A DNA stretch of 64,000 bases from Bacteroidota bacterium (GTDB taxonomy: Bacteria > Bacteroidota > Bacteroidia > Palsa-965). Both the position numbers and the translations under genes were made by a program. The stretch covers positions 10,154 to 74,153 of the forward strand of contig VBWE01000002.1 of assembly GCA_006218065.1 (NCBI GenBank). Reading direction: 5' to 3'. Below the pieces are notes generated by a model. It ran no database searches. It saw only the letters and a list, made by a program, of their open reading frames with translations, and was not told where the DNA came from. Below, piece by piece: positions 1 through 64,000 of the stretch; within the stretch, counting starts at the first letter, position 1, and every line of letters starts with the position of its first letter.

Positions 1-1494
1 GTCGAGGTTCTCGTTGCGCAGGCTCAGGAAGTAACTGTAATTGTTCAGCACGTAGGCGTTGTCGGGATCGAGCACCAGCGCTTTGTCAAAATACTCGTCC
101 GATTTGTCATGCTTCTTCAGTCCGTTGTATGCATCGCCGATCGCGGTGTAAAACTGGACCTGCAGCGCGTTATTATCCACCACGAAAGCCGAGCCGGTCT
201 GCAGGTTGCTGATCGCGTCCTGGTATTGCTTTTTCTTGATCAGCGTGAGCCCGAGGAAAAAATACGGCGTGGGCTGGCTCGGGAAAAGTTCCACAGCCTG
301 CTTTGCATCGATCAGCTGCGACTCGTCATCGTTCAGCTGCGAGTTGAGCAAAAGCAATTCATTCCAGATCGCGAAACGGTTTTTATCCAGTGCGAGCGCT
401 TTGCGGTACATCTCCCGCGCTTCTTTTCGCTTTTCTTCGCGGGAAAGGAAATCGCCGTAAATGGAAAACGCTTTTGCTTCGTCGGGATGCACCCGGATCA
501 GCGTTTTGCAGATCGAATCCGCTTCTATTTTAAGATCGGGCATCTGCCGTTCGGGATTATCCGTGGCGTAATAATAGTTGAGCAGGATCTTCACTTTCGT
601 ATCGATGTCCACCGAGGGCTGGCGGAAAGCGGCGATCATTTCGGAAAACGCACGCGCGTGATCTTTCTGCCGGCGGTAATATTCCGAAAGCGAAAGATGT
701 ACGTACCCGTTTTCGGGATCTACCAGCAACAGCTGGTTGTAAAGCTCCGCTGCTTTTTCCGGCTTGCCGGTTTTCTGGTAATAATCGCCGAGCATGCCGT
801 AGTAACGGCTTTCTTTCGGGTTGGTATCGATCAGCTCCTGCAGGGTTTTGATTATTTTTTCTTCGTCGCCTTTCCGCTCCAGGATTTTGAACTTTTGCAG
901 GAGCAGTGCTTCTGAAGGGCCGGTAATCTGTTCGATGCGGTCGAATACTTTCAGGGCTTCGTCCGGTTTATTCGCATACAATAATGCGTCGGCATATTCG
1001 GCGAGAAACTCCACTTTGCCCGGGTAGGTTTTGGTGAGCTTCTGCAGAACGGAGGCGGCTTCATCGAATTTGTAATTCTGCTGCAGCACCACCGCGTAAA
1101 GCCGCTGGTACCAGGGATTCGCGGGGTCGAGCAGGGCGGCTTCCTTTGCGTGCGGGAGTGCGAGGGCCGACTGGCTGCGTTCGCTGTACAGGTCGGCCAC
1201 TTCGTAATGTGCGGCGGCATTTTTCGGGTTCATCGAAATGCAGCGCTCGTAAAGCTTCATCGCTTCGGCGTAATTGCCCAGCATTTTTTCCCTGCTCGCG
1301 TCGATGAAAATGGCCTGCTGTTCGAGCTCTTCGGTGGGAATTACTTTGGGCACGCTGTTGCCGCCGGCGGGATTCGTTTTTGTTTTTCCCTTGTTGTCGC
1401 CCGAATAGGCGGTTGCAGGCGCACCGCTTTTGCAGGAAGCGAGCAGCAGGCAGAAGCCCGCGAGGAAAAAACAAATATGTCGGCTGTTTTTCAA
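1..1494 (-). CDS. TPR-repeat lipoprotein (partial; C-terminal end lies beyond window start)
   Basis: The minus-strand frame is open from the window edge to ~1494. The translation has a signal peptide with a lipobox (..FCLLLASC..) followed by TPR-like repeats (..AIGDAYNGLKKHDKSDEYFDKALVLDPDNAYVLNNYSYF..). There is no in-frame ATG at the N-terminus, so a TTG start (rc of 1492-1494) is inferred. It is absent from the ORF track because it lacks an ATG or a stop within the window. The listed + ORF 109..915 is its antisense shadow. Confidence 0.65.
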   Translation of the reverse strand, partial: MKNSRHICFFLAGFCLLLASCKSGAPATAYSGDNKGKTKTNPAGGNSVPKVIPTEELEQQAIFIDASREKMLGNYAEAMKLYERCISMNPKNAAAHYEVADLYSERSQSALALPHAKEAALLDPANPWYQRLYAVVLQQNYKFDEAASVLQKLTKTYPGKVEFLAEYADALLYANKPDEALKVFDRIEQITGPSEALLLQKFKILERKGDEEKIIKTLQELIDTNPKESRYYGMLGDYYQKTGKPEKAAELYNQLLLVDPENGYVHLSLSEYYRRQKDHARAFSEMIAAFRQPSVDIDTKVKILLNYYYATDNPERQMPDLKIEADSICKTLIRVHPDEAKAFSIYGDFLSREEKRKEAREMYRKALALDKNRFAIWNELLLLNSQLNDDESQLIDAKQAVELFPSQPTPYFFLGLTLIKKKQYQDAISNLQTGSAFVVDNNALQVQFYTAIGDAYNGLKKHDKSDEYFDKALVLDPDNAYVLNNYSYFLSLRNENLD

Positions 1495-1495
1495 A

Positions 1496-2506
1496 TCAGT
1501 TTCCGTGAATCGTTGTATAGTCACCGATGCTCAGATCGGCCGGTTTTCCACAAAGTTCGGCGTGATTTCCGATCATCGCACCGGCCACAACCGCGTTACT
1601 TATCCTGGAATTATTCTGCACGATGGTATTCCGTATAACGCTGTTTTCCACTACGGTGTTGTTCCCGATGGACGCATGCGGACCGATAACCGAGTTTCGG
1701 ATCACCACGCCTTCGCCGATAAAGCAGGGCGGAATGATCACGCTGTTCTCGTTTTTGTGGTTCCCGGTCAGTTCCGGCTGTCCTTTGCAGAACTCGAGCA
1801 CGCGCTGGTTGGTATAAACCGTGGCGTCCTTGTTTCCGCAGTCGAGCCATTCGGATACTTTACCCGGTGCAAATTTCACGCCCTTTTGCTTCATATTCTC
1901 CAGGGCATTGGTCAGCTGGTACTCGCCTTTGTCGCGGATATTGTTGTCCAGCAGGAACTGCAGTTCGCGTTTCAGGAAATCGCCGTCGCGGAAATAATAA
2001 ATCCCGATGATGGCCAGGTCGGAAACAAAAGCCTGCGGTTTTTCCACGAAATCGGTGATATGCCCGGCATCGTCTACTTTCACCACGCCGAAAGCGCGCG
2101 GGTCTTCGATCTTCTGCACCCAGATGATGCCTTCCTGCGTGGTATCCATTTTAAAATCGGCTTTGAAAAGCGTATCGGCGAAAGCCACCACAACCTTCCC
2201 GCTGATCACGGGTGCGGCGCACATGATGGCATGCGCGGTGCCGAGGGCTTCTTCCTGGTACCAGATACTTCCTTTGGCGCCGAGCTTCCCGGCCACATCG
2301 GTGAGCATGTTTTCCACTTCTTTTCCGAAAGAGGGACCGATCACAAAAGCGATTTCCTCGAGCGGTTCGTGGCATACTTTGGCGATATCCTCTACCAGCC
2401 GCTGTACGATCGGCTTGCCGGCTACCGGCAGTAAAGGTTTCGGAATAGTAAGCGTATGCGGGCGCATCCGTTTTCCCATACCCGCCATTGGAACGATGAT
2501 TTTCAT
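1496..2506 (-). CDS. sugar-phosphate nucleotidyltransferase with C-terminal left-handed beta-helix (GlmU/RmlA-like)
   Basis: The N-terminus carries the nucleotidyltransferase signature MKIIVPMAGMGKRMRP..LLPVAGKP. The C-terminus has hexapeptide repeats (VIGPHASIGNNTVVENSVIRNTIV..). Confidence 0.8.
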   Translation of the reverse strand: MKIIVPMAGMGKRMRPHTLTIPKPLLPVAGKPIVQRLVEDIAKVCHEPLEEIAFVIGPSFGKEVENMLTDVAGKLGAKGSIWYQEEALGTAHAIMCAAPVISGKVVVAFADTLFKADFKMDTTQEGIIWVQKIEDPRAFGVVKVDDAGHITDFVEKPQAFVSDLAIIGIYYFRDGDFLKRELQFLLDNNIRDKGEYQLTNALENMKQKGVKFAPGKVSEWLDCGNKDATVYTNQRVLEFCKGQPELTGNHKNENSVIIPPCFIGEGVVIRNSVIGPHASIGNNTVVENSVIRNTIVQNNSRISNAVVAGAMIGNHAELCGKPADLSIGDYTTIHGN

Positions 2507-2521
2507 ACTTCCTGTTTCATG

Positions 2522-2543
2522 GGGCGATGCAGTGCATCGCCCT
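2522..2543. other. GC-rich hairpin between dut and the downstream nucleotidyltransferase gene
   Basis: gggcgatgca/tgcatcgccc is a perfect 10-nt inverted repeat, 16 nt upstream of the 2506 start codon on the minus strand. Confidence 0.3.
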
Positions 2544-2579
2544 TACATTTGTACGGGCGTCCGTCGCCCGGTTGGATTT

Positions 2580-3011
2580 TTATTTCCCCGTATGCCCGAA
2601 GCCGCCGCTTCCGCGTTCGCTGCCGGCAAGTTCATCCGCGGGTTGCCATTCCACTTTGGCGTGCGCTGCTACTACCAGCTGGGCGATGCGTTCGCCGTCG
2701 TTGATGGTAAACGCCTGGTTGGAAAGATTGACCAGTATGACTTTAACTTCGCCGCGGTAATCGGCGTCGATGGTTCCCGGCGAGTTGAGCACGGTAACGC
2801 CGTTTTTGGCCGCCAGCCCGCTGCGCGGACGAACCTGTGCTTCAAACCCTTGCGGTATTTCCAGGAAAAGCCCGGTAGGAACCAACGCTCTTTCGAGCGG
2901 AGCGAGTGTAACGGGCTCGTCGAGCTGCGCGCGCAGGTCCATCCCGGCTGCGCCGGCAGTGGCGTATTCCGGTAACGGGTGGCGTGATTTGTTGATGATG
3001 CGGACGTTCAT
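2580..3011 (-). CDS. dut: dUTP diphosphatase
   Basis: The 143-aa product carries canonical dUTPase motifs ([42 protein letters not shown]). Confidence 0.95.
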
Positions 3012-3032
3012 ATTTTCTTACGCGAATTTAGC

Positions 3033-4496
3033 TCATTTTTTGCGAAGGGCCGGTCCTTCCAGTTTCCAAAGCAGCAGCAGGTACGGCACCAGCAACACGT
3101 TTTTCAGCAGCAGGTCGGGCCAGAACGAACCGGTACTGATGAGCGTGGAAAGCAGGAAAAGCCCGATCGCGATAGCCAGGTAGGTCAGTATCCTGCGTAC
3201 GCTGTATTTCACCGGGAAATATTTCTGCCCGAAATAATACGAAGCGATCGCCATGAACGAATAGCAGATAAGCGTGGCCCAGGCCGAACCCATATAGCCG
3301 ATGCGCGGGATCCAGAAGATATTCAGCCCGACCGTAATCGCCGCGCCCGCCAGTGTGAGCCAGGCGCCGAACATGGTGCGGTTGGTGAGCTTGTACCAGA
3401 TGGAAAGGTTGAAATAAATACCCAGCGCGAGGTTGGCCAGCAGCAGGATCGGTACAACGCCCAGCCCGGAACGGTATTCGGTGCCGACGAGATACTGTAT
3501 CCACGACATGTTGACCATGGTGCCGAGGAAGATGATGGAGCAGGCGATCACGAAATATTTCATCACCCGGGCGTACACTTTTTTGTTTTCGCCTTCTTTC
3601 TGCTGCGCGAAGAAAAACGGTTCGGCGGCGTACTGGAAAGCCATGCGGAAAATGGTCATCAGGATGGCGATTTTATAACAGGCCCCGTAAATGCCCACGT
3701 CCGTCATAGCCTGGCTTTCGGGCAGCATATACTTCAGCAGCACGCGGTCCAGCGTTTCGTTCACCATGCCCGCCAGCCCGACCACCAGCAGCGGCAGGGC
3801 GTAGCGCATCATCCTTTTCCAGAGTTCGCGGTCAAAATCGTATTTAGGCGCGCGCATGTCCGGCAGGAGCAGCAGGAGCGAAACCATATTCGCCGCGAGG
3901 TTGGCCACAAACGCATAGCCGATACCGATGTTCGGGTTATAAAGCCCGGCCCAGAAACTGCCTGTTCCGTGTTCGTATTCCGATTTGCACCAGCCGATGA
4001 AAAACAGGTTGAGCAGTACGTTCACAAAAATGTTCACCAGCTTGATCGCGGCGAAACGCCTGGCTTTGTTCTGTTCGCGGAGTTTGGCGAAAGGAACCGC
4101 CGCCACCGCATCCGTACCCACGATCAGGATGCACCAGATGATAAAGTCGGCATGCCCGGGATAACGGAGCATCCCGGAAACCGGCCCGGCGAAAAGCAGG
4201 AAAGGAAGTACCAGCACCAGCGTGGAAACCCCTACGGAAACCAGGGCGGTATGATATACTTTTTGCTTGTCGGGCTCGGAATTGGAGAAATTGAACAGGG
4301 CCGTTTCCATCCCGTAGGTGAAAATGACATTCAGGAAAGAAATGTAGGCGAAGAACTCGGTATTCGTTCCGAAGTCGGCCGGCGCATCGAAAAGGTAGGT
4401 GTAAAACGGGACCAATGCATAATTGATAGCCCTGCCGAGTATCGTACTCAGCCCGTAAACGGCCGTCTGGCCCGCGAGTTTTTTCAGCGGGTTCAA
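3033..4496 (-). CDS. polysaccharide biosynthesis protein / oligosaccharide flippase (Wzx-like, multi-TM)
   Basis: The 487-aa product is highly hydrophobic with many predicted TM helices. Its N-terminus MNPLKKLAGQTAVYGLSTILGRAINYALVPFYT is typical of the PF01943 polysaccharide-biosynthesis family. Confidence 0.8.
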   Translation of the reverse strand: MNPLKKLAGQTAVYGLSTILGRAINYALVPFYTYLFDAPADFGTNTEFFAYISFLNVIFTYGMETALFNFSNSEPDKQKVYHTALVSVGVSTLVLVLPFLLFAGPVSGMLRYPGHADFIIWCILIVGTDAVAAVPFAKLREQNKARRFAAIKLVNIFVNVLLNLFFIGWCKSEYEHGTGSFWAGLYNPNIGIGYAFVANLAANMVSLLLLLPDMRAPKYDFDRELWKRMMRYALPLLVVGLAGMVNETLDRVLLKYMLPESQAMTDVGIYGACYKIAILMTIFRMAFQYAAEPFFFAQQKEGENKKVYARVMKYFVIACSIIFLGTMVNMSWIQYLVGTEYRSGLGVVPILLLANLALGIYFNLSIWYKLTNRTMFGAWLTLAGAAITVGLNIFWIPRIGYMGSAWATLICYSFMAIASYYFGQKYFPVKYSVRRILTYLAIAIGLFLLSTLISTGSFWPDLLLKNVLLVPYLLLLWKLEGPALRKK

Positions 4497-4647
4497 CGGG
4501 TATGCAGGCTTGGTTTCTTCATGGCAGTTTTAACCATGCTACGAAGGTGAAGCAAAACGCCGCCGGGCTTCTACGGCCTTTGCCGTATTTTTGCACCGTC
4601 ACAAGTTGAAAAGCCCCGGCAGATCACTTAAACGAACGGGAAAGGGC

Positions 4648-4655
4648 TACATTTG
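4648..4655 (+). promoter_or_regulatory. candidate Bacteroidota -7 promoter element (TAcaTTTG) upstream of the lipoprotein gene
   Basis: A TAnnTTTG consensus match lies ~42 nt upstream of the ATG at 4697. No clear -33 TTG was identified. Confidence 0.3.
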
Positions 4656-4696
4656 CATGAAGTTTGTTAAACAATGCCAAACCAACACAACCAGCT

Positions 4697-5185
4697 ATGA
4701 AAAAATTGTCCTTTCTCCTTATGATCGGCTTATTCAGCATCGTATTCATGGGATGCCCCTACAGTGCGGAAATAGGGATCGACATGACGCCTTCTGTGAA
4801 AATCGATGAAAAACTGCTCGGAAAATGGGAGTCGAAATCCTCAAGCGATTATGCTTATACGGTTACCAAGTCCGATGCGAATACTTACGCGATCGAAAAA
4901 AAGAGCGCCAGCTCGGGAGATATAACTTCTTATAAAGGTTTCCTGTCGAATATCGGCGGAACGGTTTATATGAACGTTTACGAAGACGGCTCGACTACAA
5001 AAACGTACTATTTCTACAAAATCGAAATTTCCGGCAGTGGCGCAAAAACAAGCATGACGCCGGTTACGGAAAACATCACCGAGAAATTCACTACTTCGTC
5101 CGAGTTGAAAGAATTCTTCAAGAAGAACCAGATCAACAGTTATTTCTTCGATAAAGATGCAGACGTGTATATCAAAGCGGACTGA
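4697..5185 (+). CDS. hypothetical lipoprotein
   Basis: The product starts MKKLSFLLMIGLFSIVFMGC, a signal peptide with a lipobox Cys. The start was chosen at the internal Met of ORF 4664..5185. Confidence 0.6.
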   Translation: MKKLSFLLMIGLFSIVFMGCPYSAEIGIDMTPSVKIDEKLLGKWESKSSSDYAYTVTKSDANTYAIEKKSASSGDITSYKGFLSNIGGTVYMNVYEDGSTTKTYYFYKIEISGSGAKTSMTPVTENITEKFTTSSELKEFFKKNQINSYFFDKDADVYIKAD

Positions 5186-5375
5186 TTAAAAAGCAAAAGC
5201 AATATGCAAAAGGCAATATCCCAACGGTATTGCCTTTTGCTTTTTTGTCCTTTGCTGGTTGCGTTTCATACTTGCGAAGCATTCCGATCTCCAACGATAT
5301 TGCCTTTTGCATATTGCTTTTGCCCTTTGCTTTTTGTTTTGCACACTTGCGAAGCATTCCGCATATTTGAGCGTT
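5186..5375. repeat. intergenic repeat cluster: two ~72-bp degenerate tandem units carrying a 13-bp palindromic motif in both orientations and a 17-bp exact direct repeat
   Basis: gcaaaaggcaatat/atattgccttttgc occurs in both orientations. acttgcgaagcattccg occurs twice ~74 bp apart. The first copy forms a hairpin right after the stop of the lipoprotein gene. Confidence 0.6.
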
Positions 5376-5711
5376 ATGATCGTTACGTCCGACAGCACCG
5401 AGATATTCGAATTCCTGCATGACATTCACCGTTCCCCGCGCGACTATAAACGCGACGAGGTGCTGGCGGTGGAACACGAGCAGAATTTTCATATCGTGGT
5501 GTATCGCGCGGATGGCGACCGGAAAGGTTTTGTGATGTATTCCGTGGCTGATTTCCGGAACAATCCTTCGGCGCTCAACGGACTTTTTCTTTTCCTGCAG
5601 GAGATGCGGGACGAGGAACTTCCCGAAGCGCTTCGCGTGAAAGCCTTGCAGGAAGTAGAAAGCCGTCTCCACGCCCGGCCATCGGATTCGCTTTTTTACG
5701 ATGCGCACTGA
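5376..5711 (+). CDS. hypothetical protein
   Basis: A 111-aa ORF starts at the internal ATG 5376 (MIVTSDSTEIFEFL..). Sequence upstream of this ATG lies inside the repeat cluster. Confidence 0.5.
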   Translation: MIVTSDSTEIFEFLHDIHRSPRDYKRDEVLAVEHEQNFHIVVYRADGDRKGFVMYSVADFRNNPSALNGLFLFLQEMRDEELPEALRVKALQEVESRLHARPSDSLFYDAH

Positions 5712-5723
5712 TCCTGCCGCAAC

Positions 5724-6173
5724 ATGCCATTCAAAACAGAAGTTTACGGGGAATGCCTGCTGTTCATCAGCCGCAAAATCGAGGCGCTGAAAAAACAGTT
5801 GTCCGACCTGGTAGAAGATGCGAAGAACGACAGCAAAAGCACCGCCGGCGACAAGCACGAAACGGCACGCGCCATGATGCAGATTGAGCAGGAAAAACTC
5901 GGGCGGCAACTGCGGCAGCTCGAAGAACAAAAAGCGATCCTCGAAAAAACAGGCGAGACCAAACCCGCAGAAAAAATTATTCCCGGGAGCCTGGTGAAAA
6001 CAAACAAGGGCTGGATTTACCTGCTGACAGCGCTCGGCGAAATAAAAGTAAACGGAACGCCTGTTTTTATCATCTCCATGCAGTCGCCGCTCGCTATCAA
6101 ACTGGCCGGGCTGGTGAAAGGGGAGGCTGCGGAAATCAACGGAACACAATACATTGTCGAAGGAATCAGCTGA
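5724..6173 (+). CDS. GreA/GreB-like domain protein (family often annotated as transcription elongation factor-like)
   Basis: The N-terminal half is coiled-coil-like (..SAGDKHETARAMMQIEQEKLGRQLRQLEEQ..). The C-terminus (..GSLVKTNKGWIYLL..GEIKVNGT..) is FKBP-like, resembling GreA C-terminal domain proteins. Confidence 0.5.
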   Translation: MPFKTEVYGECLLFISRKIEALKKQLSDLVEDAKNDSKSTAGDKHETARAMMQIEQEKLGRQLRQLEEQKAILEKTGETKPAEKIIPGSLVKTNKGWIYLLTALGEIKVNGTPVFIISMQSPLAIKLAGLVKGEAAEINGTQYIVEGIS

Positions 6174-6179
6174 GCGAAA

Positions 6180-6974
6180 TCACAACCGCGACAATTTTTT
6201 TTTCCAGGAATACAAACCGAATTTCCGGCCGTGATACGCACAATCGCGGAAAGCGACAATCTGCGTTCCTGTTCCGTACGATTCGATCAGTAAATCTTCG
6301 TCATCGATTTCCCCTTTCACGCCGCGGTCTTCGTAAAGCACGCTCACCTGTCCGCCGAAGTGAATCACCGTGCCGCGTTCCGGCGGCCCGCTGAGCGTAT
6401 CGAGATATTTTTTGATACCCATCGGTCCGCAGTAGGGAACTTTAAATCCTTCCCGGCGTTTCCCGTAAATAGCCAGCTCCGCACAATCGGCGCCAGCGCG
6501 TATGTCCGCCTGGTGACCTGCGTGCGGAACCTGCATGGGCGGAAGAATGAACGGCGTGTGCAGCAGCTCGGTGAGATAGCCCACGTAATCGTCGCGCTCG
6601 CGGACCACGATCTGCACGCAGTTCTGTTTAAAAAACAGGTGCGGCGGTTTGACCGAGCGAATCGTATCAGGTAGCGAAACCGGGACGCTGCCGGTGGACC
6701 AGGCGAAATAATACGTGCCGGGAAACGCAGCATGAAAAGAAAGATCATCGGTATAAAACGGTTTTTGCGCCGCGCGATACGTAACCGGAACGAGGGAAAG
6801 CGTGCCCTGGCGCAGGTTTTCATATTCGCCCGGAACGGCTTCGTATGCGACGACATTACCATAAATCCGCAGCCGTAAGGTATCGCCGGTGCGAAGCAGG
6901 TGCGTGGCGGTGCTGTCGCCGGCGGAAAGCAGCGTCGAAAAAAATAACGCAAAAAACAAAAACCCGTTTTTCAT
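6180..6974 (-). CDS. secreted hypothetical protein
   Basis: The 264-aa product has an N-terminal signal peptide MKNGFLFFALFFSTLLSAG. Its 3' end overlaps the next gene by 4 bp. Confidence 0.6.
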   Translation of the reverse strand: MKNGFLFFALFFSTLLSAGDSTATHLLRTGDTLRLRIYGNVVAYEAVPGEYENLRQGTLSLVPVTYRAAQKPFYTDDLSFHAAFPGTYYFAWSTGSVPVSLPDTIRSVKPPHLFFKQNCVQIVVRERDDYVGYLTELLHTPFILPPMQVPHAGHQADIRAGADCAELAIYGKRREGFKVPYCGPMGIKKYLDTLSGPPERGTVIHFGGQVSVLYEDRGVKGEIDDEDLLIESYGTGTQIVAFRDCAYHGRKFGLYSWKKKLSRL

Positions 6975-8320
6975 TGGCGTTTCTCTGCTGTTGCGCCGAG
7001 GATATAAATTTCAGAAATGCAGACGTCGTCGTATTTGCTGCCGGGGTAAATTTCTTTCACCGTCAGCCGCAGTTTTTTCGCGCAGAGCGAAGCGTCGCCC
7101 ATGTCGCAGGCAATGGTACACGAAGCCCAGGGGATTTTGGCATTCACCGGTTTCCAGGCACTGTCGCAATCGGAATAGGATTCAAAACTCTCGCGGTTTG
7201 AAATGTATGCTTCCGGATCGCAGGTCCCCGATGCGTCCATTTGCTTCACCCGGTTGTTCTTGTAAAAAAGTTCTTCGCTGCGCGCGAACCCGTTTACGAT
7301 CAGCACGGCAAAAACCTGCATCGTGCTGTCGAACTCAATGTCGATAAACTGTCCCGCGCCATCTTCTCCCGCACCGTCGGCCCAGCAGGTGTTCAGGTTA
7401 CCGTCAGTCATTTTTTCCGCGACATAATTATCGCCGAGCGAAGAACTTGTCCTGATGGATTTGATATGCTTGTTGATATTTTGATTTCCCGTAAGGTACC
7501 GGCCGAATTTCTGAAAGGCGCTGTTGTCGTACATAATCCGTAAACGGCCGAGGTCGCCGAGTTTTACGTTGACGCCGTCGTATTCGAATATGCCGGTGAT
7601 TTTTTCACGCAGCGTCATACCGCCGAACGCGATGGATCCACCGTTATAAACGACTTGTTGCGCATCGATCTGCATATTGAATTTTCCGGCAACACCTTTT
7701 CCCCAATAGCTGGCGGGCGTAAAATCGTAAACCATGGTCCGGTCGGAATAATACGCGAAAAAACTTTTGGAAGTGGCCCAGTCTTCAAAACCGTTCCGTG
7801 TTTTAAACTGCACGCGGATGGTCGCTTTTTTACCGGCGGGAATTTTCAGCTTCGCCACGTGCCAGCGCCTCCAGGTGGAGAAAAGTTCCAGTTGTTTGTT
7901 ACCCCCGGTGTCTTTTGAAAGAATGGAGTCGGGGCGCTGCCGGTTGGGCTCGTTGTAAAATGTTGTGCTTACGGGAACATCATTGAAGAACAATTCGAAA
8001 TCGTCGCCTTTCAGCGAATCCGACCAGCGTCCTTCCATCCATTCGATCTGGCGTACATCAACCGGGAAGCCGTACGTGACCTCCTGGTCGGTTTTTTGTT
8101 CGTTGAGCAGCGTGTACGTTACATACACAAAACCGCTGTCGCCCGCCAGGCGGATGCGGAGATCCTCGCTGAGTAATCTGATCTGCGCCTGCCGCAGCGG
8201 AACGATATTCCCCGTGGCGTAAAATTCCGACCCGTCCACCGGCCCGCCATTCGCGCGCAGCGTTGCGTGAAAAAAGAAGGACAGGAGAAAAACGGAAAAG
8301 AAGCGGCGGTTCATTTTCAT
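6971..8320 (-). CDS. secreted protein with C-terminal F5/8 type C (discoidin/galactose-binding-like) domain
   Basis: The start is placed at MKMNRRFFSVFLLSFFFHATLRA (signal peptide). The C-terminal region ..TDGNLNTCWADGAGEDGAGQFIDIEF.. resembles discoidin-like domains. Confidence 0.55.
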   Translation of the reverse strand: MKMNRRFFSVFLLSFFFHATLRANGGPVDGSEFYATGNIVPLRQAQIRLLSEDLRIRLAGDSGFVYVTYTLLNEQKTDQEVTYGFPVDVRQIEWMEGRWSDSLKGDDFELFFNDVPVSTTFYNEPNRQRPDSILSKDTGGNKQLELFSTWRRWHVAKLKIPAGKKATIRVQFKTRNGFEDWATSKSFFAYYSDRTMVYDFTPASYWGKGVAGKFNMQIDAQQVVYNGGSIAFGGMTLREKITGIFEYDGVNVKLGDLGRLRIMYDNSAFQKFGRYLTGNQNINKHIKSIRTSSSLGDNYVAEKMTDGNLNTCWADGAGEDGAGQFIDIEFDSTMQVFAVLIVNGFARSEELFYKNNRVKQMDASGTCDPEAYISNRESFESYSDCDSAWKPVNAKIPWASCTIACDMGDASLCAKKLRLTVKEIYPGSKYDDVCISEIYILGATAEKRQ

Positions 8321-8375
8321 GGAGCGGATTAATAGAAGTAAATGTCGAGAATTATCCGACACCTTTCAATTTGAA

Positions 8376-8466
8376 AATGGACCGATTTGAAAATTGAGAA
8401 AATGCCCTTGCGCGTTGAGTTGCGCGCATCTTCAAATTTTCAAATCGAGTCATTTTCAAATTAACC
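8376..8466. repeat. imperfect palindromic repeat element copy A (AT-rich arms gatttgaaaat../..attttcaaatc around GC-rich hairpin tgcgcgttgagttgcgcgca)
   Basis: The arms cgatttgaaaattgagaaaatgc and gcatcttcaaattttcaaatcg are reverse complements over 12+ nt. A second copy in inverted orientation lies at 9165-9245. Confidence 0.7.
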
Positions 8467-8530
8467 CGCATACTTTCCGAAGAAAAAGAAACTTGGTTTT
8501 CCGGCGGTCGCTGAGGAGAAAGCGTAGTAT

Positions 8531-9061
8531 TTACGCACCTTTGATCAGTTCCACGTGGCAGAGCAGTTTTACCTCATCGCTCACCACCAGTCCGCCGGTT
8601 TCCGTCGCTGCGCTCCAGTGCAGGCCGAATTCCTTCCGGTTGATTTTGCCGCTGATTTCAAATCCTGCGCGCAGGTTGCCCCAGGGATCTTTCATTGTTC
8701 CGCCGAATTCCACCTGGAGATCGATCGCCTTAGTAACGCCGCGCATGGTCAGGTCGCCCGACATGTTAAACTGATCGTCGCCGCTTTTGGTGATCGTATT
8801 CGAAACGAACGTTACGAGCGGATGCGTTTCCGCGTCGAAAAAGTCAGGCGATTTCAGGTGACCGTCGCGCTGCTCGTTCCCGGTCGTGATGCTGTTTACA
8901 TCGGCGGAGAAAAAAATACGCGCCGAAGTAAAATCATCGCCGTCCGTTTCGGCTTTCACATCATATTTCGTGAAGCTGCCGGTAACGGTGGAAATGACAA
9001 GATGCTTTACTTTAAAAGTGATTTCCGAATGGGAAGGATCGATGCTCCAGTTGGTTTTCAT
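8531..9061 (-). CDS. yceI: YceI family protein
   Basis: The 176-aa product matches the YceI-like domain (..HSEITFKVKHLVISTVTGSFTKYDVKAE..GNEQRDGHLKSPDFFDAE..). Confidence 0.9.
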   Translation of the reverse strand: MKTNWSIDPSHSEITFKVKHLVISTVTGSFTKYDVKAETDGDDFTSARIFFSADVNSITTGNEQRDGHLKSPDFFDAETHPLVTFVSNTITKSGDDQFNMSGDLTMRGVTKAIDLQVEFGGTMKDPWGNLRAGFEISGKINRKEFGLHWSAATETGGLVVSDEVKLLCHVELIKGA

Positions 9062-9086
9062 GTCTTTGTCTGTTTGGTTAACAGCA

Positions 9087-9094
9087 CAAAGATA
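9087..9094 (-). promoter_or_regulatory. candidate -7 element (TAtcTTTG on minus strand) for yceI
   Basis: rc of cacaaagata gives a TAnnTTTG match ~27 nt upstream of the yceI ATG. Confidence 0.3.
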
Positions 9095-9164
9095 TAAATA
9101 AATGTTACAACATCTAATGTTGTTGCTTTAATTGTTTTATATTGATAACCACTGTATTGTAATT

Positions 9165-9245
9165 TGAAGATTCCCCGATTTGAAAATGGGGAAGATGCAC
9201 GCAGATCAAAGCGCATAGGCATTTTCTCAATTTTCAAAGGCAATG
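9165..9245. repeat. imperfect palindromic repeat element copy B (inverted relative to copy A)
   Basis: The rc of this segment (gcctttgaaaattgagaaaatgcctatgcgctttgatctgcgtgcatcttccccattttcaaatcgggg) aligns base-for-base with copy A, with a few substitutions. Confidence 0.7.
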
Positions 9246-9267
9246 ATTGCCGAGTTGGGACAAAGGG
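9229..9267. repeat. left inverted repeat bounding the AT-rich insertion
   Basis: aattttcaaaggcaatgattgccgagttgggacaaaggg matches rc of 14257-14296 (ccaatttgaaaaggcaatgattgctgtaatgggacaaagg) at ~36 of 41 positions. Confidence 0.6.
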
Positions 9268-9362
9268 TAAACTGAAATTTTAATCAAGCCCTGTGCTATT
9301 AGCGTCTTATTATTGGCACTTAGAATAATTGAACGAAATAACGAAAAGTATGCCGAATTGAG

Positions 9363-9869
9363 CTATTGCGGGGCTTTAATTAAGGTGCAAATTTGAGCGT
9401 ATTTTTTTCTAATACTAATCTTTATAGATGGCCCGGGAGGCTTTTCCATTAACACCCCGTTTTCAAATATTTTTACGACCGTATGAGGATACATACATTC
9501 CTCCGGATCATGAACCACTTTTAACTCATATTTGTTAGCTGGGATAGAGGTGTTTTGAATTACAATGTTTTCTATTTCTTTTATGGAAATGCGTACGATC
9601 CCATAATGAAAATAGTGGGTATTGGAAGTAGAACTAAATAATACATCCTCTGGGGTCAAGCAAAAATCTTGGCGATTGCAAGACATATTATCAGTGCTAA
9701 ATATGCTCTGGTCTATATCTCCTTTATCCGAAATAGAAAGTTTTCCGTTTTGTATTTTAGGAAAGCGGCGATAAAGCCCCTCGTCAATAGAAAAGATTTG
9801 CTGGTCTTGTCGATTGTCTTTGTGCAGATATTCTGGTATGCCCAGTTCCGTGCAAAAATTATTCGCCAT
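9363..9869 (-). CDS. hypothetical protein (gene 3 of three-gene operon)
   Basis: 168 aa with no recognisable motif. Its start overlaps the stop of the upstream gene (9859-9869). AT-rich. Confidence 0.55.
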   Translation of the reverse strand: MANNFCTELGIPEYLHKDNRQDQQIFSIDEGLYRRFPKIQNGKLSISDKGDIDQSIFSTDNMSCNRQDFCLTPEDVLFSSTSNTHYFHYGIVRISIKEIENIVIQNTSIPANKYELKVVHDPEECMYPHTVVKIFENGVLMEKPPGPSIKISIRKKYAQICTLIKAPQ

Positions 9870-10374
9870 GGGGTATTATGTCAAGCTTTTCCTTTAAACG
9901 ATTAAAAGTCAAGTCTTCACATTCAACAGTTTCCCCGCCAATATCTTTTAGCCAACCAATTTGCCCTTCATTATCAATCTCTATAGCAGAGTAAATATCT
10001 TTATATTTCATTTCAAACAAAAGACCACCATCGGGCGAGACGCTTATTTCATGCTCTATGCCCATGCTATTCAATGTATCTAAAACTGTATTTGCGATAG
10101 ATATGGAAATCTTGCTTGGAACATCTTTAATTCCTCGTTCCGATGCCCCGTCGGATTGAATTGCCTGCAAAAACAGCCTATGTTTATAAACAGTCTGCTT
10201 ATTTTTTGTTTGCTCGGATATTGCTTTAATGAGTTTATAACACTCTTCATTTTTTATTATATTTCCATAATGGGATGTTGCCGAAGATGGTTCTTTTAAA
10301 AAGCGCACATCTTCTATGACTTCAACTTTTTTTGCCGAGGCCGGGGGTATGTATGCGGGCGTACTTAAAGCCAT
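9859..10374 (-). CDS. hypothetical protein (gene 2 of three-gene operon)
   Basis: 171 aa with no recognisable motif. A 2-bp gap separates it from the upstream gene and it overlaps the downstream gene. Confidence 0.55.
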   Translation of the reverse strand: MALSTPAYIPPASAKKVEVIEDVRFLKEPSSATSHYGNIIKNEECYKLIKAISEQTKNKQTVYKHRLFLQAIQSDGASERGIKDVPSKISISIANTVLDTLNSMGIEHEISVSPDGGLLFEMKYKDIYSAIEIDNEGQIGWLKDIGGETVECEDLTFNRLKEKLDIIPHGE

Positions 10375-10376
10375 TT

Positions 10377-10724
10377 TTATTCGCCTTTAGATTCTGATTT
10401 CGATTCCGATCTTATTTTTTCAATTGCGTTGATATTGGCTTGAAGCCAATCTATCAACGTCTTTGCGGTATTAACATCCATCAAAAGACCAACTTGGACT
10501 TCTCTAACAGAGCCGTCTCTTTCATCTCTTTCGACTTCGGTAGAATGCGGAATTTGCGAAGATATTTCATTTATAATTTTTCGAGGGATAACGACTCTAT
10601 CAGTAAAAACATTCATGTCTATAAGGCCCTGAATGGTAACACCGCCAAAAGCCCCCGTTACTATAACGGTTTTATAGTCATTGTTTTTTATATAATGAAA
10701 GGAATGTTTGATTCTATCTTCCAT
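10377..10724 (-). CDS. hypothetical protein (gene 1 of three-gene operon)
   Basis: 115 aa with a glycine-rich motif ..KTVIVTGAFGGVTIQGLIDMN... It is divergent from the transposase gene. Confidence 0.55.
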   Translation of the reverse strand: MEDRIKHSFHYIKNNDYKTVIVTGAFGGVTIQGLIDMNVFTDRVVIPRKIINEISSQIPHSTEVERDERDGSVREVQVGLLMDVNTAKTLIDWLQANINAIEKIRSESKSESKGE

Positions 10725-10946
10725 GTTGCAAAGGTAATATAACTTGTTTGAGTTGGATAGCCAAAAATAGCTAATATTAAATACAATGGCTGTTGTGTTT
10801 AGTTAAGGTTGGAGCAAATTTTGCTGTTTTTTCATAAAAAAGTTACGCGTTTTTGCCTTGAAACGCAACAAAATCAACGCTTTCAGCGTTTAAGTAGTAT
10901 AACTTTTCGATACAATACCGAACCGACTTTAGCCCTGATTTTGCTT

Positions 10947-11852
10947 ATGAACCTGATTGACTTCTCCCGCTATTTTTCTACCGAAGAAATCTGCAAAAAA
11001 CATCTTGAACAAATGCGCTGGCCGAATGGCGTAACGTGTCCTTTTTGCGCAAGCGAACGTATCTACGTAACCAAGCGCGGGTATAAATGCGCCGACAAAA
11101 ACTGTTACAAGAAGTTCAGCGTAACAGTTGGTACGTACTTACAGGGAACGAAAATCCCGCTTGTAAAATGGTTCATGGCAATCTACATTTCAACGGCGCA
11201 CAAGAAAGGAATCAGTTCGCACCAGCTTGCAAAAGACATCGGGATAACTCAAAAATGGGCTTGGTTTATGTTACAACGCATTCGCGGCATTATGACCGAA
11301 AAGAACGCGGTTAAACTCAAGGGTGTAATTCAGGCCGATGAAACGCTGATAGGCGGTAAGGAGAAGAATAAACACGCTGTAAAACGCAATCCCAAAGCAT
11401 ACGGACGCGGGGGAAACAAAACAGTCGTGCTTGGTGTTCGTGATTTTGGCGGCGAAGTAAAAGCGTGGGTTATTCCCGACGCAAGCAGGCAGTATATCAC
11501 ACCCCTGATTCAGCAGAATGTAAAACAGGGTTCGTTTCTGTTTACCGATACATGGGGCGGCTACAATGATTTAAGTAAGTCGTTCGTCCATTTCAAAATC
11601 AATCACATCGAAGGGCAATACGTGCGCGGGTTTGTACATACGAATGGTATTGAAAATTTCTGGTCGCAGATGAAGCGGGGAATCAACGGCATTTATCATC
11701 AGGTTAGCCCGAAGCATTTGCACAGGTACGTTAGCGAATATTCGTTTCGGTACAACACGCGCAAGATCGGCGATTCGCTCCGGGTAGATTTTGCATTCGC
11801 ACAGTGCGCGGGTCGTCTGAAATGGAACGACCTGATAGCGGATAAAGTGTAA
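10947..11852 (+). CDS. IS1595-family transposase (N-terminal zinc-ribbon + DDE domain)
   Basis: The product from the internal ATG 10947 shows ..WPNGVTCPFCAS..YKCADKNCYKKFSVTVGT.. (transposase zinc ribbon). The ..VIQADETLIGG.. and ..FLFTDTWGGYNDL..HFKINH.. segments are ISXO2/IS1595 DDE-like. Confidence 0.85.
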   Translation: MNLIDFSRYFSTEEICKKHLEQMRWPNGVTCPFCASERIYVTKRGYKCADKNCYKKFSVTVGTYLQGTKIPLVKWFMAIYISTAHKKGISSHQLAKDIGITQKWAWFMLQRIRGIMTEKNAVKLKGVIQADETLIGGKEKNKHAVKRNPKAYGRGGNKTVVLGVRDFGGEVKAWVIPDASRQYITPLIQQNVKQGSFLFTDTWGGYNDLSKSFVHFKINHIEGQYVRGFVHTNGIENFWSQMKRGINGIYHQVSPKHLHRYVSEYSFRYNTRKIGDSLRVDFAFAQCAGRLKWNDLIADKV

Positions 11853-11860
11853 CTTTGAAC

Positions 11861-12007
11861 ATGGCCAAGAAGAAACCATCCAAGAAAAAAAAGAAGGTCT
11901 CCAAGTATCACGAGAAGATCAAGATTGACGGGTCGTTCGACGAAGTGCTAAAAGCAATGATTAATACCCCAAAACAGAAGGCATCCAAAAAAGAGAAAAA
12001 CAAATAA
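11861..12007 (+). CDS. small lysine-rich ORF (49 aa) immediately downstream of transposase
   Basis: MAKKKPSKKKKKVSKYHEKIKIDGSFDEVLKAMINTPKQKASKKEKNK. It is below the ORF-track size cut-off and its coding status is uncertain. Confidence 0.25.
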   Translation: MAKKKPSKKKKKVSKYHEKIKIDGSFDEVLKAMINTPKQKASKKEKNK

Positions 12008-12013
12008 AAGGCC

Positions 12014-12214
12014 CTAATAGGAAATAGGTCCAATAACAAATATTTCGTCATGCTCAAGAGCGTCACTATAAATTATGATGCTATGTTTCATGACTTCACT
12101 AAGGGTATCTTCGCAAGCAGAACCCTCATAATAACTCGACTCTCTTGAGGTTGTGTTATTGATAACGTAACAAGGAGAGAGAATTATACTTTCAGTATAT
12201 GTTGCTCTGTTCAT
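12014..12214 (-). CDS. small hypothetical protein downstream of SDH protease
   Basis: A 66-aa ORF on the same strand as the protease, 16 bp downstream of it. Confidence 0.3.
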   Translation of the reverse strand: MNRATYTESIILSPCYVINNTTSRESSYYEGSACEDTLSEVMKHSIIIYSDALEHDEIFVIGPISY

Positions 12215-12230
12215 TGCCTTACAAAGTTAA

Positions 12231-13265
12231 TTATTTTTTCGGTTCCGACAATATTTCGTGCCTCCAACCTTCAAAAGTCCTATTGTCTTGAATGCTGGTA
12301 TTTTGAATCGCAGCCCCTCCAGGTCCTTGAATACTTATTGGCTGTTTGTTATATGATCCTTCCGTGGTATATACATGACAACCATTGACAAGGCTTTCTA
12401 CGATAACCCGCCTATATGAATAATTAAGGTCATTCGTTGCTGCCATAAGTATTTTAGGTTCAAGAGGCACAGTCAAAAGCATTTCTGTTTCAATGCTTTT
12501 GTATATGCTGTTTATTATTGAATACAGATTATCGTCTGGCTTTTCAATAGGCAACCCCAGCTCCTCTTTTGCTTCTTTGCGATAAATCGTGTAATCATGG
12601 CTACCGGATTCGCTACACAAGAAGTTGATAATTGGTGTTTGTTTATCTTCTTCTGTAACCCCCTGCTTTGTTAACAGCTTTTTAGCAAGCATTTGAATTT
12701 GGCTTCGTGTCCTATATACTTCACCCAAAGACATGGGATGAATCTTTTCGGACAAAGCAATATAAATATCAGCAAGCGCACGCGGGTCTGTGATTTTTAA
12801 TTCTTCCTTTGCCATTCCTAAATACGCGCTTACAACCTCAACGCTTACAGGAACACGAACCCTTTGGCCATTGTGTTCTATCAAGGGATTCATCATGCCA
12901 TTTGTGCTTGGATCTATTGGCCCCAACGTAGCCTGTTTGGTCATGATGATATTATTAGCGCCAAGGCACATTAATGTTCCGGCGCTATGACAATGTAATG
13001 GAACTATTATTTCCAGTTGCTTGCAGAAACTCCTCAATAAGTTTACTATGCTCCATGCCGCAATAGTATTTCCTCCCCTTGTGTAAAGAAATAGAGAGAT
13101 TTTTTCAGTGTCGCCGATTTTATCCAAGTGCTCCGTAAAATGCGGCAGCACTTCTTGACTAAGCTGTGTTTCAAGCCCACGCCGATCACCTGTAACGTAA
13201 ACCAAGAGCTTGGACTTTCTTAGTTTCTCAAGCTCTGCGTACAATTTTATTCTTTCTTTGAACAT
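12231..13265 (-). CDS. SDH-family Clp-fold serine proteinase (SppA/ClpP-like)
   Basis: The ..LFLYTRGGNTIAAWSIVNLL.. and ..HCHSAGTLMCLGANNIIM.. segments resemble the PF01972 serine dehydrogenase proteinase family. Confidence 0.6.
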   Translation of the reverse strand: MFKERIKLYAELEKLRKSKLLVYVTGDRRGLETQLSQEVLPHFTEHLDKIGDTEKISLFLYTRGGNTIAAWSIVNLLRSFCKQLEIIVPLHCHSAGTLMCLGANNIIMTKQATLGPIDPSTNGMMNPLIEHNGQRVRVPVSVEVVSAYLGMAKEELKITDPRALADIYIALSEKIHPMSLGEVYRTRSQIQMLAKKLLTKQGVTEEDKQTPIINFLCSESGSHDYTIYRKEAKEELGLPIEKPDDNLYSIINSIYKSIETEMLLTVPLEPKILMAATNDLNYSYRRVIVESLVNGCHVYTTEGSYNKQPISIQGPGGAAIQNTSIQDNRTFEGWRHEILSEPKK

Positions 13266-13372
13266 ACGGGGGAGGTCTTCAAGCAGACAATTAATGGGTT
13301 TTTTACAAGTATTTTCAAAGTCCGTTGATAACTATTTTTCAACTAATTGAAAATCAAGATAATTCATTCGAA

Positions 13373-13603
13373 TCACATCCCCTTCACCAATTCCGAAACC
13401 GTCACATTCAGCGCCTTCGCCAACTTAATCATGCTGGAAAGTTTTATGTCTGCGCCCCGCTCCCATTGGTTAATCTGAACGCGACCGAATCCGTGATCGT
13501 AAGCAAATATCTCTTGGCTCGTATAGCCAGCTTTCTTACGTAGCTCCTTTACCCTTGCTCCGAAGGTTTCCAAATCACCTTTCTTTTTGGCCTGCTTTTT
13601 CAT
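13373..13603 (-). CDS. XRE-family helix-turn-helix transcriptional regulator
   Basis: ..FGARVKELRKKAGYTSQEIFAYDHGFGRVQINQWERGADIKLSSMIKLAKALNVTVSELV is an HTH_3 pattern. The start is taken at the internal Met (MKKQAKKK). Confidence 0.7.
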   Translation of the reverse strand: MKKQAKKKGDLETFGARVKELRKKAGYTSQEIFAYDHGFGRVQINQWERGADIKLSSMIKLAKALNVTVSELVKGM

Positions 13604-13681
13604 GTATGCAAGGGAAGAAATACCATAATTCTTTACAACGTCATGCAATATGACATATTACAATAGTCTTTTTTAGTATGT

Positions 13682-14140
13682 TTGCCCGAAAACGGCACTA
13701 TGAAAATCATTCCAAGACGCGACATTCATAAGCTATTCCCGGTAGGCTTGAAGGACTGGCTGAAATCGAAAGACTGCCACATGAGAAAGAATTACGTGCA
13801 GGCTATTTCAGAGGGACGTTTCAGCAAGTGGGGTTATCTTCGGTTACTGGAAGCGTACCCGGAATATCAACACTGGTTTCAGCACGAAGGGTTCCGGTTG
13901 GTTACTTCGCCTTTACACCGAAAGAAATACAAGTTCCTGATCTGCCCGGTAGGGAGTACCGCGCTACCGGAAACGATTAAGCAGGGAATGAAAGAGCAGG
14001 GGATGCGCTCGGTACATGAACTGCTGCTTACATACGACTACCTGCAAATGCGTATGTACGAAATCCTGCATAACAGTGATTGGAAAGATTTCATTCGTGC
14101 GCTGCATCATTACAGATGCTACGACATGTTAGAGGTATAG
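13682..14140 (+). CDS. hypothetical protein divergent from XRE regulator
   Basis: 152-aa ORF, AT-rich, with no recognisable domain. Confidence 0.45.
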   Translation: MPENGTMKIIPRRDIHKLFPVGLKDWLKSKDCHMRKNYVQAISEGRFSKWGYLRLLEAYPEYQHWFQHEGFRLVTSPLHRKKYKFLICPVGSTALPETIKQGMKEQGMRSVHELLLTYDYLQMRMYEILHNSDWKDFIRALHHYRCYDMLEV

Positions 14141-14256
14141 ACTTTACCCCGAAGCGCACACGGGGAAAGTTGTGCGTTAAAAATGCAATCTGGTATATGA
14201 CGGGAAAGGGGCCATGCTATTCGCGTACTTCATAGAAGCCCCTTTCTTTATTAATA

Positions 14257-14296
14257 CCTTTGTCCCATTACAGCAATCATTGCCTTTTCAAATTGG
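14257..14296. repeat. right inverted repeat bounding the AT-rich insertion
   Basis: See the left inverted repeat at 9229-9267. Confidence 0.6.
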
Positions 14297-14325
14297 CTCA
14301 ATTGAGTAATCCGGAAAACGGAATT

Positions 14326-15657
14326 TTACAGGAATTCATTCGCCAGGTTGGCCAGCTCGCTGCGTTCGCCTTTGGTCAGTGTGATATGTGCGTAAATGGA
14401 CTGACCTTTCAAACGGTCGATCAGGTACGAAAGTCCGTTTGATTGCGTGTCGAGATAAGGTGTATCGATCTGGTAAATATCCCCGGTGAAAACGATTTTC
14501 GTGTTTTCGCCGGCGCGGCTGATGATGGTTTTCACTTCGTGCGGCGTCAGGTTCTGCGCTTCATCCACGATAAAGAACACGTTACTGAGGCTTCTTCCGC
14601 GGATGTATGCGAGCGGGCACACGATGAGTTTTTCGTTTTCCACCATCTCGTTGATCTGCTTGAACTCCTTGTCTTTTTCGCTGTACTGGCTCTTGATGTA
14701 TTTCAGGTTGTCCCAGAGCGGTTCCATATATGGATTCAGCTTCGACTTGATATCGCCGGGCAGGTAACCGATGTCTTTATTGCTCAGCGGGACTACCGGG
14801 CGTGCCAGGTAAATCTGGTGATAGTTCCTGCGTTGCTCCAGCGCGCCGGCCAGCGACAGCAGGGTTTTCCCCGTTCCTGCAACGCCCTGTATGGAAACCA
14901 GGCGGATATCGGGACGCAGGATGGCGTCGAGCGCAAAAGCCTGCTCGGCATTCCGCGGGGTAATGTTGAACGCGATATTTTTCCTGACGCGTTCCAGCAG
15001 TTCATTCACCGGGTTATAATACGCAAGCACCGATTTCTGCCCGTTGCGCAGGATGTAAAAGTGATTGGATGTCGGTTTTGTTTTTTTCATCACGTCCGCA
15101 ACGGCGCAGGATTCTTTTTCATAAATCTCGTTGATGGATGCGATCGGCGCTTTTTCAATGGTGGAATTGCCCGTGTAAAGTTCGCTCAGGTCCTTGATCT
15201 TGCCGGTTTCATAATCTTCGGCCTGCAGGTTCAGCGACTTGGCCTTGATGCGCAGGTTGATGTCCTTGGTAACCAGGATGACTTTGCGCCCGGGGTTTTT
15301 TTGTGATAAATGCAGTGCGGTATTGAGGATGCGGTGATCGGCTTTGCGTTCGCCGAAGATTTTTTCAGCATCTGTTTTTGACGACTGGTTCATTTCGATT
15401 TTGAACATGCCATGCCCTTTGCCGTTGATGTTTATCCAGTCCTGGAGCGTATTTCTGCCGGAAATTTTATCAATATAACGTGTGAACTCGCGGGCAGCGA
15501 AATTCTTCGTGTCGTTTCCTTTCTTGAAATTATCCAATTCCTCCAGGACCGTTATCGGTACCACGACGTCGTGCTCTTTGAAACTTTTTATCGCGTTGTG
15601 ATCGTAAATGATCACCGATGTGTCGAGCACGAATATCTTTTTTTCTTTACTGTTCAT
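14326..15657 (-). CDS. phoH: PhoH family protein (N-terminal PIN domain + PhoH-like ATPase; YlaK-like)
   Basis: The N-terminus has PIN acidic residues (..IFVLDTSVIIYD..). A Walker A (GVAGTGKT) and the PhoH core (..VFFIVDEAQNLTPHEVKTIISRAGENTKIVFTGD..) follow. Confidence 0.9.
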   Translation of the reverse strand: MNSKEKKIFVLDTSVIIYDHNAIKSFKEHDVVVPITVLEELDNFKKGNDTKNFAAREFTRYIDKISGRNTLQDWININGKGHGMFKIEMNQSSKTDAEKIFGERKADHRILNTALHLSQKNPGRKVILVTKDINLRIKAKSLNLQAEDYETGKIKDLSELYTGNSTIEKAPIASINEIYEKESCAVADVMKKTKPTSNHFYILRNGQKSVLAYYNPVNELLERVRKNIAFNITPRNAEQAFALDAILRPDIRLVSIQGVAGTGKTLLSLAGALEQRRNYHQIYLARPVVPLSNKDIGYLPGDIKSKLNPYMEPLWDNLKYIKSQYSEKDKEFKQINEMVENEKLIVCPLAYIRGRSLSNVFFIVDEAQNLTPHEVKTIISRAGENTKIVFTGDIYQIDTPYLDTQSNGLSYLIDRLKGQSIYAHITLTKGERSELANLANEFL

Positions 15658-16250
15658 AGAACGAGATTCAGCAGTTAGAGACGCTCATAAAACTATTAAA
15701 ACAGGATTCGGCTTTCAGGAGGTGCGGATCAAAGAAATGAACAACGGCCTGTTATCATCGGGAATGCCCTGAAACGATGGGGCCCGCAACATGACCGGGA
15801 TAAAAAAATGAACAGGTCCTTGTTATTAAGTAACATCATGAAAAAAAGAAGCGGCCGGGGGCAGACTTCCTATTTCCGACCTGAAAGGGGCTTATGGAAT
15901 TTGTTAAACAGTCAACCCCAATTTATGCACCAAACAGGATTTATCCCATGACAGGAAAAAATCAAAACCCGGAGCTTGTTTTTATCGTAACCGGCTGATA
16001 ACAAAAACACTGTAACTACGTATAACCCGCTGTTACAGCATGTTCGTAGAAATACAGTATGCTGTTATAGTGTGAAATCCGCGGTTTAGCTCCCGATTAC
16101 ACGGGTTCATCGAAAAACTTTGCTTTTCGGCCCCCGGTTTCATATCTATGTATGTTACCAAAGCCACTGTTTACCGGCAAAATAGTCGCGCCGGGAGAAC
16201 AGTGAACCACGCACAGAATTACCAGGATTGTCTCAGCAATACCACACACC

Positions 16251-19200
16251 ATGAAGAAGCAGATCTACTCTTTTGCCATTCTTTCATTATTTGTAACCGG
16301 CAGCGTCAACGCCCAGAACTGGAAGGCCCCGATGGCCGATCCGAACGTATCGTTTTACGATATCAAGGCGGATTTTTACCAGGACTGGGGCGCAAAAGAG
16401 CAGCAGCTTTTCCAGGCACGGCAGGACCAGGCTATGGCGCAGGGCAAGTTCGGCAACATGAACCAGCGCGGCACCCCGATGCCGGATATGAAAGGCGGGT
16501 ACAAACAATTCAAACGCTGGGAATCGTATATGGAGCCCCGCGTTTATCCTTCCGGCGATTTGACATTACCCTCGCATAATTTCGAAAACTTCCTCGCCTA
16601 CATGGCGCAGAACCAGGAAGCGCGTTCACAGTACTATGCCACCTACGGCGGAAACCCGATCAACCTGGGCAATACCACCAGCCAGCTCAACAGCCCGCAG
16701 CCGCCCTCCGTTATGAGTAATATCTGGGGACTCGTCGGTCCGAGCGGTCCGCCCACAAACGGGGGCGCCGGTCGTATCAACCGCGTTGTCATTGATCCAA
16801 CAAACAACAATACGCTTTACGCCTGCGCACCTGCCGGGGGATTGTGGAAATCAACCAACGCCGGAACCACATGGAGCATTCTCGCCAGTACGGATGCGCT
16901 CAATTCCATCGGCTGTACCGACCTCGCGATTGATCCTACGAATACACAGATCATGTACCTCGCCACGGGCGATGGTGACGCCGGCGATACATACAGCATC
17001 GGTGTAATGAAATCTACCGACGGCGGAACAACCTGGGCTGCCACCGGACTCGCCTGGACTACGAACCAGGGCCGTACGATCGGGCGCCTGCTGATCAACC
17101 CGAGTAATACGCAGATTGTCATGGCGTTTACCAGCAACGGTATTTACCGCACCACGACCGGCGGAACCGGCGCCTGGACCCAGGTACAGAACACGGATCC
17201 TTTCCGTGATGCGGAATACAAACCGGGTGATCCGAATACGGTGTATGCCACAGGAACGGAATTCTGGAAATCGACCAACGGCGGTGCAGCCTGGACGCAG
17301 ATCACCTCGGGACTTCCCACATCTGCAAACGTTGACCGTCTTTCCGTTGCGGTAACAGCAGCAAATACCGCGTACGTGTATGTTCTTGCCGGAAGCGCTG
17401 CAAACAATGGTTTTTACGGGTTATACCGCTCCACCGACAGCGGCACAACATTTACCACGCGCTCTACAACACCGAACGTCATGGGCTGGGCCAGCGCAGG
17501 AAATGATACCGGCGGACAAAGCTGGTATGACCATGGTCTTGGCGTTTCTCCGACCAACCAGGATGTCGTGGTTGTGGGAGGTGTAAATGTATGGCGTTCG
17601 ACAAACGGCGGAACGGGCTGGACCCTGCACGCACATTGGACAGGCTCCGGAGCGCCGTATGTACATGCCGATATTCATGATATTACTTTCCAGCCGGGAA
17701 GCTCCACAACATATTATATCAGCAACGACGGCGGTGTCGCCAAAACGACAAACACCGGAACAAACTGGACCGATGTGAGCGCCAACATGGCCATTGCACA
17801 ACCTTACCGTATTGGCCTTTCCGCATCAACAGCAAACCTGTGGCTTACCGGTCACCAGGATAACGGAACGAACCGCTACAACGGAACCTATGCCGAAGTA
17901 ATGGGCGGCGACGGTATGGATTGTTTTATCGATCGTACGAACAATAACAACATGTACGGCGAACAATACAACGGCGCATTCAACCGCTCCACCAACGGTG
18001 GGACAACCTGGGCCGGCTACACGACCGGTCTTACGGGTACCGCCAACTGGGTTACTCCGTGGATACAGGATCCGACAAATGCATTGTATCTCTGGGCCGG
18101 TTATACCAACGTGTTCCGCAGGAATACGAGTACCGGAAGCTGGACGCAGATGGGAACCATCACGGGAACCGGAACAATCATCGATGTTAAAGTCGCTCCT
18201 TCCAACGGTGCCGTTATTTATGCCGCACGCAGCAACCAGCTCTGGAAATCAACGAATACAGGCGGTACATGGACGAATATAACCGGAACGCTTCCTGTTG
18301 GAAGTGCGGCGATTACACGCATTGCCATCGATCCTTCGGATGCGAATAATGCCTGGGTGACTTTCTCCGGCTATTCCGCAGGCAATAAAGTATTTGTAAC
18401 AACCAACGGCGGGACAAGCTGGACCAGCGTTTCCACGGGCCTTCCCAACCTGCCGGTGAATTGTATTGTTTATACACCCGGATCCACAACAGACGCCATT
18501 TACGTAGGCTGTGATATTGGTGTTTATTACAAAGACAACAGCAGCGCAACCTGGCAGCCGTATTTCACCGGCCTTCCGAACGTACCTGTTTTCGACCTGG
18601 AAATTTATTCACCGACCAGCAAGGTGCGTGCAGCAACCTATGGCCGCAGCGTATGGGAAGTAGATATCTACAACCCGGGAACATTGCCGCCGATAGCCGC
18701 TTTCGCAGCAAGCTCGACAACAGTATGCTCCGGCTCACCGGTCAGCTTCACCGACCAGTCGAGTTTCACACCCACTTCCTGGAGCTGGACATTCCCCGGC
18801 GCGACGCCCGGAACATCCACAGCACAGAACCCGACCGGTATTGTATGGAACACGCCCGGAACATATACGGTAACACTTACTGCAACCAATGCAAACGGAA
18901 GCAGCAACGCAACCCAGGTGGTCACCGTAATGGGAACAGTGCTTCCGCCGCTCACGCAAGGATTTGAAGCAGTTACATTCCCGCCCACAAACTGGCTGAG
19001 CAACGACGTAAACGCTGACGGTGTTTTCTGGTCGCGCACAACGGCAGCAAGCGGGTTCGGAACAAGTACGGCCTGCATGAAGTTTGATAACTATAACAAC
19101 GACGTGGCCGGCGCAAGAGATGAAATTCTCACACCGCGTATGAACTATACCGGTTATACGGGTCTGCAGATGACCTTTGATGTTGCATACGCACGATATA

Positions 19201-22200
19201 GCGCAACATATTCCGATACGCTGGAGGTGCTCATTTCAAATAACTGCGGAACATATACACAACTCTATATTAAAGGCGGAACATTGCTGGCCACCGCAGC
19301 AGATCAAACCGCTACGGAATTTGTTCCCACCGCCGCCCAGTGGCGCACCGAAACAATCAACCTGAGCGCCTACAACGGAAGCGGAAGTCTCCAGGTTATT
19401 TTCCGGAACCGCGGCCGTTATGGTCAGTCGATCTACGTTGATAACGTAAACATCACCGGATCTCTTACCGGTCCGCCGCCAACTGCCTCATTCACGGCCA
19501 GCGCAACAACGGTTTGTGCAGGCACTGCGGTTAACTTCACGGATGCTTCTACAGGCTCTCCCACTTCCTGGAGCTGGGCATTCCCGAGCGGAACCCCGGC
19601 AACGGCAACTACACAAAACGTAACAGGAGTTGTCTGGAATACGGCAGGAACGTACACCGTTACGCTTACTGCAACCAACGCCAACGGCAGCAGCAACAGT
19701 ACGCAGGTCATTACGGTAAATGCAAGACCTACAGTAACTGCAACTGCCGGATCACCGACAATATGTTCGGGCAACAGCACCACGCTCACCGGTGGCGGCG
19801 CAAGTACGTACACCTGGAACCCGGGTTCGCTTAGCGGATCACCGGTTACGGTAACGCCGGGAGGAACTACCACGTATACCGCTACCGGAACGGCGGTGAA
19901 CGGCTGTACCAATACGCAGACGGTTATGGTTACGGTGAATACAACGCCGACAGTGAGCACGACCGCTTCAAGTACGACGATCTGTTCGGGCAGCAGCACC
20001 ACACTTACCGGCAGCGGTGCATCAACGTACCTGTGGATGCCCGGTTCACTTACGGGAACATCAGTAGTTGTATCACCGGCAATAACAACGACGTACACTG
20101 TAACCGGTACAGCAGCAAATGGATGTACCGCAACCAGCACACGTACTATAACGGTTAATACTACACCAACGGTAAATGCTACTGCAGGCAGTGTTACGAT
20201 TTGTACCGGCGGAAGCACCACGCTTACCGGCAGCGGCGCATCTACTTATTTGTGGATGCCGGGCTCATTAAGCGGAACGACTGTTTCCGTTACACCCGGT
20301 TCAACAACAACCTATACGGTAACCGGCACAGCAGCCAACGGCTGCACAGATACACAAACCGTAACTGTAACCGTAACCGGTACACCAACGGTAGTAGCCA
20401 CAGCGGGCAGCAGCACCATCTGTTCGGGCAGCAGCACCACACTTACCGGCAGCGGCGCATCGACATATAGCTGGATGCCGGGTTCGCTCAGCGGCACAAC
20501 CGTAACTGTATCACCAACATTGACCACTACGTACACCGTAACCGGAACAGCTCCCGGCGGATGTACCAATACGCAAACGGTTACCGTTACAGTGAACACC
20601 ACGCCGACAGTAACCACTTCCGCATCGAGCACAACGATTTGTTCGGGCAGCAGTACAACACTCACCGGCAGCGGCGCGTCAACGTATGCGTGGATGCCCG
20701 GATCGCTGAGTGGCACATCCGTAGTAGTATCGCCGGCAACGACAACAACGTACACTGTAACCGGTACAGCGGCTAACGGCTGCACAGCCACCAGTACGAG
20801 AACGATCACGGTCAATACCTCGCCGACCGTTACGGCATCAGCAGGCAGCGGTACGATCTGTACTGGTGCAAGTACTACGCTTACCGGCAGCGGCGCATCA
20901 ACCTATGCGTGGATGCCCGGCTCATTAAGCGGAACTACAGTTTCCATAACTCCGGCAACAACCACAACCTATACGGTAACCGGCACAGCAGCCAACGGTT
21001 GTACAAACACACAAACCGTTAATGTAACTGTAACCAGTACGCCAACAGTGGTAGCTACTGCCAGCAGCCCGACCATCTGTATCGGCGGCAGCACCACGCT
21101 CACCGGCAGCGGCGCGTCAACCTATGCGTGGATGCCCGGATCGCTGAGCGGAACAACAGTAACCGTCTCACCGACATCAACAACAACGTACACGGTAACT
21201 GGTACGGCTCCCGGCGGCTGTTCAAATACGCAGACCGTTACAGTAACGGTAACTGGTACACCGACCGTAACAGCAACAGCCAGCAGCCCGACCATCTGCA
21301 CAGGGGGCAGCACCACGCTCACCGGCAGCGGCGCAACTACATACACCTGGATGCCTGGCTCATTGAGCGGCACAGCTGTAACCGTCTCACCGACATCAAC
21401 AACAACCTACACGGTAACGGGAACGGTGCCTGGCGGATGCACGAATACACAAACTGTAACTGTAACTGTAACCGGTTCACCGACAGTTACAGCAACAGCC
21501 GGCAGCGGTTCTGTCTGCAACGGCAGCAGTACCACGCTTACCGGCAGCGGCGCAACTACATATTCCTGGATGCCGGGTTCACTGAGCGGCACAACCGTAA
21601 CTGTATCACCGACTTCAACGACAACCTACACGGTAACCGGAACAGCTCCGGGCGGATGCACAAACACGCAGACAGTCACGGTTACGGTAAATTCACTTCC
21701 GACAGTGACAACGTCAGCGTCTGCCACGACAATTTGTGCCGGAAACTCGGTAACAATTACCAGCTCGGGCGCTTCAAGCTATTTGTGGATGCCCGGCTCC
21801 ATGACAGGTTCTTCTGTTGTCGTTACACCGTCAAGCACCACCACGTATACGGTTACCGGAACGGCTGTAAACGGCTGCACAAATACCGCGACAAGAACGA
21901 TCAACGTTGTTGCCTTGCCCAACGTAACGGCAACTGCTTCCAGCAGTACAATCTGCACAGGAGGAAGCACCACACTTACAGCATCCGGGGCAAACACATA
22001 TCTCTGGAATCCCGGTTCGATGAGTGGGGCCGTGGTAACCGTATCGCCAACCGCAACCACAACCTACACGGTAACCGGTTCGAACGGTACCTGCATCAAT
22101 ACATTTACCATTACGGTAACGGTGACCAGCACACCGACAGTTACGGCAACCGCTTCCAGCCCGAGTATCTGCGGCAGCGGCAGCGCAACGCTTACAGCAG

Positions 22201-23078
22201 GCGGCGCCACCACGTACGTTTGGATGCCGGGTTCGTTAAGCGGTTCATCGGTGATCGTCTCGCCATCATCCACAACGACATACACGGTAACGGGAACCGT
22301 TCCCGGTGGCTGCTCGAATACAGAAACCATCACGATAACGGTAGCTTCCCCACCCACGGTCGGCGCTACCGCATCGAATGCCACAATCTGCGATGGCGAC
22401 AGCACAACACTCACCGCTTCGGGCGCGAGCACGTACAACTGGATGCCGGGCTCGCTGAGCGGAACAAGCGTAACAGTAACGCCGGCATTCTCAACTGCAT
22501 ATACTGTAACGGGGACCGACATAAACGGCTGCACAAACACATTCACTGTTACGGTGAACGTAAACCCGCTGCCCACGGTATCGCTCACTTTGCCGCAGAC
22601 CACGATCTGTCTTGCTGATGGACCGACACTGCTGACCGGCGAATCTCCCTCGGGAGGAACGTTCTCCGGCACAGGTGTTTCGGGTGGCGTATTCGATCCT
22701 GCAGCAGCGGGACTCGGAACACACGCGATCACGTACAGCTACACCGATGGCAACAACTGTTCGAATACGGCGATGCAGAATATCACGGTTGATATCTGCA
22801 CAGGCGTAATACCGGTTACTGATCCTGGCCTTGGAATTAACGTTGTTCCGAACCCGAATAACGGAACCTTCCAGCTCAACATTCACGTGGGCGTAACGGA
22901 CGACTACCGGATCGAGATCATCAACACGCTCGGTCAGCGAGTGTATCTTGAGGAACTGAAAGGATTCAGCGGAAACGCCAGCCGCAACCTCGATGTGAAA
23001 CAGTTCGGAACAGGTATGTACCTTGTCCGCCTGCACTCGGTCGATAAAGAACTCATCGTGAAGATGTCCGTTCAGTAA
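16251..23078 (+). CDS. giant T9SS-secreted cell-surface protein with three parts
   Basis: The 2275-aa product has a signal peptide. The N-terminal beta-propeller (BNR/Asp-box-like) region carries many S/T-x-N/D-G-G-T-W motifs (WKSTNAGTTW, STDGGTTW, STNGGTGW). Two PKD-like domains follow (..FTDQSSFTPTSWSWTFPGATPGT..). The C-terminal Ig-like region is 13 tandem ~73-aa repeats. The C-terminus (..NPNNGTFQLNIH..YRIEIINTLGQRVY..GMYLVRLHS..) is a T9SS type A sorting domain. Confidence 0.9.
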   Translation: MKKQIYSFAILSLFVTGSVNAQNWKAPMADPNVSFYDIKADFYQDWGAKEQQLFQARQDQAMAQGKFGNMNQRGTPMPDMKGGYKQFKRWESYMEPRVYPSGDLTLPSHNFENFLAYMAQNQEARSQYYATYGGNPINLGNTTSQLNSPQPPSVMSNIWGLVGPSGPPTNGGAGRINRVVIDPTNNNTLYACAPAGGLWKSTNAGTTWSILASTDALNSIGCTDLAIDPTNTQIMYLATGDGDAGDTYSIGVMKSTDGGTTWAATGLAWTTNQGRTIGRLLINPSNTQIVMAFTSNGIYRTTTGGTGAWTQVQNTDPFRDAEYKPGDPNTVYATGTEFWKSTNGGAAWTQITSGLPTSANVDRLSVAVTAANTAYVYVLAGSAANNGFYGLYRSTDSGTTFTTRSTTPNVMGWASAGNDTGGQSWYDHGLGVSPTNQDVVVVGGVNVWRSTNGGTGWTLHAHWTGSGAPYVHADIHDITFQPGSSTTYYISNDGGVAKTTNTGTNWTDVSANMAIAQPYRIGLSASTANLWLTGHQDNGTNRYNGTYAEVMGGDGMDCFIDRTNNNNMYGEQYNGAFNRSTNGGTTWAGYTTGLTGTANWVTPWIQDPTNALYLWAGYTNVFRRNTSTGSWTQMGTITGTGTIIDVKVAPSNGAVIYAARSNQLWKSTNTGGTWTNITGTLPVGSAAITRIAIDPSDANNAWVTFSGYSAGNKVFVTTNGGTSWTSVSTGLPNLPVNCIVYTPGSTTDAIYVGCDIGVYYKDNSSATWQPYFTGLPNVPVFDLEIYSPTSKVRAATYGRSVWEVDIYNPGTLPPIAAFAASSTTVCSGSPVSFTDQSSFTPTSWSWTFPGATPGTSTAQNPTGIVWNTPGTYTVTLTATNANGSSNATQVVTVMGTVLPPLTQGFEAVTFPPTNWLSNDVNADGVFWSRTTAASGFGTSTACMKFDNYNNDVAGARDEILTPRMNYTGYTGLQMTFDVAYARYSATYSDTLEVLISNNCGTYTQLYIKGGTLLATAADQTATEFVPTAAQWRTETINLSAYNGSGSLQVIFRNRGRYGQSIYVDNVNITGSLTGPPPTASFTASATTVCAGTAVNFTDASTGSPTSWSWAFPSGTPATATTQNVTGVVWNTAGTYTVTLTATNANGSSNSTQVITVNARPTVTATAGSPTICSGNSTTLTGGGASTYTWNPGSLSGSPVTVTPGGTTTYTATGTAVNGCTNTQTVMVTVNTTPTVSTTASSTTICSGSSTTLTGSGASTYLWMPGSLTGTSVVVSPAITTTYTVTGTAANGCTATSTRTITVNTTPTVNATAGSVTICTGGSTTLTGSGASTYLWMPGSLSGTTVSVTPGSTTTYTVTGTAANGCTDTQTVTVTVTGTPTVVATAGSSTICSGSSTTLTGSGASTYSWMPGSLSGTTVTVSPTLTTTYTVTGTAPGGCTNTQTVTVTVNTTPTVTTSASSTTICSGSSTTLTGSGASTYAWMPGSLSGTSVVVSPATTTTYTVTGTAANGCTATSTRTITVNTSPTVTASAGSGTICTGASTTLTGSGASTYAWMPGSLSGTTVSITPATTTTYTVTGTAANGCTNTQTVNVTVTSTPTVVATASSPTICIGGSTTLTGSGASTYAWMPGSLSGTTVTVSPTSTTTYTVTGTAPGGCSNTQTVTVTVTGTPTVTATASSPTICTGGSTTLTGSGATTYTWMPGSLSGTAVTVSPTSTTTYTVTGTVPGGCTNTQTVTVTVTGSPTVTATAGSGSVCNGSSTTLTGSGATTYSWMPGSLSGTTVTVSPTSTTTYTVTGTAPGGCTNTQTVTVTVNSLPTVTTSASATTICAGNSVTITSSGASSYLWMPGSMTGSSVVVTPSSTTTYTVTGTAVNGCTNTATRTINVVALPNVTATASSSTICTGGSTTLTASGANTYLWNPGSMSGAVVTVSPTATTTYTVTGSNGTCINTFTITVTVTSTPTVTATASSPSICGSGSATLTAGGATTYVWMPGSLSGSSVIVSPSSTTTYTVTGTVPGGCSNTETITITVASPPTVGATASNATICDGDSTTLTASGASTYNWMPGSLSGTSVTVTPAFSTAYTVTGTDINGCTNTFTVTVNVNPLPTVSLTLPQTTICLADGPTLLTGESPSGGTFSGTGVSGGVFDPAAAGLGTHAITYSYTDGNNCSNTAMQNITVDICTGVIPVTDPGLGINVVPNPNNGTFQLNIHVGVTDDYRIEIINTLGQRVYLEELKGFSGNASRNLDVKQFGTGMYLVRLHSVDKELIVKMSVQ
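19724..22571. repeat. 13 tandem 219-bp repeats inside the adhesin CDS
   Basis: Units such as TPTVTATASSPTICTGGSTTLTGSGASTYAWMPGSLSGTTVTVSPTSTTTYTVTGTAPGGCTNTQTVTVTVT repeat with high nucleotide identity. A 14th degenerate unit follows. Confidence 0.9.
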
Positions 23079-23094
23079 ACAAATAAGCAAAAAC

Positions 23095-23138
23095 AAAAAC
23101 CGCCCCGTCTCAGTTACATCGAGACGGGGCGGTTTTTA
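23095..23138. terminator. bidirectional rho-independent terminator between convergent genes
   Basis: aaaaaccgccccgtctc-agttacatc-gagacggggcggttttta has a perfect 15-bp stem flanked by A and T runs. Confidence 0.85.
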
Positions 23139-23168
23139 TTTGGTAAAAAACGTTTTGATCTTTTCCGA

Positions 23169-25271
23169 TCAGCGGATGATGCCGAGTTTTTTAAATACTG
23201 CGCACCGGCCATCGCTTACCCGGAACATATACATTCCCGCAGGGAAACCGGAAAGATCGAAATGAACGGCATGCTGTCCCGGGACGAATGATTCGTTCAG
23301 CAGCGCAGCAACCCGCTTTCCCGACAAATCGAAAAGATCAACCTGTACCGGGGACGTTTCGCTGCAGCTGAACTCGAGCGTCATCATCCCATCCGTCGGG
23401 TTCGGATAAACGTGTGCAGCGAAAAAATCGTTTTCCGCATCCGGCTGATTTAATCCGCTCAGGATAGGAGGAGTGGTGAAATAAACGATCAGGTCGTTAT
23501 TGTTCCAGGGCGCCTGGATCACGGCCAGCGGGTTCCCGAGATCGTCCTGCGCTTTCAGCAGCGAAAGGCTCTGCCCGTTGTCCACGATCAAGCTCAGCAT
23601 ACTGTTCAGCGGCAGCAGCGACGAAGGAACCGTGATCACCAGCGTATCTGTAAACAGTTCCGTGGTGAACTGCACGCTGTCGCGCGAACGCCAGTAATCG
23701 CCATACGTTTCCAGGTCGCAGATAAATGTATTCGGCGGAAGCTGGCTGATGAGACTCATCTCGGCGGAAAGTTTGTACATCCTGTTCGGGTGAATCAGTA
23801 AAACAGCCGGGGCATAATTCGCCTGCGTCCGCTGTACCACGTCGAGCCAGGTGGTTACTTTCTGCGGATAGTTGGCTTCTGAAATCGGGTTGCCCGAAAA
23901 CACATCGGAAATAACCATCGGCAATTCCCATACGTTCTGCGAAAGCATGCCCGAGGAATTACGATCATACCGTCCGCGGAAAGGGAAATTCGTCAGCACA
24001 TCCGGCGCCGAATTTGAACTGTTAAAAACATACCCGAGCGTGTCCAGCGCATTGATCATCTGGTCGTGATACGCAAGATGCCCGGAACGAAACGTGCGGA
24101 CCGTCGTCCCGCAATCGGCCAGCAGCAGGTTTTTCGAAACCTCCGTTTCGCCGTACACCGAACCTCCTGCGGTCGGACCGCTGTTCGCATAGTAGGGCTG
24201 GTAGGTGATCGTCGTATTGCCGGTGTTTCCGAGCGGGAAAATCGTTTCGTTGTCGAAGTCGGGAAAGTGACCTACGGAATGACTCGCCAGTTTATGTCCT
24301 TTGGTAAGCAGGTATTGCACTTTCGGAATGCTCGACGCGTTATAAAAATCGCTTAGCCAGTCGTCGTTGATATAATGCGTTGTAATCAGGTACGTAGTCG
24401 ATATACCCATACCGTATTCGTAATCCGCATAGTAACTCATCGTATCGAAAGCGGTAGTCGCATCCACATCGTGCGTGATCAGCAGGGAAGAGCGGGTATT
24501 GTACGGACTCGTATGCAGCCAGGCGGAATAGGAGATATGCGTGGTGTAAATTCCTTTTACAAAAAGAATCACGGCATCGGTAGTCGGTTCAAAACCGTTC
24601 GAGTAAATACGCTGGGCATCGAAATCGTTGTTCAGCAGGTTGTTCTGGATAATGTTTTTGAACGAATAGCCCAGCGTGTACGCTTTTCCCGATCCGTACG
24701 GGTGGCGCGTCAGGGCAATGGAACTGTCTTCGTAAAAAGCGATCGCCTGCGCATTCTGAACGGAATAGGCGCGGGTGGTGAAAATATTCGGATAAGTCGT
24801 TCTTCCCAGGCTGATCTTCACCTCCGCCGTATCGTTCAGCCAGCGGCATTCCGCGTTGGCCGCTACCGTATCGAAACGCATGGTGTAACGCGTAGTGGAC
24901 GTTTGCTCGCCGCTGATCCCGAAAAGATTGTAAAGCGCGGCGTCGGTGACGATCGGTGTAAAAAGAATACCGCCGCTGAAAACGTAACTGTAAAGCGAAT
25001 CGCGCTCGGCCTGTACCAGCGTGCTGCTTTGCAGGCGCGAAGAAGTCACGATCATCCCGTAATCGATCGCCACGTAAACATCCGTCGTTTTGATATACGG
25101 GATGCCGGCGACTTTAAGCAAATGCTCGGCCGAAAAAAGTTCCGCATCGTTTGCTTCTGCATTGCGTACGGTACAATCCAGCAGGGCTACCGTGCGGCTG
25201 TTGCTGTTGGCGGAGCATGCCAGGCCACAAAAGAGCAGTATGGTCGTAAGTATGAAAAAGAAACGTATCAT
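23169..25271 (-). CDS. polysaccharide deacetylase (NodB-like) family protein with T9SS C-terminal sorting domain
   Basis: The product has a signal peptide. ..LLITHDVDATTAF.. and ..HSVGH.. are NodB-like motifs. The C-terminus ..YPNPTDGMMTLEF..GMYMFRV.. is a T9SS tail. Confidence 0.7.
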   Translation of the reverse strand: MIRFFFILTTILLFCGLACSANSNSRTVALLDCTVRNAEANDAELFSAEHLLKVAGIPYIKTTDVYVAIDYGMIVTSSRLQSSTLVQAERDSLYSYVFSGGILFTPIVTDAALYNLFGISGEQTSTTRYTMRFDTVAANAECRWLNDTAEVKISLGRTTYPNIFTTRAYSVQNAQAIAFYEDSSIALTRHPYGSGKAYTLGYSFKNIIQNNLLNNDFDAQRIYSNGFEPTTDAVILFVKGIYTTHISYSAWLHTSPYNTRSSLLITHDVDATTAFDTMSYYADYEYGMGISTTYLITTHYINDDWLSDFYNASSIPKVQYLLTKGHKLASHSVGHFPDFDNETIFPLGNTGNTTITYQPYYANSGPTAGGSVYGETEVSKNLLLADCGTTVRTFRSGHLAYHDQMINALDTLGYVFNSSNSAPDVLTNFPFRGRYDRNSSGMLSQNVWELPMVISDVFSGNPISEANYPQKVTTWLDVVQRTQANYAPAVLLIHPNRMYKLSAEMSLISQLPPNTFICDLETYGDYWRSRDSVQFTTELFTDTLVITVPSSLLPLNSMLSLIVDNGQSLSLLKAQDDLGNPLAVIQAPWNNNDLIVYFTTPPILSGLNQPDAENDFFAAHVYPNPTDGMMTLEFSCSETSPVQVDLFDLSGKRVAALLNESFVPGQHAVHFDLSGFPAGMYMFRVSDGRCAVFKKLGIIR

Positions 25272-25383
25272 ATGTTATTTTTGCCGGTCTAAATTACGAC
25301 AAATCGCCGGACCGCTGCCCACAGAAAATTCAGCAGGACGAGCCGGCATATCGCATTTTTCTCTAAATTTCAGTACCTCGTCA

Positions 25384-26832
25384 ATGAATGAATCGAATGA
25401 TATAGACTCCCTCCGCGCAGAAATAGAAGCCCTGCGCAGCGAGAATGAAAAACTGCGCCGGCGTTTCCCGGGCGTCGGCGGGGAAACTGTACGCGTACCC
25501 GAAGCCATCCGCCCGCTTTTTGAAGAAGCGCAGAAAACCGTCGGTGAATATTTCAGCCGGCTGAAATTCGATCCCACGCACGGCACGATTGAAATCGACG
25601 AACAGCGCTACGTACTTGTGCGCGCGTCTTCGCTTTCGTACGAATTCCTGCACACTATCCGGAACCTGTATGCCGACCGCGACGAGAAAGAATCATTCAT
25701 CATCGGCCGCAACTTTCTCTTCGATATTGCGCACGTGATCGGGCTGGAAGATGCGCATGCCTTTCACAACCGGATGCACCTGAGCGACCCGATTTCAAAA
25801 CTTTCGGCAGGGCCGGTGCATTTCGCCTATTCCGGCTGGGCTTTCGTGGATATTCACCCGGACAGCAGGCCGTCTCCCGATGAAAATTTTTTCCTGAAGT
25901 ACGATCACCCGTTTTCATTCGAAGCGGATTCCTGGATCAGGGCGGGAAAAAAATCGGACCTCCCGGTTTGCATTATGAATGCCGGTTATTCTTCCGGATG
26001 GTGCGAAGCCAGTTTCGGCATCCCGCTCACCGCGGTTGAAATCAGCTGCAAAGCCTGCGGCGACGAAAGCTGTTCGTTCATCATGGCGCCGCCGCAACGT
26101 ATTCACGAATATCTTGACAAGTCCAAAATCCCGGCCAGGCAATCCAGCTACGATGTCCCGGAATTTTTCGAACGTAAAAAAAATGAAGAGCAGATAGAAG
26201 CTTCGCTGCGTGAAAAAGAAGTGCTGCTCAAAGAAGTGCATCACCGGGTGAAAAATAACCTGCAGGTGATTTCCAGCCTGCTCAACCTGCAGTCGTCTTT
26301 CATCGAAGATAAAGCCGCCAAAGGGAAGTTCTACGACAGCATCGATCGGATTAAAAGTATGGCCCTGCTGCACGAGATGCTCTACCGTTCGAAAGATCTT
26401 TCCGGGATACGCCTGCAGGATTATCTCGACAACCTGGTCGATTCGCTGCTCAACAGTTATTCACTGGTGAAAGGAAAAGTAAAAACGGTTATCGCGGTGA
26501 CTGTAAAAAACGACCGGCTCCACCTCGATAAAGCGGTTCCTTTTGGTTTGCTGATTAATGAACTGGTGACCAATGCGCTGAAATATGCTTTTGAAGGAAG
26601 GGCAGCAGGAGAAATTACGATTTGTCTCACCGAAGAACCGGGGGATCGTGAACATTTTTACTGCCTTGAAGTAAAGGACAACGGTATCGGTCTGCCTGCA
26701 GATATATCCATTGAACAACCCAAAACACTGGGACTGGAACTGGTTGCCGCCTTGGCCAGCCAGCTCGACGGTATCTATACTGTAGAACGCAGCAATGGTA
26801 CCAGGTACAGTTTTCTTTTTAACTGGAGCTGA
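25384..26832 (+). CDS. sensor histidine kinase (coiled-coil, V4R-like sensor, HisKA_2, HATPase_c)
   Basis: The start is at the internal ATG 25384, because ORF 25090 overlaps the convergent upstream gene. The N-terminus LRAEIEALRSENEKLRRR is coiled-coil. ..SGWCEASFGIPLTAVEISCKACGDESCSFIM.. is V4R-like. ..LLKEVHHRVKNNLQVISSLLNLQSS.. is a HisKA_2 H-box. ..LKVKDNGIGLP.. is the ATPase G-box. Confidence 0.75.
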   Translation: MNESNDIDSLRAEIEALRSENEKLRRRFPGVGGETVRVPEAIRPLFEEAQKTVGEYFSRLKFDPTHGTIEIDEQRYVLVRASSLSYEFLHTIRNLYADRDEKESFIIGRNFLFDIAHVIGLEDAHAFHNRMHLSDPISKLSAGPVHFAYSGWAFVDIHPDSRPSPDENFFLKYDHPFSFEADSWIRAGKKSDLPVCIMNAGYSSGWCEASFGIPLTAVEISCKACGDESCSFIMAPPQRIHEYLDKSKIPARQSSYDVPEFFERKKNEEQIEASLREKEVLLKEVHHRVKNNLQVISSLLNLQSSFIEDKAAKGKFYDSIDRIKSMALLHEMLYRSKDLSGIRLQDYLDNLVDSLLNSYSLVKGKVKTVIAVTVKNDRLHLDKAVPFGLLINELVTNALKYAFEGRAAGEITICLTEEPGDREHFYCLEVKDNGIGLPADISIEQPKTLGLELVAALASQLDGIYTVERSNGTRYSFLFNWS

Positions 26833-26862
26833 AAAAGCAAACGACTGCCGTTTGCTTTTTCA
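26833..26862. terminator. rho-independent terminator after histidine kinase gene
   Basis: aaaaagcaaacg-actgc-cgtttgcttttt. Confidence 0.7.
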
Positions 26863-27037
26863 TGCCGGATGTATATGCCGCCGGTTTTGTCCCGAATTAC
26901 GCACCAGGTGAAAATGGGCTTGTTTCGGCCTAATGCTTTCGGGATTATCAAATCCAGGCACCACCAAATCAGCAGGGATAAAAAACAAGTCCTTGAATAT
27001 TTTCTAATGCCTGATTTGGCTTTACTTTTTTCGCTGT

Positions 27038-28183
27038 TCAGTTGCGGATGATTTTTTGTACCAGCACTTTTTCTTCCGATGCAAGTACCAACTGGTAAAT
27101 ACCGGGAGCCCAAGCGGCGGCGCTGATTACGAAATGCTCCTGCTGGCCTGTGCATGCGCCGGAGAAAATAAGTTTACCGTCCGTAGCAAATATGTTCACC
27201 TTGAAATCACCCGGCTCTTCTATCCGTAAATGCAGTTCGTTCTGCACCGGGTTGGGAAAAGCCGCAACCGTTTCGTTCGCCGGATGGTTTTCGTTAACTG
27301 CAAGGGTGGAAGTGCAGGTGGAATTGCACTGGCAGTTGGAAACGTTTGCACCGAAAAGGCCTAAATTCTGGTTAATGCCGGCGCACATGTCGAGGTAGCT
27401 GCCGTCTTGTCCGAAATAATTATAATTCTGCGCTACGCCGCCGACAGAAAACCCTGCACAGGGGGCGCTCGGTGTTAGCGGTCCCGTTACAATGCCGAGA
27501 TTGGTAAACCAGCCGGTAACCATTACCCGGCAGGTAGTATGAAATACCCCAAGGTTGCCAAAAAGATCACCTACCGTGAGGGGCCCCGAATTCGTAAAAT
27601 TACCGATAAACACTTCCTGCGAAATGTTTTCAAAATCGCCGCCGGTGGTGATATCGCCGGTATTGGTGCCTTCCACTTCGTTGAGCCACATGTTGTTTGA
27701 AATAGTCATGCTTCCTGCATTATGAAAAAACAGGGTGGTTGGTGAAGTGGTCGGCGAAATGATCTCCATACGGAAACCGTTGCCGGAGTATATTCCCGTA
27801 TTGGTGAACTGCATATTGGCTCCAAAACCGGAAAGCGAATCGACGGAAGCAGTGCCGGAATTTTCAAGTGTTCCGGAACTGATGTTGACCATGGGCGAAG
27901 TAATTGTTCCCGAAGAAGTGAGCATGCCCGAATTAATGGTAATGGTGGCTCCGCTGATATTGCCGCTGTTGCAAACGATGCCGCCATTGATGGTAATATT
28001 ACCCTGCAGAATACCGGAGGGGCTGATGCATAAGGTTTGACCGGGCCCTACGGTTTGTGCGGCTGTAACTGTTCCCGAAAGGGTGCTGGTGCAGTTGGTA
28101 CATTGTGCCCGCGCAGGGCTTACCAAAAGACTGAGCAGGCCTGCGATGCAGGTTATACCGATAGAATTGATTTTCGTTTTCAT
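27038..28183 (-). CDS. T9SS C-terminal sorting domain protein (paralog 1)
   Basis: The product has a signal peptide. After the signal peptide comes ..AQCTNCTSTLSGTV... The C-terminus ..FPNPVQNELHLRIEE..GIYQLVL.. is a T9SS tail. Confidence 0.7.
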   Translation of the reverse strand: MKTKINSIGITCIAGLLSLLVSPARAQCTNCTSTLSGTVTAAQTVGPGQTLCISPSGILQGNITINGGIVCNSGNISGATITINSGMLTSSGTITSPMVNISSGTLENSGTASVDSLSGFGANMQFTNTGIYSGNGFRMEIISPTTSPTTLFFHNAGSMTISNNMWLNEVEGTNTGDITTGGDFENISQEVFIGNFTNSGPLTVGDLFGNLGVFHTTCRVMVTGWFTNLGIVTGPLTPSAPCAGFSVGGVAQNYNYFGQDGSYLDMCAGINQNLGLFGANVSNCQCNSTCTSTLAVNENHPANETVAAFPNPVQNELHLRIEEPGDFKVNIFATDGKLIFSGACTGQQEHFVISAAAWAPGIYQLVLASEEKVLVQKIIRN

Positions 28184-28226
28184 GATATTTCTTTTTAAAG
28201 TCCGTTCTGTTAAATGTTTTGCCAGA

Positions 28227-29375
28227 TCAGTTACGGATGATCTTCCGGATAAATACCTGGTCGCCGGCTGTTATAACCAGCTGATAAATACCCGCATCCC
28301 AGTGCGACGTGTCGATCGTCAGTTTTGATAAACCTTTGTAATCGCCCGCGTAAACGATTCTGCCGTCAATGGCGTAAACCATGACGCTGCCGGCGACCGT
28401 TTGAGAAACTTCTACGTTTAACTGATCCTGTACCGGGTTGGGAAAAACGCCCGCTGCAATTTCTTCTGCAGATATGCTGCCCGTGGAGGTCGTTACTGTA
28501 CAAACACTGTTGCACTGGCAAAGCGTAATATTACTACCCGGCGGCGGGCCGGCGTCAAAATAACCGCCGGCAGCACACATGTCGAGGTAACTGCCGTCTT
28601 GTCCGAAAAGCATCATATTGTCGGCCCAGCCCGAAACGGAAAAACCGGCACAGGGTGCTGATGAACTGCTGGGACCGGTTACAATGCCGAGATTAACCCA
28701 CGACCCGTTAACGATGACGCGGCAGTTCGTGTGAAAAACGTCGAAGTTCTCGAACATTCCGGTAACCTGGAGCGGGCCATCATTGGTGAATGAACCGGCA
28801 TACACCCATTGCGACATGCTGGCAAAACCATTGCCGGTAGTGATGGAGCCTGTGTTGGTGGCGTTGATTTCCATCAGGTAAAGTTTTCCGGAAAGCGTCA
28901 TCGTGCCGGCATTCAGAAAGAACAGGTTAGTAGATGATTGCGAAAGATTTGCCCGCTCCAGCCTTAGCCCGGTACCGGTGTACACACCGTAGTTGTTGAA
29001 GTGGATATTCGCTCCCAGGCCGTCCACGGAATCTACCGCTGCTGTGCCGGTGCTGGTAAATGTTCCAGAACTGATACCGAACAAGGTTGTACTCAGCAAG
29101 CCGGCGCTGGTTATAGTACCGCTGTTGAGTACAATGGACGCATTTGCAATTGTGCCATCGTTGCAAACCGTTCCGCCGTTAATCACCAGGTTGCCCTGCA
29201 ATACACTGTTGGGTGCAATGCACAAGGTTTGTCCTGCGCCAACGGTTTGCGTGGCACTAACCGTTCCTGTTATGGTACTGGTGCAGCCGGTACATTGTGC
29301 CTGCAATTGCGAAAGGAAAACAACAGGCAATACGGCTGAAAAAAGAAAGTGTTTAAAAACAGTTTTGGTATTCAT
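28227..29375 (-). CDS. T9SS C-terminal sorting domain protein (paralog 2)
   Basis: Same architecture as 27038..28183 (AQCTGCTSTITGTV.. and ..FPNPVQDQLNVEVS..GIYQLVI..). The two are colinear paralogs. Confidence 0.7.
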   Translation of the reverse strand: MNTKTVFKHFLFSAVLPVVFLSQLQAQCTGCTSTITGTVSATQTVGAGQTLCIAPNSVLQGNLVINGGTVCNDGTIANASIVLNSGTITSAGLLSTTLFGISSGTFTSTGTAAVDSVDGLGANIHFNNYGVYTGTGLRLERANLSQSSTNLFFLNAGTMTLSGKLYLMEINATNTGSITTGNGFASMSQWVYAGSFTNDGPLQVTGMFENFDVFHTNCRVIVNGSWVNLGIVTGPSSSSAPCAGFSVSGWADNMMLFGQDGSYLDMCAAGGYFDAGPPPGSNITLCQCNSVCTVTTSTGSISAEEIAAGVFPNPVQDQLNVEVSQTVAGSVMVYAIDGRIVYAGDYKGLSKLTIDTSHWDAGIYQLVITAGDQVFIRKIIRN

Positions 29376-29624
29376 CGTCTTGTTTTTATTTTGATTCTAC
29401 TCGTCAGGCTTTTCGATTTCCGCCCCGGTTTTTACATGGCTAACCGGCTCCACGTCGATCCCCTTCTTGTTTGTTCTCCTGCTGCAAATTTTCGGGATAT
29501 CGGGCGTTAACCCAAACCAAATAGTTTTATTTTTACGGAAAGTAAATGCCTGAAAACAACAAATAGAATTCATAAATCGATGTAAAACAATAAGTTATAA
29601 TTATCGGAATTAATAATTATTACG

Positions 29625-31184
29625 ATGGCTCGCCTCCCTTCTGACAAGGTTTTTAGTTTAGTAAAATCACTCCGCGCGGGTGAAAAAAAGGCTTTCCGTC
29701 AGCAGGCAAAACAAAACGGGGCAGCAGATCAGTTGCTTTACCTGCGCCTGTTTGATGTGCTGGATGCGATGGAAGCATACGATGAAGCTGCAGTACTGAA
29801 AAAAATACCGGCACTGCCGGCACGGCAATTGTCGAATCAGAAAAACTATCTCTTTCAGCAGCTTACCGATTCGCTTTCGACGACCCGTACGGTGAACGAA
29901 ATTACCCGTCAGTTCACGCGCGCGATGCTTCGTGCCGATGTGCTGTTCACGAAAAAAATGTACGCCGCTGCCCTCGATGAACTGGATGCCGCACTGCTTA
30001 CCGCCAAACGCCATTGCCGCCATACCATGGTACTGGAACTGCTTACAACGAAAAGAATGATCATCATCAAAATGCGGCGCCCGGATATGGCGGAAAGAAT
30101 GTCGCAGGGGCTGGAAGAGTTTTCGATGCACTCGAAATACCTCGACGAAATGCACCGGATGCGTTTGCTGCACCAGGAAATCTCAAAGTTTACACTTGCC
30201 TACAGCAGCCTGCGCGACAAAGCGACGCTGGATGCTTTCGAAGCCATTTTTGTTTCAGCGGGTTTTGATTTTTCCTACGCTTCGTCCGACTATATGAACC
30301 AGAACATGCACTACTCGGTTCGCTGCATCTATCACCGTTACCGGCGCGAATGGCAGCCATTTTATGAGCAGGCGAAAGCGGGCATGATGCATGCTGAATC
30401 GGATCCAATACTTTTTACCTGCTACCGGGATAAACATTTGCTGAGCACACACCAGTTTCTGATTGCGCTGGCGAAAGCAGGAAGTATGGACGATATCGAA
30501 ATGGTGCGCGACCGTATTCACAGTTACCTCGACATGCCCGAAAAAATAATGGGGCGCGAGAACCGGATCATTGCCGTAAACACCAGCACTATTTTTATCA
30601 TCGTGCTGAACAAGCGGGGGCTTTTTGAAGAAGCGGTTGCTTTCGTAAAAAAGATCGCCCCGCATTTTAATGACTGTATCGGGTCGATGCATACCATCAG
30701 TGTGGCGAATTATTACAACCTCGCAACGCTGGCCTTTTTCGGTTCGGGCGATTACAAAGCGGCGTTGAAATTCGTACTGAAAGGGCTTGCGCTGAGTGAT
30801 CGGCAGATGCTGCGCGAACACCGGATTTATCTTCGCTTTTTTCAGCTGCTGATCCATTTCGAGCTCGACACTATTTTGCTGCTGGATAACCTGGTTAAAT
30901 CCGTGTACAAATTTCTGCTGCAGCTTGGTCCCGGCTTCCGGTTCGAATCGCTGATCATCGATTTCATCCGGATGAAACTGCCGAAAATCAATTCGCGTAC
31001 AGAACTGCTCCGGGCTTTTTCGGAACTGAAGAAACAGGTTGAAGCACTGGCCCTTGACCCGATGGAAGGAGTATCGCTCGACTATTTTGACTGGCCAGCC
31101 TGGCTGGAAAGTAAAATCACAGGCAAATCGTTCTCCGCGCTGGCAAAAAGAAACTTTGCGAAGTCGCAGGCAGCAGAATCGTGA
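29625..31184 (+). CDS. hypothetical protein (519 aa)
   Basis: A long ORF with balanced, mostly helical-looking composition. The overlapping minus ORFs are Arg/Gln-rich antisense artefacts. Confidence 0.55.
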   Translation: MARLPSDKVFSLVKSLRAGEKKAFRQQAKQNGAADQLLYLRLFDVLDAMEAYDEAAVLKKIPALPARQLSNQKNYLFQQLTDSLSTTRTVNEITRQFTRAMLRADVLFTKKMYAAALDELDAALLTAKRHCRHTMVLELLTTKRMIIIKMRRPDMAERMSQGLEEFSMHSKYLDEMHRMRLLHQEISKFTLAYSSLRDKATLDAFEAIFVSAGFDFSYASSDYMNQNMHYSVRCIYHRYRREWQPFYEQAKAGMMHAESDPILFTCYRDKHLLSTHQFLIALAKAGSMDDIEMVRDRIHSYLDMPEKIMGRENRIIAVNTSTIFIIVLNKRGLFEEAVAFVKKIAPHFNDCIGSMHTISVANYYNLATLAFFGSGDYKAALKFVLKGLALSDRQMLREHRIYLRFFQLLIHFELDTILLLDNLVKSVYKFLLQLGPGFRFESLIIDFIRMKLPKINSRTELLRAFSELKKQVEALALDPMEGVSLDYFDWPAWLESKITGKSFSALAKRNFAKSQAAES

Positions 31185-31240
31185 AGAAAAAAGGGCAAAG
31201 CTTTTGTTGCCTCGCCCTTGTATGACAAAATAAGAACAGC

Positions 31241-32761
31241 TTATTTGTTCTCTTCTTTCTTTTCTCCCTCGTCGCTGATTGTTCCGAGGTACGACGGAAG
31301 TTCGAGTCCTGCCTGGCGGAAAACGTCCTGCAGCGGCGGAACCGAGCGGTAAAGTCCCGAGAGGAAATTCGCCGTTGACGATTGTCCGCCGTTGGCGCCG
31401 TTTCCGCTGTCCCATACGGTAACCTTGTCGATCTTGATGTTCTTGATGGCTTCGCTCTGCAGTTTGACGAGTTCCGGCAGTTTGTCCACGATCATGAGCA
31501 TGACCGCGTCTTTCGAACTGTCACCGGCCGCTTTCACGAGCCTTTCGAAACCTTCGGCCTGCTTGCTGAGGATTTCGAAAATACCTTTCGCTTCGGCTTC
31601 CATTTTCATATAAATCGCGTCGGCGTCACCTTTGGCTTTGCGGCGCGTCTGTTCGGCGAACGCTTCGGCTTCGATTTCCACGCGCTGCTTTTCGATTTCG
31701 GCGGGAACGATGATATCGGCTACGCGCGAAGCTTTATCGCGTTCGGCGCGTTTGTTTTCGGCGCTTTGTTCGGCCTTGTAGGATTCTTCGAGGGCGAGGG
31801 CGCGGTTCACTTTTTCGGCCGTTACCGCTTTACGTTCGGCTTCGGCGGCTTTTTCACGGCGTTCGGCTTCCGAATTCGCGATGGTGATCTTCGCCATGTT
31901 TTCCCCTTCTACCGCTTTCGAATTGGCTTCGGCGACGGAGACGCGTTCTTTCTGCTGCGCAGCGGCTTCACCCATCTTGGCGTTCGCTTCGGCATTCGAT
32001 ACGTTGATACGTTCGTTCTGATCGGCGTTCGCTTCCCCGATTTTCGCTTCGGCCAGTGCGGCGGAAACGTTTACGCGCTGGTCTTTCTGTGCGTTTGCTT
32101 CCCCGATAGAACCGTCGCGGTTTTTCTCGGCCACGCTTACACGGGCGTCGTTGATGGCTTTTGCGGCGGCTTCTTTACCGAGCGCTTCGATGTAACCGGA
32201 TTCATCCTTGATATCGGTTACGTTTACGTTGATCAGTTTCAGGCCGATCTTTTTCAGTTCAGCTTCCACGTTCGCTGCAACGTTCGAAAGAAATTTATCG
32301 CGGTTCGAGTTGATCTCTTCAATGTCCATCATGGCGATTACGAGGCGAAGCTGACCGATGATGATGTCTTTCGCGAGATCGTGGATCTGCGGCATGCCCA
32401 GGCCGAGCAGTCGTTCCGCCGCATTGGTCATCGTTCCCGGCTCGGTGGAAATACCGACCGTAAAACGGGAAGGAACATCCACGCGGATATTCTGCCGGCT
32501 GAGCGCGTTGGTCAGCGCAACTTCGATGGAAATCGGCGTGAGGCTCAGGAAAGCATATTCCTGGATCACCGGCCAGATAAAGGCCGCGCCGCCGTGAATG
32601 CATCTTGCAGACAATCCGCCGCCTTCGGCATTCGAACCGACTTTACCGTAAACGACGAGGATTTTATCGGAAGGACAGCGCTTGTAACGCTTGAACATCC
32701 CGAGAATAATGATGAACAGGAAAAATATACCTGCTACAATCCCGATGAGTAGATAATTCAT
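31241..32761 (-). CDS. flotillin family (SPFH/band-7) protein
   Basis: The product has an N-terminal TM helix, an SPFH domain and a long Ala/Glu-rich coiled region (..EAERKAVTAEKVNRALALEESYKAEQSAENKRAERDKA..). Confidence 0.9.
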   Translation of the reverse strand: MNYLLIGIVAGIFFLFIIILGMFKRYKRCPSDKILVVYGKVGSNAEGGGLSARCIHGGAAFIWPVIQEYAFLSLTPISIEVALTNALSRQNIRVDVPSRFTVGISTEPGTMTNAAERLLGLGMPQIHDLAKDIIIGQLRLVIAMMDIEEINSNRDKFLSNVAANVEAELKKIGLKLINVNVTDIKDESGYIEALGKEAAAKAINDARVSVAEKNRDGSIGEANAQKDQRVNVSAALAEAKIGEANADQNERINVSNAEANAKMGEAAAQQKERVSVAEANSKAVEGENMAKITIANSEAERREKAAEAERKAVTAEKVNRALALEESYKAEQSAENKRAERDKASRVADIIVPAEIEKQRVEIEAEAFAEQTRRKAKGDADAIYMKMEAEAKGIFEILSKQAEGFERLVKAAGDSSKDAVMLMIVDKLPELVKLQSEAIKNIKIDKVTVWDSGNGANGGQSSTANFLSGLYRSVPPLQDVFRQAGLELPSYLGTISDEGEKKEENK

Positions 32762-32791
32762 AAACGTGTTTTGTTGGTTGGTGTGTTGTGG

Positions 32792-33379
32792 TTATTGTTT
32801 GGTTACTAAAAGAATGCTGTCGCTGACGATATCGACAATTTTGATCACGCTGCCGGTTTTCAGATCCTCCGCATCGCTGGTCATCGCATCGAGCTCGCGG
32901 AGCGAACCCTGTACTTTGACCGATACTTTGCCCATGCCGCCTTTGTTGGCCGGGATGGTGAGATACACTTCGCCCACGGCGCCGATCGCGTTTTTCATTT
33001 TGAGCGTGCCGCTGTCCACCAGCTTGCTCATGCGCCAGAGCAGCCAGGCCATCGCCACCATCACTACCGCGCCGCAAACGATCGAGATGCCGATCGCTGC
33101 TGCAGGAGCAAACCCGGCCTGCAGGAAACCCAGCCCGGACCAGCCCATCACGGTGAAAAAAGCGATGAAATTCTTGATCGTGAAAATCTGGAAGCTGCCG
33201 GCTTCATCTTCGTAATGTGACGTGCCGTCGTCGCTGGTTTCCAGGTCAACATCGGAGTCTGCGCCGACAAAAGTCATGATCAGCTGGATGACCATGAGCA
33301 GGGAGAACGGAACGGCAAGACACCAGAAAACTTTTTGCAGAGTGGTGAGGGCTTCCCACCAGGCGGAGAATGAATCCAT
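32792..33379 (-). CDS. NfeD-family membrane protein (YqiJ-like partner of flotillin)
   Basis: The product has an N-terminal TM, a central TM cluster and a C-terminal OB-fold-like ..GEVYLTIPANKGGMGKVSVKVQG.. segment. It sits directly upstream of the flotillin gene. Confidence 0.75.
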   Translation of the reverse strand: MDSFSAWWEALTTLQKVFWCLAVPFSLLMVIQLIMTFVGADSDVDLETSDDGTSHYEDEAGSFQIFTIKNFIAFFTVMGWSGLGFLQAGFAPAAAIGISIVCGAVVMVAMAWLLWRMSKLVDSGTLKMKNAIGAVGEVYLTIPANKGGMGKVSVKVQGSLRELDAMTSDAEDLKTGSVIKIVDIVSDSILLVTKQ

Positions 33380-33703
33380 ATTTCAGTATAAGTTGACTTG
33401 TTTACGAATATATAAAAAAGAGAAAAGGTACAAGGGAAATAAAGCACAAACACGCCGCAGGGCGGCTAAAAGTATTACCAATAACAGGCAAATAGTCAAA
33501 ATGTTTACACGGGCCTGAATTTTTTTATGGTCTTTATACTAAAAGCGCAGGCAAAGGTTACATCCGGCAGGAAGCTGCAATTTCACAGGGTTTATATGCC
33601 CTGAAAGCCGGGTAATCCTGAAATACGCATTAGCGATAAAACCAACCTTTTATGGGCGAATGCTATCGGTATAATTTCTATCTTGTATCAAACTTTAACC
33701 ACG

Positions 33704-34771
33704 ATGAAAAAAATCTTTACCCTGGCAGCTGTTGCTGTTTCGCTCGCTTCTTTCGCACAAACCTTCAGCTCGCCCGAAAGCGTGGAGTACGACGGCGTAA
33801 ATAACCGCTGGATCGTCGGTCAGAACGGCGCGAACCGCATCGATATTTACAGCCCGGCATCCTCGACGCTGACCCCGTTCGGTACTACGATCACTTCGGG
33901 TCCGCACGGCATCGAAGTACTCGGCAGCGTGGCCTATGCCTGCGACGGCGGACGCATCCGCGGGTATGATCTTTCCAACGGCTCGGAAGTTTTTAACGTG
34001 AACCTGGGCGCAACATTCCTGAACGGCCTGACCAGCGACGGGGGATATTTCCTTTTCGCTACGGATTACAGCGCCAAGCAGATCTTCCGCATCAATACGC
34101 AGACCAATGCTTTTAACCTGATGACCAGTACGACCTATTCACCGAACGGGATTTATTACGATGGCGCGAATAACCGCTGCGTATTCGTCAACTGGGGATC
34201 CAATGCGCGCGTGCAGGCCATGAGCCTGGCGGATTCTACGATCTCGAACCTGTACACCACCAGCACGAGCAACATCGACGGCATTACCCGCGACCAGGCC
34301 GGTTACTGGTACATCACCACCTGGGGCGGCAATGCGCTGCGCATGTTCGATCCGACCTTTTCCGCTGCACCCACTTCCGTGATGACCGGCCTGAGCAACC
34401 CAGCGGATATCGACATCAACGCTGCCGGCGATTCCATCGGCATTCCGAATTCCGGTAGCGCGAATAACGTTGTGTTTTACACCGGCATCACCACGGGAAT
34501 AAAACCGGTTGATTTCGGTATGCTGCCGATGACCTGCACGCCGAACCCCGCCACCACGCAGGCATTGGTAACACTCGAACAGCCGGTTGAAAACGCGAAG
34601 CTGATCGTATCCGACATGGCCGGCCGTAAAATGAGCGAGCAGGTGATGAACGGAAAAAGTCTTTCCGTTACCCGCGGCGCGCTGCCCGACGGGTTTTATT
34701 ATTTCTCGCTGTACAATGCCGGCGGGAAACTGATCGCGAACCAGAAAGTGGCGTTCATCAAAGGAGAATAA
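33704..34771 (+). CDS. T9SS C-terminal sorting domain protein with beta-propeller (SMP-30/gluconolactonase/LRE-like) region
   Basis: The start is placed at MKKIFTLAAVAVSLASFAQ (signal peptide). The C-terminus ..CTPNPATTQALVTLEQ..GFYYFSLYNAGGKLIANQKVAFIK is a T9SS tail. Confidence 0.65.
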   Translation: MKKIFTLAAVAVSLASFAQTFSSPESVEYDGVNNRWIVGQNGANRIDIYSPASSTLTPFGTTITSGPHGIEVLGSVAYACDGGRIRGYDLSNGSEVFNVNLGATFLNGLTSDGGYFLFATDYSAKQIFRINTQTNAFNLMTSTTYSPNGIYYDGANNRCVFVNWGSNARVQAMSLADSTISNLYTTSTSNIDGITRDQAGYWYITTWGGNALRMFDPTFSAAPTSVMTGLSNPADIDINAAGDSIGIPNSGSANNVVFYTGITTGIKPVDFGMLPMTCTPNPATTQALVTLEQPVENAKLIVSDMAGRKMSEQVMNGKSLSVTRGALPDGFYYFSLYNAGGKLIANQKVAFIKGE

Positions 34772-34777
34772 TTTTCC

Positions 34778-35950
34778 ATGAAGCATAAAATTTTATCCCT
34801 GCTGCTGGTTTCGGTTTTGGCGGCATCCGCTGCTTTTGCCCGCTCGGGCGTGAACCGGGATTCAATCGAAAAACTTCCGCACGACTCGCTGAAAGCCAAA
34901 GCCTGGCTCACCGCCGGGTCCGTCAGCTACGGTGAAGGCGATTTCGTGAAAAGCCTGGAATATACGTTCAAGGCCATGTCGCATGCCGAAAAAGGCGGAA
35001 GCAAAAAAATCTATCGTTCGGCCATCCTGCAGCTATCCGCGCTTTACATGGCGCAGGACAATACGGAAAAAGCGCTTGAGTATATTCAGCAGGCGTTCCG
35101 GCTCTGTGAAGAAGCGGGCGACGAGCGCGGCAGAAGAATCGCCCTGCACAACATGGCCGTGATTTATTCGCACGCGCTGAACTATGATAAAGCGAAAGAA
35201 GCGGCGATAAAAGCGCTGAAGCTCGCGGAAAAAAGTATGGATAAGCGCGGGCAGGCAAACGAACTGGCGCTGCTCGGTGATATTTCCGTCGGCCTGAGAG
35301 CCTTTGAAAAAGGAATTGAATACTACAAGAAAAGCCTGGCCATCACGGAAGAAACCGCTGACCTGGACGGCCAGAACCACATATTGTCTAAACTGTCTTT
35401 AGCGTATGCGGAAAAAGAAGCATACAAAGAAGCGCTTGAGTATGGCAACAAAGCCCTGGCCATTGCAGAACAGACCGGCGATAAGTACGAACTTGTACAG
35501 GGCCGAAAACGGCTCGGCGACATTTATGTAAAACAGAAAAAATACGCAGAAGCAGAAAAATTGCTGAAACAATCCTGGACAGAAGCGAATGAAATAGGTG
35601 ATGCCGGCATGAAGATGTCCGCCGCCGCCGCGCTCAAAGAACTTTACCGCGCGCAGGGAAAAACGGAAGAGATGCAGCAATGGCTGCGCGCGGAAACAAC
35701 GATAGTCGATAGCCTTGAGCGAGATCATACCGAAGAGTATAGCCAAAAAATGGAAGCGGAAAAAAGGATGATGGCCGAAAAGATGGAAATGCAAAAACGG
35801 AAACTGGAAGAAGAAATGAGCAAACGCAAATCCATCGGCGTTTCTGTACTCGTCGCTATCGGTTTCGGTATCGTTGCGCTGATCGGGGCGATCGTCTTCG
35901 TCATCATCCGTGTATCGAGAGGAAATCAGAATAACAGGAAGATTTATTAA
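34778..35950 (+). CDS. TPR-repeat protein with signal peptide and C-terminal TM anchor
   Basis: The protein contains multiple 34-aa TPR-like repeats (..ALEYIQQAFRLCEEAGDERG..). Its C-terminus is the TM helix SIGVSVLVAIGFGIVALIGAIVFVII. Confidence 0.7.
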   Translation: MKHKILSLLLVSVLAASAAFARSGVNRDSIEKLPHDSLKAKAWLTAGSVSYGEGDFVKSLEYTFKAMSHAEKGGSKKIYRSAILQLSALYMAQDNTEKALEYIQQAFRLCEEAGDERGRRIALHNMAVIYSHALNYDKAKEAAIKALKLAEKSMDKRGQANELALLGDISVGLRAFEKGIEYYKKSLAITEETADLDGQNHILSKLSLAYAEKEAYKEALEYGNKALAIAEQTGDKYELVQGRKRLGDIYVKQKKYAEAEKLLKQSWTEANEIGDAGMKMSAAAALKELYRAQGKTEEMQQWLRAETTIVDSLERDHTEEYSQKMEAEKRMMAEKMEMQKRKLEEEMSKRKSIGVSVLVAIGFGIVALIGAIVFVIIRVSRGNQNNRKIY

Positions 35951-35959
35951 ACAAAGCGA

Positions 35960-36823
35960 TCACTTCCCGCTCTTCTTCCCCGGCGGCGACATCGGCTCAA
36001 GCATTTTCTGCACTTCCTTCACCATGGACGGCATGGCAAACGGCTTCTCGAAAAAATCCGTTACGATCATCATAAAAAGTTCCGGTTTTTCTTTGGCTAC
36101 GAAATGCGTGGTCCCCGGCAGTATGCATAACTGGGAATTCGGAATGGACTGAAATATTTTCACCGTATGTTCCTCCCGGATAGCATCGCGGTCGCCGGCC
36201 ATGACCAGGACAGGCGCTTTTATTTTTTTCAGGCTGTCGAACGGAATATGCGGTTGTTCCAGCAGCAGGCGCATGTGTTTGCGCGCCATCGTATCCGGAA
36301 CCTGCGCGTACATCATCGTCCCCATTTTTATCAGCTCCGGGAAAACGGCGCTGCTGTCGGGCTGCAGGTTGGCGCCGGAGGTGACGAGCCGTTTTATTTT
36401 TTCCGGGTACTTGTACGCTAAGATTAAACCGAGAATACCGCCGTCGCTGTGTCCCCAAACCAGGCACGAATCAATCTTCAACTGGTCGAGCAACTTCTTC
36501 ACGTCGGAGGCCATCAGCTCATACGTCAGCTCTTTCACGCCGCAGCCGGTTTTCCCGTGGCAGCGGCTGTCCACGGCGATCACTTTGTATTTCTTCGCGA
36601 ATTCGGGGATTTCTTTTTTTCGTCCGCCGATCGACCCGCCGTTGCCGTGCAGCAGCAGGAGCGGCTGGCCTGCACCGTAAATTTCATAGTACATTTTAAT
36701 GCCGTTCACTTCGGCGTATTTTCCCGCGGCGGAATTGTTGCCGTATGGAACGGGATTTTGTGCGGACAGGGAAACAGCGGCAAAAAATGCTGTAACAAAA
36801 AGGAGATGAAAACGTCTTAGCAT
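35960..36823 (-). CDS. alpha/beta hydrolase
   Basis: The start is placed at MLRRFHLLFVTAFFAAVSLSAQ. ..LLLLHGNGGS.., the nucleophile elbow ..VWGHSDGGILG.. and a C-terminal His are present. The upstream extension of the ORF-track call looks non-coding. Confidence 0.8.
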   Translation of the reverse strand: MLRRFHLLFVTAFFAAVSLSAQNPVPYGNNSAAGKYAEVNGIKMYYEIYGAGQPLLLLHGNGGSIGGRKKEIPEFAKKYKVIAVDSRCHGKTGCGVKELTYELMASDVKKLLDQLKIDSCLVWGHSDGGILGLILAYKYPEKIKRLVTSGANLQPDSSAVFPELIKMGTMMYAQVPDTMARKHMRLLLEQPHIPFDSLKKIKAPVLVMAGDRDAIREEHTVKIFQSIPNSQLCILPGTTHFVAKEKPELFMMIVTDFFEKPFAMPSMVKEVQKMLEPMSPPGKKSGK

Positions 36824-36889
36824 CGGCGTGGTTATTTTCTTGTAAAGGTAAAAAACGTAGTTTGGGCAGGATTGTAAAAAACAGACAAA

Positions 36890-37741
36890 ATGGAAACGGA
36901 AGCAGCAATGATCAGTATCCGGCGATATTATCCGCAGCATGTTCTCCTGAAAAGCCTGGTGGAATGTTACCAGTGGTTTTCCGTTTCGTCCCCGCTGCAG
37001 ATCATGACCGTTCCGAACGGACGCGTGGATGCCTGGATCAATCTCAGCGGAAGTTTTGAATTCCGGGACGAAAAGAAAAACAGGTATTACGCCGCCCCCG
37101 CTATGGGATTTTTCCCGCTGAGCAACAGCAATACGCGCGTGAACATCGCGGAGAAACTGGTCTGCATCAATATCAAATTCCTGCCGCACATCCTGGCGTT
37201 CCCGGTTGTCGCTCCCCTGCTGAAAACCACGCGGACCCTGGGTTTTGAGAAGGTGTTCGACGCCGCGGAACTGGACAGTTTCAAAAGTATGCTGCTGCGG
37301 AAACCGGCGAAAGAACAAACGTTGCAGGCCCTGGAAGATTTTTTGTGCAGGACTGTTTTCCGGGATTCTTCTTCAGATGCACAACTCGTGACCTGCTTAA
37401 GAGAAATGGAAAACAGCGCAGCCGGTTCCGTTAAAATCAGCGCCGTTGCGGAGAAAGCAAACATGACGGTAAAAACGCTGGAACGAAAATTTAAAAAGCA
37501 GCTGGGTATTACACCGAAAGTATTCTGCAAGATCGTACGCTTTCAGAAAACCATCCGGCAGATGCAGCAGCAGGATCGCGGGGAAAGAGAAAGACAACTG
37601 ATCGATGCGCTGGGGAACGGGTACTTTGATTATTCGCATTTTACCAAGGACAGTCATGATTTCACCGGCTTATCGCCGAAAAACCTGCTGCGTTCTTTCC
37701 TGCCGGAAACGAGCGATGTGATTATAGAAAAGAGAAAATAA
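36890..37741 (+). CDS. AraC-family transcriptional regulator
   Basis: The C-terminal HTH_18/AraC pattern is ..ISAVAEKANMTVKTLERKFKKQLGITPKVFCKIVRFQKTI... Confidence 0.8.
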   Translation: METEAAMISIRRYYPQHVLLKSLVECYQWFSVSSPLQIMTVPNGRVDAWINLSGSFEFRDEKKNRYYAAPAMGFFPLSNSNTRVNIAEKLVCINIKFLPHILAFPVVAPLLKTTRTLGFEKVFDAAELDSFKSMLLRKPAKEQTLQALEDFLCRTVFRDSSSDAQLVTCLREMENSAAGSVKISAVAEKANMTVKTLERKFKKQLGITPKVFCKIVRFQKTIRQMQQQDRGERERQLIDALGNGYFDYSHFTKDSHDFTGLSPKNLLRSFLPETSDVIIEKRK

Positions 37742-37747
37742 ACAGCG

Positions 37748-38950
37748 CTATTTTTTCCCGCCGTTTGCCGTTACCGGTTTGATAAACGCCGCAATCACGA
37801 TCGTGAGCAGGGTTGCGCCCACGGCGATGTATCCCACCAGGTCGTAATTCGATATGCTCTTGTCCGGGTTTTCGGTAATGATATTTCCCGCGATCCAGGC
37901 CACCAGCCCGCCCGCAAGTTGCTGCACCGCCGAATTGATACTCAGGAATCCGCCACGCTGATGCGGAAGCGCGGTGGATGTGATCATGGTATTCGCCGGG
38001 ACGATTCTTCCGCCGGAAAAAATGAAAAATAGCGAAGTGAAAATCAAAACGATGTACAGTGGTGTAACGCCCATGTGCGTGATGAGCAGCAACGGAGCGG
38101 TGGCGCAGAGTGAAAGGATGGCGAATACTTTGAAACGCCCGAAACGGTCGGCGCAATACCCGATCAGGCGCAGGCTTACTACGCTCACCAGTCCGCCCAC
38201 GAGGTACATGTACGTAATGTCTTCCTGTTCGATGTGCGCATTTGAAACAAGGAAAGAAGGAATGTACGGGATCACCGAAAAATGTCCGCCCATCAGGACG
38301 CACATAAGCAGAAGTGCGAGCAACTGGTTCTTGTTGGTGAATATCGCGCCGATGGTTTCCAGCGGATTCCGTTTTTTCGCTTCTTCGATATGCCCGCTCA
38401 TTTTCGGGATGAATGCAAATACCGCGAACTGCACCAGGATAGCCAGCACACCCAGCGCCAGGAAAGGAACGTGCCAGCCGAAATGCACTGCTGCGTAATT
38501 TCCGAGCGGAACACCCAAAATCGCTGCTGCGGAAAATCCCATCATCACTACGCCCATAGCGGAAGCCCGGCGTTCGAGCGGCACGCTGTCGCCCACGACG
38601 CTGAGAATGACGGCGGACAAAACCCCGCCGAACATGCCGGTGAAAATCCGCGCAGCAAGCAAAAATTCATAGTTCGGTGCAAATCCGCAGGCGATGGTCC
38701 CCAGCGTGAAAAAAGCATAACAGAACACGATCACCTTTTTCCGGTCGAAACGGTCGATGAAAAAAGCGGAGAGGAAACTCACTAATCCCGCGCTGATATT
38801 ATACGACGCCACCAGCAAACCGAACTGCGCCCGGGTGATGTGAAACGTATCCACGAATAAATTGCTCAGCGGCATCATGATCATAAAGTCCATGATGTGC
38901 GTGAACTGGATAAACGCGAGGGTAACGAGTAAGAGGGTTTCTTTTTTCAT
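37748..38950 (-). CDS. MFS transporter
   Basis: The product has ~12 predicted TM helices and an MFS-type motif (..DRFDRKKV..). The start is at the internal Met (MKKETLLLVTLAFIQ). Confidence 0.8.
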   Translation of the reverse strand: MKKETLLLVTLAFIQFTHIMDFMIMMPLSNLFVDTFHITRAQFGLLVASYNISAGLVSFLSAFFIDRFDRKKVIVFCYAFFTLGTIACGFAPNYEFLLAARIFTGMFGGVLSAVILSVVGDSVPLERRASAMGVVMMGFSAAAILGVPLGNYAAVHFGWHVPFLALGVLAILVQFAVFAFIPKMSGHIEEAKKRNPLETIGAIFTNKNQLLALLLMCVLMGGHFSVIPYIPSFLVSNAHIEQEDITYMYLVGGLVSVVSLRLIGYCADRFGRFKVFAILSLCATAPLLLITHMGVTPLYIVLIFTSLFFIFSGGRIVPANTMITSTALPHQRGGFLSINSAVQQLAGGLVAWIAGNIITENPDKSISNYDLVGYIAVGATLLTIVIAAFIKPVTANGGKK

Positions 38951-39027
38951 AGATCGTACAGCACAGACCGGGCAGTGCAAATGTCCGCAAAGATTTCAAG
39001 AGCTGAAAAAATAATACGCCGGAAGGA

Positions 39028-41319
39028 TCAGGCAATGCGCACGCCGATCACCAGCACGTCATCCACCTGTTCGAGATCGCCTTTCCACCCGGCAAAGATC
39101 CGTGCGAGATGCTCCTGCTGAACCGGCGCGGGATCAGCGGCGCATTTGATAAGATTTTCGCGGAGGCGGGAGTATTTGAATTTTTTTCCGCCGGCGCCGC
39201 CGAACTGGTCTGCGAAACCATCGGTAAACAGGTAAAGCATATCGCCGGGCTGTACGGGAATCGTATGACTTGTAAAACCGTTTTTATGCTGAGACCAGCC
39301 GATGGGCATTTTGTCCGGGGCGAATTCGAGCAGTTCGCCGTTGCGCACCAGCCAGAGCGGGTTATTCGCCCCGGCGTATTCCACCGTGCGGTTCAGCGGA
39401 TCGAAAGCGCAAAGGGAACAGTCCATCCCGTCTTTTACTTCTGCAGATTCGTTTTCTTCCGGGTTGAGCACTTTCACGATTTCTTCGCGGACATGGTTGA
39501 GGATTTCCGCAGGCCGGGTGATTTTTTTTTCGTAAGTCGTTTCGTTGAGCTTGGTGATATTCAGCAGCGACATAAAAGCGCCGGGAACGCCGTGGCCGGT
39601 ACTGTCGCCGCAGAGTAACAGGAAACGGCCCGAAGGTTCGGCATACGCCCAGTAAAAATCGCCGCTCACGATATCTTTCGGCAGGTAAAAAATAAAATGC
39701 CCCGGCAGGTGACGCGAGATCAGCGACCCGGAAGCGAGCAAAGCCGTCTGGATGCGTTTGGCGTAATGAATGGAGCCGAGAATTTCCCCGTTTTTCTGTT
39801 CGATCAGTTCTTTCTGCGATTCGACCTGGCCCTTCTGTTTTTCAATGATCTGTTTTTGTTTACGCGTGATCCGGAAACGGTTGAAAAGCAGGACCAGCGA
39901 AACCAGTACGAGGAGCAATCCGCCCGAAACGAGCCAGATCACCAGCCGCTGCTGTGCGCTGCGGGCGTCGGCCAGGGCCTTGTCGGCGGCGTCTTTTATT
40001 TTCATCGTTTCCGTTTTCTTCTCGAAAGCTGCGGTGGCTTCGAGCCGGGCGATGGCGCGGTTGCGGTCGTCGGAGTTCAGGCTGTCATTAAGCTGCACAT
40101 ACTTCCGGAAATAAATCAGCGCATCAGCCGGCCGGTTCATTTTGTCGTACAGGTCGGAAAGACCTTTCAGCACCTCGACCTGGTTCTGTACGCGGTGAAA
40201 TTTTTCGGCCAGCGTTTTGGCGCGGAGCAGCATGCTTTCTGCTTCGGCCCGGAATTCTTTTTTTTCCTGGAGTACCGAGCCGAGGTTGATGAGCGGGCTG
40301 ATCGCATCCGAACTGTCCGTGCCCAGCCCGCAGCGCACCAGGCCGTCCCGGTAATACCGGATTGCAGAATCGAGCAGGTTTTCATTCGCTTGTGTTTCCA
40401 CGCCCGGCTTATACATACTCGCAAAAACACCGCCGAGGCTGTTCAGCGCAGAAACCTGCAGCCCCGGCAGTTCTGCGGAAACCGCCGTGGCATAAGCCTG
40501 CCGAAGATACATGGCCGCAGAATCGTAACGGGAAAGGAACATGAACGAATTCCCGATATTGGTCAGTGCATTGATTTCGCCTTTTTTATTTCCCTGCTCG
40601 TTGTACAATATGCGCGCTTTGCGAAAATAGCCGAGAGCGGTATTCCATTCTTTCAGTTTCCGGTAGATGATCCCGAGGTTCAGCATGGAAGAAGCCACTT
40701 CCGGCCGGAGATTTTGTTTTTCCCGGATCTGCAGCGCTTTCTGGTGAGCTTCCAGCGCTTCGGTAAGCTGGTCCAGGCGCTGGTGGCCTTGCCCGAGATT
40801 GTTGTATAGCCGCGCCTGCTGCGCCGGGGGAACTTTACTACACTGGTAGTCCAGCCCGGTATAATAGTGCGTCAGCGCTTCTTCGCAATATCCGCGTACG
40901 GAATAAAAATTTCCGAAATCGAGTTCTGCCCCGTGTATCTCCGACGAATCCTTCAGTTCGCGGAAAACATGCAGCGCTTTGCGCAGATGCTGCACGCAGA
41001 GTGAATCTTTTTTCAGGTCGTCATACGTGCGTCCCATCCGTCCGTAGGCTTGCGCGAGCCCGCGCGTATCAGCGAGTTTTTTTGCGAGCGCTTCCATTTT
41101 ACGGGCATAACCGAGCGCATTGTCGTACTGATTTTTCTTGTAATATGTATCTGCAATTTTACCCAGCAAAGAAACGCCGGAACTGTCGAGCCGTATCGAT
41201 TTTTCCAGTTGCAGCAGGCTATCCAGCCGGTTATCGCCCGCGTGCAGCAGGGAAGAAAAAAAGAAAGGAAGAAAAAACAGGAAAGAAAAAAAATATCGCC
41301 GGGTTGCCGCAATGCGCAT
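39028..41319 (-). CDS. TPR-repeat sensor protein with TM helix and C-terminal PP2C/SpoIIE-family phosphatase domain
   Basis: Signal/TM regions and TPR repeats are followed by ..LVIWLVSGGLLLVLVSLVLLF.. The PP2C-like C-terminus is ..DIVSGDFYWA..LLCGDSTGHGVPGAFMS..MLYLFTDGF... Confidence 0.75.
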   Translation of the reverse strand: MRIAATRRYFFSFLFFLPFFFSSLLHAGDNRLDSLLQLEKSIRLDSSGVSLLGKIADTYYKKNQYDNALGYARKMEALAKKLADTRGLAQAYGRMGRTYDDLKKDSLCVQHLRKALHVFRELKDSSEIHGAELDFGNFYSVRGYCEEALTHYYTGLDYQCSKVPPAQQARLYNNLGQGHQRLDQLTEALEAHQKALQIREKQNLRPEVASSMLNLGIIYRKLKEWNTALGYFRKARILYNEQGNKKGEINALTNIGNSFMFLSRYDSAAMYLRQAYATAVSAELPGLQVSALNSLGGVFASMYKPGVETQANENLLDSAIRYYRDGLVRCGLGTDSSDAISPLINLGSVLQEKKEFRAEAESMLLRAKTLAEKFHRVQNQVEVLKGLSDLYDKMNRPADALIYFRKYVQLNDSLNSDDRNRAIARLEATAAFEKKTETMKIKDAADKALADARSAQQRLVIWLVSGGLLLVLVSLVLLFNRFRITRKQKQIIEKQKGQVESQKELIEQKNGEILGSIHYAKRIQTALLASGSLISRHLPGHFIFYLPKDIVSGDFYWAYAEPSGRFLLLCGDSTGHGVPGAFMSLLNITKLNETTYEKKITRPAEILNHVREEIVKVLNPEENESAEVKDGMDCSLCAFDPLNRTVEYAGANNPLWLVRNGELLEFAPDKMPIGWSQHKNGFTSHTIPVQPGDMLYLFTDGFADQFGGAGGKKFKYSRLRENLIKCAADPAPVQQEHLARIFAGWKGDLEQVDDVLVIGVRIA

Positions 41320-41445
41320 ACAGAAATTTCCCCGGGTTGTCCGAAAAAATGTATGCCCCGGAAGCCATGACCTGATCATAGGTAACGGAATTGTTCCAGC
41401 CCTGAAAGTACGGAGAATCTTTTCCCGCGGAAAGCTGTGGAAAGG

Positions 41446-42369
41446 TTACACCAGAGAAATGTCGAACTGTACAAGATCAACAAACTCCTGCACGCGCTCG
41501 TCCACCTGTTCCTGCGTCAATCCCACGAGCCTTTCCACGCCGAATTTTTCCACGCAGAACGAAGCCATCGCCGAACCGAAAATGATGGCGCGCTTCATAT
41601 TGTCGAAGGAAATATCTTTTGTTTCGGCCAGGTAGCCGATGAATCCGCCTGCAAAACTGTCGCCGGCGCCGGTCGGATCGAAAACGTCTTCGAGCGGCAG
41701 GGCGGGAGCGAAGAAAACCTGCTCTTTATTGAAAAGCAGCGCGCCGTGCTCCCCTTTTTTGATGATGAGCACTTTCGGACCCATTGCGAGAATTTTCTGC
41801 GCGGCTTTCACCAGCGAATATTCACCGGAAAGCTGGCGGGCTTCGGCGTCGTTGATGGTCAGCACATCTACCATGCCCAGCGTTTTGTGCAGATCGTCCA
41901 TGGCGGTATCCATCCAGAAATTCATGGTATCGAGCACCACCAGTTTTGGTCGTTTTTTCAACTGCGCCATCACTTTCTGCTGGATGGAAGGCATCAGGTT
42001 ACCCAGCATCAGGAAATCGGGCTCTTTGATGGAATCGGGCACAACCGGGTCGAAATTAGCCAGTACGTTCAGCTCGGTGGCCAGCGTATCGCGGGTATTC
42101 ATGTCCGCATGGTAGCGTCCCGACCAGAAAAACGATTTTTCCCCGGCTTTCACCTGCAGGCCTTCGGTGCTGATGCCGTGTTTTTGCAGCATGTCGATTG
42201 ACGACGATGGGAAATCGTCGCCCACAACGGACACCAGCGTGATTTCCTTATTAAAATAAGAGGCTGCCAGCGAGATATAGGTAGCCGCTCCGCCGATAAT
42301 TTTATCTGTTTTTCCGAAGGGTGTTTCGATGGCGTCAAAAGCCACCGTACCAACAACAAGAAGGGACAT
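41446..42369 (-). CDS. PfkB-family carbohydrate/nucleoside kinase
   Basis: ..GGAATYISLAASYF.. is at the N-terminus and ..DPTGAGDSFAGGFIGYL.. carries the ribokinase-family signature. Confidence 0.8.
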   Translation of the reverse strand: MSLLVVGTVAFDAIETPFGKTDKIIGGAATYISLAASYFNKEITLVSVVGDDFPSSSIDMLQKHGISTEGLQVKAGEKSFFWSGRYHADMNTRDTLATELNVLANFDPVVPDSIKEPDFLMLGNLMPSIQQKVMAQLKKRPKLVVLDTMNFWMDTAMDDLHKTLGMVDVLTINDAEARQLSGEYSLVKAAQKILAMGPKVLIIKKGEHGALLFNKEQVFFAPALPLEDVFDPTGAGDSFAGGFIGYLAETKDISFDNMKRAIIFGSAMASFCVEKFGVERLVGLTQEQVDERVQEFVDLVQFDISLV

Positions 42370-42371
42370 AG

Positions 42372-42541
42372 TTCAGAGCTTGTTTAAATTAATTTTCTGC
42401 AACTCTTATGCATTTTTTCGAGTCATACTTCTTTGCTTTTTTTGGCCAGACGCCCTCCGGTATGACCTGCAAAAAGCGCCTTGTCTGCCTCGAAAACCTG
42501 CTTATAATAATTGCAGAAAATTAGTTTAAACAAGCTCTGAG
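42372..42541. repeat. 31-bp near-perfect inverted repeats (30 of 31) flanking a 108-bp spacer
   Basis: 42372-42402 ttcagagcttgtttaaattaattttctgcaa matches rc of 42511-42541 ctcagagcttgtttaaactaattttctgcaa. Confidence 0.8.
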
Positions 42542-42637
42542 TCTTAAAAATTTCGCCCAAAGATATTGTTTATTTGCTCTGAAACCTTAATTTTGCCGTC
42601 CGTTTCGGTTAAAAAACGGGCGTTCTTCAGAAAACTA

Positions 42638-42664
42638 CAACCAGAAATATTCCTCCTTAGCTCA
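42638..42664 (+). repeat. orphan copy of tRNA-Asn 5' end plus 12-nt upstream leader
   Basis: caaccagaaatattcctccttagctca matches 42729-42754 (caaccagaatattcctccttagctca) preceding and entering the intact tRNA. A GC hairpin (ccgcc..ggcgg) follows it. Confidence 0.7.
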
Positions 42665-42739
42665 TCCGCCTGCGCCCTGCTCCGGCGGACGGGGCTGGAA
42701 GAAAAGAAATAACGTTCTTTAATTATTCAACCAGAATAT

Positions 42740-42813
42740 TCCTCCTTAGCTCAGCTGGTTAGAGCACATGACTGTTAATCATGGGGTCCCTGGTTCGAGC
42801 CCAGGAGGGGGAG
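42740..42813 (+). tRNA. tRNA-Asn (anticodon GTT)
   Basis: Cloverleaf folded by hand: acceptor TCCTCCT/AGGGGGA, D arm GCTC/GAGC, anticodon stem CATGA/TCATG with loop CTGTTAA, T arm CCTGG-TTCGAGC-CCAGG, discriminator G. Confidence 0.85.
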
Positions 42814-42821
42814 CAGATATA

Positions 42822-42855
42822 AAGGCTTGGAAGTCAAAAACTTCTGAGCCTTTTT
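42822..42855 (+). terminator. tRNA terminator hairpin plus T-run
   Basis: aggcttggaagt-caaaa-acttctgagcct followed by ttttt. Confidence 0.5.
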
Positions 42856-42926
42856 CTTTTTGTGCATTTTTCAACGCACGCAAAAAAACAAAAAGGTGCG
42901 GAATCTGAGTGCGGAAATGCGGAAAA

Positions 42927-44384
42927 TTAATCGGTGATATCGGGGTCTTTATCGGGCGTACTCTTCTTTCGGAGTTCTTTGAGCTCTGCTTCTCGCTTCT
43001 CTTTGTTAAAGACAGTAAAGTTCTGTGCGGCGTGCGCCAATATGCGCTTGTCGGCATAGTGCTTCTTCATGATTTTTGTGTTCGCATGGCCGGTGATTGC
43101 CTGCGCGTTTTCCATGCCGAGTTCGCCGGAGAGGTGGCTGATATTTGTTCTGCGCAGGCACCCAAACGTCAGTTCCTTGCCGGTTTGTAATTGCTCGTAG
43201 TAGTGAGAAAACGAACGAGATAGAAAGCTCGTTATGGTATCCCGCTGCATTGTTTCATCGGGAGCAATGAGGTAGGCGTCCTTGCCTTTGTGTTCTTCTT
43301 CCCCGAGTCGAGTGAGCAGGTCGCGAAGCTCGCTTGTCATGGGAGCATAGTTATACTTCCAGTTCTCCTCAGAGAGTCCTTTTTGTCGATTGACTTTATA
43401 ATCGGGAACTTGCAGATGGAGCGGAACTCCATTTTTGTCATAAACAACATCACTCCACTTCATGCGGGCGACTTCTTCGCGTCGCCTGCCGGAATAGACA
43501 CCAAGCTCAAGCGCATCTTTAAACCATGGTTTATAGAGATTCTTACGTTTGCCGTTTAAGAGAGTCCGCCAGCCGAGTTCGGGCTTTTGAACGATTTCGA
43601 GGAGGCGCATAAATTCATCCTCGTCGATTGTTTCTATGTTTTCATTGACTGCCTGTCGGGTAACTGTCTCAAACGGGTTGCCGATCAAGTAGCCCTGACG
43701 GGCAAGGTGTTTGTAGAAGCTCGTGAGAATCGACATTGCCCGGTTATATGAGCGAGGGCCCTGTTTTAAGTCCTCTTGCAGATACTTGTGGAACTTGCCA
43801 ATCATAGTATCGTTGATCTGGTCAACACGGAGGCTCTCGATGTCATAACCGCTCTTTTTGAGAGATGCTGCGAAGTACCGAAACATGCGCTCAACCTGTT
43901 CAATATGCTCTTTGGTTCGTTCTTTTTGCCGATGCTCAGGAACATTCTCGTTATTGAGAAAGCCGATGTATTCGGACATGAGCTCAAGCAGGTTGTACGT
44001 TTTCTCTGGTGTCTGTTCTGTATTTGGGAACACAGGACGAACAAGAGGCTCGATGGGAGCGACTGACACAAGCGGTACGGGTGCCGTTTTCTCTATTTCT
44101 GGCTTTCCCGCTTCTTTAATCTCTTTTTGAAAGTCGAGGGCTTGTTTTACAGCCTCGTCGTACTCTCGCGTTTCAAGAATCTTTGTTTTTCTCTCATTCT
44201 TTGTGCCTGGAACATGCACAATGACCTTGTATCTCTGTTTGTCGCCATACGCGCAGGTAGAGAGCGACTTGCCTGATTGTTTACACTTCCCTTCAACGAG
44301 GGTGCCGCATCCATAGCAGTATATTTTCAGGCCGGGAATCTTTTTCTTTGGCGGTATATGGAGCGGCTTCTCATCCATGCTCAT
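42927..44384 (-). CDS. int: tyrosine-type site-specific integrase
   Basis: The C-terminal catalytic region is ..LRRTNISHLSGELGMENAQAITGHANTKIMKKHYAD.. (R, HxxR, Y). It is tRNA-adjacent. Confidence 0.9.
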   Translation of the reverse strand: MSMDEKPLHIPPKKKIPGLKIYCYGCGTLVEGKCKQSGKSLSTCAYGDKQRYKVIVHVPGTKNERKTKILETREYDEAVKQALDFQKEIKEAGKPEIEKTAPVPLVSVAPIEPLVRPVFPNTEQTPEKTYNLLELMSEYIGFLNNENVPEHRQKERTKEHIEQVERMFRYFAASLKKSGYDIESLRVDQINDTMIGKFHKYLQEDLKQGPRSYNRAMSILTSFYKHLARQGYLIGNPFETVTRQAVNENIETIDEDEFMRLLEIVQKPELGWRTLLNGKRKNLYKPWFKDALELGVYSGRRREEVARMKWSDVVYDKNGVPLHLQVPDYKVNRQKGLSEENWKYNYAPMTSELRDLLTRLGEEEHKGKDAYLIAPDETMQRDTITSFLSRSFSHYYEQLQTGKELTFGCLRRTNISHLSGELGMENAQAITGHANTKIMKKHYADKRILAHAAQNFTVFNKEKREAELKELRKKSTPDKDPDITD

Positions 44385-44386
44385 AA

Positions 44387-44761
44387 TTATATCCCGGTTA
44401 AATATTGTCGCAAGTCGGAAAGGAAGCGAGATGCATGTTTTCCGGATGATGTTTGCACAGGGATGGATTTTTTCTTAGTATCTTTATGGAGCGAAAGCAA
44501 AAAAGCAACATCTCCATTCTGATGAGCCACTAATACTTTTGGCAATTGACGTTCACTGTACCGAGTTCTGAGGTATTTGACTATTGTTTGTAACCGAGCG
44601 GCTTCAAATTCTGATTTGATTACGTATTTCAAGCGACTTCCCTGATCCGAAAGGATGGCGACACTATGATTACGACACCATTTGTGGACTGAGCGTAAAT
44701 CTTTGTATCCCAATAAGGTGGCAACACGGGCAAGCGATAAACATTCGAGCGACGGTTTCAT
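44387..44761 (-). CDS. putative excisionase-like HTH DNA-binding protein
   Basis: ..LSLARVATLLGYKDLRSVHKWCRNHSV.. resembles excisionase/MerR-type HTH. Its stop abuts the integrase start. Confidence 0.5.
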   Translation of the reverse strand: MKPSLECLSLARVATLLGYKDLRSVHKWCRNHSVAILSDQGSRLKYVIKSEFEAARLQTIVKYLRTRYSERQLPKVLVAHQNGDVAFLLSLHKDTKKKSIPVQTSSGKHASRFLSDLRQYLTGI

Positions 44762-45045
44762 TTTTCTCCTTCTCTGTGGTGTGCAGATATATGAAAAGGA
44801 GTAACTGTTACCGTTTGATATATATAATGTAGGGGCAGGCTTGAAAAAGAGGGCTGTTACCGAATAACATATACTATGTATGACCTAAAATCAGGCGAAT
44901 AATAAAGAGAAAACCAGCTAAAATAATCCATCGTGGAAAGGGGGAAATGTCCTCCCCAAGAACGGACATAACAATTGCTAAAATGTAAAAACTATGAAGA
45001 CTCACCGGAAAAAAGGCGCTCAAATGCGCCCAGAAAAAAGGGATT

Positions 45046-45765
45046 ATGCAAAAACAATCACGAAACCACCAAGTAGCGGCTGTTCTGGTGGCAGCAATTG
45101 CCCGCAATGCGGATACGCCTCTTGAGGCTGACAAAGCGTTTAATAAGTTTTGCAAGCTTTTTTACAACAAAGTTCTTTACATGTGCCTGGTATTGAGCAA
45201 AAGGTATAGAGTTCCAAACTACAAGCAAACAGCGGAAGAGGCTTGTCAGGACACTCTGCTTAATATTCGCAACAAGGCAAAACAGTATGACCCATTAAAG
45301 GGTTTTGTTTTCAGTTGGATTGCGGGTATTGCCGCGAATGAATTACTTCAACGATTAGAAAAAGAAGAATGCCATGTTTCCTTGGAAGACATAGAGATAC
45401 GCAAAGCCTTTCGGGAAAAACAAATACGGGAAAAAAGAGCAGAAGATGATAATGAGGAGTTGCTTTGGGATAATAACGAAGCAGGGCAGGCTCGCTCCAA
45501 AGGGAAAGAAATAAGGCGAGATCCAAGAATAAGCGAGGTCATCGCAATAGTTGAAAAGCTTAGTGAGGTACAGCAGGACATCTTAATGACAACAGTCCTC
45601 TACTCAGGAAGGCTTCCAGACTCTGAGAAAGAACGGATTTCAATAAGATACGGTATTGGAAAAAAATCGATCGATGCCTACCGCATGAGAGCAATAAAAG
45701 CAGTTGAGAAATGTATAGGTAGACCCATTGATATAGACTCACTAAAAACACATCTTGCCAGATAG
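45046..45765 (+). CDS. sigma-70 family RNA polymerase sigma factor (ECF-like)
   Basis: The C-terminal region-4-like HTH is ..VQQDILMTTVLYSGRLPDSEKERISIRYGIGKKSIDAYRMRAIKAVEKC... The region 2 assignment is weaker. Confidence 0.5.
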   Translation: MQKQSRNHQVAAVLVAAIARNADTPLEADKAFNKFCKLFYNKVLYMCLVLSKRYRVPNYKQTAEEACQDTLLNIRNKAKQYDPLKGFVFSWIAGIAANELLQRLEKEECHVSLEDIEIRKAFREKQIREKRAEDDNEELLWDNNEAGQARSKGKEIRRDPRISEVIAIVEKLSEVQQDILMTTVLYSGRLPDSEKERISIRYGIGKKSIDAYRMRAIKAVEKCIGRPIDIDSLKTHLAR

Positions 45766-45849
45766 ATGCTGGTGTGATATAGTGTAGACAGAATGATAAT
45801 CCGCTACCGTCTGAATGTCAGATAGTAGCGGATTTTAATTGAAACAAAG

Positions 45850-46050
45850 ATGAAAAAACAGAAAAAAAGTTCTTCAAAAGAACGAGTTAACATGACGGAG
45901 TCTGAGATTCAAGCAGAGTTCGAGAAAGTCCTTGGCGCTTCTGATGAAGAGTTTGCAAACATGACAAAACCCCATGAGCAGGATATGAAAGAACTGTCCT
46001 TCTCTGAAAAGAAGATTGATCAGATGGCTGCAAAAAGTCGCAGAAAGTAA
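45850..46050 (+). CDS. small hypothetical protein
   Basis: 66-aa charged ORF. Confidence 0.35.
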   Translation: MKKQKKSSSKERVNMTESEIQAEFEKVLGASDEEFANMTKPHEQDMKELSFSEKKIDQMAAKSRRK

Positions 46051-46086
46051 GATTCGATCCCAAGCCCCGCTATAGCGGCGGCTTTT

Positions 46087-46893
46087 TTATTTCACATCAA
46101 ACTTCTGTATCGGATAATTCGCTATCAACACCTCTATTTTCCGTTTCGTTTTTACTGCCCGGTTCGATGAGATCGCAATCGGTAGGTCGAGTTTTACCAT
46201 GTACCACCCATTTTGTGCGACCGCTTGGTCAAGCAGCATCGAAGGATATGAAGAGAGCAGGAATTTTCCTTTGATGGTTGCAAGTAGCTTAAGGAGTTCC
46301 AGATAATTTGCTTCAGAGTAACCGCTATAGTGGCCCTGATGAGTGCCGATATATGGCGGATCACAGTAAAAGAAGCTTGTTTCAGAATCACGGGAGCGAA
46401 TGACTTTAAGCGCATCCGTGCATTCGATCTGCGCATGTTCAAGGCGTTTGGCAAAGATGGCTGTGCAGTTTTCTTTCTTGTTATTGAAGCGATGGACGGC
46501 GGTGTTCTCTGTTCGGCCATATCCCCATGAACCGTTTAAACTCGATGCGTAACTCTGATAGATGCGCACCCAGACAGCCCAGGCGCGTTTGACCTTATCA
46601 AAAAACGCAGGGAGTGAAAGGATGAAGGATGCGTATTCATGGGCAGCACGAGCATACAGGGTATTTCGGATTTCTCTTTGCAACGCCGGGAAATTGTTTT
46701 TGACGACGTGATAGAAATTAACAAGCTCAAGATTCGTATCGTTAATGACTTCAATCTTCGATGCTTCCTTCGCGAAGAAAACCGCCCCGCCGCCGAAGAA
46801 TGGTTCCGCATAGAGCGTGTGTGGTGGGATGAGATGCAGGATTGTTTTTACCAAACGTTGCTTTCCTCCGTAATAGGAGAGGATGGGTTTCAT
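46087..46893 (-). CDS. dam: DNA adenine methyltransferase (Dam / D12 class N6-adenine MTase)
   Basis: ..LSYYGGKQRL.., ..EPFFGGGAVFF.. (AdoMet binding) and ..FFYCDPPYIGTH.. (DPPY catalytic motif) are present. The start is at the internal Met MKPILSYYGGK. Confidence 0.85.
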   Translation of the reverse strand: MKPILSYYGGKQRLVKTILHLIPPHTLYAEPFFGGGAVFFAKEASKIEVINDTNLELVNFYHVVKNNFPALQREIRNTLYARAAHEYASFILSLPAFFDKVKRAWAVWVRIYQSYASSLNGSWGYGRTENTAVHRFNNKKENCTAIFAKRLEHAQIECTDALKVIRSRDSETSFFYCDPPYIGTHQGHYSGYSEANYLELLKLLATIKGKFLLSSYPSMLLDQAVAQNGWYMVKLDLPIAISSNRAVKTKRKIEVLIANYPIQKFDVK

Positions 46894-47024
46894 GGATGAC
46901 GTGAGGAAGCCGCTCGCTTCCCTTTTGTGTATTGCTACCCTGTGAGAAAAGGGATCACTAACACACGAGAGCATTCAAGGATCTTCTTTCGAAGATGATG
47001 AACGCTACCTGATAATGTCGACTG

Positions 47025-47228
47025 TTAACGGTTGTGGGATTTGCCGTACAAATCGTCTATGGTGAGTCCGTCTTTGACGAGCATTCTGGCGTGCCGGATA
47101 AGTCCGGTACTGTGTTGCACTCCTCCAAAGACACGATCAAGTTCTGTATCGGAGAAATCTTTAATCTGCATGACCTTCATGCGTGCAAGTACTTCTTTTC
47201 TGATTCTAATAAAGTGAAATACGTTCAT
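47025..47228 (-). CDS. small hypothetical protein
   Basis: 67-aa ORF downstream of dam. Confidence 0.35.
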   Translation of the reverse strand: MNVFHFIRIRKEVLARMKVMQIKDFSDTELDRVFGGVQHSTGLIRHARMLVKDGLTIDDLYGKSHNR

Positions 47229-47263
47229 GAGTTATAACCCTTTTGTTTCTTTTTGTTTTTTAT

Positions 47264-47797
47264 TTATGTATAGCGCGTTTTTCGCGCTAAGGCAGCGACT
47301 TTTCGGCGCAGGGTCAGCGCGTTTTCTTCTCTGGTGTTAATTAAGACCTGCGCGTTTTTTTCGCTGGTGTGGAAAAGTGCCGGATGTGGCCGGAAGCAAA
47401 GGCGAAATTTTCCTTTCCGCTTTTCAGGCGTATCAAGCAAGGTCCCGTGAATATCAAAGACCCTGAATGCGCCTGTATCGACGCAGCGTTGAATAGCAGG
47501 TGAGATAGCCTTTCGAGAGAGGCCGGTTTTTGCCTGGAATTGGCTAATGGAAATCCAATCCATTTCTTTTCGTTCCGACATGGTTCTCTCATCACTCCAC
47601 CCGATTGTATTGCGTATGACAAGACTGAATACCATGAATGCCGAGCCGCTTTCAAGCTCCCGCATCCAATAATCAACAACCTCGTTCGGAACGGGGTACG
47701 TTTTGTGCCAGGCCATATATGGGCTTGCGATGTATTCTCTATTAAGCAATTCAGGAAGCCGTGTCGTATTCGTCCAAGCCAAGCTTGTCCAAATCAA
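47264..47797 (-). CDS. putative winged-helix DNA-binding protein (phage replication/regulatory-like)
   Basis: The HTH-like segment is ..ISISQFQAKTGLSRKAISPAIQRCVDTGAF... The start may be at the internal Met (47716), which would avoid overlap with ORF 47751..47990. Confidence 0.45.
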   Translation of the reverse strand: MIWTSLAWTNTTRLPELLNREYIASPYMAWHKTYPVPNEVVDYWMRELESGSAFMVFSLVIRNTIGWSDERTMSERKEMDWISISQFQAKTGLSRKAISPAIQRCVDTGAFRVFDIHGTLLDTPEKRKGKFRLCFRPHPALFHTSEKNAQVLINTREENALTLRRKVAALARKTRYT

Positions 47798-47990
47798 TCA
47801 CGGGCAGGTTATCGTCGGAATGTTTTGCCTCTCTATCGAACACGAAGAAATCTGTCTCTGGTTGCTGAAACAGGCGGAGATATGTTTTTCCGGCATTCGT
47901 TGTTTTTACAATGCCAATTCGAAACCACTTCACTTTCTGTTCTCCACCTTTGTTGTACACAACCCGTGTGCACACATCGAAAAGTCTCAT
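47751..47990 (-). CDS. small hypothetical protein
   Basis: 79-aa ORF. Its coding status is uncertain. Confidence 0.3.
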   Translation of the reverse strand: MRLFDVCTRVVYNKGGEQKVKWFRIGIVKTTNAGKTYLRLFQQPETDFFVFDREAKHSDDNLPVIDLDKLGLDEYDTAS

Positions 47991-48197
47991 AGATATATAC
48001 TTGTTATATGGGTAATTCGACCGCCGGAGAGACGAATTACTTATGCGTCATGTTGCCGCTCAACTCTGCTTTTGCGACATTGGGATGCACGTTTTGATGG
48101 CTTTAATAACGCTCAAACGTAGTTAGTCCCTTCGGCTGGACTGATTATACCAGTTATCTCAAGATAAACACAAGCAGAGCTATTTTTGTGAAGTATC

Positions 48198-49067
48198 CTA
48201 ATTCAAATAAGCCCGTGCTGTGTTTTCGAATTCAAGATCATTGTATTGCTCGTAAACGAATGTTGATATCGGGTTACTGTGGCCTAATCCTTTTTGAATG
48301 AATGCAAGCGGTGCAAGTTGATCTCGCCGTTTATGTGCCCAACCATGCCTGAAACTATGCGGAGTGATTTTTTCTTTTATTCCAGCTTTATGAACATAGT
48401 ACTGAACTCTTCGTTGCACAGAACGAGGAGTGAGTCGGATTGTCCACCCACGTGTGCACCAACCTACAAAAAGAGATTTAGCTCCATTCGTTTTATGTAA
48501 TCCCAGACGAATTGCCATATATTTCATTAAATACTCCTGTGTTGTTTGCGACCACATAATGATACGAGGCTTCCCTGTTTTCTTCGTAGCGATAACTGTT
48601 GAGGTCTTATTTTCGTCAATATTAGTGACTTCTAAATCGCATAATTCTGAAACACGTATACCGGTATCCCATAGAAGGTGTACCATTACTAAATCCCGTA
48701 AGGACATAAATTCATTCGATGGAATTACGGACGCTATCTTTTCAAATTCGGAGGCTGTAATCGCACGATGAGATTTGACGTGTATTCTTGGAAGCTTAAT
48801 AAGGGAAGGAGAAATACATCTGTAGTGCTGCTGTTGCCAAAACGCGAAAAAATTCTTGAGAACAACAATGGCAAATTGTATTGTTGCAGAATTATATCGC
48901 ACTTCCAGCCAAGAACGATATTTTACTATATCGCTGATCGCGTAGTGCTCAAGTGGTTTATTATCACAGAGACTACTAAAGCGAATCAGCCAGATTTTGT
49001 AATTGATGCTTGCTCGCGGCGCGTAAGTCCCCTTCCATTCTAAATATTCTTTTATTTTTTCTTGCAT
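48198..49067 (-). CDS. small tyrosine recombinase (XerC/XerD-like, phage integrase family)
   Basis: ..HSFRHGWAHKRRDQLAPLAFIQKGLGHSNPISTFVY.. (HxxR..Y) is present and an N-terminal SAM-like domain precedes it. The start is at the internal Met MQEKIKEYLEW. Confidence 0.85.
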   Translation of the reverse strand: MQEKIKEYLEWKGTYAPRASINYKIWLIRFSSLCDNKPLEHYAISDIVKYRSWLEVRYNSATIQFAIVVLKNFFAFWQQQHYRCISPSLIKLPRIHVKSHRAITASEFEKIASVIPSNEFMSLRDLVMVHLLWDTGIRVSELCDLEVTNIDENKTSTVIATKKTGKPRIIMWSQTTQEYLMKYMAIRLGLHKTNGAKSLFVGWCTRGWTIRLTPRSVQRRVQYYVHKAGIKEKITPHSFRHGWAHKRRDQLAPLAFIQKGLGHSNPISTFVYEQYNDLEFENTARAYLN

Positions 49068-49080
49068 AAAAACGCAAAAC

Positions 49081-49199
49081 CCACCAAGATGAACTGGCGG
49101 GTCTGCGCTATCCTGTTTCCAGGATACGCTAAAGCATAGCAAGAGATAAAGAAAAAATAAAGTGAAGAAGGCTATTGGACCCCGCTGTTCATCTGGTTC
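49081..49199. repeat. ~22-bp imperfect inverted repeats flanking a 74-bp segment, between divergent recombinase and NYN genes
   Basis: 49083-49103 accaagatgaactggcgggtc matches rc of 49178-49199 aaccagatgaacagcggggtcc at ~18 of 21. An inner hairpin atcctg..caggat is present. Confidence 0.55.
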
Positions 49200-49343
49200 T
49201 TGTTAGAACCGCTCCTCTCGGAGCAACGGATTTCAATATTAATCTTTTAATAGGACGAGTTATTTGTCGCATTATAAGAACAACTTGTCAAGTAAATGAA
49301 TTTTATCTCGCTTCCTTGGCATCAGGCATGATAAGATGATTTC

Positions 49344-49841
49344 ATGAAAAAAGATCGAAAAAGCTTTGCCTATATAGACAGCGCAAATTTGTACAAAGGA
49401 TGTATCGCAGAAGGGTTTAGAGTGGATTACAAAAAACTAAGAATATATTTAGAGGAACGGCATGGTGTAAAAACCGCTTATATGTTCATCGGTTTTGTCG
49501 GAGGCAATGAAGAAATGTATAAAAACTTTCAAGAGTGGGGCTATACACTTATTTTCAAGCCAACTATACCGGGTGAAAATGGCGTTATTAAAGGCAACTG
49601 CGATGCTGAATTAGTGTTGCAATCAGTCTCTGATTTTTATGAGCAGAAATACGAGCAGTCTGTCATTGTTTCAAGCGACGGTGATTTTGCATGCCTGATT
49701 AAATTTCTCTTAAAGCGTGATGCGCTTGATTGTATATTAAGCCCGAGGGCAGAAGAAAAATGCTCAAGCCTGCTGAAGACGGTTGGGGCAAAACTGACAT
49801 TCCTGCCGCAAGTAAGAGACAAGATCAGCTTGCAGAAATGA
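49344..49841 (+). CDS. NYN-domain (LabA-like, PIN-fold) protein
   Basis: ..FAYIDSANLYKG.., ..NCDAELVL.. and ..VIVSSDGDFACL.. are acidic residues typical of the NYN ribonuclease domain. Confidence 0.7.
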   Translation: MKKDRKSFAYIDSANLYKGCIAEGFRVDYKKLRIYLEERHGVKTAYMFIGFVGGNEEMYKNFQEWGYTLIFKPTIPGENGVIKGNCDAELVLQSVSDFYEQKYEQSVIVSSDGDFACLIKFLLKRDALDCILSPRAEEKCSSLLKTVGAKLTFLPQVRDKISLQK

Positions 49842-50113
49842 AAATCCCCCATTGCGGACGGAACCGCAACAGGGGAATCTTCCTGGTGACTTACGTATAT
49901 AATATATTAAGTGTTTAATAGATGCAAGCGTTATCAAGAAGATCACTATCCCCTTCTTTTTAGCACCATTTTTAAGGTTTGCATTTTGCTCAAGGAATAG
50001 AGGTTTATTAGAAATAAAAATACCGCCTTCAACTTAGGAATTCCGTCAGCCAAACGGGGCTTTTGCCCACAGGCATGTTTATTGAATAGCAAAGAGATCA
50101 AAAAGAAATAAAG

Positions 50114-50497
50114 CTATTTCAGCCTCGGTGTTCCTGCAATAGTAATAGCCCTCATTGCCTTTACTGTTTTCTTCCCCTTACGCATGAAATAGGTCTGCAG
50201 CATGACACGCTTGCGCGGGGCAAGATCGCAGAGATTGGCATGACCGGAGAGCTCGAGCGTGTCGCCTGCTGTACCGATGTGATACGCTTCGATTTCAATA
50301 GACTGATACGTTATATACTTCGCTTTGTTTTTGATACGGAGCGATACGTTTACGCATGAATCGTTTTGCGACAGGACGGTGATTTTTGTTTTGAGATACT
50401 TGCCGTGATCGATGCGCTCATTTTTGATGCGGGCTTCACGAGAAGACGTGCAGGCGAATAAAAGAGACAAGAGGAAAAGAAGAAGCGCTCGTATCAA
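50114..50497 (-). CDS. hypothetical lipoprotein
   Basis: The product starts with a signal peptide and lipobox: MIRALLLFLLSLLFAC. Its start overlaps the upstream gene. Confidence 0.55.
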   Translation of the reverse strand: MIRALLLFLLSLLFACTSSREARIKNERIDHGKYLKTKITVLSQNDSCVNVSLRIKNKAKYITYQSIEIEAYHIGTAGDTLELSGHANLCDLAPRKRVMLQTYFMRKGKKTVKAMRAITIAGTPRLK

Positions 50498-51282
50498 AGC
50501 CTGAAACGGAGATATGCGTTTGCGAATACGCCATTAAATTCTAATGAAGCTTGTTTCTGAGTCCCCGATGCGCCTATTTCCCATACTTCTCCATAAACAT
50601 CTTTGAGCTCCGAGATGGTGTGGTATCGGTATCCTGATTGTATGCCGAAGTAGATTGTTTTTGATATGATTGGATATTCGATTTGAAGCGATGGAGCGAT
50701 AGAAATTCCCTGTCCTTTCATTTCAGCGGTATTTGCGATGACTACTAATGCGAATGCCGTGTCGCTCGGAGTATAGACATCTATTCTTGTTTTCCCGAAA
50801 CCATACCCGGCCTCAACTATGCCGTTTATTCCAAGCCGTTGGATGAACGGCTTTGTACTCTTGCCGAATCCGCAGAGCGAACTGACGGATACTTGCGGCT
50901 GGATGCTGACAACGTGCGAAGAGACGGTGAAAAATGATTTGCCGTAATATGTGCGCTGCACGGTTTGGTTGTTTATCACTTCCCACGTAATGAACTCCGG
51001 TGTTCCTTCCCGCTTCCCTGCCAGGTATGCGTACGAGAATCCAAGACTCCACGTGGAATCAAAACTGTACATCATCGAGCCGGTAATTCCGATGCCGGAG
51101 GAAACTCCTTTTGGAAATAGTTTTGCAGGCACAGCGAATTCGTCAAAATACCTTTTGTTCAATGATGCCATGCTGAATTGATGGAAGCCTGAGCCGCCGG
51201 AGAGGGAGAGTTTCCGCTCTTGGGAAAACGTCATCAACGCACAACAGAAAAGAAAGACAAGCACCGTTAAAAACCGCTTCAT
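50494..51282 (-). CDS. putative outer-membrane beta-barrel protein
   Basis: The product has a signal peptide, alternating hydrophobic beta-strand pattern and a C-terminal ..YLRFRL. Confidence 0.5.
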   Translation of the reverse strand: MKRFLTVLVFLFCCALMTFSQERKLSLSGGSGFHQFSMASLNKRYFDEFAVPAKLFPKGVSSGIGITGSMMYSFDSTWSLGFSYAYLAGKREGTPEFITWEVINNQTVQRTYYGKSFFTVSSHVVSIQPQVSVSSLCGFGKSTKPFIQRLGINGIVEAGYGFGKTRIDVYTPSDTAFALVVIANTAEMKGQGISIAPSLQIEYPIISKTIYFGIQSGYRYHTISELKDVYGEVWEIGASGTQKQASLEFNGVFANAYLRFRL

Positions 51283-51283
51283 A

Positions 51284-52243
51284 TTAGAAATGTATTTTTA
51301 CTTCGCCGGTTCCGTCGGCGTTCATGATGTAAATATTGCTCTCCGAGAATATAGTATTATCGCCAATCAATTTCTGATCCCATCTGCTTGCAATAATCTT
51401 GCTGCCGTCTCCGGAAATATCGATAACCACATACAATTTGGTGTCGCAGAATGTCTTGATGATCTGCGTCTGTAAACCGGGCAGGTCTGTTATGAAAAAA
51501 GAACGTGATGTTTTCCAAAGCAGGCGCTGAGAATCCGGGAACCAGTCGCTGTAGCTGATGATGTCTTTCGCGTCGCCGATCTCGATGGCAGCGACTTCCG
51601 AAATCTGCCCGGTGTTCGGATTGATACTGATAATTGCATTTGATGAAGGGCCAGTGCTCACGGGAGAAGATATTTTTTGGCTGTCATTTGACCAGGAGCC
51701 GTTGCTCAATATAAATCCGGGAAGCGTATCGAGAGGATTGCCCTCATCATCTGCAATGATCGAATAGTTATTTGCCCCGTCTGTCCGCCGGAACACGTAT
51801 CTATCCCCCGCATAATTCCACACGGCATCGAAGCATGACGAGGTGAATGTTAGTTGAGTCAGACTGTCGCCGTTGCTTTTGATCTTCCACACATTGTTGT
51901 CGCCGTGATTGAAAAGAATCCAGCCGTTTCTTCCCCAGTCGGGTTTTTGAAATATGCTTGTTGTGAGAAGATAGTCGTTACCGGTCGAGCGGTTTTTTAT
52001 TCGCAGTTCCGTTTGACCGGTACTTTTCGTTTCTCGCACATAGACGAATTCATTACTGTTATTTGGATTGAAGCACGGAGCGAGATAGAGAGAGGCCGGA
52101 TATTGGTATGAATATCCAAACGGTCCCGTTGATGGCGGGAAGTCAAAACAATTCCCCTCAAGCGAGAAAGCAATATCCTTGCTGCATGAAAAAAACAACA
52201 TGCAGCAAGAGATAATCGCTATGGCTCGGTGTAAAGAAATCAT
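51284..52243 (-). CDS. lipoprotein with TolB-like (PD40/WD40-like) beta-propeller repeats
   Basis: The product has a lipobox (..CCMLFFSCSK). Repeated ..DG..I.F.S.R.G..NIY...DG.. patterns are present. Confidence 0.5.
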   Translation of the reverse strand: MISLHRAIAIISCCMLFFSCSKDIAFSLEGNCFDFPPSTGPFGYSYQYPASLYLAPCFNPNNSNEFVYVRETKSTGQTELRIKNRSTGNDYLLTTSIFQKPDWGRNGWILFNHGDNNVWKIKSNGDSLTQLTFTSSCFDAVWNYAGDRYVFRRTDGANNYSIIADDEGNPLDTLPGFILSNGSWSNDSQKISSPVSTGPSSNAIISINPNTGQISEVAAIEIGDAKDIISYSDWFPDSQRLLWKTSRSFFITDLPGLQTQIIKTFCDTKLYVVIDISGDGSKIIASRWDQKLIGDNTIFSESNIYIMNADGTGEVKIHF

Positions 52244-55200
52244 TTGTGTACCACTATCATTTTTTTCTGGATACTCCCTTTTTCAGTTGTAACCGTGGCA
52301 ATATATGCACCATCTGAGACATCTGTCGTTTCAATTGTCGTCGTGTGCATTCCCTCTGCTAATTTCCCCATATTCGTCGACTTAACCAACCGTCCTTGCA
52401 TATCGTAAAGATCGACGGTTACTGCGCTTGCTTCACTCAACGAGACTGGAATCGAAAAAGAATTGTTAGACGGGTTCGGAAACGGTTCACCGACATTGAC
52501 AGCATTGCTTGCCGATTCGGTCATGCCGGTAAGCGTGGGATCGAAGGTCAAAACACTGAACGCGCAGAGTGTCCCGAATTGTGTCGTTGGGAGGAAAGTA
52601 TTCACGGCCTGTCCTGTCGTTAAGTTAAACGTAAAATGATAAAAGTATGTTTCCATGACCGCCTGGTTATTGGTATAGGAAACGATTGTGCTCCACGCTT
52701 CAGTGCCGATAGGGTTTGACAGACTCCATCCGAATGATGAGTTATAGCGGGGCCACGCCGAGAGAATCGTTTCTCCGACCGGAATCGGAGCGTAGTTTAG
52801 TGTATGGGTAACTTTATGGATATCGGCAAGATACGCTCCTGCGGCAACGCTCTGGTAATTGTTTGGAAGAATGACGGCGACGTTTTGCGCAAATAAGCTC
52901 GGACTGACGCTTGATCCAGTCGTGTTTGTTGCAAAGTGATAGACCTTGTACGCGGGATAGTTCACGAAGGTAAGCGACTGGCCCGCGTTGATTCTGCCGT
53001 ACCCGGTGTATTGGTCATACCCCGGCGCAGACGGTGACACGGAAAGATCAACTGCAGCAGCCTGGAGGAGATACTCAATATCCTCGGGAGCAAGATGAAA
53101 CAGGAATGGAGTGGTCTGTGTGTTTACTTTGCTCACCATCAATGCGGCAGTTCCTGACACATGGGGTGCGGCGGCAGATGTCCCGTCGAATGGCTGATAA
53201 CCGTTTGTGATTGATTCAAGCGTGTACACAATATCAAGATCACCGGGTGCGCAAAAATCCATCCCTCCGCCATAGCTTGACGAATAGCTTGAGCTGCCGT
53301 TGCTTGGGGTCTTGTATTCTCCGTCATTGCCGGTTGAGCCGACGTTTAAGACGAACTCATCGTTGTAGCATGCAGGAACGGTAATATTCGAGTTCCCGTC
53401 ATTTCCCCGAGCTCCGACAACGACGACATTATTTCTCGCAGCGAAACGGACGGCATCTTTCAGAAGCGATATGCTGGCTGCAGGAAGCGGCCCGGCATCA
53501 CCCCTCCAACTGTTATTCATAATATGCAGACCATAACCGCCCTGGGTTGTACTGGTCGCTCCTCCGACGACTCCGTTTGCGATCAGCGAATAGGTCGCAA
53601 CGGCACTATTCGCGTCAAAGAGTTTCATGTCAAAAAGCGTCACGCCATCATATTGCGCCGTGCCGTTTCCCCCGGCAATGCCTGCTATGCCGGTACTGTT
53701 ATCCCGCAGGGCACCGATAATCCCTGCACATGCAGTTCCGTGTCCGAGCAGATCGTACGTCGGCGCAAGCGGAGCGTTGGTAATAAAGTTGAATCCCCCG
53801 GCGACTTTTCCTTGCAGGTCGGGATGTGTTTGGTCGATGCCGGAGTCATAAACGCCGACACGGATAGTTGCGTTCCCTTTCTCGATATCCCACGCCGGTT
53901 CAATATTGATTCCTGCACTCGGGAAGGGATTATTTGGATGCAGGCTGAATTGGTTGCTTATGTATTGCGGATCATTCGGCACATCGGCCAGTTCGGCAAC
54001 GTAGTTCGGATGTGCGTACCAAATTTCCGGCTGCACGGTATTGAGCGAATCGGCGACAGCGATTTCCATACCTGGCTGCACGAACAGCCGGAGTGCGGCC
54101 CAAAAAGACGAGATCGGAACAGTATCGCCGAGTCTTGATATTGAAACGGTGTCGTTTGTCGAGAGCTTTAAAAATATCTTCGCAACTTTCCAATCGGTTA
54201 CGTCCGTACCGAGCTTTGCGTTCATCACCGCAATCGCAGACGGTTTGACGAACTCGTGCAAGACACCAAATTGTTTATCGGGATCATTGACGGCAGGAGT
54301 ATCGATAACGCTCGGGTCGAAACGAACAACGACTTCACCGGTTGCAAATGCCATTCCCGGCAAGCTTGTTGTATCAACCACAAGGGCCGTTTCAAGGAAT
54401 GAGTATTTGATTGTCGCGTACTGATCGGCGTTGCCGGTCGATGATTTTCCAGTGACATACATCGTGCTGTTTCGTATCGACACGTCAAACGATTTGTCAC
54501 TCGCATTTGTGGGAGCATTGAAAAAATTCTCCCAGGCCTTCGTGCCGGAGCTGTCGTACTTGATTGTCAGGTAATCTTTGTTTCCGGCAGCGTTCGTCAT
54601 TTCCCCGGTTACATACACATTTCCGGAATTATCGACGGTCAGCTTATGTGCTTCTCCGAAGTCCGTCGGCGAGGGTGCCGCTTCTCGTTTTACCCATTGT
54701 TGTATTCCGGCAGCCGAATATTTTGCGGTCGTAAAATCCTTGCCGCCGTTTGTTTTCTTGGTGTACCCGGTGAAGATCACGTCGCCGTTTGCGTTAAGAG
54801 CGAGCGCATTGGCGCAGTCCTCAAGATTTTCGCCGTTGTATTGCTGCACCCACTGCAATGTGAGAGCCGTGTTCAGTTTCAGCACGAGTGCATTGCCTGC
54901 GGTTGTATTCTGTGCAGTACCGCCAGAGACGAACACATTGCCTGCATTATCGAGCGTGATCGCTGTCGCCTTGTCATAGCCGTTGCCTGAAATAGCATGA
55001 CGATACGCTCCGACTTGTGTTCCTGCCGTGTTGTATTTGATTACGGTAATGTCGGAATTGAAGAAACTGCTTGCGCTTGAGCCCGCAACATAGCTATTCC
55101 CGGCGTTATCAACTGCAAGCCCGAACGGAATATCCGGGAGGTTAGCGAAGTTGTATCGCTTCACCCATTGTTGCATACCGGCACCGTTGTATTTGATCGT

Positions 55201-55728
55201 CACGAAATCGGAGTTCAGTGCATTTCCCGTGCCAACGCTTGCGCCGGTTATGTACACGTTGCCGGTATTGTCGAGGGCTATTGCCGCTGCAATATCGTTT
55301 TTGTTGCCAGTACCGTTATACAATACGCTCCAGAGGAGACTGCCGGTTGCACTGTATTTGAGCGTTACAAAATCATAGCTGCTCGTCGCATTACTCCAAG
55401 TTGCACCAGTTACGAAAATATTACCGCTATTGTCCCGGATGATCGCGCTGCCGAAATCAGGACCGTTCGATGTTCCGTTGTATTGCTGTTGCCAGCAAAT
55501 CGTTCCGTTAGAATTGTATTTGACGGTCAGGAGATTCGTTCCTTGACTTATTGTCTTGGTATTTCCGACAATAACAGCGCAGCCGCTGTTATCTATAGCC
55601 GTCATGGTGAAATCAACCGTATCGGGAAACGCGTTGACGGCTTCCCATTCGCGATTACATAATGTTGTTTGTCCGTCTACACCGTATGCTCCAGCTATCA
55701 GGAGAGAAATAAGAATAGCCTTTTTCAT
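52240..55728 (-). CDS. S8-family subtilisin-like serine peptidase with N-terminal SBBP beta-propeller repeats and T9SS C-terminal sorting domain
   Basis: SBBP repeats recur (..DNSGNIFVTG..DFVTLKYS..G..W..). The subtilase catalytic triad motifs are GVYDSGID (Asp), HGTACAGIIG (His) and GTSAAAPHVSG (Ser). The T9SS tail is ..FPNPSNNSFSIPVS..GAYIATVTT... Confidence 0.85.
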   Translation of the reverse strand: MKKAILISLLIAGAYGVDGQTTLCNREWEAVNAFPDTVDFTMTAIDNSGCAVIVGNTKTISQGTNLLTVKYNSNGTICWQQQYNGTSNGPDFGSAIIRDNSGNIFVTGATWSNATSSYDFVTLKYSATGSLLWSVLYNGTGNKNDIAAAIALDNTGNVYITGASVGTGNALNSDFVTIKYNGAGMQQWVKRYNFANLPDIPFGLAVDNAGNSYVAGSSASSFFNSDITVIKYNTAGTQVGAYRHAISGNGYDKATAITLDNAGNVFVSGGTAQNTTAGNALVLKLNTALTLQWVQQYNGENLEDCANALALNANGDVIFTGYTKKTNGGKDFTTAKYSAAGIQQWVKREAAPSPTDFGEAHKLTVDNSGNVYVTGEMTNAAGNKDYLTIKYDSSGTKAWENFFNAPTNASDKSFDVSIRNSTMYVTGKSSTGNADQYATIKYSFLETALVVDTTSLPGMAFATGEVVVRFDPSVIDTPAVNDPDKQFGVLHEFVKPSAIAVMNAKLGTDVTDWKVAKIFLKLSTNDTVSISRLGDTVPISSFWAALRLFVQPGMEIAVADSLNTVQPEIWYAHPNYVAELADVPNDPQYISNQFSLHPNNPFPSAGINIEPAWDIEKGNATIRVGVYDSGIDQTHPDLQGKVAGGFNFITNAPLAPTYDLLGHGTACAGIIGALRDNSTGIAGIAGGNGTAQYDGVTLFDMKLFDANSAVATYSLIANGVVGGATSTTQGGYGLHIMNNSWRGDAGPLPAASISLLKDAVRFAARNNVVVVGARGNDGNSNITVPACYNDEFVLNVGSTGNDGEYKTPSNGSSSYSSSYGGGMDFCAPGDLDIVYTLESITNGYQPFDGTSAAAPHVSGTAALMVSKVNTQTTPFLFHLAPEDIEYLLQAAAVDLSVSPSAPGYDQYTGYGRINAGQSLTFVNYPAYKVYHFATNTTGSSVSPSLFAQNVAVILPNNYQSVAAGAYLADIHKVTHTLNYAPIPVGETILSAWPRYNSSFGWSLSNPIGTEAWSTIVSYTNNQAVMETYFYHFTFNLTTGQAVNTFLPTTQFGTLCAFSVLTFDPTLTGMTESASNAVNVGEPFPNPSNNSFSIPVSLSEASAVTVDLYDMQGRLVKSTNMGKLAEGMHTTTIETTDVSDGAYIATVTTEKGSIQKKMIVVHK

Positions 55729-56025
55729 TGTTATTCATTTTTAAGGGTCAATACTCCGTTTGTATTGCTCGGGGAGAAGCAATTGCATTTTAAAAATGGA
55801 TTCGAATATGAAGCAAGGATATGCCTTACTTCATATTCAATCGGGACGGATCGCCAAATCCTATGTGATACGGGGGATGGGTTCAGTTACGCTTGCTCTT
55901 CAGATATTCTTAGCGTAAGACGAATATATAAATTATTCGTTGCTTGGTACAAATTAAAATTTGTCATTTTTATACATGTCCAACTGATCGTTAACGAATG
56001 AGGAGAAGAGAAAAAATAACCGGTT

Positions 56026-56475
56026 TCATTGGACATCTTTAATTTTCATGGCCATGATCTTCCAGATATCCTCTTTGCATTGCAGATAGCATTCACCAGA
56101 AAATTGTATTACCGATCCTTTTTGATAAAACGTACAAATTGTCGGCGACTTGACCTTTTCTTTCGGTTCTTCCATTACGATCTGAATGTCTTGTATATAA
56201 CCGTCGGGGAGAGAAGTACTGGCCAGCCATATGTTTTTATTAGGAGATCCTTTTGCAGTCCATTTGAGCACATAGAATGAGCCAAACCCTTCATTGTGTT
56301 CTTCATGTATGCTTGTTTTCTCAAAATGTGTTATTAAAAATTCACCCGTTGATTTAAAATTGATCCATTGGGTAAAAAAATCTTGAACAACAGTAAGCTG
56401 TTTATCTGTCTCTGTGTTCCCACAAGAGATGAAGCCACAGATAAAAAGGAAACCGAAAATTAGGTTCGTTTTCAT
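56026..56475 (-). CDS. hypothetical lipoprotein
   Basis: The product starts MKTNLIFGFLFICGFISCGN. Confidence 0.5.
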   Translation of the reverse strand: MKTNLIFGFLFICGFISCGNTETDKQLTVVQDFFTQWINFKSTGEFLITHFEKTSIHEEHNEGFGSFYVLKWTAKGSPNKNIWLASTSLPDGYIQDIQIVMEEPKEKVKSPTICTFYQKGSVIQFSGECYLQCKEDIWKIMAMKIKDVQ

Positions 56476-56508
56476 GAGAAACAGGTTTTAGGGTAAAACG
56501 TAGATGTA

Positions 56509-57687
56509 TTATCGGATTTTCTTCAAGAGTTCTTCCGTCCCGGAGACATCGGAAACGCCTTCAATTTTTGCCAGCCGAATTGCTTCGCGCGCAGATTTCT
56601 CCGCATCTTCTTTCCGGCCGAGCGTGTAGAGAAGAGCGGCATACGTGTCGGTATTGGCATAGGCGGCGTGCATGTCGATGGATTTTTTCGCCCACCCAAG
56701 TGCTTTGGCGAGATAGACGGTATCGCTCACCTGTTTATAGAACGCCCATGCCATATTATTTAACCCCCAGATATCATTCGCAGGCATGTGCTGTTCGACA
56801 AACCGCGTGGCCGTTTTTGCATAGGCGTTCCAGTTTTTTGTACGCTCGTAATACGAGATATCCATGCCAGTCAAAAAACGGTCGGCATTCGGCAGCTTGA
56901 GCGCAAGAACATCACTCCGGAGTTTCAGATAGCCGAGCGTATCGACCGGTTTTTTTTCAAAGAGCGTATTTCTCATTGCACCCCGGTACACGCGTTCAAT
57001 CACCAACGCGACGGAATCAGCCGTGTAACGGTTTTCAAAGGCAGACCGGTGGGAGCAGAGATATTGGAAAGAATGTGTATTCGGGTCTGACACAAAATCA
57101 CGGAGTACGGTCCAGCTTTCCCGGTTGAGGTATTCGGTCTCGGAAAGTGTGGCTAAAAACGCGTTCGTTTCCTCTTCTACCGGCAGGCAGCAGGCGCGTT
57201 TCATGTTCATATAGTGGATAAGCTCCTTCGCCTGCATCTTCCCTGTTTCATACTGTGTTTGGTATGCGGCAAAGCATGTTTGCGGAGTACTGGTTTTCTC
57301 GCCAATAGCAACAAATGGCGCGACCAGATATGCTCCGCTGACCCTATGGATAAGCACTCCTTTCTCGTCGAGAAATAGATATGTCGGGAAGCAGCGCACA
57401 TCGTACCGCTTGGCGATCTCGATTCCCTCTCCTTTTTCCATGTCGAATTTGCTGGAGATAAAATGAGTGTTGTAAAACTGCGCTGCCGTATCGTTGGCAA
57501 AGACATTTTTGTCCATCCACTTGCACGGCCCGCACCAGGTTGTGTAGCAGTCGAGAAAAACAAGTTTGTGTTTCGTTTGCGCTTTCTCAAGCACGCAAGC
57601 GAGTGAGCCGCTTTCAAAGCGGATTTGCGCGGAAAGGGATGCTACAAGGAGCAGCAGGGCGAGGATAAAGAGAGATCGGTTTTTCAT
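56509..57687 (-). CDS. secreted thioredoxin-fold protein
   Basis: The product has a signal peptide. ..FLDCYTTWCGPCKWMDKNVF.. carries a CxxC thioredoxin motif. The C-terminal half is helical and TPR-like. Confidence 0.7.
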   Translation of the reverse strand: MKNRSLFILALLLLVASLSAQIRFESGSLACVLEKAQTKHKLVFLDCYTTWCGPCKWMDKNVFANDTAAQFYNTHFISSKFDMEKGEGIEIAKRYDVRCFPTYLFLDEKGVLIHRVSGAYLVAPFVAIGEKTSTPQTCFAAYQTQYETGKMQAKELIHYMNMKRACCLPVEEETNAFLATLSETEYLNRESWTVLRDFVSDPNTHSFQYLCSHRSAFENRYTADSVALVIERVYRGAMRNTLFEKKPVDTLGYLKLRSDVLALKLPNADRFLTGMDISYYERTKNWNAYAKTATRFVEQHMPANDIWGLNNMAWAFYKQVSDTVYLAKALGWAKKSIDMHAAYANTDTYAALLYTLGRKEDAEKSAREAIRLAKIEGVSDVSGTEELLKKIR

Positions 57688-57783
57688 GGCTTTCTATGAT
57701 TTTGTGCGATAAATCTAACAATTATTCTATAAAGTGAGATATATCTCACACATTTATTCTGTACTGGATAGATTTTTGTTTGT

Positions 57784-58014
57784 GTGAAGGGCAAGAGTTC
57801 AAAACAGTTTCGAAAAGCGCTTGGGCAAAGGATTCGGGTACTCCGGAAAAGCCAGAAGATTTCCCAGGCTCAGCTTGCGTATGAAGTCGGTGTTACCCGC
57901 GAGACAATCGTGTATATCGAGCGCGGAGTACAGAATGCGACGACGGATGCGATCTACAATATTGCGGTTGCTCTCGGCATATCCATGAAGGAATTGCATG
58001 ATTTTGAGTGGTAG
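57784..58014 (+). CDS. XRE-family HTH transcriptional regulator
   Basis: ..LGQRIRVLRKSQKISQAQLAYEVGVTRETIVYIERG.. Confidence 0.75.
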   Translation: MKGKSSKQFRKALGQRIRVLRKSQKISQAQLAYEVGVTRETIVYIERGVQNATTDAIYNIAVALGISMKELHDFEW

Positions 58015-58108
58015 CCTCCTTTCTCTTTTAGTGATACAAGAATAACGAAAAAACGAACATGTAGCGTATGCGCTACAATAAATTTTATGCGATCAGGAAC
58101 TTCAATTC

Positions 58109-58351
58109 GTGAATGCGTCAGACAAGAAGTACCTGTGTGCGCTTGGAAAGGCTATCCGCGAACTGCGGGAAGCTCAAGGAATTTCTCAAGATCAGCTTGC
58201 ATATGAAAGCGGTCTCCACCGGACGACTATAAATCGGATTGAAAACGGTCACTTCGATGCTGGTGCGTTAGCGCTTCGCGCAATCGCCAAAGCACTCAAT
58301 GTTCCGACGACCGGTGAGATTTTCTTGTTTGAGAAGAAGGAGGGGAAATAA
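58109..58351 (+). CDS. XRE-family HTH transcriptional regulator (paralog of 57784..58014)
   Basis: ..LGKAIRELREAQGISQDQLAYESGLHRTTINRIENG.. Confidence 0.75.
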   Translation: MNASDKKYLCALGKAIRELREAQGISQDQLAYESGLHRTTINRIENGHFDAGALALRAIAKALNVPTTGEIFLFEKKEGK

Positions 58352-58354
58352 AAA

Positions 58355-58384
58355 AGCCCCCGGAAGTAAAATACTTCGGGGGCT
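58355..58384 (+). terminator. stem-loop terminator after XRE genes
   Basis: agcccccggaagt-aaaat-acttcgggggct has a perfect 12-13 bp stem. A weak T-tract follows. Confidence 0.55.
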
Positions 58385-58811
58385 GACAATTAACGCATCA
58401 GTCTAACCAAAACCAAGAGGTCGCTGAGAGAAATACTATACACTATTGCGTATATAGATGTCAACAAATGTTAAACGATTTTAAATTGGAGAAATAATCG
58501 CATTCAAACCTAAACCCGCTCTCACCGGCGGGATTTTTATTTTATAACGATTCCCGAGGAGCGCAAGCGCATCGTTCACCTTTTTCCCGCCAAGTTTCTT
58601 TTCCTGATCGTCCAAGAACCTTTTTGGTCGGCAAAGATATTTCCTGCCTGGTCGGGAGCAAGGCAGGATGAATGAGGCTCGAAGAAAACTCCGTTCCCCC
58701 TCTGGAGGGAACCCACGAACTTTTCTTCGACCTCGCCTTGCACCCTCATGTCAGCGCACGTAAAAGTGGGCCTTCAAAAAAAGGTTCCCCTGGCGACAGG
58801 GTGAAGAAAAA

Positions 58812-59282
58812 ATGAAGGCCATGAAAAAGAAACAATTTGTCAGCGATGTTCAACTCACCTACCAACGGACCGACATTCCGACGGTCAAAATTCTCTCATC
58901 CTTTGATGCCGTACAGCCATGTATCGACCTTATTCCAAAAGGACAAATCGCGTTACGTGAATTCTTCGGCACGCTTCTCCTGAATCGGACAAACCACGTA
59001 TTGAATCGCTGCCTGCTTTCCTCGGGAGGCTCCTGCTCAACAGTCGTTGATATCAAACACCTGATGCAATACGTCATTCTTTCCAATGCAGTTGGGATCG
59101 TTTTATTTCACAATCACCCGTCAGGAAATGTCCGGCCCTCTGCCCAGGACTGCAGCACGACAAGGCAGATCAAAGAAGCCTGCCGGATTTTCGATATCAA
59201 TCTGCTCGATCACATTATCCTTTCAGGATACCCGCTTGAAGATCCGGGCTTCTTCAGCTTCTCGGATAACGGGATGCTGTAA
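58812..59282 (+). CDS. radC: RadC-like JAB-domain protein
   Basis: ..VVDIKHLMQYVILSNAVGIVLFHNHPSGNVRPSAQD.. is the JAMM/RadC signature (HNHPSG). Confidence 0.85.
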   Translation: MKAMKKKQFVSDVQLTYQRTDIPTVKILSSFDAVQPCIDLIPKGQIALREFFGTLLLNRTNHVLNRCLLSSGGSCSTVVDIKHLMQYVILSNAVGIVLFHNHPSGNVRPSAQDCSTTRQIKEACRIFDINLLDHIILSGYPLEDPGFFSFSDNGML

Positions 59283-59381
59283 GGTGGTTCATTTTATATA
59301 CCGCGGCTCGATCTTTGAATCGAGTCGCGGTTCGTTTGTATCAGCAATTAAACTATTTTGGTAATACCTATAAGAAAACTC

Positions 59382-60050
59382 ATGAGAACGATTTTATTAT
59401 TCCTCCTGGCAACAACACTTCTTTGTACAGGTACCGGCGCGATTAATAAAGAAAAACCCTGTTCGGAAACGTTTAGTGGAAAAAGGCGTGAAATAGTAAA
59501 AACAAACATTGCAAGCGGAGTACAGACAACAATTACTATTTCCGAACTATATAACAGGCCGATGCCGAGTGAAAAAACAATGAAAGAAAAGTATAAAGTG
59601 ACCGATAAATCTGGACGGAGTGAACCGGAAAAGGAAAACGTAACAATTATCTGCTGGTTATATACCTATGTTCATGAAGGAGATGGTGACTATCATCTTA
59701 TTATTGGAAGCTCGTCGGACAAGGATAAAGCGCGATTTTTTAGTGCAGAAATATCTGGCTTACCGAAAAAGACGTCCATAAATTATAAATATTACAACCA
59801 GCTAAAAAAAGCAAGGGACCAGTTTAAATCGCTTATCGCAGATTATTCACCATGTCCTTCGACATACGTCCAAAGTCTTTTCGATAAACCCATGAAAATT
59901 GAAGTTACTGGAAATCTTTATTGGGATACCGAGCATGCTGGTGGTAGTTGCTGCTCGGGAACAACAAGAAAGAAGGATGGGTTTGTATTTAAATCAGAAT
60001 CACCTTGGGAAATTCATCCTGTAACAGAGATTCATCCCATTGAAGATTAG
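59382..60050 (+). CDS. secreted hypothetical protein
   Basis: The product starts with the signal peptide MRTILLFLLATTLLCTGTGA. No recognisable domain is present. Confidence 0.5.
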   Translation: MRTILLFLLATTLLCTGTGAINKEKPCSETFSGKRREIVKTNIASGVQTTITISELYNRPMPSEKTMKEKYKVTDKSGRSEPEKENVTIICWLYTYVHEGDGDYHLIIGSSSDKDKARFFSAEISGLPKKTSINYKYYNQLKKARDQFKSLIADYSPCPSTYVQSLFDKPMKIEVTGNLYWDTEHAGGSCCSGTTRKKDGFVFKSESPWEIHPVTEIHPIED

Positions 60051-60093
60051 AAAAACAATTCTAAAATGATTAAGAGTAGAGCAGGTAGAAACG

Positions 60094-60621
60094 TTAAAAC
60101 CAATTGAATGATTTTGTGTTTGAAAGCCTGAATGTCATAGCCTGACTGCTAACGTTAAAGAGGTTTGCCAACTCTTGGATTGAACCCTCTTCGGTTAAAT
60201 CGTAGTTGTGATTCTTAATTTCCCGAAACAATATTTTTTCAGGCATCAGCAAAGCAGCAGCAAATGCATTGGCTTCTTGTTCTTTTCGAATTTCTTTCGT
60301 GGTAGACTTTTGGCTCCTAAATTCAACTCTAAATCCTTTATCAATAAAAAGACCGCCGATATTTCCATGTAGAACGAAATGGCCAAATTCATGAGCAATA
60401 GTAAATCGCTGTCGTAATGTCGATTCGTTTGGATTATATCCAATAATGCCAACACCATTACTTATTACCAAAACTCCCGAAACATCTTCTCCTAAATCGT
60501 AGGGTTTGACCTCAAGTCCATAGCTAGTTGCAATTTTGTCAACAGGTATAGGGAGTTCATTAATTTGCAAATCATCCAGGATTTTTGCGGTTTTTCTTTC
60601 AATGGCTGATCTGTCATTCAT
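60094..60621 (-). CDS. ImmA/IrrE-family metallo-endopeptidase
   Basis: The HEXXH motif is ..FTIAHEFGHFVLH... It follows an XRE gene with a 2-bp gap. Confidence 0.8.
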   Translation of the reverse strand: MNDRSAIERKTAKILDDLQINELPIPVDKIATSYGLEVKPYDLGEDVSGVLVISNGVGIIGYNPNESTLRQRFTIAHEFGHFVLHGNIGGLFIDKGFRVEFRSQKSTTKEIRKEQEANAFAAALLMPEKILFREIKNHNYDLTEEGSIQELANLFNVSSQAMTFRLSNTKSFNWF

Positions 60622-60973
60622 GGCGCACAGAGATTTGTGTATGAACGTGTTCGATGAAATCAATTAGTTGCTCTTTGGAGCGTTTTCCGATATTAGATTC
60701 TTTGACGATTCGTTTTTGTATTTCAGAATTTGCAACTTCTGAAGTAGTAAAGCCTGGGAGCAGCTTTGCCACATCTATTTTAAGCACTTTTGCCATATCC
60801 CACAGTGTATGAGTCGGAGTATGTTGTCTCCCCTTTTCGATATTCACTATGGACGCTCTGCTAAGCTTGAGTAATTTAGCAAGAGTTTCTTGCTTTAAGC
60901 CAGCGGTAACCCTGGCAGTCTTGATGTGTGCACCAAGGGCTTCATAAAACCGTTTTTGTTCGGAAACAGTCAT
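60614..60973 (-). CDS. XRE-family HTH regulator (ImmR-like partner of ImmA)
   Basis: ..LGAHIKTARVTAGLKQETLAKLLKLSRASIVNIEKG.. Confidence 0.75.
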   Translation of the reverse strand: MTVSEQKRFYEALGAHIKTARVTAGLKQETLAKLLKLSRASIVNIEKGRQHTPTHTLWDMAKVLKIDVAKLLPGFTTSEVANSEIQKRIVKESNIGKRSKEQLIDFIEHVHTQISVRHE

Positions 60974-61387
60974 TACTAAGGATTGGTTGGGCAAATATAG
61001 GTAAAAGTTGAATATCGCAAACTGTTTGTATTATTTTACTTTTGTAAAATTGATTATTTGCAGTATTTGACATTTTAAAAAAAAATTATATTTTTGTTTC
61101 AACACCACTATTGTTAAAGATAACGTATGAATGTGAAAATCCCCAGATGGTGGTTCATCCAGGGATTTTAGGAATGCAAACAGTTGGACTTTGAGCAAGG
61201 CAGAGCCTTGTGCATTCCCCTTTTGTTACGCGAGTAACGGCACAAATATAACGGCGATTATTTGCTTAGCAAATAAATCTGCTGTCGTATCTGGCCCGGC
61301 ACAACAAAAGTATCCATCAAAGCTGCCGGGATCAGTCTCTTCCCGTGATTTTGAGGCATATTAATTAAACTTCAAATCTGTAAAAAG

Positions 61388-61612
61388 ATGGCGAAGAAAA
61401 ATGTGCATGTAGTTCCCCGCGGTAAAAATTGGGCCGTTGTCGGAGCCGGAAACGAAAAAGCAACTGCGGTGACAAACACCCAGGCTGAAGCAATCAAAAT
61501 TGCAAAGCCTATTGCGAAAAACCAGCAATCTGAACTTGTCGTTCATGGCACCGATGGCAAAATCAGAGAAAAGAACTCATACGGGCCAGATTCCTTTCCA
61601 CCGAAAGGATAA
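61388..61612 (+). CDS. DUF2188-family small protein
   Basis: MAKKNVHVVPRGKNWAVVGAGNEKATAVTNTQAEAIKIAKPIAKNQQSELVVHGTDGKIREKNSYGPD.. matches the DUF2188 pattern recalled from memory. Confidence 0.65.
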   Translation: MAKKNVHVVPRGKNWAVVGAGNEKATAVTNTQAEAIKIAKPIAKNQQSELVVHGTDGKIREKNSYGPDSFPPKG

Positions 61613-61698
61613 ATGTGAAAGGTTAAATTATAGAAGTGGGCGTTAGCCTGCTTCTATTTTTCTTTTTAATTAAATCGGCAAACACAAAAAGCAAACAC

Positions 61699-62100
61699 AT
61701 GAAAAACCTATACTTAATTCTTGATATTACCGAGGGAGCGACTGTGGACGAAATAAAGAAAGCTTACCGCGCACTCGCAAAGCAACACCACCCGGATAAG
61801 AATAATGGCAGTAAAGAATCGGAAGAACGTTTCAAGAAGATTCGAGAAGCCTATGAAATCTTGAGTGACGAGGACAAAAAGAGAGCATATGACTTCGAAC
61901 TTGCGCAGGCTCGTCGGGCCGAAGCGCAGGCGAAACGATATTCAAGCAATAGAACCGGATCAGCCAATACACATGGGATGCCATATCCCTCAATACCAAA
62001 ATTCAATTGGGGTGCAGCAGTAGCATTCTTTTTAATCTTTATTGCAATTGCAGCAGCATTCGCATCGGATGATAAACCCTCAAACTCAAAAATCGGATAG
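61699..62100 (+). CDS. J-domain (DnaJ-like) protein with C-terminal transmembrane anchor
   Basis: The J domain carries an HPD motif (..DEIKKAYRALAKQHHPDKNNGSKESEERFKKIREAYEILSD..). The C-terminal TM helix is ..WGAAVAFFLIFIAIAAAFA... Confidence 0.75.
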   Translation: MKNLYLILDITEGATVDEIKKAYRALAKQHHPDKNNGSKESEERFKKIREAYEILSDEDKKRAYDFELAQARRAEAQAKRYSSNRTGSANTHGMPYPSIPKFNWGAAVAFFLIFIAIAAAFASDDKPSNSKIG

Positions 62101-62102
62101 TT

Positions 62103-62942
62103 ATGGTATTTGTTAAACAAATCGGGAAGGGCGGACTTGGAATCGTCCAACTCTACAAGCATGAAAGAAGTGGAAATCTTTATGCTGTGAAGCGCATGCA
62201 GTGCGCCTGGGATAACAACCACTTTGAACGGTTTGTTCGTGAGATTAAACTCATGGCGAATCTCGTGCACAAGAACATCATGAAAATTTTGAAGCATGAT
62301 ATCGAAAACACAAGCCCATACTACATTATGCCGTTCTATAAAGAAGGAAGCTTGCGAGACCGGTTGAATGACATGAGCGGCAAAGGGAAAGTGTTTTCTC
62401 AGGAAGCTGCTGCATCAATCATTTTTGTTTTAGCTGAAGCGCTTGCCTATTCACATAAAAAAGGTGCTATTCATAGGGATTTGAAACCCGAGAACATCAT
62501 GTTTGAAGGAAGAGAGCCCATAATTGCAGATTGGGGCCTTGGAAAGTTTATTCACCGGGAATCAAAAGTACTTACAGGTGCCGGGTTAGGAACTCCTTTA
62601 TACTGTGCTCCCGAGCAATGGAATTACGGCAAGGCAGACGCAAGGTCTGATATTTATTCATTAGGGAGAATATTTAACGAGCTCCTTACGGGCAATATTT
62701 TTGGGCATGTAGCGAATGATCGGTTGCGGGCAATCATTAAAAAAATGACTCGAGAGAATCCGAATGAACGATACCAGAATATGGACGAGGTTATTGTTGC
62801 GATCAAGAACCTGCATGTAGTGAATGAAGAAGCCCCAATGGATGCATTTTGGGAAGGCTTGTTGATTGCCGGTGCTGCTATTGTGGCGGCAGCAGCAATA
62901 GCAGGGCTTCTCGCCTGGGCTTTTGGTGATAACTCCAATTAA
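62103..62942 (+). CDS. Hanks-type Ser/Thr protein kinase with C-terminal transmembrane anchor
   Basis: The glycine-rich loop is IGKGGLGIV. Also present are the catalytic Lys in AVKRM, the HRDLKPENIM catalytic loop, DWG in place of DFG, and APE in GTPLYCAPE. The C-terminal TM helix is ..LLIAGAAIVAAAAIAGLLAWAF... The start is 3 bp after the J-domain stop. Confidence 0.8.
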   Translation: MVFVKQIGKGGLGIVQLYKHERSGNLYAVKRMQCAWDNNHFERFVREIKLMANLVHKNIMKILKHDIENTSPYYIMPFYKEGSLRDRLNDMSGKGKVFSQEAAASIIFVLAEALAYSHKKGAIHRDLKPENIMFEGREPIIADWGLGKFIHRESKVLTGAGLGTPLYCAPEQWNYGKADARSDIYSLGRIFNELLTGNIFGHVANDRLRAIIKKMTRENPNERYQNMDEVIVAIKNLHVVNEEAPMDAFWEGLLIAGAAIVAAAAIAGLLAWAFGDNSN

Positions 62943-62983
62943 TAGGTAAGTGTAAAAAAGTAATACAATCCTAAAGCATTTTT

Positions 62984-64000
62984 ATGTCCATATCCAATAT
63001 TCCCGACCCTGTTAAATTTATTCTTTGGGCAAAGGCAGCAGGTCGTTGCCAATATGAAGGATGTCCGAAAATCCTGTACTTGGAAGATTTCACAAAAGCG
63101 GAATTCAATCAGGCTTATACCGCACACATAATTGCCGATGTGCCGACTGGTCCTCGCGGCGATGCAGTGCTATCTAAAAAGTTAAAGAAGGATATATCTA
63201 ATCTTATGTTGCTCTGCGATGCACACCATCGGTTGATAGACAAAGTAGATATAGCAGGACATCCCGTTGAACGTTTGTGTGAGATGAAACAGCGACATGA
63301 AAAAAGAATGGAGCTGCTTACTGCAATTCAAGAGAGTAAGCGGAGCCATGTTCTAATGTACGGGGCAAACATCGGGAAGCATGAAACTCCCCTTACTAAA
63401 AGTGAAGCCCATTTGGCAATGATACCTGAACGATATCCTGCAGAGGCAAATCCTCTTGAGTTAGGAATGAAAGCAAGCTCGCTCGAGGATCGAAATGAGA
63501 TTTTTTGGAAAGTGGAAGAAGAGCATTTGCAAACACGCTTTCAACAACGTGTCTCGCCTTTAAAGGGTACTCATGAAGTACAGCATTTCTCTGTATTTGC
63601 GATGGCTCCTCAACCGTTATTAATCAGGCTCGGCACGTTACTTTCGGATTTGTATCCCGCAGACGTATATCAACGACATCGGGAGCCAGCTACTTGGAAA
63701 TGGCAGGATAAGGCCGATGTCGAGGATTTCGAATTGATTGAGCCGACTGATAAGAGTGGTATACCGGCCCTTGTCTTTGCCCTGAGTGCAACCATAAACG
63801 ATGATCGCATCACGACTGCACTTGAGAACAAAGCTTCTATCTGGAAAGTCATGGTATCGAAGCCCGGGAATAACTTTCTAAGAAAGAAAGACCTGCTTGA
63901 AAAATTCCGAATGCGGACAAGACATCTTCTGAATGAAATAAAAGCTCACCACGGAGAGTATGCGAACATTCATGTTTTTCCCGCTATGCCGGTTTCTACA
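62984..64000 (+). CDS. HNH endonuclease-domain protein with C-terminal uncharacterised (possibly SAVED/CARF-like) region; partial, continues beyond window
   Basis: The frame is open for 339 codons from ATG 62984 to the window edge. It is not in the ORF track because there is no stop. The N-terminal HNH motifs are ..GRCQYEGCPK.., ..AHIIADVPTGPRGD.. and ..NLMLLCDAHHRLIDK... The C-terminal ~200 aa (..HFSVFAMAPQPLLIRLGTLL..IHVFPAMPVST) has no confident assignment. Confidence 0.7.
   Translation, partial: MSISNIPDPVKFILWAKAAGRCQYEGCPKILYLEDFTKAEFNQAYTAHIIADVPTGPRGDAVLSKKLKKDISNLMLLCDAHHRLIDKVDIAGHPVERLCEMKQRHEKRMELLTAIQESKRSHVLMYGANIGKHETPLTKSEAHLAMIPERYPAEANPLELGMKASSLEDRNEIFWKVEEEHLQTRFQQRVSPLKGTHEVQHFSVFAMAPQPLLIRLGTLLSDLYPADVYQRHREPATWKWQDKADVEDFELIEPTDKSGIPALVFALSATINDDRITTALENKASIWKVMVSKPGNNFLRKKDLLEKFRMRTRHLLNEIKAHHGEYANIHVFPAMPVST

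Follow-up and report, generated by a model that had tools for sequence, protein, structure and literature searches.

A probable 5-kb transporter insertion sequence of the IS1595 family, carrying passenger genes, between yceI and phoH

Introduction

Simple insertion sequences (ISs) of the IS1595 family, among them IS1595, IS1016, ISPna2 and ISNwi1, are about 0.7-1.2 kb long and contain the transposase gene only. The '+' subgroups of the family fall within a size range of a few kb, which the element described here fits, and the sizes listed for ISNwi1+ run from 1.75 to 4.75 kb, slightly below the 5,046 bp of this element. The definition of transporter ISs (tIS), made for the IS1595 family, goes back to Siguier et al. 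(2009; as cited in PMC3129680), and a TnCentral preprint (10.1101/2021.05.26.445724) states that only this family and IS66 have them. Here we analyse a locus within a 64-kb stretch of metagenome-assembled DNA (the window), for which an initial annotation had proposed an AT-rich insertion of about 5 kb between yceI and phoH.

Results

Limits and ends of the element

Positions 9239-14284 of the window very probably represent a single 5,046-bp tIS of the IS1595 family inserted between yceI and phoH. We are just as confident of its architecture, comprising one DDE transposase gene, one pair of 28-nt imperfect terminal repeats and about 4 kb of passenger genes inside them. The ends and the transposase region show the following features:

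9231..9238, no strand: left copy of the target-site duplication, TTTTCAAA, 8 bp, from direct reading and an unbiased scan (perfect 8-bp direct repeat plus inverted repeats)
9239..9266, + strand: left terminal inverted repeat, GGCAATGATTGCCGAGTTGGGACAAAGG, of the type found beside related transposases at loci L002 and L049
10947..11852, + strand: intact IS1595-family DDE transposase, 301 aa (PF12762, PF12760, NF033547)
11861..12007, + strand: small Lys-rich ORF directly 3' of the transposase gene, kept in this IS lineage
14257..14284, - strand: right terminal inverted repeat, reverse complement GGCAATGATTGCTGTAATGGGACAAAGG
14285..14292, no strand: right copy of the target-site duplication, TTTTCAAA, 8 bp, from direct reading and the unbiased scan

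The two terminal repeats start with GGCAATG and are identical at 24 of 28 nt, and the 8-bp direct repeat is perfect and lies immediately outside both of them. The inner-repeat consensus (23 specified bases) matches only these two sites in the window, with 0 expected from 100 shuffles. The initial annotation had set the limits at 9229-14296 and described an inverted repeat of about 38-41 nt. This description was confirmed in part. The inverted repeat is real, being recovered by a repeat search as 39-nt arms (9228-9266 and 14257-14295) with 85% complementarity, but the element's own share is the inner 28 nt, the outer 11 nt or so being duplication and host sequence. The sequence TTTTCAAA is nearly self-complementary and therefore reads as extra inverted repeat; a search for target-site duplications had been suggested, and the one present was overlooked because it was counted as part of the inverted repeat.

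Within the element, the best further match to either terminal repeat has 11 mismatches in 28 positions. The transposase thus lacks ends nearer to it than the terminal ones, and there is only one repeat-bounded unit. A composite or Tn3-like transposon was set aside, the element being, more precisely, one IS that carries passengers; IS1595-family tIS are an already known class.

The transposase matches PF12762 (7.6e-40), PF12760 (1.8e-11) and NF033547 (2.5e-57), with the Pfam and NCBIfam matches above curated cutoffs. In comparison with 33 relatives, there is no variation at residues D131, D201, E236, E264 and R268 and almost none at K243. The Lys-rich ORF has counterparts in the same position at L002, L003 and at least 15 other loci, which share a core motif F-[DE]-[ED]-h-h-x-x-h-h and basic tails, and we know of no earlier description of a small basic ORF after the transposase gene. 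By analogy with known DDE insertion sequences, the transposase would bind both ends of the element, move the entire segment from repeat to repeat and insert it at staggered cuts 8 bp apart, the repair of which would give rise to the TTTTCAAA duplication.

Related transposases and sister elements

The initial annotation had also suggested searching for the same repeats around different cargo, and such cases were found. The element at L049, whose transposase is 54% identical, is complete at 3,232 bp, has repeats that match and is flanked by a perfect duplication, TTGTTTTA; at L002, where the transposase is 71% identical, a left end (GGCAATGACTACCCAAGTGGGACAAGGG) is located 550 bp upstream of the transposase gene in an unrelated context. 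These sequences place the terminal repeat with the transposase lineage and not with the host.

An unbiased scan covered 84 loci at which related transposases are encoded and required a perfect 8-bp direct repeat together with terminal repeats matching at 18 or more of 24 positions and starting with GG. It delimited elements at 50 loci but none in reversed-sequence controls, and it returned the window element with its exact limits. These elements range from 2,014 to 5,774 bp (median 3,375), hence each has at least about 1 kb of cargo. A+T makes up 84% of their target-site duplications and 56% of the flanks. The interpretation as a transposon with terminal inverted repeats and passenger genes is thus supported by the repeats found elsewhere and by the 8-bp duplication, as well as by the empty sites described below.

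Passenger genes

The gene content given in the initial annotation (an intact IS1595 transposase, a three-gene operon, an SDH-type protease with an XRE/HTH gene, and orphan ORFs) was confirmed. The passenger genes are:

9363..9869, - strand: cargo gene C, 168 aa, ADP-ribosyltransferase-fold protein and candidate toxin (structure model)
9859..10374, - strand: cargo gene B, 171 aa, fast-evolving middle gene (protein searches)
10377..10724, - strand: cargo gene A, 115 aa, small beta-sheet plus long helix, COMM-domain-like fold
12014..12214, - strand: small ORF after the protease gene, 66 aa (position and similarity to prophage counterparts)
12231..13265, - strand: SDH-type ClpP-like serine protease, 344 aa (PF01972, PHROG 11747)
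13373..13648, - strand: XRE/HTH_3 regulator, 91 aa, upstream of the protease gene and co-directional (PF01381, 2.6e-09)
13700..14140, + strand: orphan ORF, 146 aa from ATG, divergent from the HTH gene (gene call in L001)

Genes A, B and C form a tightly packed operon, and the A-B-C order is also present in the phage contigs L185 and L186. The model of protein C (pLDDT 96.7) retrieves almost exclusively ADP-ribosyltransferase-fold structures. Protein B found only itself among 5.8 billion and among 1.84 billion proteins, and its C-terminal 60 aa or so are weakly similar to the products of the corresponding middle genes in L185 and L186.

The protease matches PF01972 with 53.2 bits (cutoff 31.3) and PHROG 11747 with 1e-59, and scores 69.7 bits against NF047768, below the cutoff of 250. 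Nine homologues occur in prophage-like contigs, at varying positions and with 42-57% identity. In 4 of the nine a small ORF occupies the same position after the protease gene; those of L182 and L183, directly after the protease homologue, resemble the window ORF, and those of L178 and L179 have no evident sequence similarity to it. The regulator also matches a PADLOC 'control protein' (1.7e-08), and its pairing with the protease is not conserved among the nine prophage homologues. The orphan ORF at 13700..14140 has no family match among Pfam, PADLOC, PHROG and NCBIfam profiles.

Both cassettes, which are without a named function or family, recur as accessory genes in phage contigs. Because of what the sister elements carry, they are most likely toxin-antitoxin, addiction or anti-phage modules hitch-hiking on the IS, and in that case they may help it to persist. 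The cargo of sister elements consists mostly of restriction-modification, toxin-antitoxin and candidate defence genes, including RhuM (PDC-S05), PIN, DUF433, DUF6036, an HTH and M78 peptidase pair, DndB, NYN and KilA-N. It is possible, with clearly less than even probability, that the cargo is regulatory or metabolic, for instance a protease-regulator pair controlling expression of the element together with a Tpt1-like RNA-repair enzyme. The best structural match of protein C is indeed the RNA 2'-phosphotransferase Tpt1/KptA, PADLOC matches no cargo gene except the HTH regulator, and regulators are documented tIS passengers (PMC11891212). However, most other structural matches of protein C are toxins (Tse2, RES, DarT, Rhs C-terminal toxins and diphtheria-toxin-like proteins), gene B evolves very fast, and the varying accessory positions of both cassettes in phage genomes, like the sister cargo, argue for a role in conflict.

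Composition and integrity of the element

With a G+C content of 40.7%, against 49.2% in the rest of the window, the element is lower than every other 5,046-bp stretch (minimum 41.7%), but its tetranucleotide distance (0.031) stays below the maximum elsewhere (0.050), and further low-GC stretches lie at about 43.5-51 kb and 58-63.5 kb. The abrupt compositional change noted initially is therefore real, although it is not unique within the window and the element is not its most atypical part.

It is unlikely that the tIS is dead, a fixed and immobile relic whose cargo is now kept by the host. This would agree with its occurrence as a single copy, no second copy of the exact element being found in any collection searched (the transposase is alone in its cluster and occurs on one contig), and with the uneven G+C inside it, which is 37% for the ABC operon and rises to 46-47% for the right-end ORF and the transposase gene. 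The mismatches between the terminal repeats, at 4 of 28 positions, point the same way and were also counted against the tIS reading; imperfect repeats are, however, normal in this clade, where many relatives score 19-22 of 24. Moreover, the transposase ORF has its full length and every conserved catalytic position, the target-site duplication is still perfect and the cargo ORFs are all intact.

Insertion site and empty sites

Two copies of a host palindromic element bracket yceI:

8368..8462, no strand: palindromic intergenic element, copy 1, intact, downstream of yceI (fold z -7.3 and -8.4 on the two strands)
9160..9238, no strand: copy 2, left part, resuming at 14293 and ending at about 14312 (the reconstructed empty site folds)

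These palindromes, described initially as containing tttgaaaat, were verified by inverted-repeat search and folding, and their arms contain TTTGAAAAT/ATTTTCAAA motifs. The insertion sits in the second copy, where the reconstructed empty site forms a hairpin spanning the insertion point (z -3.3); the target is an AT-rich stretch in the 3' arm of this long hairpin, which lies in the spacer from the phoH end to the yceI start. The alternative offered by the initial annotation, a split host palindrome, holds for the insertion inside copy 2 but not for the inner 28-nt repeats, which are the transposon's, and since the insertion lies in one arm of the palindrome both of its readings are partly right and do not conflict. 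The host palindrome holds TTTTCAAA-like motifs in direct orientation, and both 8-mers could be pre-existing host repeats whose spacer was lost; the single argument against such an origin is the family-wide 8-bp rule.

The location within a palindrome bearing these motifs, and the host origin of the outermost 11 nt or so of the repeat first described, would also suit an ordinary IS1595 element of about 1.1 kb inside an older AT-rich island, with the outer inverted repeat formed by the split palindrome. This explanation is very improbable and already largely refuted: the 28-nt repeats have no counterpart in the intact copy at 8368-8462, they accompany transposases of 54-71% identity in unrelated contexts (L002, L049), no repeat-like sequence lies near the transposase gene (11 of 28 mismatches at best), and 50 relatives have the same long layout.

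An empty site in related genomes had been anticipated, and phoH adjoins yceI in two related metagenome contigs, with spacers of 213 bp in L092 (PhoH 92% and YceI 84% identical) and 204 bp in L187 (PhoH 91% identical); between the giant T9SS protein and Polysacc_synt, both included, L092 has the same gene order as the window. Removal of the element and one copy of the duplication leaves 210 bp in the window, and because the two genes are adjacent in these relatives the element is foreign to the lineage. The empty sites are recognised by gene order and spacer length, as the intergenic DNA of L092 and L187 is too diverged for the exact junction CTCAATTTTCAAATTGGCTC to be recognisable. That a mis-assembly joined foreign DNA between yceI and phoH has a negligible probability, even for a metagenome-assembled contig, as ENA, NCBI and Logan all record the same proteins, the contigs being 196 kb and 307 kb long, and matched terminal repeats with a perfect 8-bp duplication are not expected of a chimera.

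Discussion

By the general criteria for the '+' subgroups, the element probably belongs to the ISNwi1+/ISPna2+ type. The closest described system is the IS1595-family tIS of this type (Siguier, Gagnevin & Chandler 2009), with which it shares a single DDE transposase of the IS1595 type that has a zinc ribbon at its N-terminus, terminal repeats that are short and imperfect and start with GG, an 8-bp duplication and passengers inside the repeats. It differs in having cargo on both sides of the transposase gene, cassettes without a named family and a conserved small basic ORF after the transposase gene, and its size is near the top of the range spanned by the 50 delimited relatives. Simple IS1595-family ISs have the same transposase family, catalytic residues and 8-bp duplication, whereas the 50 relatives are all at least 2.0 kb long.

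The A-B-C cassette resembles Xre-RES, ParST, DarTG and MbcTA in combining a small ADP-ribosyltransferase-fold protein with small partners in a compact operon on mobile DNA. Unlike these toxin-antitoxin systems, it has three genes instead of two, with a COMM-like protein and an orphan as partners in place of an Xre or macrodomain antitoxin. Protein C has no sequence match to RES or DarT, and its invariant residues S62, D74, H119 and H128 do not map onto a known catalytic triad.

Transposon-like restriction-modification units (Furuta, Abe & Kobayashi 2010, PMC2853133) likewise hold accessory or defence genes between imperfect inverted repeats, show an 8-bp duplication and have relatives in which the site is empty, but the two empty-site examples quoted there are described without a transposase gene, while the window element has its own transposase and cargo other than restriction-modification. 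Tn7-like transposons are far larger and use multi-protein TnsABCD machinery with site-specific targeting; they are similar in forming a lineage with variable cargo dominated by defence and toxin-antitoxin genes (Benler et al. 2021, PMC8649781).

Boundaries of the element

Searching the window for repeats, we found inverted arms at 9228-9266 and 14257-14295 (39 nt, 85% complementarity), which bears out the inverted repeat described in the initial annotation. Read base by base, the inner 28 nt of these arms are the terminal repeats of the element, imperfect and identical at 24 of 28 positions. The outer layer, also assigned to the inverted repeat in that annotation, is of another kind: it includes an 8-base direct duplication, TTTTCAAA, which had been counted as extra inverted repeat because it is nearly its own reverse complement. 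The target-site duplication that the same annotation had proposed to look for is this perfect 8-bp sequence, present on both sides.

Features of the element (coordinates in the window)
9231-9238 and 14285-14292: target-site duplication TTTTCAAA, in direct orientation, directly outside the repeats
9239-9266: left terminal inverted repeat, sequence GGCAATGATTGCCGAGTTGGGACAAAGG
9363-9869, minus strand: gene C
9859-10374, minus strand: gene B
10377-10724, minus strand: gene A; with B and C, a tightly packed trio left of the transposase gene
10947-11852, plus strand: IS1595-family DDE transposase, 301 aa (PF12762, PF12760, NF033547)
11861-12007, plus strand: small Lys-rich ORF immediately 3' of the transposase gene
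12014-12214, minus strand: 66-aa ORF after the protease gene
12231-13265, minus strand: SDH-type ClpP-like protease (PF01972)
13373-13648, minus strand: XRE/HTH_3 regulator (PADLOC 'control protein' match)
13700-14140, plus strand: orphan ORF on the right side of the element
14257-14284: right terminal inverted repeat, reverse complement GGCAATGATTGCTGTAATGGGACAAAGG

The 28-nt repeat consensus has no third match in the window, with 0 expected in 100 dinucleotide shuffles. Within the element nothing else comes close to a terminal repeat, the best candidate showing 11 mismatches in 28 positions, so the outer repeats are the nearest ends that the transposase has. The sequence at 12211-12228 was considered as an inner right end and dismissed as a chance match, having only GGCAATGA in common with the repeat and not its TGGGACAA half.

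By tetranucleotide usage the element is not the most atypical stretch of the window. The G+C content at about 43500-46500, 47000-51000 and 58000-63500 (0.39-0.44) is as low as that of the element, and these stretches, at about 43.5-51 and 58-63.5 kb, may be other foreign insertions.

The transposase

The transposase matches the ISXO2/IS1595-type profile PF12762 with 136.8 bits (cutoff 27; 7.6e-40) and NF033547 with 194 bits (cutoff 75; 2.5e-57), and its N-terminal zinc ribbon matches PF12760 with 44.2 bits (cutoff 25.4; 1.8e-11). When aligned with 32 relatives (33 sequences in all), D131, D201, E236, E264 and R268 are invariant and K243, seven residues after E236, is nearly so. These residues make up a D-D-E-K pattern and an E-x3-R motif, from which the enzyme looks intact; the assignment of D131, D201 and E236 as the catalytic triad is one of residue pattern, not of structure.

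Insertion site and pre-insertion state

Two inverted copies of a palindromic element of about 95 nt bracket yceI, and the 64-kb window contains no further copy.

Copies of the host palindrome
8368-8462: copy 1, intact; long hairpin, z -7.3 and -8.4 on the two strands
9160-9238 and 14293 to about 14312: copy 2, interrupted at 9238 by the element

When the element is removed from copy 2 the hairpin is restored, with its 3' arm crossing the insertion point (z -3.3). The initial annotation had offered the splitting of a pre-existing palindrome as an alternative to a transposon with terminal repeats; given the interruption at 9238 it was right on this point as well, and the two readings are compatible. 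Under the standard model of insertion, the junction before the event would have read ...GCATTTTCTCAATTTTCAAATTGGCTCAATTGAG... with a single TTTTCAAA.

The presence of a host palindrome at this site raises a second explanation of the duplication, namely that the two TTTTCAAA copies are motifs that the palindrome already held, the spacer between them having been lost. The arms of the palindrome do naturally contain ATTTTCAAAT motifs twice; perfect 8-bp duplications are nevertheless found throughout the family (see below), which makes a host-motif origin unlikely and a true target-site duplication much the more probable reading of the pair.

The window lies on a metagenome contig, which has also been deposited as a Bacteroidota MAG. 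The initial annotation had also proposed looking in related genomes for an empty site, and two relatives lacking the element, among comparison contigs chosen through their closest PhoH proteins, do have phoH beside yceI. In L092 (PhoH 92% and YceI 84% identical) the gap between the two genes is 213 bp and the gene order agrees with that of the window: giant T9SS protein, phoH, yceI, NADase_transloc gene and on to Polysacc_synt; in L187 (PhoH 91% identical) phoH is followed by 204 bp and yceI. In the window the phoH-yceI spacer comes to 210 bp once the element and one TTTTCAAA copy are taken out. The part of the spacer nearest yceI can be aligned between the window, L092 and L187 and includes a conserved ATGTTACAACAT.TAATGT box, and the phoH-proximal part forms a different hairpin in each. 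Because these hairpins differ and the intergenic DNA is too diverged, the exact junction is not alignable in the two relatives, and the comparison shows the empty site by gene order and spacing rather than base by base. Six further contigs (L093, L094, L095 and L188-L190) have another gene order after phoH and are uninformative on this question.

Several other features of this neighbourhood were recorded. The ATGTTACAACAT.TAATGT box is partly palindromic, lies upstream of yceI at 9080-9120 as well as in the L092 and L187 spacers, and could act as an operator or promoter. The 176-aa yceI is missing from its place between phoH and NADase_transloc in L093 and L094, so that it may be a variable cassette in its own right; alternatively, the palindromes may serve it as terminator and operator. 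Downstream of yceI, at 6971-8362, lies the NADase_transloc-domain protein (PF25302 in the annotation precomputed for L001, the database contig of this DNA). On the other side, at 16251-23078, phoH is adjoined by a secreted protein of 2,275 aa with a T9SS C-terminal sorting domain and a long run of near-identical Thr/Ser-rich Ig-like repeats of about 80 aa; its counterparts vary in length, with 2,067 aa for L093 and 2,600 for L095, and are called only in part in L092 and L188.

Related elements share the ends and the duplication

The locus with the closest transposase (L002, 71% identical) carries GGCAATGACTACCCAAGTGGGACAAGGG 550 bp upstream of the transposase gene, just past the gene for an unrelated secreted protein, and its contig stops before the other end of the element. 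In L049 (transposase 54% identical) the element is complete, measuring 3,232 bp, with repeats GGCAATGACTACTCACATGGGACAAGCC and GGCAATAACTACCAACTTGGGACAAAAG and a perfect duplication TTGTTTTA. The terminal repeats belong to the transposase lineage, as these sequences show. Scanning metagenome contigs (78 loci) and viral contigs (5 loci) with the repeat consensus GGCAATGANNNCNNNNNTGGGACAA gave, L049 aside, only chance matches with no transposase nearby.

The search for homologues of the transposase gave about 6,400. A family-wide scan covered 84 loci: 80 genome loci from many phyla whose transposases are 42-50% identical, and four others. Here an element was called when an identical pair of 8-mers flanked the transposase gene and the adjacent 24 nt were inverted, matched at 18 or more of 24 positions and started with GG. 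By this rule 50 of the 84 loci yielded an element, each with a perfect 8-bp duplication. With the sequences reversed as controls, 0 of 84 did so, and the unbiased scan recovered the window element exactly (9239-14284, TTTTCAAA). The 50 elements measure 2,014-5,774 bp (median 3,375) and every one holds 1-4.7 kb of cargo; the bare IS of about 1 kb is absent. A+T makes up 84% of their duplications and 56% of the flanks, a sign that AT-rich targets are preferred.

A further shared feature is the small ORF that follows the transposase gene. Counterparts of 43-85 aa lie directly after this gene in L002 (6354-6485), L003 (3872-4066) and at least 15 further loci (among them L100, L104, L107, L115, L119, L121, L131, L164, L169 and L174), and the encoded proteins have Lys/Arg-rich tails and a core h-x-h-x-x-x-F-[DE]-[ED]-h-h-x-x-h-h. 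This small basic ORF, not known to have been described before and present in many members of the branch, appears to be part of the IS backbone and not of the cargo.

Cargo of the sister elements

We scanned the 128 cargo ORFs of the 49 called elements other than that of the window against Pfam and PADLOC. Restriction-modification genes recur, and include: N6_Mtase, Eco57I (type IIG), N6_N4 methylases, type I S subunits, and a C5 methylase with Eco47II. Also recurrent are RhuM (the PADLOC candidate PDC-S05), P63C, KilA-N, NYN, PIN, DUF433, DUF6036, HTH_3 with Peptidase_M78, DndB and RadC. The recurrent families of the sister cargo are thus predominantly those of defence, addiction and phage-related genes. 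In a relative represented by L003-L008 a type IIG restriction-modification gene adjoins the transposase gene.

Two comparisons show rapid turnover and modular exchange of cargo. The Streptococcus elements L143 and L171 are 86% identical over the transposase half and consist of unrelated DNA in the other half, and a type IIG restriction-modification cargo, homologous between L003 and L097, lies to one side of the transposase gene in the first and to the other side in the second. When the window cargo was compared by tblastn with every other element locus, the sole match was a weak SDH-like one in L118, and therefore the cargo of the window is not common to the sister elements.

Cargo of the window element

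The products of the three-gene cassette differ in how widely they occur. Proteins A and C belong to families of more than 100 cluster representatives each, with no Pfam model; protein B found only itself among 5.8 billion proteins (word-indexed) and 1.84 billion cluster representatives. AlphaFold2 models built from the family alignments are confident for both C (pLDDT 96.7) and A (pLDDT 94.1), and protein C has the fold of the ADP-ribosyltransferase superfamily. Considering the signatures R-S-E, H-Y-E and Tpt1 R-H-R-R, we observed in the alignment of the C family that S62, D74, L76, H119 and H128 are invariant, and that two further residues, the LYRRF Arg and the HxPE Glu, are frequent without being invariant. 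The family profile of C had no match among PDB sequences.

Two phage contigs repeat the order A-B-C, with a COMM-like A, a divergent B and an ADP-ribosyltransferase-fold C: L185 (3078-4507), where UmuC/UmuD-like genes are the neighbours, and L186 (2959-4346), where the cassette comes just after the tape-measure gene; the scan of viral contigs for protein A used a family alignment of 10 sequences. Its presence in these phages shows the cassette to be a mobile module independent of the IS.

The protease matches PF01972 with 53.2 bits (cutoff 31.3) over profile positions 91-164 of 286 only, and scores 69.7 bits against the NCBIfam equivalog, under the cutoff of 250; it is therefore a divergent member of the SDH type. 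It had no match among PDB sequences. Homologues 42-57% identical are encoded in nine prophage-like contigs (L176-L184), at varying positions: after the terminase gene (L182), between terminase and portal (L183), between a P2-type replication gene and the portal gene (L176), and beside a CI repressor and integrase (L178). Such variable positions are typical of an accessory (moron) gene. In four of the nine contigs a small ORF directly follows the protease, and the versions in L182 and L183 resemble the 66-aa ORF of the window. The linkage of XRE regulator and protease is not conserved in the nine prophage homologues, of which only that in L178 has an upstream CI-type repressor.

Among the anti-phage defence models of PADLOC 2.0 the window cargo has a single match, that of the HTH regulator to 'control protein', and none for the three cassette proteins, the protease, the 146-aa orphan ORF or the small ORFs; PADLOC, PHROGs, NCBIfam and Pfam together gave nothing past HTH and the SDH protease. 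Promoter and terminator counts did not exceed those of shuffles, the sigma-70 consensus used being a poor model for Bacteroidota, and the Rfam scan returned only a sub-threshold match to a miRNA family. Both cassettes probably have toxin-antitoxin or abortive-infection functions, a reading we infer from the varying accessory places they take in phage genomes, from one hypervariable component and one toxin-type fold, and from what the sister elements carry.

Classification and significance

Target-site duplications of the IS1595 family are 8 bp long (ISfinder value). The element combines this duplication with the transposase type, the D/D/E/K residues and the imperfect repeats of the family. 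Within the ISNwi1 subgroup, the ISfinder table lists ends of the form ggnnatTAT, a DDEK + ER4 signature, and '+' variants of 1.75-4.75 kb. The clade has the repeat consensus GGCAACTATATAC, the window element has GGCAATGAT, and E264 and R268 of the transposase are invariant. ISNwi1 is provisionally the best-fitting subgroup for the clade.

A composite transposon does not describe the element, which has one transposase gene and the repeat consensus only at its outer ends, nor does a unit transposon (Tn3, Tn7, Tn402) or an integrase-borne island, no such domains being present among its ORFs. What it does show is a single transposase, one pair of repeats, a duplication and, within the repeats, genes unrelated to transposition, with up to seven non-transposase cargo ORFs in addition to the conserved small ORF; the empty site in relatives marks the whole as one insertion. 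IS copies with passenger genes were named transporter IS (tIS) in the definition of the IS1595 family (Siguier, Gagnevin & Chandler, 2009, as cited in PMC3129680 and PMC11891212). In every structural respect open to testing, the element, of which one copy is known, is an additional member of this class. For the locus itself the annotation is settled as to exact boundaries, duplication and pre-insertion state, and the AT-rich block is one mobile unit, not a patchwork island.

Three features go past the ordinary, none of them firmly established: the consistent defence-type cargo, the small basic ORF, and the two cassettes shared with phages. Since all delimited members carry cargo, mostly restriction-modification, toxin-antitoxin or candidate defence genes, this IS1595 branch might be a dedicated shuttle for conflict cassettes rather than an IS with a chance passenger now and then, and both window cassettes undescribed abortive-infection or toxin-antitoxin systems common to transposons and phages; we put this forward as a tentative idea, more likely wrong than right. 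If it were true, the tripartite cassette of a COMM-like protein, a hypervariable protein and an ADP-ribosyltransferase-fold enzyme would be one undescribed system, and the ClpP-like SDH protease with its small partner a second. Both are uncharacterised and recur in phages, and are reasonable candidates for experimental screening.

tISs are rarely annotated because IS-finding tools expect elements of about 1 kb. Our results suggest that those of the IS1595 family are an under-appreciated small vehicle for defence and addiction genes, beside Tn7-like transposons and prophages.

Follow-up and report, generated by a model that had tools for sequence, protein, structure and literature searches.

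A probable MITE-like palindromic element between the predicted promoter and the start codon of pfkB in an uncultured Bacteroidota bacterium

The stretch of DNA analyzed here (64,000 nucleotides, hereafter called the window), which we assign to an uncultured Bacteroidota of the class Bacteroidia, contains an intergenic spacer from which pfkB, encoding a PfkB-family sugar or nucleoside kinase, and a tRNA-Asn gene are read in opposite directions. PfkB has a very large number of close homologues, and most of the 120 listed are 307 amino acids long. The N-terminus MSLLVVGTVA of the kinase is common to the relatives designated L031 and L032, and the protein of a third relative, L035, begins with MSLLVVGTV. 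A long palindromic element occupies the pfkB side of the spacer, and an island with its own integrase genes begins on the far side of the tRNA gene. The coordinates of all of these features in the window are collected in Table 1.

Table 1. Features of the pfkB and tRNA-Asn spacer and of the adjoining island, in window coordinates.
Feature	Position	Strand	Remarks
pfkB, PfkB-family sugar/nucleoside kinase	41446–42369	−	Pfam PfkB, 1.6e-36; ATG 3 nt from the element
Whole palindromic element, including the TCA/TGA triplets	42373–42540	.	168 bp, 38% G+C
TCA triplet beside the GAG... end	42373–42375	.	Outermost inverted-repeat base pairs or half of a 3-bp TNA duplication
Left terminal inverted repeat, pfkB-proximal arm	42373–42409	+	First 22 nt, TCAGAGCTTGTTTAAATTAATT, are the family-conserved terminus
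Non-coding interior	42410–42503	.	Partly self-complementary, e.g. TTTTCGAG / CTCGAAAA
Right terminal inverted repeat, tRNA-side arm	42504–42540	−	Minus-strand read TCAGAGCTTGTTTAAACTAATT...
TGA triplet beside the ...CTC end	42538–42540	.	TGA near this position in the empty site of L031, the closest relative
Predicted pfkB −7 box, TATCTTTG	42558–42565	−	Bacteroidetes type; kept in all relatives
Predicted −7 box of the divergent tRNA-Asn promoter, TAATTTTG	42588–42595	+	Kept in relatives; untouched by the insertion
tRNA-Asn (GTT), neighbor outside the element	42740–42814	+	199 bp beyond the right arm
Tyrosine integrase, opens the island directly after tRNA-Asn	42927–44384	−
ECF-like sigma factor, island	45046–45765
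Dam methylase, island	46087–46974
Second integrase, island	48198–49142
S8 peptidase with T9SS tail, island	52240–55728
Ser/Thr kinase, island	62103–62942

The sequence TAnnTTTG is the Bacteroidetes-type −7 box consensus, known from Bacteroides and Flavobacterium promoters, and it is said to go back to Bayley et al. in 2000 and Chen et al. in 2007. Two perfect matches to this consensus stand back-to-back in a core of ~60 bp that is nearly invariant among the window, L031, L032, and L035 (87–93% PfkB identity), and these boxes probably mark the divergent promoters of pfkB and tRNA-Asn. On both strands of the palindromic element itself no TAnnTTTG sequence is present, and the only two boxes of the spacer fall outside it. 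A sigma-70-like pair of hexamers, TTGTCT-16-TATAAT, is found at 42481 to 42508; such matches are no commoner than in shuffled sequences, and this is not the promoter type of the host phylum. As judged from these positions, the element lies downstream of the predicted pfkB promoter, in the 5′ leader of the gene, and leaves the predicted tRNA promoter intact. An earlier reading of the DNA, made from the sequence only, had placed the element in the promoter region of pfkB, an assignment that does not agree with the location of the conserved box.

The tRNA side of the spacer has features of its own. The first 14 nt of tRNA-Asn, together with ~12 nt of upstream leader, are duplicated 89 bp upstream (42646–42664 and 42735–42753), and a G+C-rich segment of 63 bp separates the two copies. 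This 5′ segment is single copy in the relatives L031, L032, and L035, and the duplicate may be left over from a second tRNA or from a 5′-side rearrangement. At the 3′ end of tRNA-Asn, an integrated element extends from 42927 to beyond 64000 and continues in the sequence designated L046. Past the Ser/Thr kinase gene and beyond the end of the window, this island carries SAVED, a DncV-like nucleotidyltransferase, and E2-CBASS, followed by a relaxase and a TraG-like coupling protein, such that it looks like an ICE or IME with a CBASS defence system. Three tandem units of ~102 bp, each ending in the tRNA-Asn 3′ end GCTCCCCCTCCTGGGCT, lie beside the intact tRNA in L035 (3566–3846) and look like the stacked attachment-site remnants of repeated integrations. 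Elsewhere in the window, several secreted proteins have T9SS C-terminal sorting domains (6971–8362, 23169–25271, and 27038–29375, all on the minus strand), one protein has an NADase-translocation F5/8 type C domain, and TPR-SpoIIE proteins are present. The sorting domains, a Phage_int_SAM_5 integrase, and the TPR-SpoIIE proteins assign the window to Bacteroidota; it is not enterobacterial, and a search of 5,426 E. coli genomes gave no match.

A repeat search of the window defined the two arms of the palindrome, which are 37 nt each, 92% complementary, and separated by a gap of 94 nt. The outer 30 nt of the arms (42373–42402 and 42511–42540) contain a single mismatch. When the 30-mer arm pattern was sought with up to three mismatches, it was found at two places in the 64-kb window, which are the two arms, and there were 0 matches in 100 shuffled sequences. 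Thus, the near-perfect terminal inverted repeats (TIRs) that the sequence-only reading had reported between pfkB and tRNA-Asn are real, although its limits of 42372 to 42541 are one base too wide on each side. Its estimate that the tRNA gene lies about 200 bp away agrees with the distance in Table 1. The element measures 168 bp, or 162 bp (42376–42537) if the TCA and TGA triplets at its outer edges are counted as target, and its G+C content compares with 48.5% for the window as a whole.

Because the interior is also partly self-complementary, the entire unit folds as a single long hairpin, with a predicted free energy of −72.7 kcal/mol for the plus strand (z = −8.3) and −73.0 kcal/mol for the minus strand (z = −8.9). 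No gene call spans the element in the contig's public annotation, and the only open reading frames that overlap it are mechanical ones of 45 to 66 amino acids, which is consistent with the earlier description of the spacer between the repeats as non-coding. The view that the structure is not a simple terminator likewise holds. No intrinsic terminator was found in the element, whose stem of about 80 bp is A+T-rich and is not followed by a T tract, and the sole report of the terminator scan is at 42821 to 42853, after tRNA-Asn.

Inverted repeats of this kind could also delimit an inverton, wherein a recombinase flips a promoter segment and thereby switches pfkB or tRNA-Asn, as occurs at Bacteroides capsule and fimbrial loci. 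The Bacteroides invertons served by Mpi/Tsr-type recombinases have inverted repeats around a segment of 100 to 200 bp upstream of a gene, with a recombinase nearby. The locus resembles them in having repeats of 30 to 37 bp on either side of about 100 bp of DNA, immediately before a gene, a tyrosine recombinase gene (42927–44384) about 400 bp off, and the sigma-70-like hexamer pair noted above. However, the frequency of that hexamer match in shuffled sequences and the absence of a TAnnTTTG box on either strand of the element, with perfect boxes standing just outside in the conserved core, argue against an internal promoter. That recombinase gene encodes the integrase of the island at the tRNA-Asn 3′ end, and the gene downstream of the element codes for a kinase of the housekeeping type and is not a surface-structure locus. 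The element is self-complementary throughout, unlike the Bacteroides invertons, and with an interior that largely pairs with itself, flipping would change little. Its orientation is the same in the window, L001, and L002, in which two independent assemblies are represented; this is a weak test, as it compares assemblies rather than reads. Moreover, the element is not conserved at the locus among relatives, and other members of its family reside in non-promoter contexts (see below). A flippable promoter, one of the candidates raised by the sequence-only reading, is for these reasons very unlikely.

To place the element in an evolutionary context, we compared the orthologous loci L031 (PfkB 93% identical), L032 to L034 (90%), and L035 (87%), which include three distinct sequences. 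At all five loci, pfkB is divergent from tRNA-Asn and the intergenic core AAACGGACGGCAAAATTAA.G.TT....AAATAAACAATATCTTTG is retained. The element is absent from the orthologous site at each of them (5/5). The distance from the core and its −7 box to the ATG is 26 to 36 nt in the relatives versus 188 nt in the window, and the extra spacer length in the window is exactly the palindromic unit. The fact that the relatives keep the core yet are without the element indicates a lineage-specific insertion, and on the basis of this comparison we consider the element to be such an insertion and not a conserved regulatory hairpin. By the sequence-only reading, a lone copy that relatives keep at the same position would have argued against mobility; the sites of L031 to L035 are empty.

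Palindromes can arise as assembler artefacts, and the source of the window is a short-read metagenome assembly, such that a palindromic mis-join made by the assembler must be weighed as well. However, an identical stretch of 401 bp occurs in two separate assemblies, ERZ27284376 and ERZ27284380, and the window sequence is identical in the ENA metagenome contig ERZ27284376 k119_135821, with 0 mismatches over 20.9 kb. The element lies within a contig of 196 kb whose synteny is conserved on both sides, its interior is imperfect as a palindrome, and related elements occur in an isolate genome. The probability of a mis-join is accordingly close to nil.

The isolate genome is that of Sinomicrobium sp. 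N-1-3-6 (S. soli, Flavobacteriaceae). A search of 185,579 species genomes (one per species) with the exact arm 20-mer TCAGAGCTTGTTTAAANTAAT gave two matches only, both in this genome and on two different contigs. Each has a matching second arm, which the search did not demand, and the two S. soli palindromes, 170 and 222 bp long, carry the 22-nt termini TCAGAGCTTGTTTAAAYTRATT at both ends. The window copy has the same termini at both of its ends, and its right arm, read on the minus strand, agrees with end A of the S. soli elements at all 22 nt. The shorter of the two S. soli elements (about 170 bp, L004) follows the stop codon of a gene for a Do-family protease and precedes the terminator of that gene, and the longer one (about 222 bp, L003) stops 30 nt short of the ATG that opens a DUF1080 gene. 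Both fold into long hairpins. They are present in opposite orientations and are 85% identical apart from a 52-bp indel. The similarity between the interiors of the window and Sinomicrobium elements is marginal (best z = 3.4), and it is not significant in the other orientations. A metagenome scan with a similar arm 20-mer returned 26 stretches that we reject as chance matches, since they are lone arms without a partner, mostly inside coding sequence. The lack of a partner arm in all 26 indicates that the S. soli matches are unlike a chance outcome.

The S. soli sites were compared with those of other Sinomicrobium genomes. In the closest relative (L041, protease 92% identical), 26 nt separate the stop codon from the same terminator and the element is absent, as it is from the protease/UvrD site of S. 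kalidii (L043 and L044). The region upstream of the orthologous DUF1080 gene in strain M5D2P9 (L045) is also without the element, though its spacer is unalignable. Separately, the protease/UvrD spacer of Sinomicrobium sp. M5D2P9 (L042, 11441–11710) holds a different insert of ~270 bp with the inverted-repeat core AACGTGAGTTCGATTTA, such that the spacer looks like an insertion hot spot of small inverted-repeat elements.

The distribution of the termini also bears on whether the palindrome could have formed at this locus, for instance through a local palindromic duplication, as a structured cis-regulatory RNA or leader hairpin that is retained to control pfkB and is not mobile. The fold is indeed very stable on either strand, the element falls squarely within the predicted 5′ leader, right up against the start codon, and a single copy is seen in the genome of the window. 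However, the element is absent at every orthologous locus examined, including that with a 93% identical PfkB, and a search of Rfam 15 over positions 41000 to 44000 passed the tRNA alone, with just a 10-bit tmRNA noise match on the element. The same 22-nt termini are present at unrelated loci of another genus, downstream of a protease gene and upstream of a DUF1080 gene. Furthermore, the termini are conserved on both strands whereas the interior of the stem has diverged, a pattern of transposase-binding sites rather than of an RNA. Thus, the long structured RNA that the sequence-only reading had listed among its candidates appears quite improbable.

The family to which the element belongs is real but low-copy. 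One copy was found in roughly 74 kb of the genome of the window (the 64-kb window and roughly 10 kb of the same contig), at least two are present in S. soli, and four other Sinomicrobium genomes, of which about 95 kb was covered, gave none. A fuzzy TIR search and an nhmmer profile built from the three copies revealed no more copies in about 470 kb of collected DNA. Plasmid searches with the whole element, an S. soli element, and both arm types (E up to 10) gave nothing but brief, A+T-rich matches to unrelated taxa that we attribute to chance. Among viral contigs, a pattern of two arms with a gap between them had no match. Five viral-contig stretches that carry the arm pattern were rejected, as the profile search matched just their seeded arm of ~20 nt. 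A literature search on the terminus sequence returned one irrelevant match, and the supplements of a paper on Amoebophilus insertion sequences contain no terminal-repeat sequences. The TIR family GAGCTTGTTTAAAYTRATT is apparently undescribed and rare.

The precise ends of the element depend on how the outer triplets are read. If the ends are GAGCTTG...CAAGCTC, then the flanking 3-bp TNA sequences are TGA/TGA in L003, TCA/TCA in L004, and TCA/TGA in the window. By this reading, TNA triplets flank three of the three copies and perfect 3-bp direct repeats flank two of the three. If the triplets belong inside the inverted repeat, the flanking 2-bp sequences are GT/GT in the window, AT/AT in L003, and CC/GA in L004. 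The spacers of the empty sites (L031 to L035, and the Sinomicrobium protease and DUF1080 sites) are too diverged for a duplication to be read off.

A preference for TNA targets and the formation of 3-bp duplications are features of the IS1031 group of the IS5 family (PMC12016507), and one member of this group, ISLrh, has the terminal repeat GAACCTGTCTAGTATCT (PMC12016507). If the triplets are target, the ends of the element begin with GAGC.TGT.TA and are comparable to this repeat, and GAGCTTGTTTAAATTAA is like it at 9 of 17 positions in a comparison that was picked after the fact. The element differs from the group in having no transposase gene with it, and the TCA...TGA of the window copy is not a direct repeat. 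Taken together, the GAG ends and TNA flanks offer a hint that the mobilizing enzyme may derive from the IS5/IS1031 group. Neither the species genomes, scanned with the exact 20-mer, nor the plasmids and viral contigs yielded an autonomous element with such ends; exact-match scans pass over diverged termini. The window encodes an IS1595-family transposase at 10809 to 11852 on the plus strand (DDE_Tnp_IS1595, 9.9e-40, with a zinc ribbon), around which there are no convincing terminal inverted repeats. This gene was rejected as a parent of the 168-bp element because the ends are unrelated.

The very low copy number and the failure to find a partner transposase would also be expected of a dead relic that can no longer be mobilized, consisting either of the fused ends of an internally deleted insertion sequence or of an old repeat that is being lost. 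The S. soli copies, with only 85% identity and a 52-bp indel, are consistent with this interpretation as well. However, the near-perfect arms of the window copy, with one mismatch in 30, and its absence from a relative with a 93% identical PfkB both suggest that the insertion is fairly recent. A relic of this kind, which differs from our main interpretation in present-day activity alone, is unlikely.

We therefore favor a non-autonomous MITE-like element of 162 to 168 bp from a rare family, composed of termini of ~22 bp (TCA/GAGCTTGTTTAAAYTRATT) and a hairpin-forming body, and hold this to be the probable identity of the feature with good confidence. The element has the small size, the lack of coding capacity, the TIRs, and the insertion polymorphism by which MITEs are recognized. 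Bacteroidota genomes are rich in MITEs, some clusters of which span genus-to-phylum boundaries (bioRxiv 10.1101/2024.01.18.576219). Of the candidates put forward by the sequence-only reading, the MITE has gained from the empty orthologous sites and from the same termini at two unrelated S. soli sites, whereas a clear target duplication and a high copy number are not among the observations.

The element can be compared with the Correia/NEMIS elements of Neisseria and the ERIC/IRU elements of enterobacteria. These bacterial MITEs are in the same size class (about 100–250 bp) and are likewise non-coding, intergenic, and bounded by TIRs. They too form a long hairpin when transcribed, lie next to or inside transcription units, and exhibit presence/absence polymorphism. 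They have no sequence similarity to the element, and their copies number tens to hundreds, versus one seen here and two in S. soli. In addition, Correia elements have a TA target duplication, whereas the candidate duplications here vary among the three copies.

The insertion separates the start codon of pfkB from the conserved core of its predicted promoter. If the feature is a MITE-like element, then a DDE transposase encoded elsewhere would have moved it in trans via its termini, and the GAG ends and TNA flanks make the IS1031 group of the IS5 family a possible source of this enzyme. The native TAnnTTTG promoter would now transcribe the element within the pfkB leader, where it may fold into a stem (about −70 kcal/mol) with its 3′ arm reaching to 3 nt before the AUG. 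Access of the ribosome would be expected to be lower, barring cleavage of the hairpin or a transcription start within the element.

To model this arrangement, the pfkB transcript was started about 5 nt after the −7 box. Over positions −20 to −1, the mean unpaired probability comes to 0.20 when the element is present, versus 0.75 when the element is removed in silico and 0.59 to 0.79 for L031 and L032. By this calculation, the element is predicted to bury the 20 nt before the AUG in a stem. Bacteroidota are largely without Shine–Dalgarno-guided initiation, and leader structure is thought to govern initiation in this phylum. As a consequence, the insertion would be expected to reduce pfkB translation unless the stem is processed.

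The 22-bp termini are identical between the uncultured Bacteroidia lineage and the flavobacterial genus Sinomicrobium, and the distance from element to ATG is 3 nt at pfkB and 30 nt in S. soli L003. One could imagine that the family is a horizontally moving “leader hairpin” cassette that serves as a portable controller of translation or mRNA stability when it inserts between a TAnnTTTG promoter and a start codon, and that an uncharacterized transposase mobilizes it, but we regard this proposal as a long shot.

For annotation, the MITE-like interpretation means that an odd palindrome of 168 bp is to be understood as a mobile-element insertion and not as a regulatory switch. It also brings to light a rare TIR family (GAGCTTGTTTAAAYTRATT) that is common to two distant Bacteroidota lineages. 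The locus and its relatives provide a natural experiment, in which the same conserved promoter and gene occur with and without a hairpin of −70 kcal/mol near the start codon. If the family is mobile across orders, then it would be one more case of MITE spread between taxa.

Follow-up and report, generated by a model that had tools for sequence, protein, structure and literature searches.

A probable 34.8-kb IME in the tRNA-Asn gene of an uncultured Bacteroidota bacterium, with a T9SS-tagged protease among its cargo

The closest described systems are the integrative mobilizable elements (IMEs), for which Guedon et al. (2017; PMC5704250) give the definition and the known examples from Bacteroidetes. 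The DNA considered here is a stretch of 64,000 nucleotides (the window) from an uncultured Bacteroidota bacterium represented by a groundwater MAG. Its segment 42815-64000 is very probably the left part of a 34.8-kb IME that entered a tRNA-Asn(GTT) gene, in its 3' part, by site-specific recombination.

The target tRNA and the two ends of the element

The divergent pfkB/tRNA-Asn layout is kept across Bacteroidota, and the integrase ORF lies 112 nt downstream of the tRNA (Table 1). A sequence-only reading had placed an AT-rich island with a junction integrase here, as the ARAGORN tRNA and the Pfam integrase domains now confirm; GC is 0.442 in the island versus 0.52 in the left core, and 0.52 again about 1.2 kb past the right end. 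But where is the right end? That reading saw no attR in the window and predicted that one would lie beyond it, with the tRNA 3' end directly repeated; indeed, the 64-kb window holds no further copy of the 43-nt attL core. The sequence was extended with an ENA contig found via the window's kinase protein, and the right end was reached via the relaxase. ENA contig k119_135821 is 100% identical to the window in all overlaps, a 306,696-bp NCBI MAG contig encodes the same proteins, and the attL junction was independently assembled in a second sample (L087). Searching the extension DNA with the core gave one match versus 0 expected: on an identical 196-kb metagenome contig, attR is an exact second copy of 42772-42814 at extended coordinates 77609-77651 (L083 4576-4618, - strand; 43/43 identity, E = 7.7e-16, blastn), beyond the window as predicted; after it come a terminator hairpin of tRNA type and host genes with higher GC. 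Given this repeat pair, the element therefore spans 42815-77651 (34.8 kb), and the window holds its left 21 kb.

The integrase has candidate catalytic residues R301, R412, H433 and Y443 (read from the sequence) and is 30% identical to that of a related element (L090); no close relatives were found among JGI or IMG/VR contigs. In 82 kb, GAGTGCGGAAA occurs three times, at 42907 and at extended coordinates 77493 and 77517, always in one orientation and within ~125 nt of the element ends, from which we infer that these repeats would be arm-type integrase-binding sites. The adjacent 124-aa protein, which had been called a Xis-like HTH, keeps its position and an HTH-like helix pair, and on these grounds is possibly an excisionase; profile searches of Pfam, NCBIfam and PHROGs gave it no match, and at pLDDT 41.7 the AF2 model is too poor to use.

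Comparison with relatives, which the same reading had proposed, indicates that these genes are not vertically inherited core at this locus: no island gene lies beyond the tRNA in 14 tRNA-Asn-bearing pfkB loci (from species 72-82% identical in PfkB), and the closest junction-spanning relative (90% PfkB) lacks an integrase at this place, where its DNA shows no similarity to the island. The right flank is syntenic in none of the relatives compared. No empty attB, attP circle or element-free strain was found in the assemblies searched; thus, we infer presence/absence polymorphism rather than see it.

Table 1. Features of the integration site and of the element's left part (window coordinates).
Feature	Position	Strand	Support
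tRNA-Asn(GTT), integration target, intact	42740-42814	+	ARAGORN
attL core, 43 nt, tRNA anticodon loop to 3' end	42772-42814	+	direct reading
Candidate arm-type integrase-binding repeats (GTGCGGAA / GAGTGCGGAAA / TGCGGAA)	42896-42924	+	repeat positions
Tyrosine integrase, 485 aa, Cys-rich N-terminus	42927-44384	-	Phage_integrase 5e-8, Phage_int_SAM_5 5e-6 (Pfam)
124-aa protein, excisionase (RDF) position	44387-44761	-	directly upstream of int, same orientation
Divergent ECF/sigma-70-like protein, 239 aa	45046-45765	+	Sigma70_r2 1.9e-5
Orphan D12-class N6-adenine DNA methyltransferase, Dam-like, backbone	46087-46974	-	PF02086 9e-28
Winged-helix protein, phage replication initiator O-like	47264-47797	-	PHROG 678 1.8e-10
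Second tyrosine recombinase, Xer/integron-integrase-like, 289-314 aa	48198-49142	-	Phage_integrase 2e-26
NYN-domain nuclease	49344-49841	+	PF01936 1.8e-9; PADLOC NYN 1e-7
127-aa lipoprotein, last gene of operon	50114-50497	-	lipobox LLFAC; start overlaps upstream stop
262-aa putative outer-membrane beta-barrel protein	50494-51282	-	OMP_b-brl 2.8e-4, under Pfam cutoff; signal peptide
319-aa lipoprotein, conserved protease partner	51284-52243	-	lipobox LFFSC; start overlaps S8 stop
1162-aa protease: signal peptide, SBBP beta-propeller, S8 subtilase, T9SS type A C-terminal sorting domain	52240-55728	-	
149-aa lipoprotein and 392-aa exported thioredoxin-fold (CxxC) protein, upstream of S8 operon	56026-57687	-	
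Two XRE-family HTH regulators	57784-58014, 58109-58351	+	HTH_3 5e-12, 5e-15
RadC-like JAB protein and conserved 222-aa exported protein, backbone	58812-60050	+	RadC 1.4e-29
ImmA/IrrE M78 metallopeptidase	60094-60663	-	Peptidase_M78 5e-24
XRE repressor	60614-60994	-	HTH_3 1.3e-10; ORF overlaps M78 ORF
DUF2188 protein, J-domain protein, Ser/Thr kinase	61388-62942	+	DUF2188 2e-23, DnaJ 4e-26, Pkinase 6e-42
Cap5-type HNH-SAVED CBASS effector, 376 aa, crosses window end	62984 to >64000	+	SAVED 5.6e-35

Mobilization genes and the element family

At the right end, eight genes form an operon. Among its products are a VirD4-like coupling protein, an ATPase that retains both Walker motifs (A and B), and a PF03432 relaxase that retains its His-triad; both score under their NCBIfam family cutoffs (233 vs 250 bits for the coupling protein, 40 vs 250 for the relaxase). 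Further products are two small paralogs, a lipoprotein, a 4-TM protein and a 182-aa accessory protein. Among all called genes of the element, none matches VirB4/Tra (T4SS), capsid or terminase families. A relaxase and a coupling protein in the absence of T4SS and phage structural genes therefore point to an IME, not an integrative conjugative element (ICE) or a prophage, and give a type to an element that the sequence-only reading had left unassigned. Neither an oriT nor a helper conjugative element was identified.

Three relatives (L089, L090 and L099) share with this element the T4CP (52-58%) and the relaxase (55-72%), together with the 231-aa and 343-aa proteins, RadC, Dam and the integrase; the cargo they carry is different (ArdC, NACHT, McrBC, Pycsar/CBASS-like genes, a KAP NTPase and type I RM). 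At its mob-operon end, L089 starts with a stretch that matches this tRNA-Asn core in 27/28 nt, and at the corresponding end L099 has repeated motifs and a 3' fragment of tRNA-Leu. That the same backbone recurs in relatives at other tRNA sites and with other cargo argues that the family has been recently mobile.

Defence genes, regulators and an exported protease as cargo

The variable region between the two backbone ends consists mostly of anti-phage and regulatory genes. Profile matches bear out the sigma factor, Dam, NYN and RadC genes listed by the sequence-only reading (Table 1), with the NCBIfam ECF matches of the 239-aa sigma-like protein under their cutoffs. The Dam-like methyltransferase (PADLOC MTase_II/oMTase) is 46% identical to its L090 counterpart; RadC (58812-59282 for this ORF alone) and the 222-aa exported protein are 49-58% identical to genes of L089, L090 and L092. 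The winged-helix protein also matches Pfam Phage_rep_O at 6e-4, under cutoff. The second tyrosine recombinase, absent from the earlier list, scores 156 bits against the NCBIfam XerA-like family (cutoff 220), and L092 has a 166-aa homologous fragment at the matching position downstream of its S8 module. As for the "three XRE and an ImmR/ImmA pair" of that list, XRE genes and pair both exist, but the XRE total is three, the third being the pair member; this repressor and the M78 peptidase resemble an ImmR/ImmA-like switch.

The DUF2188, J-domain and kinase genes are tightly packed directly upstream of CBASS genes. By sequence reading, the J-domain protein and the kinase each have a TM tail, and the kinase matches PD-T4-6 (7e-45) and mad6 (3.5e-48) in PADLOC. 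The HNH nuclease noted earlier is present at the window end and can now be named as the Cap5 effector; past the window it is followed by a CD-NTase (413 aa) and then an E2 (149 aa; gene order from L001). With PADLOC matches for the endonuclease effector (4.7e-156), the cyclase (4e-132) and the E2 (3e-46), the set is a type II-short CBASS. The cargo also includes a caspase-like protein.

The four genes at 50114-55728 (- strand) abut or overlap, forming what had been described as an envelope operon: the S8 protein with its T9SS tail and the two lipoproteins stand, and the beta-barrel call is weak, with a 228-aa OMP_b-brl_2 protein at the matching position in a 42% relative (L100). The protease matches Peptidase_S8 (1e-29), SBBP (1e-20) and Por_Secre_tail (5e-12) in Pfam and TIGR04183 (6e-12) in NCBIfam; its S8 catalytic residues, D628, H663, S851 and N738, are present in the sequence, and full-length homologs are widespread among Bacteroidota. 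The 319-aa lipoprotein has no Pfam match. Its orthologs lie behind the S8 gene in L092 (56%), L094 (33%) and L100, the last with a faint Tricorn_N match, and the protein is probably a TolB/Tricorn-like beta-propeller. The 127-aa lipoprotein matches no family. Upstream, the 392-aa protein combines a Thioredoxin_7 match (3e-10), a WCGPC motif, a signal peptide and a helical C-terminal domain; its 46% ortholog in L092 is directly upstream of the S8 gene. The conserved cargo block comprises the exported thioredoxin, the SBBP-S8-CTD protease, the beta-propeller lipoprotein, the small OMP and the Xer-like recombinase.

The sequence-only reading had suggested that the T9SS protease is transferable cargo. 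Its distribution supports such a role: the S8 module is missing from the three backbone relatives, the operon recurs at 61% identity beside RadC and XRE genes on L092, a contig resembling a related element, and it is conserved in Bacteroidota chromosomes. The further suggestion of a virulence factor is unsupported, the host being a groundwater MAG; exported by Sec and then, we would expect, by the host T9SS, the protein most likely acts proteolytically at the cell surface or outside the cell, to the benefit of the host.

Alternative readings and the likely mode of transfer

With a coupling protein and a relaxase of its own, could the element be a self-transmissible ICE? Conserved membrane and lipoprotein genes without family assignment adjoin these two, and the 4-TM protein, the lipoprotein and the small proteins, for example, might be mating-pore genes too divergent for recognition. 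However, no ORF fits a VirB4-type ATPase, the only products above 450 aa being the S8 protease, the integrase, the T4CP and a 492-aa exported protein without an NTPase motif; five small conserved genes are far fewer than any known MPF type needs, and L089, L090 and L099 likewise have no T4SS genes within 10 kb, making an ICE very improbable. Slightly lower still do we rate a prophage remnant or phage satellite at the tRNA, independent of conjugation: the site with its adjoining integrase, the RepO-like wHTH, the weakly "late sigma"-like protein, the ImmA/XRE switch and Dam would suit it, but capsid, portal, terminase, tail and lysis genes are undetected across 34.8 kb, relaxase and coupling protein are present, and no close relatives of the integrase were found in IMG/VR. 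A decayed, immobile island, now vertically inherited, is improbable, too. In its favor, no assembly carrying the element shows an empty site or a circular form, and the copies, all 100% identical, derive from a single set of related samples; against it, the direct repeats match at every position, full-length ORFs with catalytic motifs encode the integrase, the relaxase and the coupling protein, no pseudogenes are evident, and relatives with the same backbone occupy other tRNA sites with other cargo.

The second recombinase leaves room for a composite or nested structure, in which an IME backbone harbors a nested or formerly independent cassette (~48.2-57.7 kb) moving separately between elements and chromosomes; this is unlikely, though the most credible of the alternatives. 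The cassette would be bounded by the Xer-like recombinase and contain NYN, the S8 operon and the thioredoxin gene. L092 keeps the order thioredoxin - S8 - 319 aa - OMP ... recombinase beside RadC and XRE, the whole block is missing from the backbone relatives, GC rises to 0.52 within the S8 gene, and in L094 the recX 5' end is duplicated (281 nt, 98% identical) on the flanks of the S8 and 318-aa pair, which we read as an insertion footprint. Set against this, the block borders in the window have no repeats or att-like sites (repeat pairs are within chance, by estimate), the L092 recombinase is a fragment with 27% identity, and the L100 operon sits in a chromosomal setting without a recombinase.

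How, then, would an IME of this makeup move? The integrase would recombine attL with attR, perhaps with assistance from the 124-aa protein and the GAGTGCGGAAA arm repeats, releasing a circle and restoring the tRNA gene. The relaxase would nick a putative oriT, and the element's coupling protein would dock the nucleoprotein on a mating channel supplied by a conjugative element in the same cell. Once in the recipient, the element would be reinserted into tRNA-Asn by its integrase, bringing along its terminator and a new 3' half to replace that of the tRNA. Set beside the described systems, the element adds a good new example to a kind already known, the IME.

Ends of the element and state of the locus

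How far does the island at the only tRNA gene of the window, tRNA-Asn(GTT) (called by ARAGORN), extend? The sequence-only reading held that the island is AT-rich relative to the core, that no attR lies inside the window, and that one should be found downstream as a direct repeat of the tRNA 3′ end. All of this is borne out: GC content is 0.44 over the region and ~0.52 in the 27 kb before it; the 64-kb window contains the tRNA 3′ end only once; and a perfect 43-nt copy is present on the extended contig. The kinase protein encoded at 62103-62942, used as the exact-protein look-up query for contigs reaching past the window, retrieves a 196-kb ENA contig (ERZ27284376 k119_135821) and a Logan contig from a groundwater data set (SRR8863435; PMC11549363), both 100% identical to the window across every shared base; a 306,696-bp NCBI MAG contig (locus tags FD123_*) holds the same proteins. 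The right end was reached by walking the contig with the relaxase as a stepping stone. The last 43 nt of the tRNA gene, CTGTTAATCATGGGGTCCCTGGTTCGAGCCCAGGAGGGGGAGC, which begin in the anticodon loop, recur there perfectly and in the same orientation; therefore, the element spans 34,837 bp (Table). Directly past attR lie a terminator-like hairpin and then genes of host-like GC: two small uncharacterized genes, one for a 602-aa FG-GAP protein with a T9SS tail, and one for a histidine kinase. The 82 kb examined contain three copies of an 11-mer, GAGTGCGGAAA, all in one orientation and at most ~125 nt from an element end; they are candidate arm-type integrase sites. The delimitation of the island at tRNA-Asn as a mobile element is real, upholding and sharpening the sequence-only reading, and offers a worked example of how a tRNA-adjacent island of an uncultured bacterium can be bounded on both sides from metagenome contigs.

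Table. Features of the window, the element, and its right end. Positions above 64000 carry the window numbering on along the identical contig; L083 is the contig with the right end.
Feature	Position	Strand or contig	Remarks
Low-GC patch	9000-16000		GC 0.36-0.45; also holds several small uncharacterized genes
IS1595-family transposase	10809-11852		in low-GC patch
SDH/ClpP-like serine protease	12231-13265		in low-GC patch
PIN-PhoH	14326-15657		in low-GC patch
2275-aa protein	16251-23078		core region; PKD/Ig repeats, T9SS C-terminal sorting domain
168-nt segment	42373-42540		between pfkB start codon and tRNA-Asn; 37-nt terminal inverted repeats (92% complementary)
19-nt exact duplicate	42646-42664 / 42735-42753		tRNA-Asn leader plus first 14 nt of tRNA, repeated 89 nt upstream
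tRNA-Asn(GTT)	42740-42814	+
attL core	42772-42814		last 43 nt of tRNA-Asn
Element	42815-77651
Tyrosine integrase, 485 aa	42927-44384	opposite to tRNA	112 nt downstream of tRNA; Phage_integrase and Phage_int_SAM_5 domains
124-aa protein	44387-44761
Xer-like tyrosine recombinase	48198-49142		second recombinase of the element
Envelope operon	50114-55728		four genes
Inverted pair, 23 nt	52165-52187 / 55808-55830		83% complementary; rejected as invertible promoter
DUF2188, J-domain (TM tail), Ser/Thr kinase (TM tail)	61388-62942		tightly packed, 41 nt upstream of Cap5 gene
343-aa and 231-aa proteins	74398-76121	L083 6106-7829	beside coupling-protein gene
attR	77609-77651	L083 4576-4618, -	perfect copy of attL core

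Is the locus empty in related genomes? Divergent pfkB and tRNA-Asn genes are a conserved pairing in Bacteroidota, and none of 14 related loci that bear the tRNA-Asn (PfkB 72-82%) has an island gene beyond the tRNA. The closest PfkB relatives in a collection of 5.8 billion proteins are 93% and 90% identical: the contig of the former ends within the tRNA; in the latter, tRNA-Asn is followed by ECF-sigma and FecR genes, with neither integrase nor island. Exact look-ups of PfkB and the integrase return occupied sites only, and GTDB species relatives are syntenic neither past the tRNA nor with the sequence to the right of the element. The right flanks of the 93% and 90% relatives are not syntenic with the element's host, and the exact reconstructed attB (tRNA 5′ part, core, and right flank) is absent from JGI metagenome contigs; thus, the comparison of related strains that the sequence-only reading called for establishes the absence of island genes at the 14 loci and in the 90% relative but does not yield a textbook empty site. 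Contig breaks were considered as a sign of excision, given that one Logan contig (L084) starts in the repeat and L089, a relative sharing the mobilization backbone, starts in its own tRNA-Asn repeat, and were set aside because such breaks are to be expected from a 43-nt repeat that exceeds a short assembly k-mer. Insertion is argued from four lines of evidence: the perfect repeats, the compositional contrast, the integrase and mobilization modules, and the comparison with the family.

Upstream of the element, the 168-nt segment near pfkB occurs once in the window and looks like a MITE-type insertion because it is missing from the 93% and 90% PfkB relatives. The 19-nt tRNA-Asn leader sequence is present in one copy in close relatives, and its duplicate may have been left by a previous rearrangement at this hotspot. 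Homologs of the 2275-aa PKD protein directly adjoin tRNA-Asn in some relatives (L006 and L010), which indicates rearrangements around this tRNA. The low-GC patch is probably a second variable or mobile region.

The integrase next to attL has legible catalytic candidates (R301, R412, H433, and Y443), and searches of JGI metagenome and IMG/VR contigs found no relatives of it; together with the flanking perfect 43-nt repeats, it supplies the integration and excision functions of an IME. The 124-aa protein encoded next to it was initially described as a Xis-like HTH, a call that no profile library supports (no match in Pfam, NCBIfam, or PHROGs); its AF2 single-sequence model, with a pLDDT of 41.7, is unusable. 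Nearly all other genes named from the sequence are confirmed, but the Xer-like recombinase had been overlooked: it could act in multimer resolution, or be a remnant or the agent of a nested cassette.

Mobilization module and element class

What kind of element is this? The window by itself had been said to contain neither conjugation nor phage structural genes. Over the whole element, no T4SS or phage structural genes turn up either, yet a relaxase and a coupling protein lie beyond the window. There, the rest of the Cap5 gene is followed, in order, by genes for a CD-NTase, an E2-only Cap2-like protein, a caspase-like protein, and several uncharacterized proteins, and then by those for a PF03432 relaxase, a 182-aa protein, and a VirD4-like coupling protein. 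The last three belong to a right-end operon of eight genes directed inward from attR, which encodes, from the attR side, a 97-aa protein, two ~150-aa paralogs, a 343-aa protein with four TM segments, a 231-aa lipoprotein, the coupling protein, the 182-aa coiled-coil protein, and the relaxase. The relaxase displays a HYHVH motif and a His-triad and weakly matches TraI/MobA(P) in NCBIfam. The 482-aa coupling protein has Walker A (GGTGVGKS) and Walker B (FFLVDEA) motifs; among NCBIfam models, it is closest to the CD1115 VirD4-like family (233 bits, cutoff 250) and scores only 33 bits against Bacteroides MobC.

Relaxase and coupling protein thus provide DNA processing, and the classes that compete for the element part on what else it encodes. 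An ICE would bring its own mating channel, but no gene of the 34.8-kb element matches T4SS, VirB4, or Tra families, and no ORF between attL and attR is fit to be a VirB4 ATPase. A prophage or a phage satellite would carry virion genes, and the Pfam and PHROG scans find no capsid, terminase, tail, other virion, or packaging-hijack genes in the element, so this class is rejected. An integrase with att repeats, a relaxase, and a coupling protein in the absence of a T4SS make the element an IME by the definition of Guedon et al. (2017; PMC5704250), and it falls into the less common class of IMEs that bring their own coupling protein.

As an IME, the element would be excised by its integrase, possibly with the 124-aa protein, which would recombine attL with attR to form a circle; this excision would restore tRNA-Asn with its own terminator. 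The relaxase would then nick a putative oriT, the coupling protein would feed the DNA into the channel of a conjugative element resident in the same cell, and, in the recipient, the integrase would put the element back into tRNA-Asn. Plausible switches are ImmA with its XRE partner and the remaining XRE proteins. A search for oriT in the intergene between the 231-aa and coupling-protein genes found no convincing hairpin and no conservation between L083 and L089. The 343-aa protein, which also has a coiled coil, and the 231-aa lipoprotein are kept in two backbone relatives (L089 and L090) and match no known families; they could mediate docking onto the helper's channel, or exclusion.

The backbone has company: public assemblies (JGI, ENA, Logan) hold 308 relatives of the relaxase. 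Three of their contexts were examined: L089 (72% identity), L090 (68%; same sample, other contig), and L099 (55%; a 3.07-Mb genome). Gene-by-gene comparison shows that the element, L089, and L090 have in common the coupling protein (52-58%), the 182-aa, 231-aa, and 343-aa proteins, and RadC; L090 additionally shares the small paralogs, the 222-aa neighbor of RadC, the Dam methylase, and the integrase (30%). Gene calls in L099 reveal the same gene order of the mob operon. Cargo differs in all three relatives, comprising ArdC, a NACHT protein, and McrBC+Dcm+Vsr, as well as PycTM+cyclase+E2, a KAP NTPase, and a type I RM system, the latter three present in L099. Their ends are also informative: right at its mob-operon end, the L089 contig opens with a 27/28-nt match to the tRNA-Asn core seen here, and in L099 this end is marked by a tRNA-Leu(TAA) 3′ fragment (4980-5160) that starts in the anticodon loop and is adjoined by repeated CAGCACTCC motifs. 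Members of this family therefore target the 3′ half of a tRNA gene, and which tRNA they use has changed within the group. These elements form an uncharacterized IME family, apparently widespread in environmental Bacteroidota, that carries its own coupling protein and shuttles phage defence.

Defence genes and a secreted protease as cargo

Pfam, NCBIfam, and PADLOC scans confirm the sigma factor (a sigma-70-like protein), Dam, NYN, and RadC that the sequence-only reading placed in the island. Other assignments needed adjustment: in place of three XRE proteins plus an ImmR/ImmA pair, there are three XRE proteins in all, one of them being the partner of M78/ImmA, and the HNH nuclease at the window edge, while present, is more precisely a Cap5-type HNH-SAVED CBASS effector, of which the first 339 aa are within the window. 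Matches to PADLOC models are strong (Cap5 effector, 4.7e-156; cyclase, 4e-132; E2, 3e-46), and the genes are adjacent, in the order effector - cyclase - E2, in the contig that shows this arrangement (L001); a CD-NTase, an E2-only Cap2-like protein, and a SAVED-HNH effector are found together, as in type II-short CBASS. The kinase of the DUF2188/J-domain/kinase trio resembles PD-T4-6 and mad6; the trio may be a separate kinase-based defence system or a CBASS accessory. The caspase-like protein, NYN, an orphan Dam, and the ImmA/XRE switch complete the defence and regulatory cargo.

Pfam and NCBIfam scans also support the four-gene envelope operon. In its 1162-aa product, SBBP beta-propeller repeats and an S8 domain lie between an N-terminal Sec signal peptide and a T9SS type A sorting domain at the C-terminus (TIGR04183/PF18962). 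The product is a subtilase (PF00082, 104 bits), with the triad D628 (DSGID), H663 (HGT), and S851 (GTS), and its two terminal signals make it a predicted T9SS type A cargo: Por_Secre_tail matches at 5e-12 (46 bits, cutoff 27) and TIGR04183 at 45 bits (cutoff 23). The surrounding block consists of an exported thioredoxin-fold protein (392 aa, WCGPC), a 149-aa lipoprotein, the protease, a 319-aa lipoprotein, a 262-aa putative OMP, and a 127-aa lipoprotein, with the Xer-like recombinase beyond NYN. An invertible promoter for the operon was considered on account of the inverted pair (Table) and rejected because such a pair is expected at about chance level in 22 kb (own estimate).

Where else does this protease occur? 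Environmental Bacteroidota commonly encode full-length SBBP-S8-CTD proteins (1150-1170 aa), and hundreds of Bacteroidota proteins match this one in architecture and size. Three homolog contexts were examined. The nearest homolog (61%), in L092 (contig CAZSEN010000002.1, GCA_964605995.1), lies in the order thioredoxin (46%) - S8 - 318 aa (56%) - 228 aa, followed by a recombinase fragment; judged by its neighbors, RadC (56%) and XRE genes, this module looks like part of a related element. In L100 (42% homolog), the order S8 - 317 aa - OMP_b-brl_2 is found in an apparently chromosomal setting. In L094, 281 nt of the recX 5′ end are duplicated (98.2% identity) on either side of a 46% homolog and its 318-aa partner (9665-9945 and 14642-14922); this arrangement, present in a common organism (24 contigs), resembles the trace that a Campbell-type insertion of the two-gene unit into a core locus would leave. 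Thus, Bacteroidota conserve this operon as a unit, and mobile DNA carries it as well, in keeping with the initial proposal that a T9SS protease can be transferable cargo. The accompanying suggestion of a secreted virulence factor finds no supporting evidence, the host coming from a groundwater data set.

By default, the protease would act in surface or extracellular proteolysis. The host probably has a T9SS; T9SS tails are found in core-flank genes on both sides (the 2275-aa PKD and 602-aa FG-GAP proteins), although the 82 kb examined contain no T9SS machinery genes. A more daring and rather improbable reading is that the thioredoxin-S8-lipoprotein-OMP-recombinase block is a self-contained surface-remodelling cassette that circulates among IMEs and chromosomes and serves the element, e.g., by shaving receptors against phages or competing conjugative elements; a cassette serving the element would fit better than a nutritional protease because the rest of the cargo is dominated by defence.

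Relation to known elements

There are established precedents (PMC5704250, PMC10201445) for Bacteroidetes IMEs that integrate into tRNA genes, for IMEs that encode a coupling protein themselves, and for defence systems residing on integrated elements. No description of this element, nor any of T9SS cargo carried by IMEs, turned up in the literature searched. The first group comprises NBU1/NBU2, MTnPi4, and Tn6031, known as "mobilizable transposons" (Guedon et al., 2017; PMC5704250). Like them, the present element resides in Bacteroidota, carries a single tyrosine integrase beside its target and a MobP-like relaxase, lacks a mating pore and so would depend on a helper, and inserts in a tRNA 3′ end with a direct repeat that preserves the tRNA; here, 43 nt of tRNA-Asn are duplicated, and the integrase has the Phage_int_SAM_5 domain, as in NBU-type integration. 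Unlike them, it targets tRNA-Asn rather than tRNA Leu, Ser, or Pro, and, while NBU-type IMEs use the coupling protein of the helper, it has its own VirD4-like T4CP plus the 182-aa accessory protein. It is also 3-4 times the size of NBU1, to which it is likened by its features, and its cargo is phage defence and a secreted protease rather than the antibiotic resistance of NBU-type IMEs.

Two putative Streptococcus IMEs encode their own VirD4 coupling protein along with a canonical relaxase (PMC5704250). The element resembles these in having an integrase, a relaxase, its own coupling protein, and no MPF, and in both cases the helper's coupling protein is proposed to be replaced by the element's own; however, the Streptococcus IMEs belong to Firmicutes and have MobC relaxases, whereas this element belongs to Bacteroidota and has a PF03432, weakly MobP-type relaxase. 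The IME mechanism as currently understood is unchanged.

The cargo, too, has precedents. As in the defence islands of integrative elements surveyed as ciMGEs (PMC10201445), CBASS (PADLOC, 1e-46 to 1e-156) lies within an IME's variable region in the company of further defence-like genes, and L089, L090, and L099 have other defence systems at the same place. Compared with known type II-short CBASS, the order is effector - cyclase - E2, and the DUF2188/J-domain/membrane-kinase trio lies directly before it. The protease resembles Bacteroidota SBBP-S8-CTD subtilases in its full-length architecture, size, and downstream partners, a beta-propeller lipoprotein and a small OMP. By contrast to chromosomal members of this group, its operon is on a mobilizable element here and apparently also in L092, the source of the nearest homolog (61%). 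A T9SS-dependent protease operon rides complete on an IME; therefore, the secreted T9SS repertoire can change by mobilization, beyond vertical descent, which bears on protein degradation and surface biology of groundwater and freshwater Bacteroidota.
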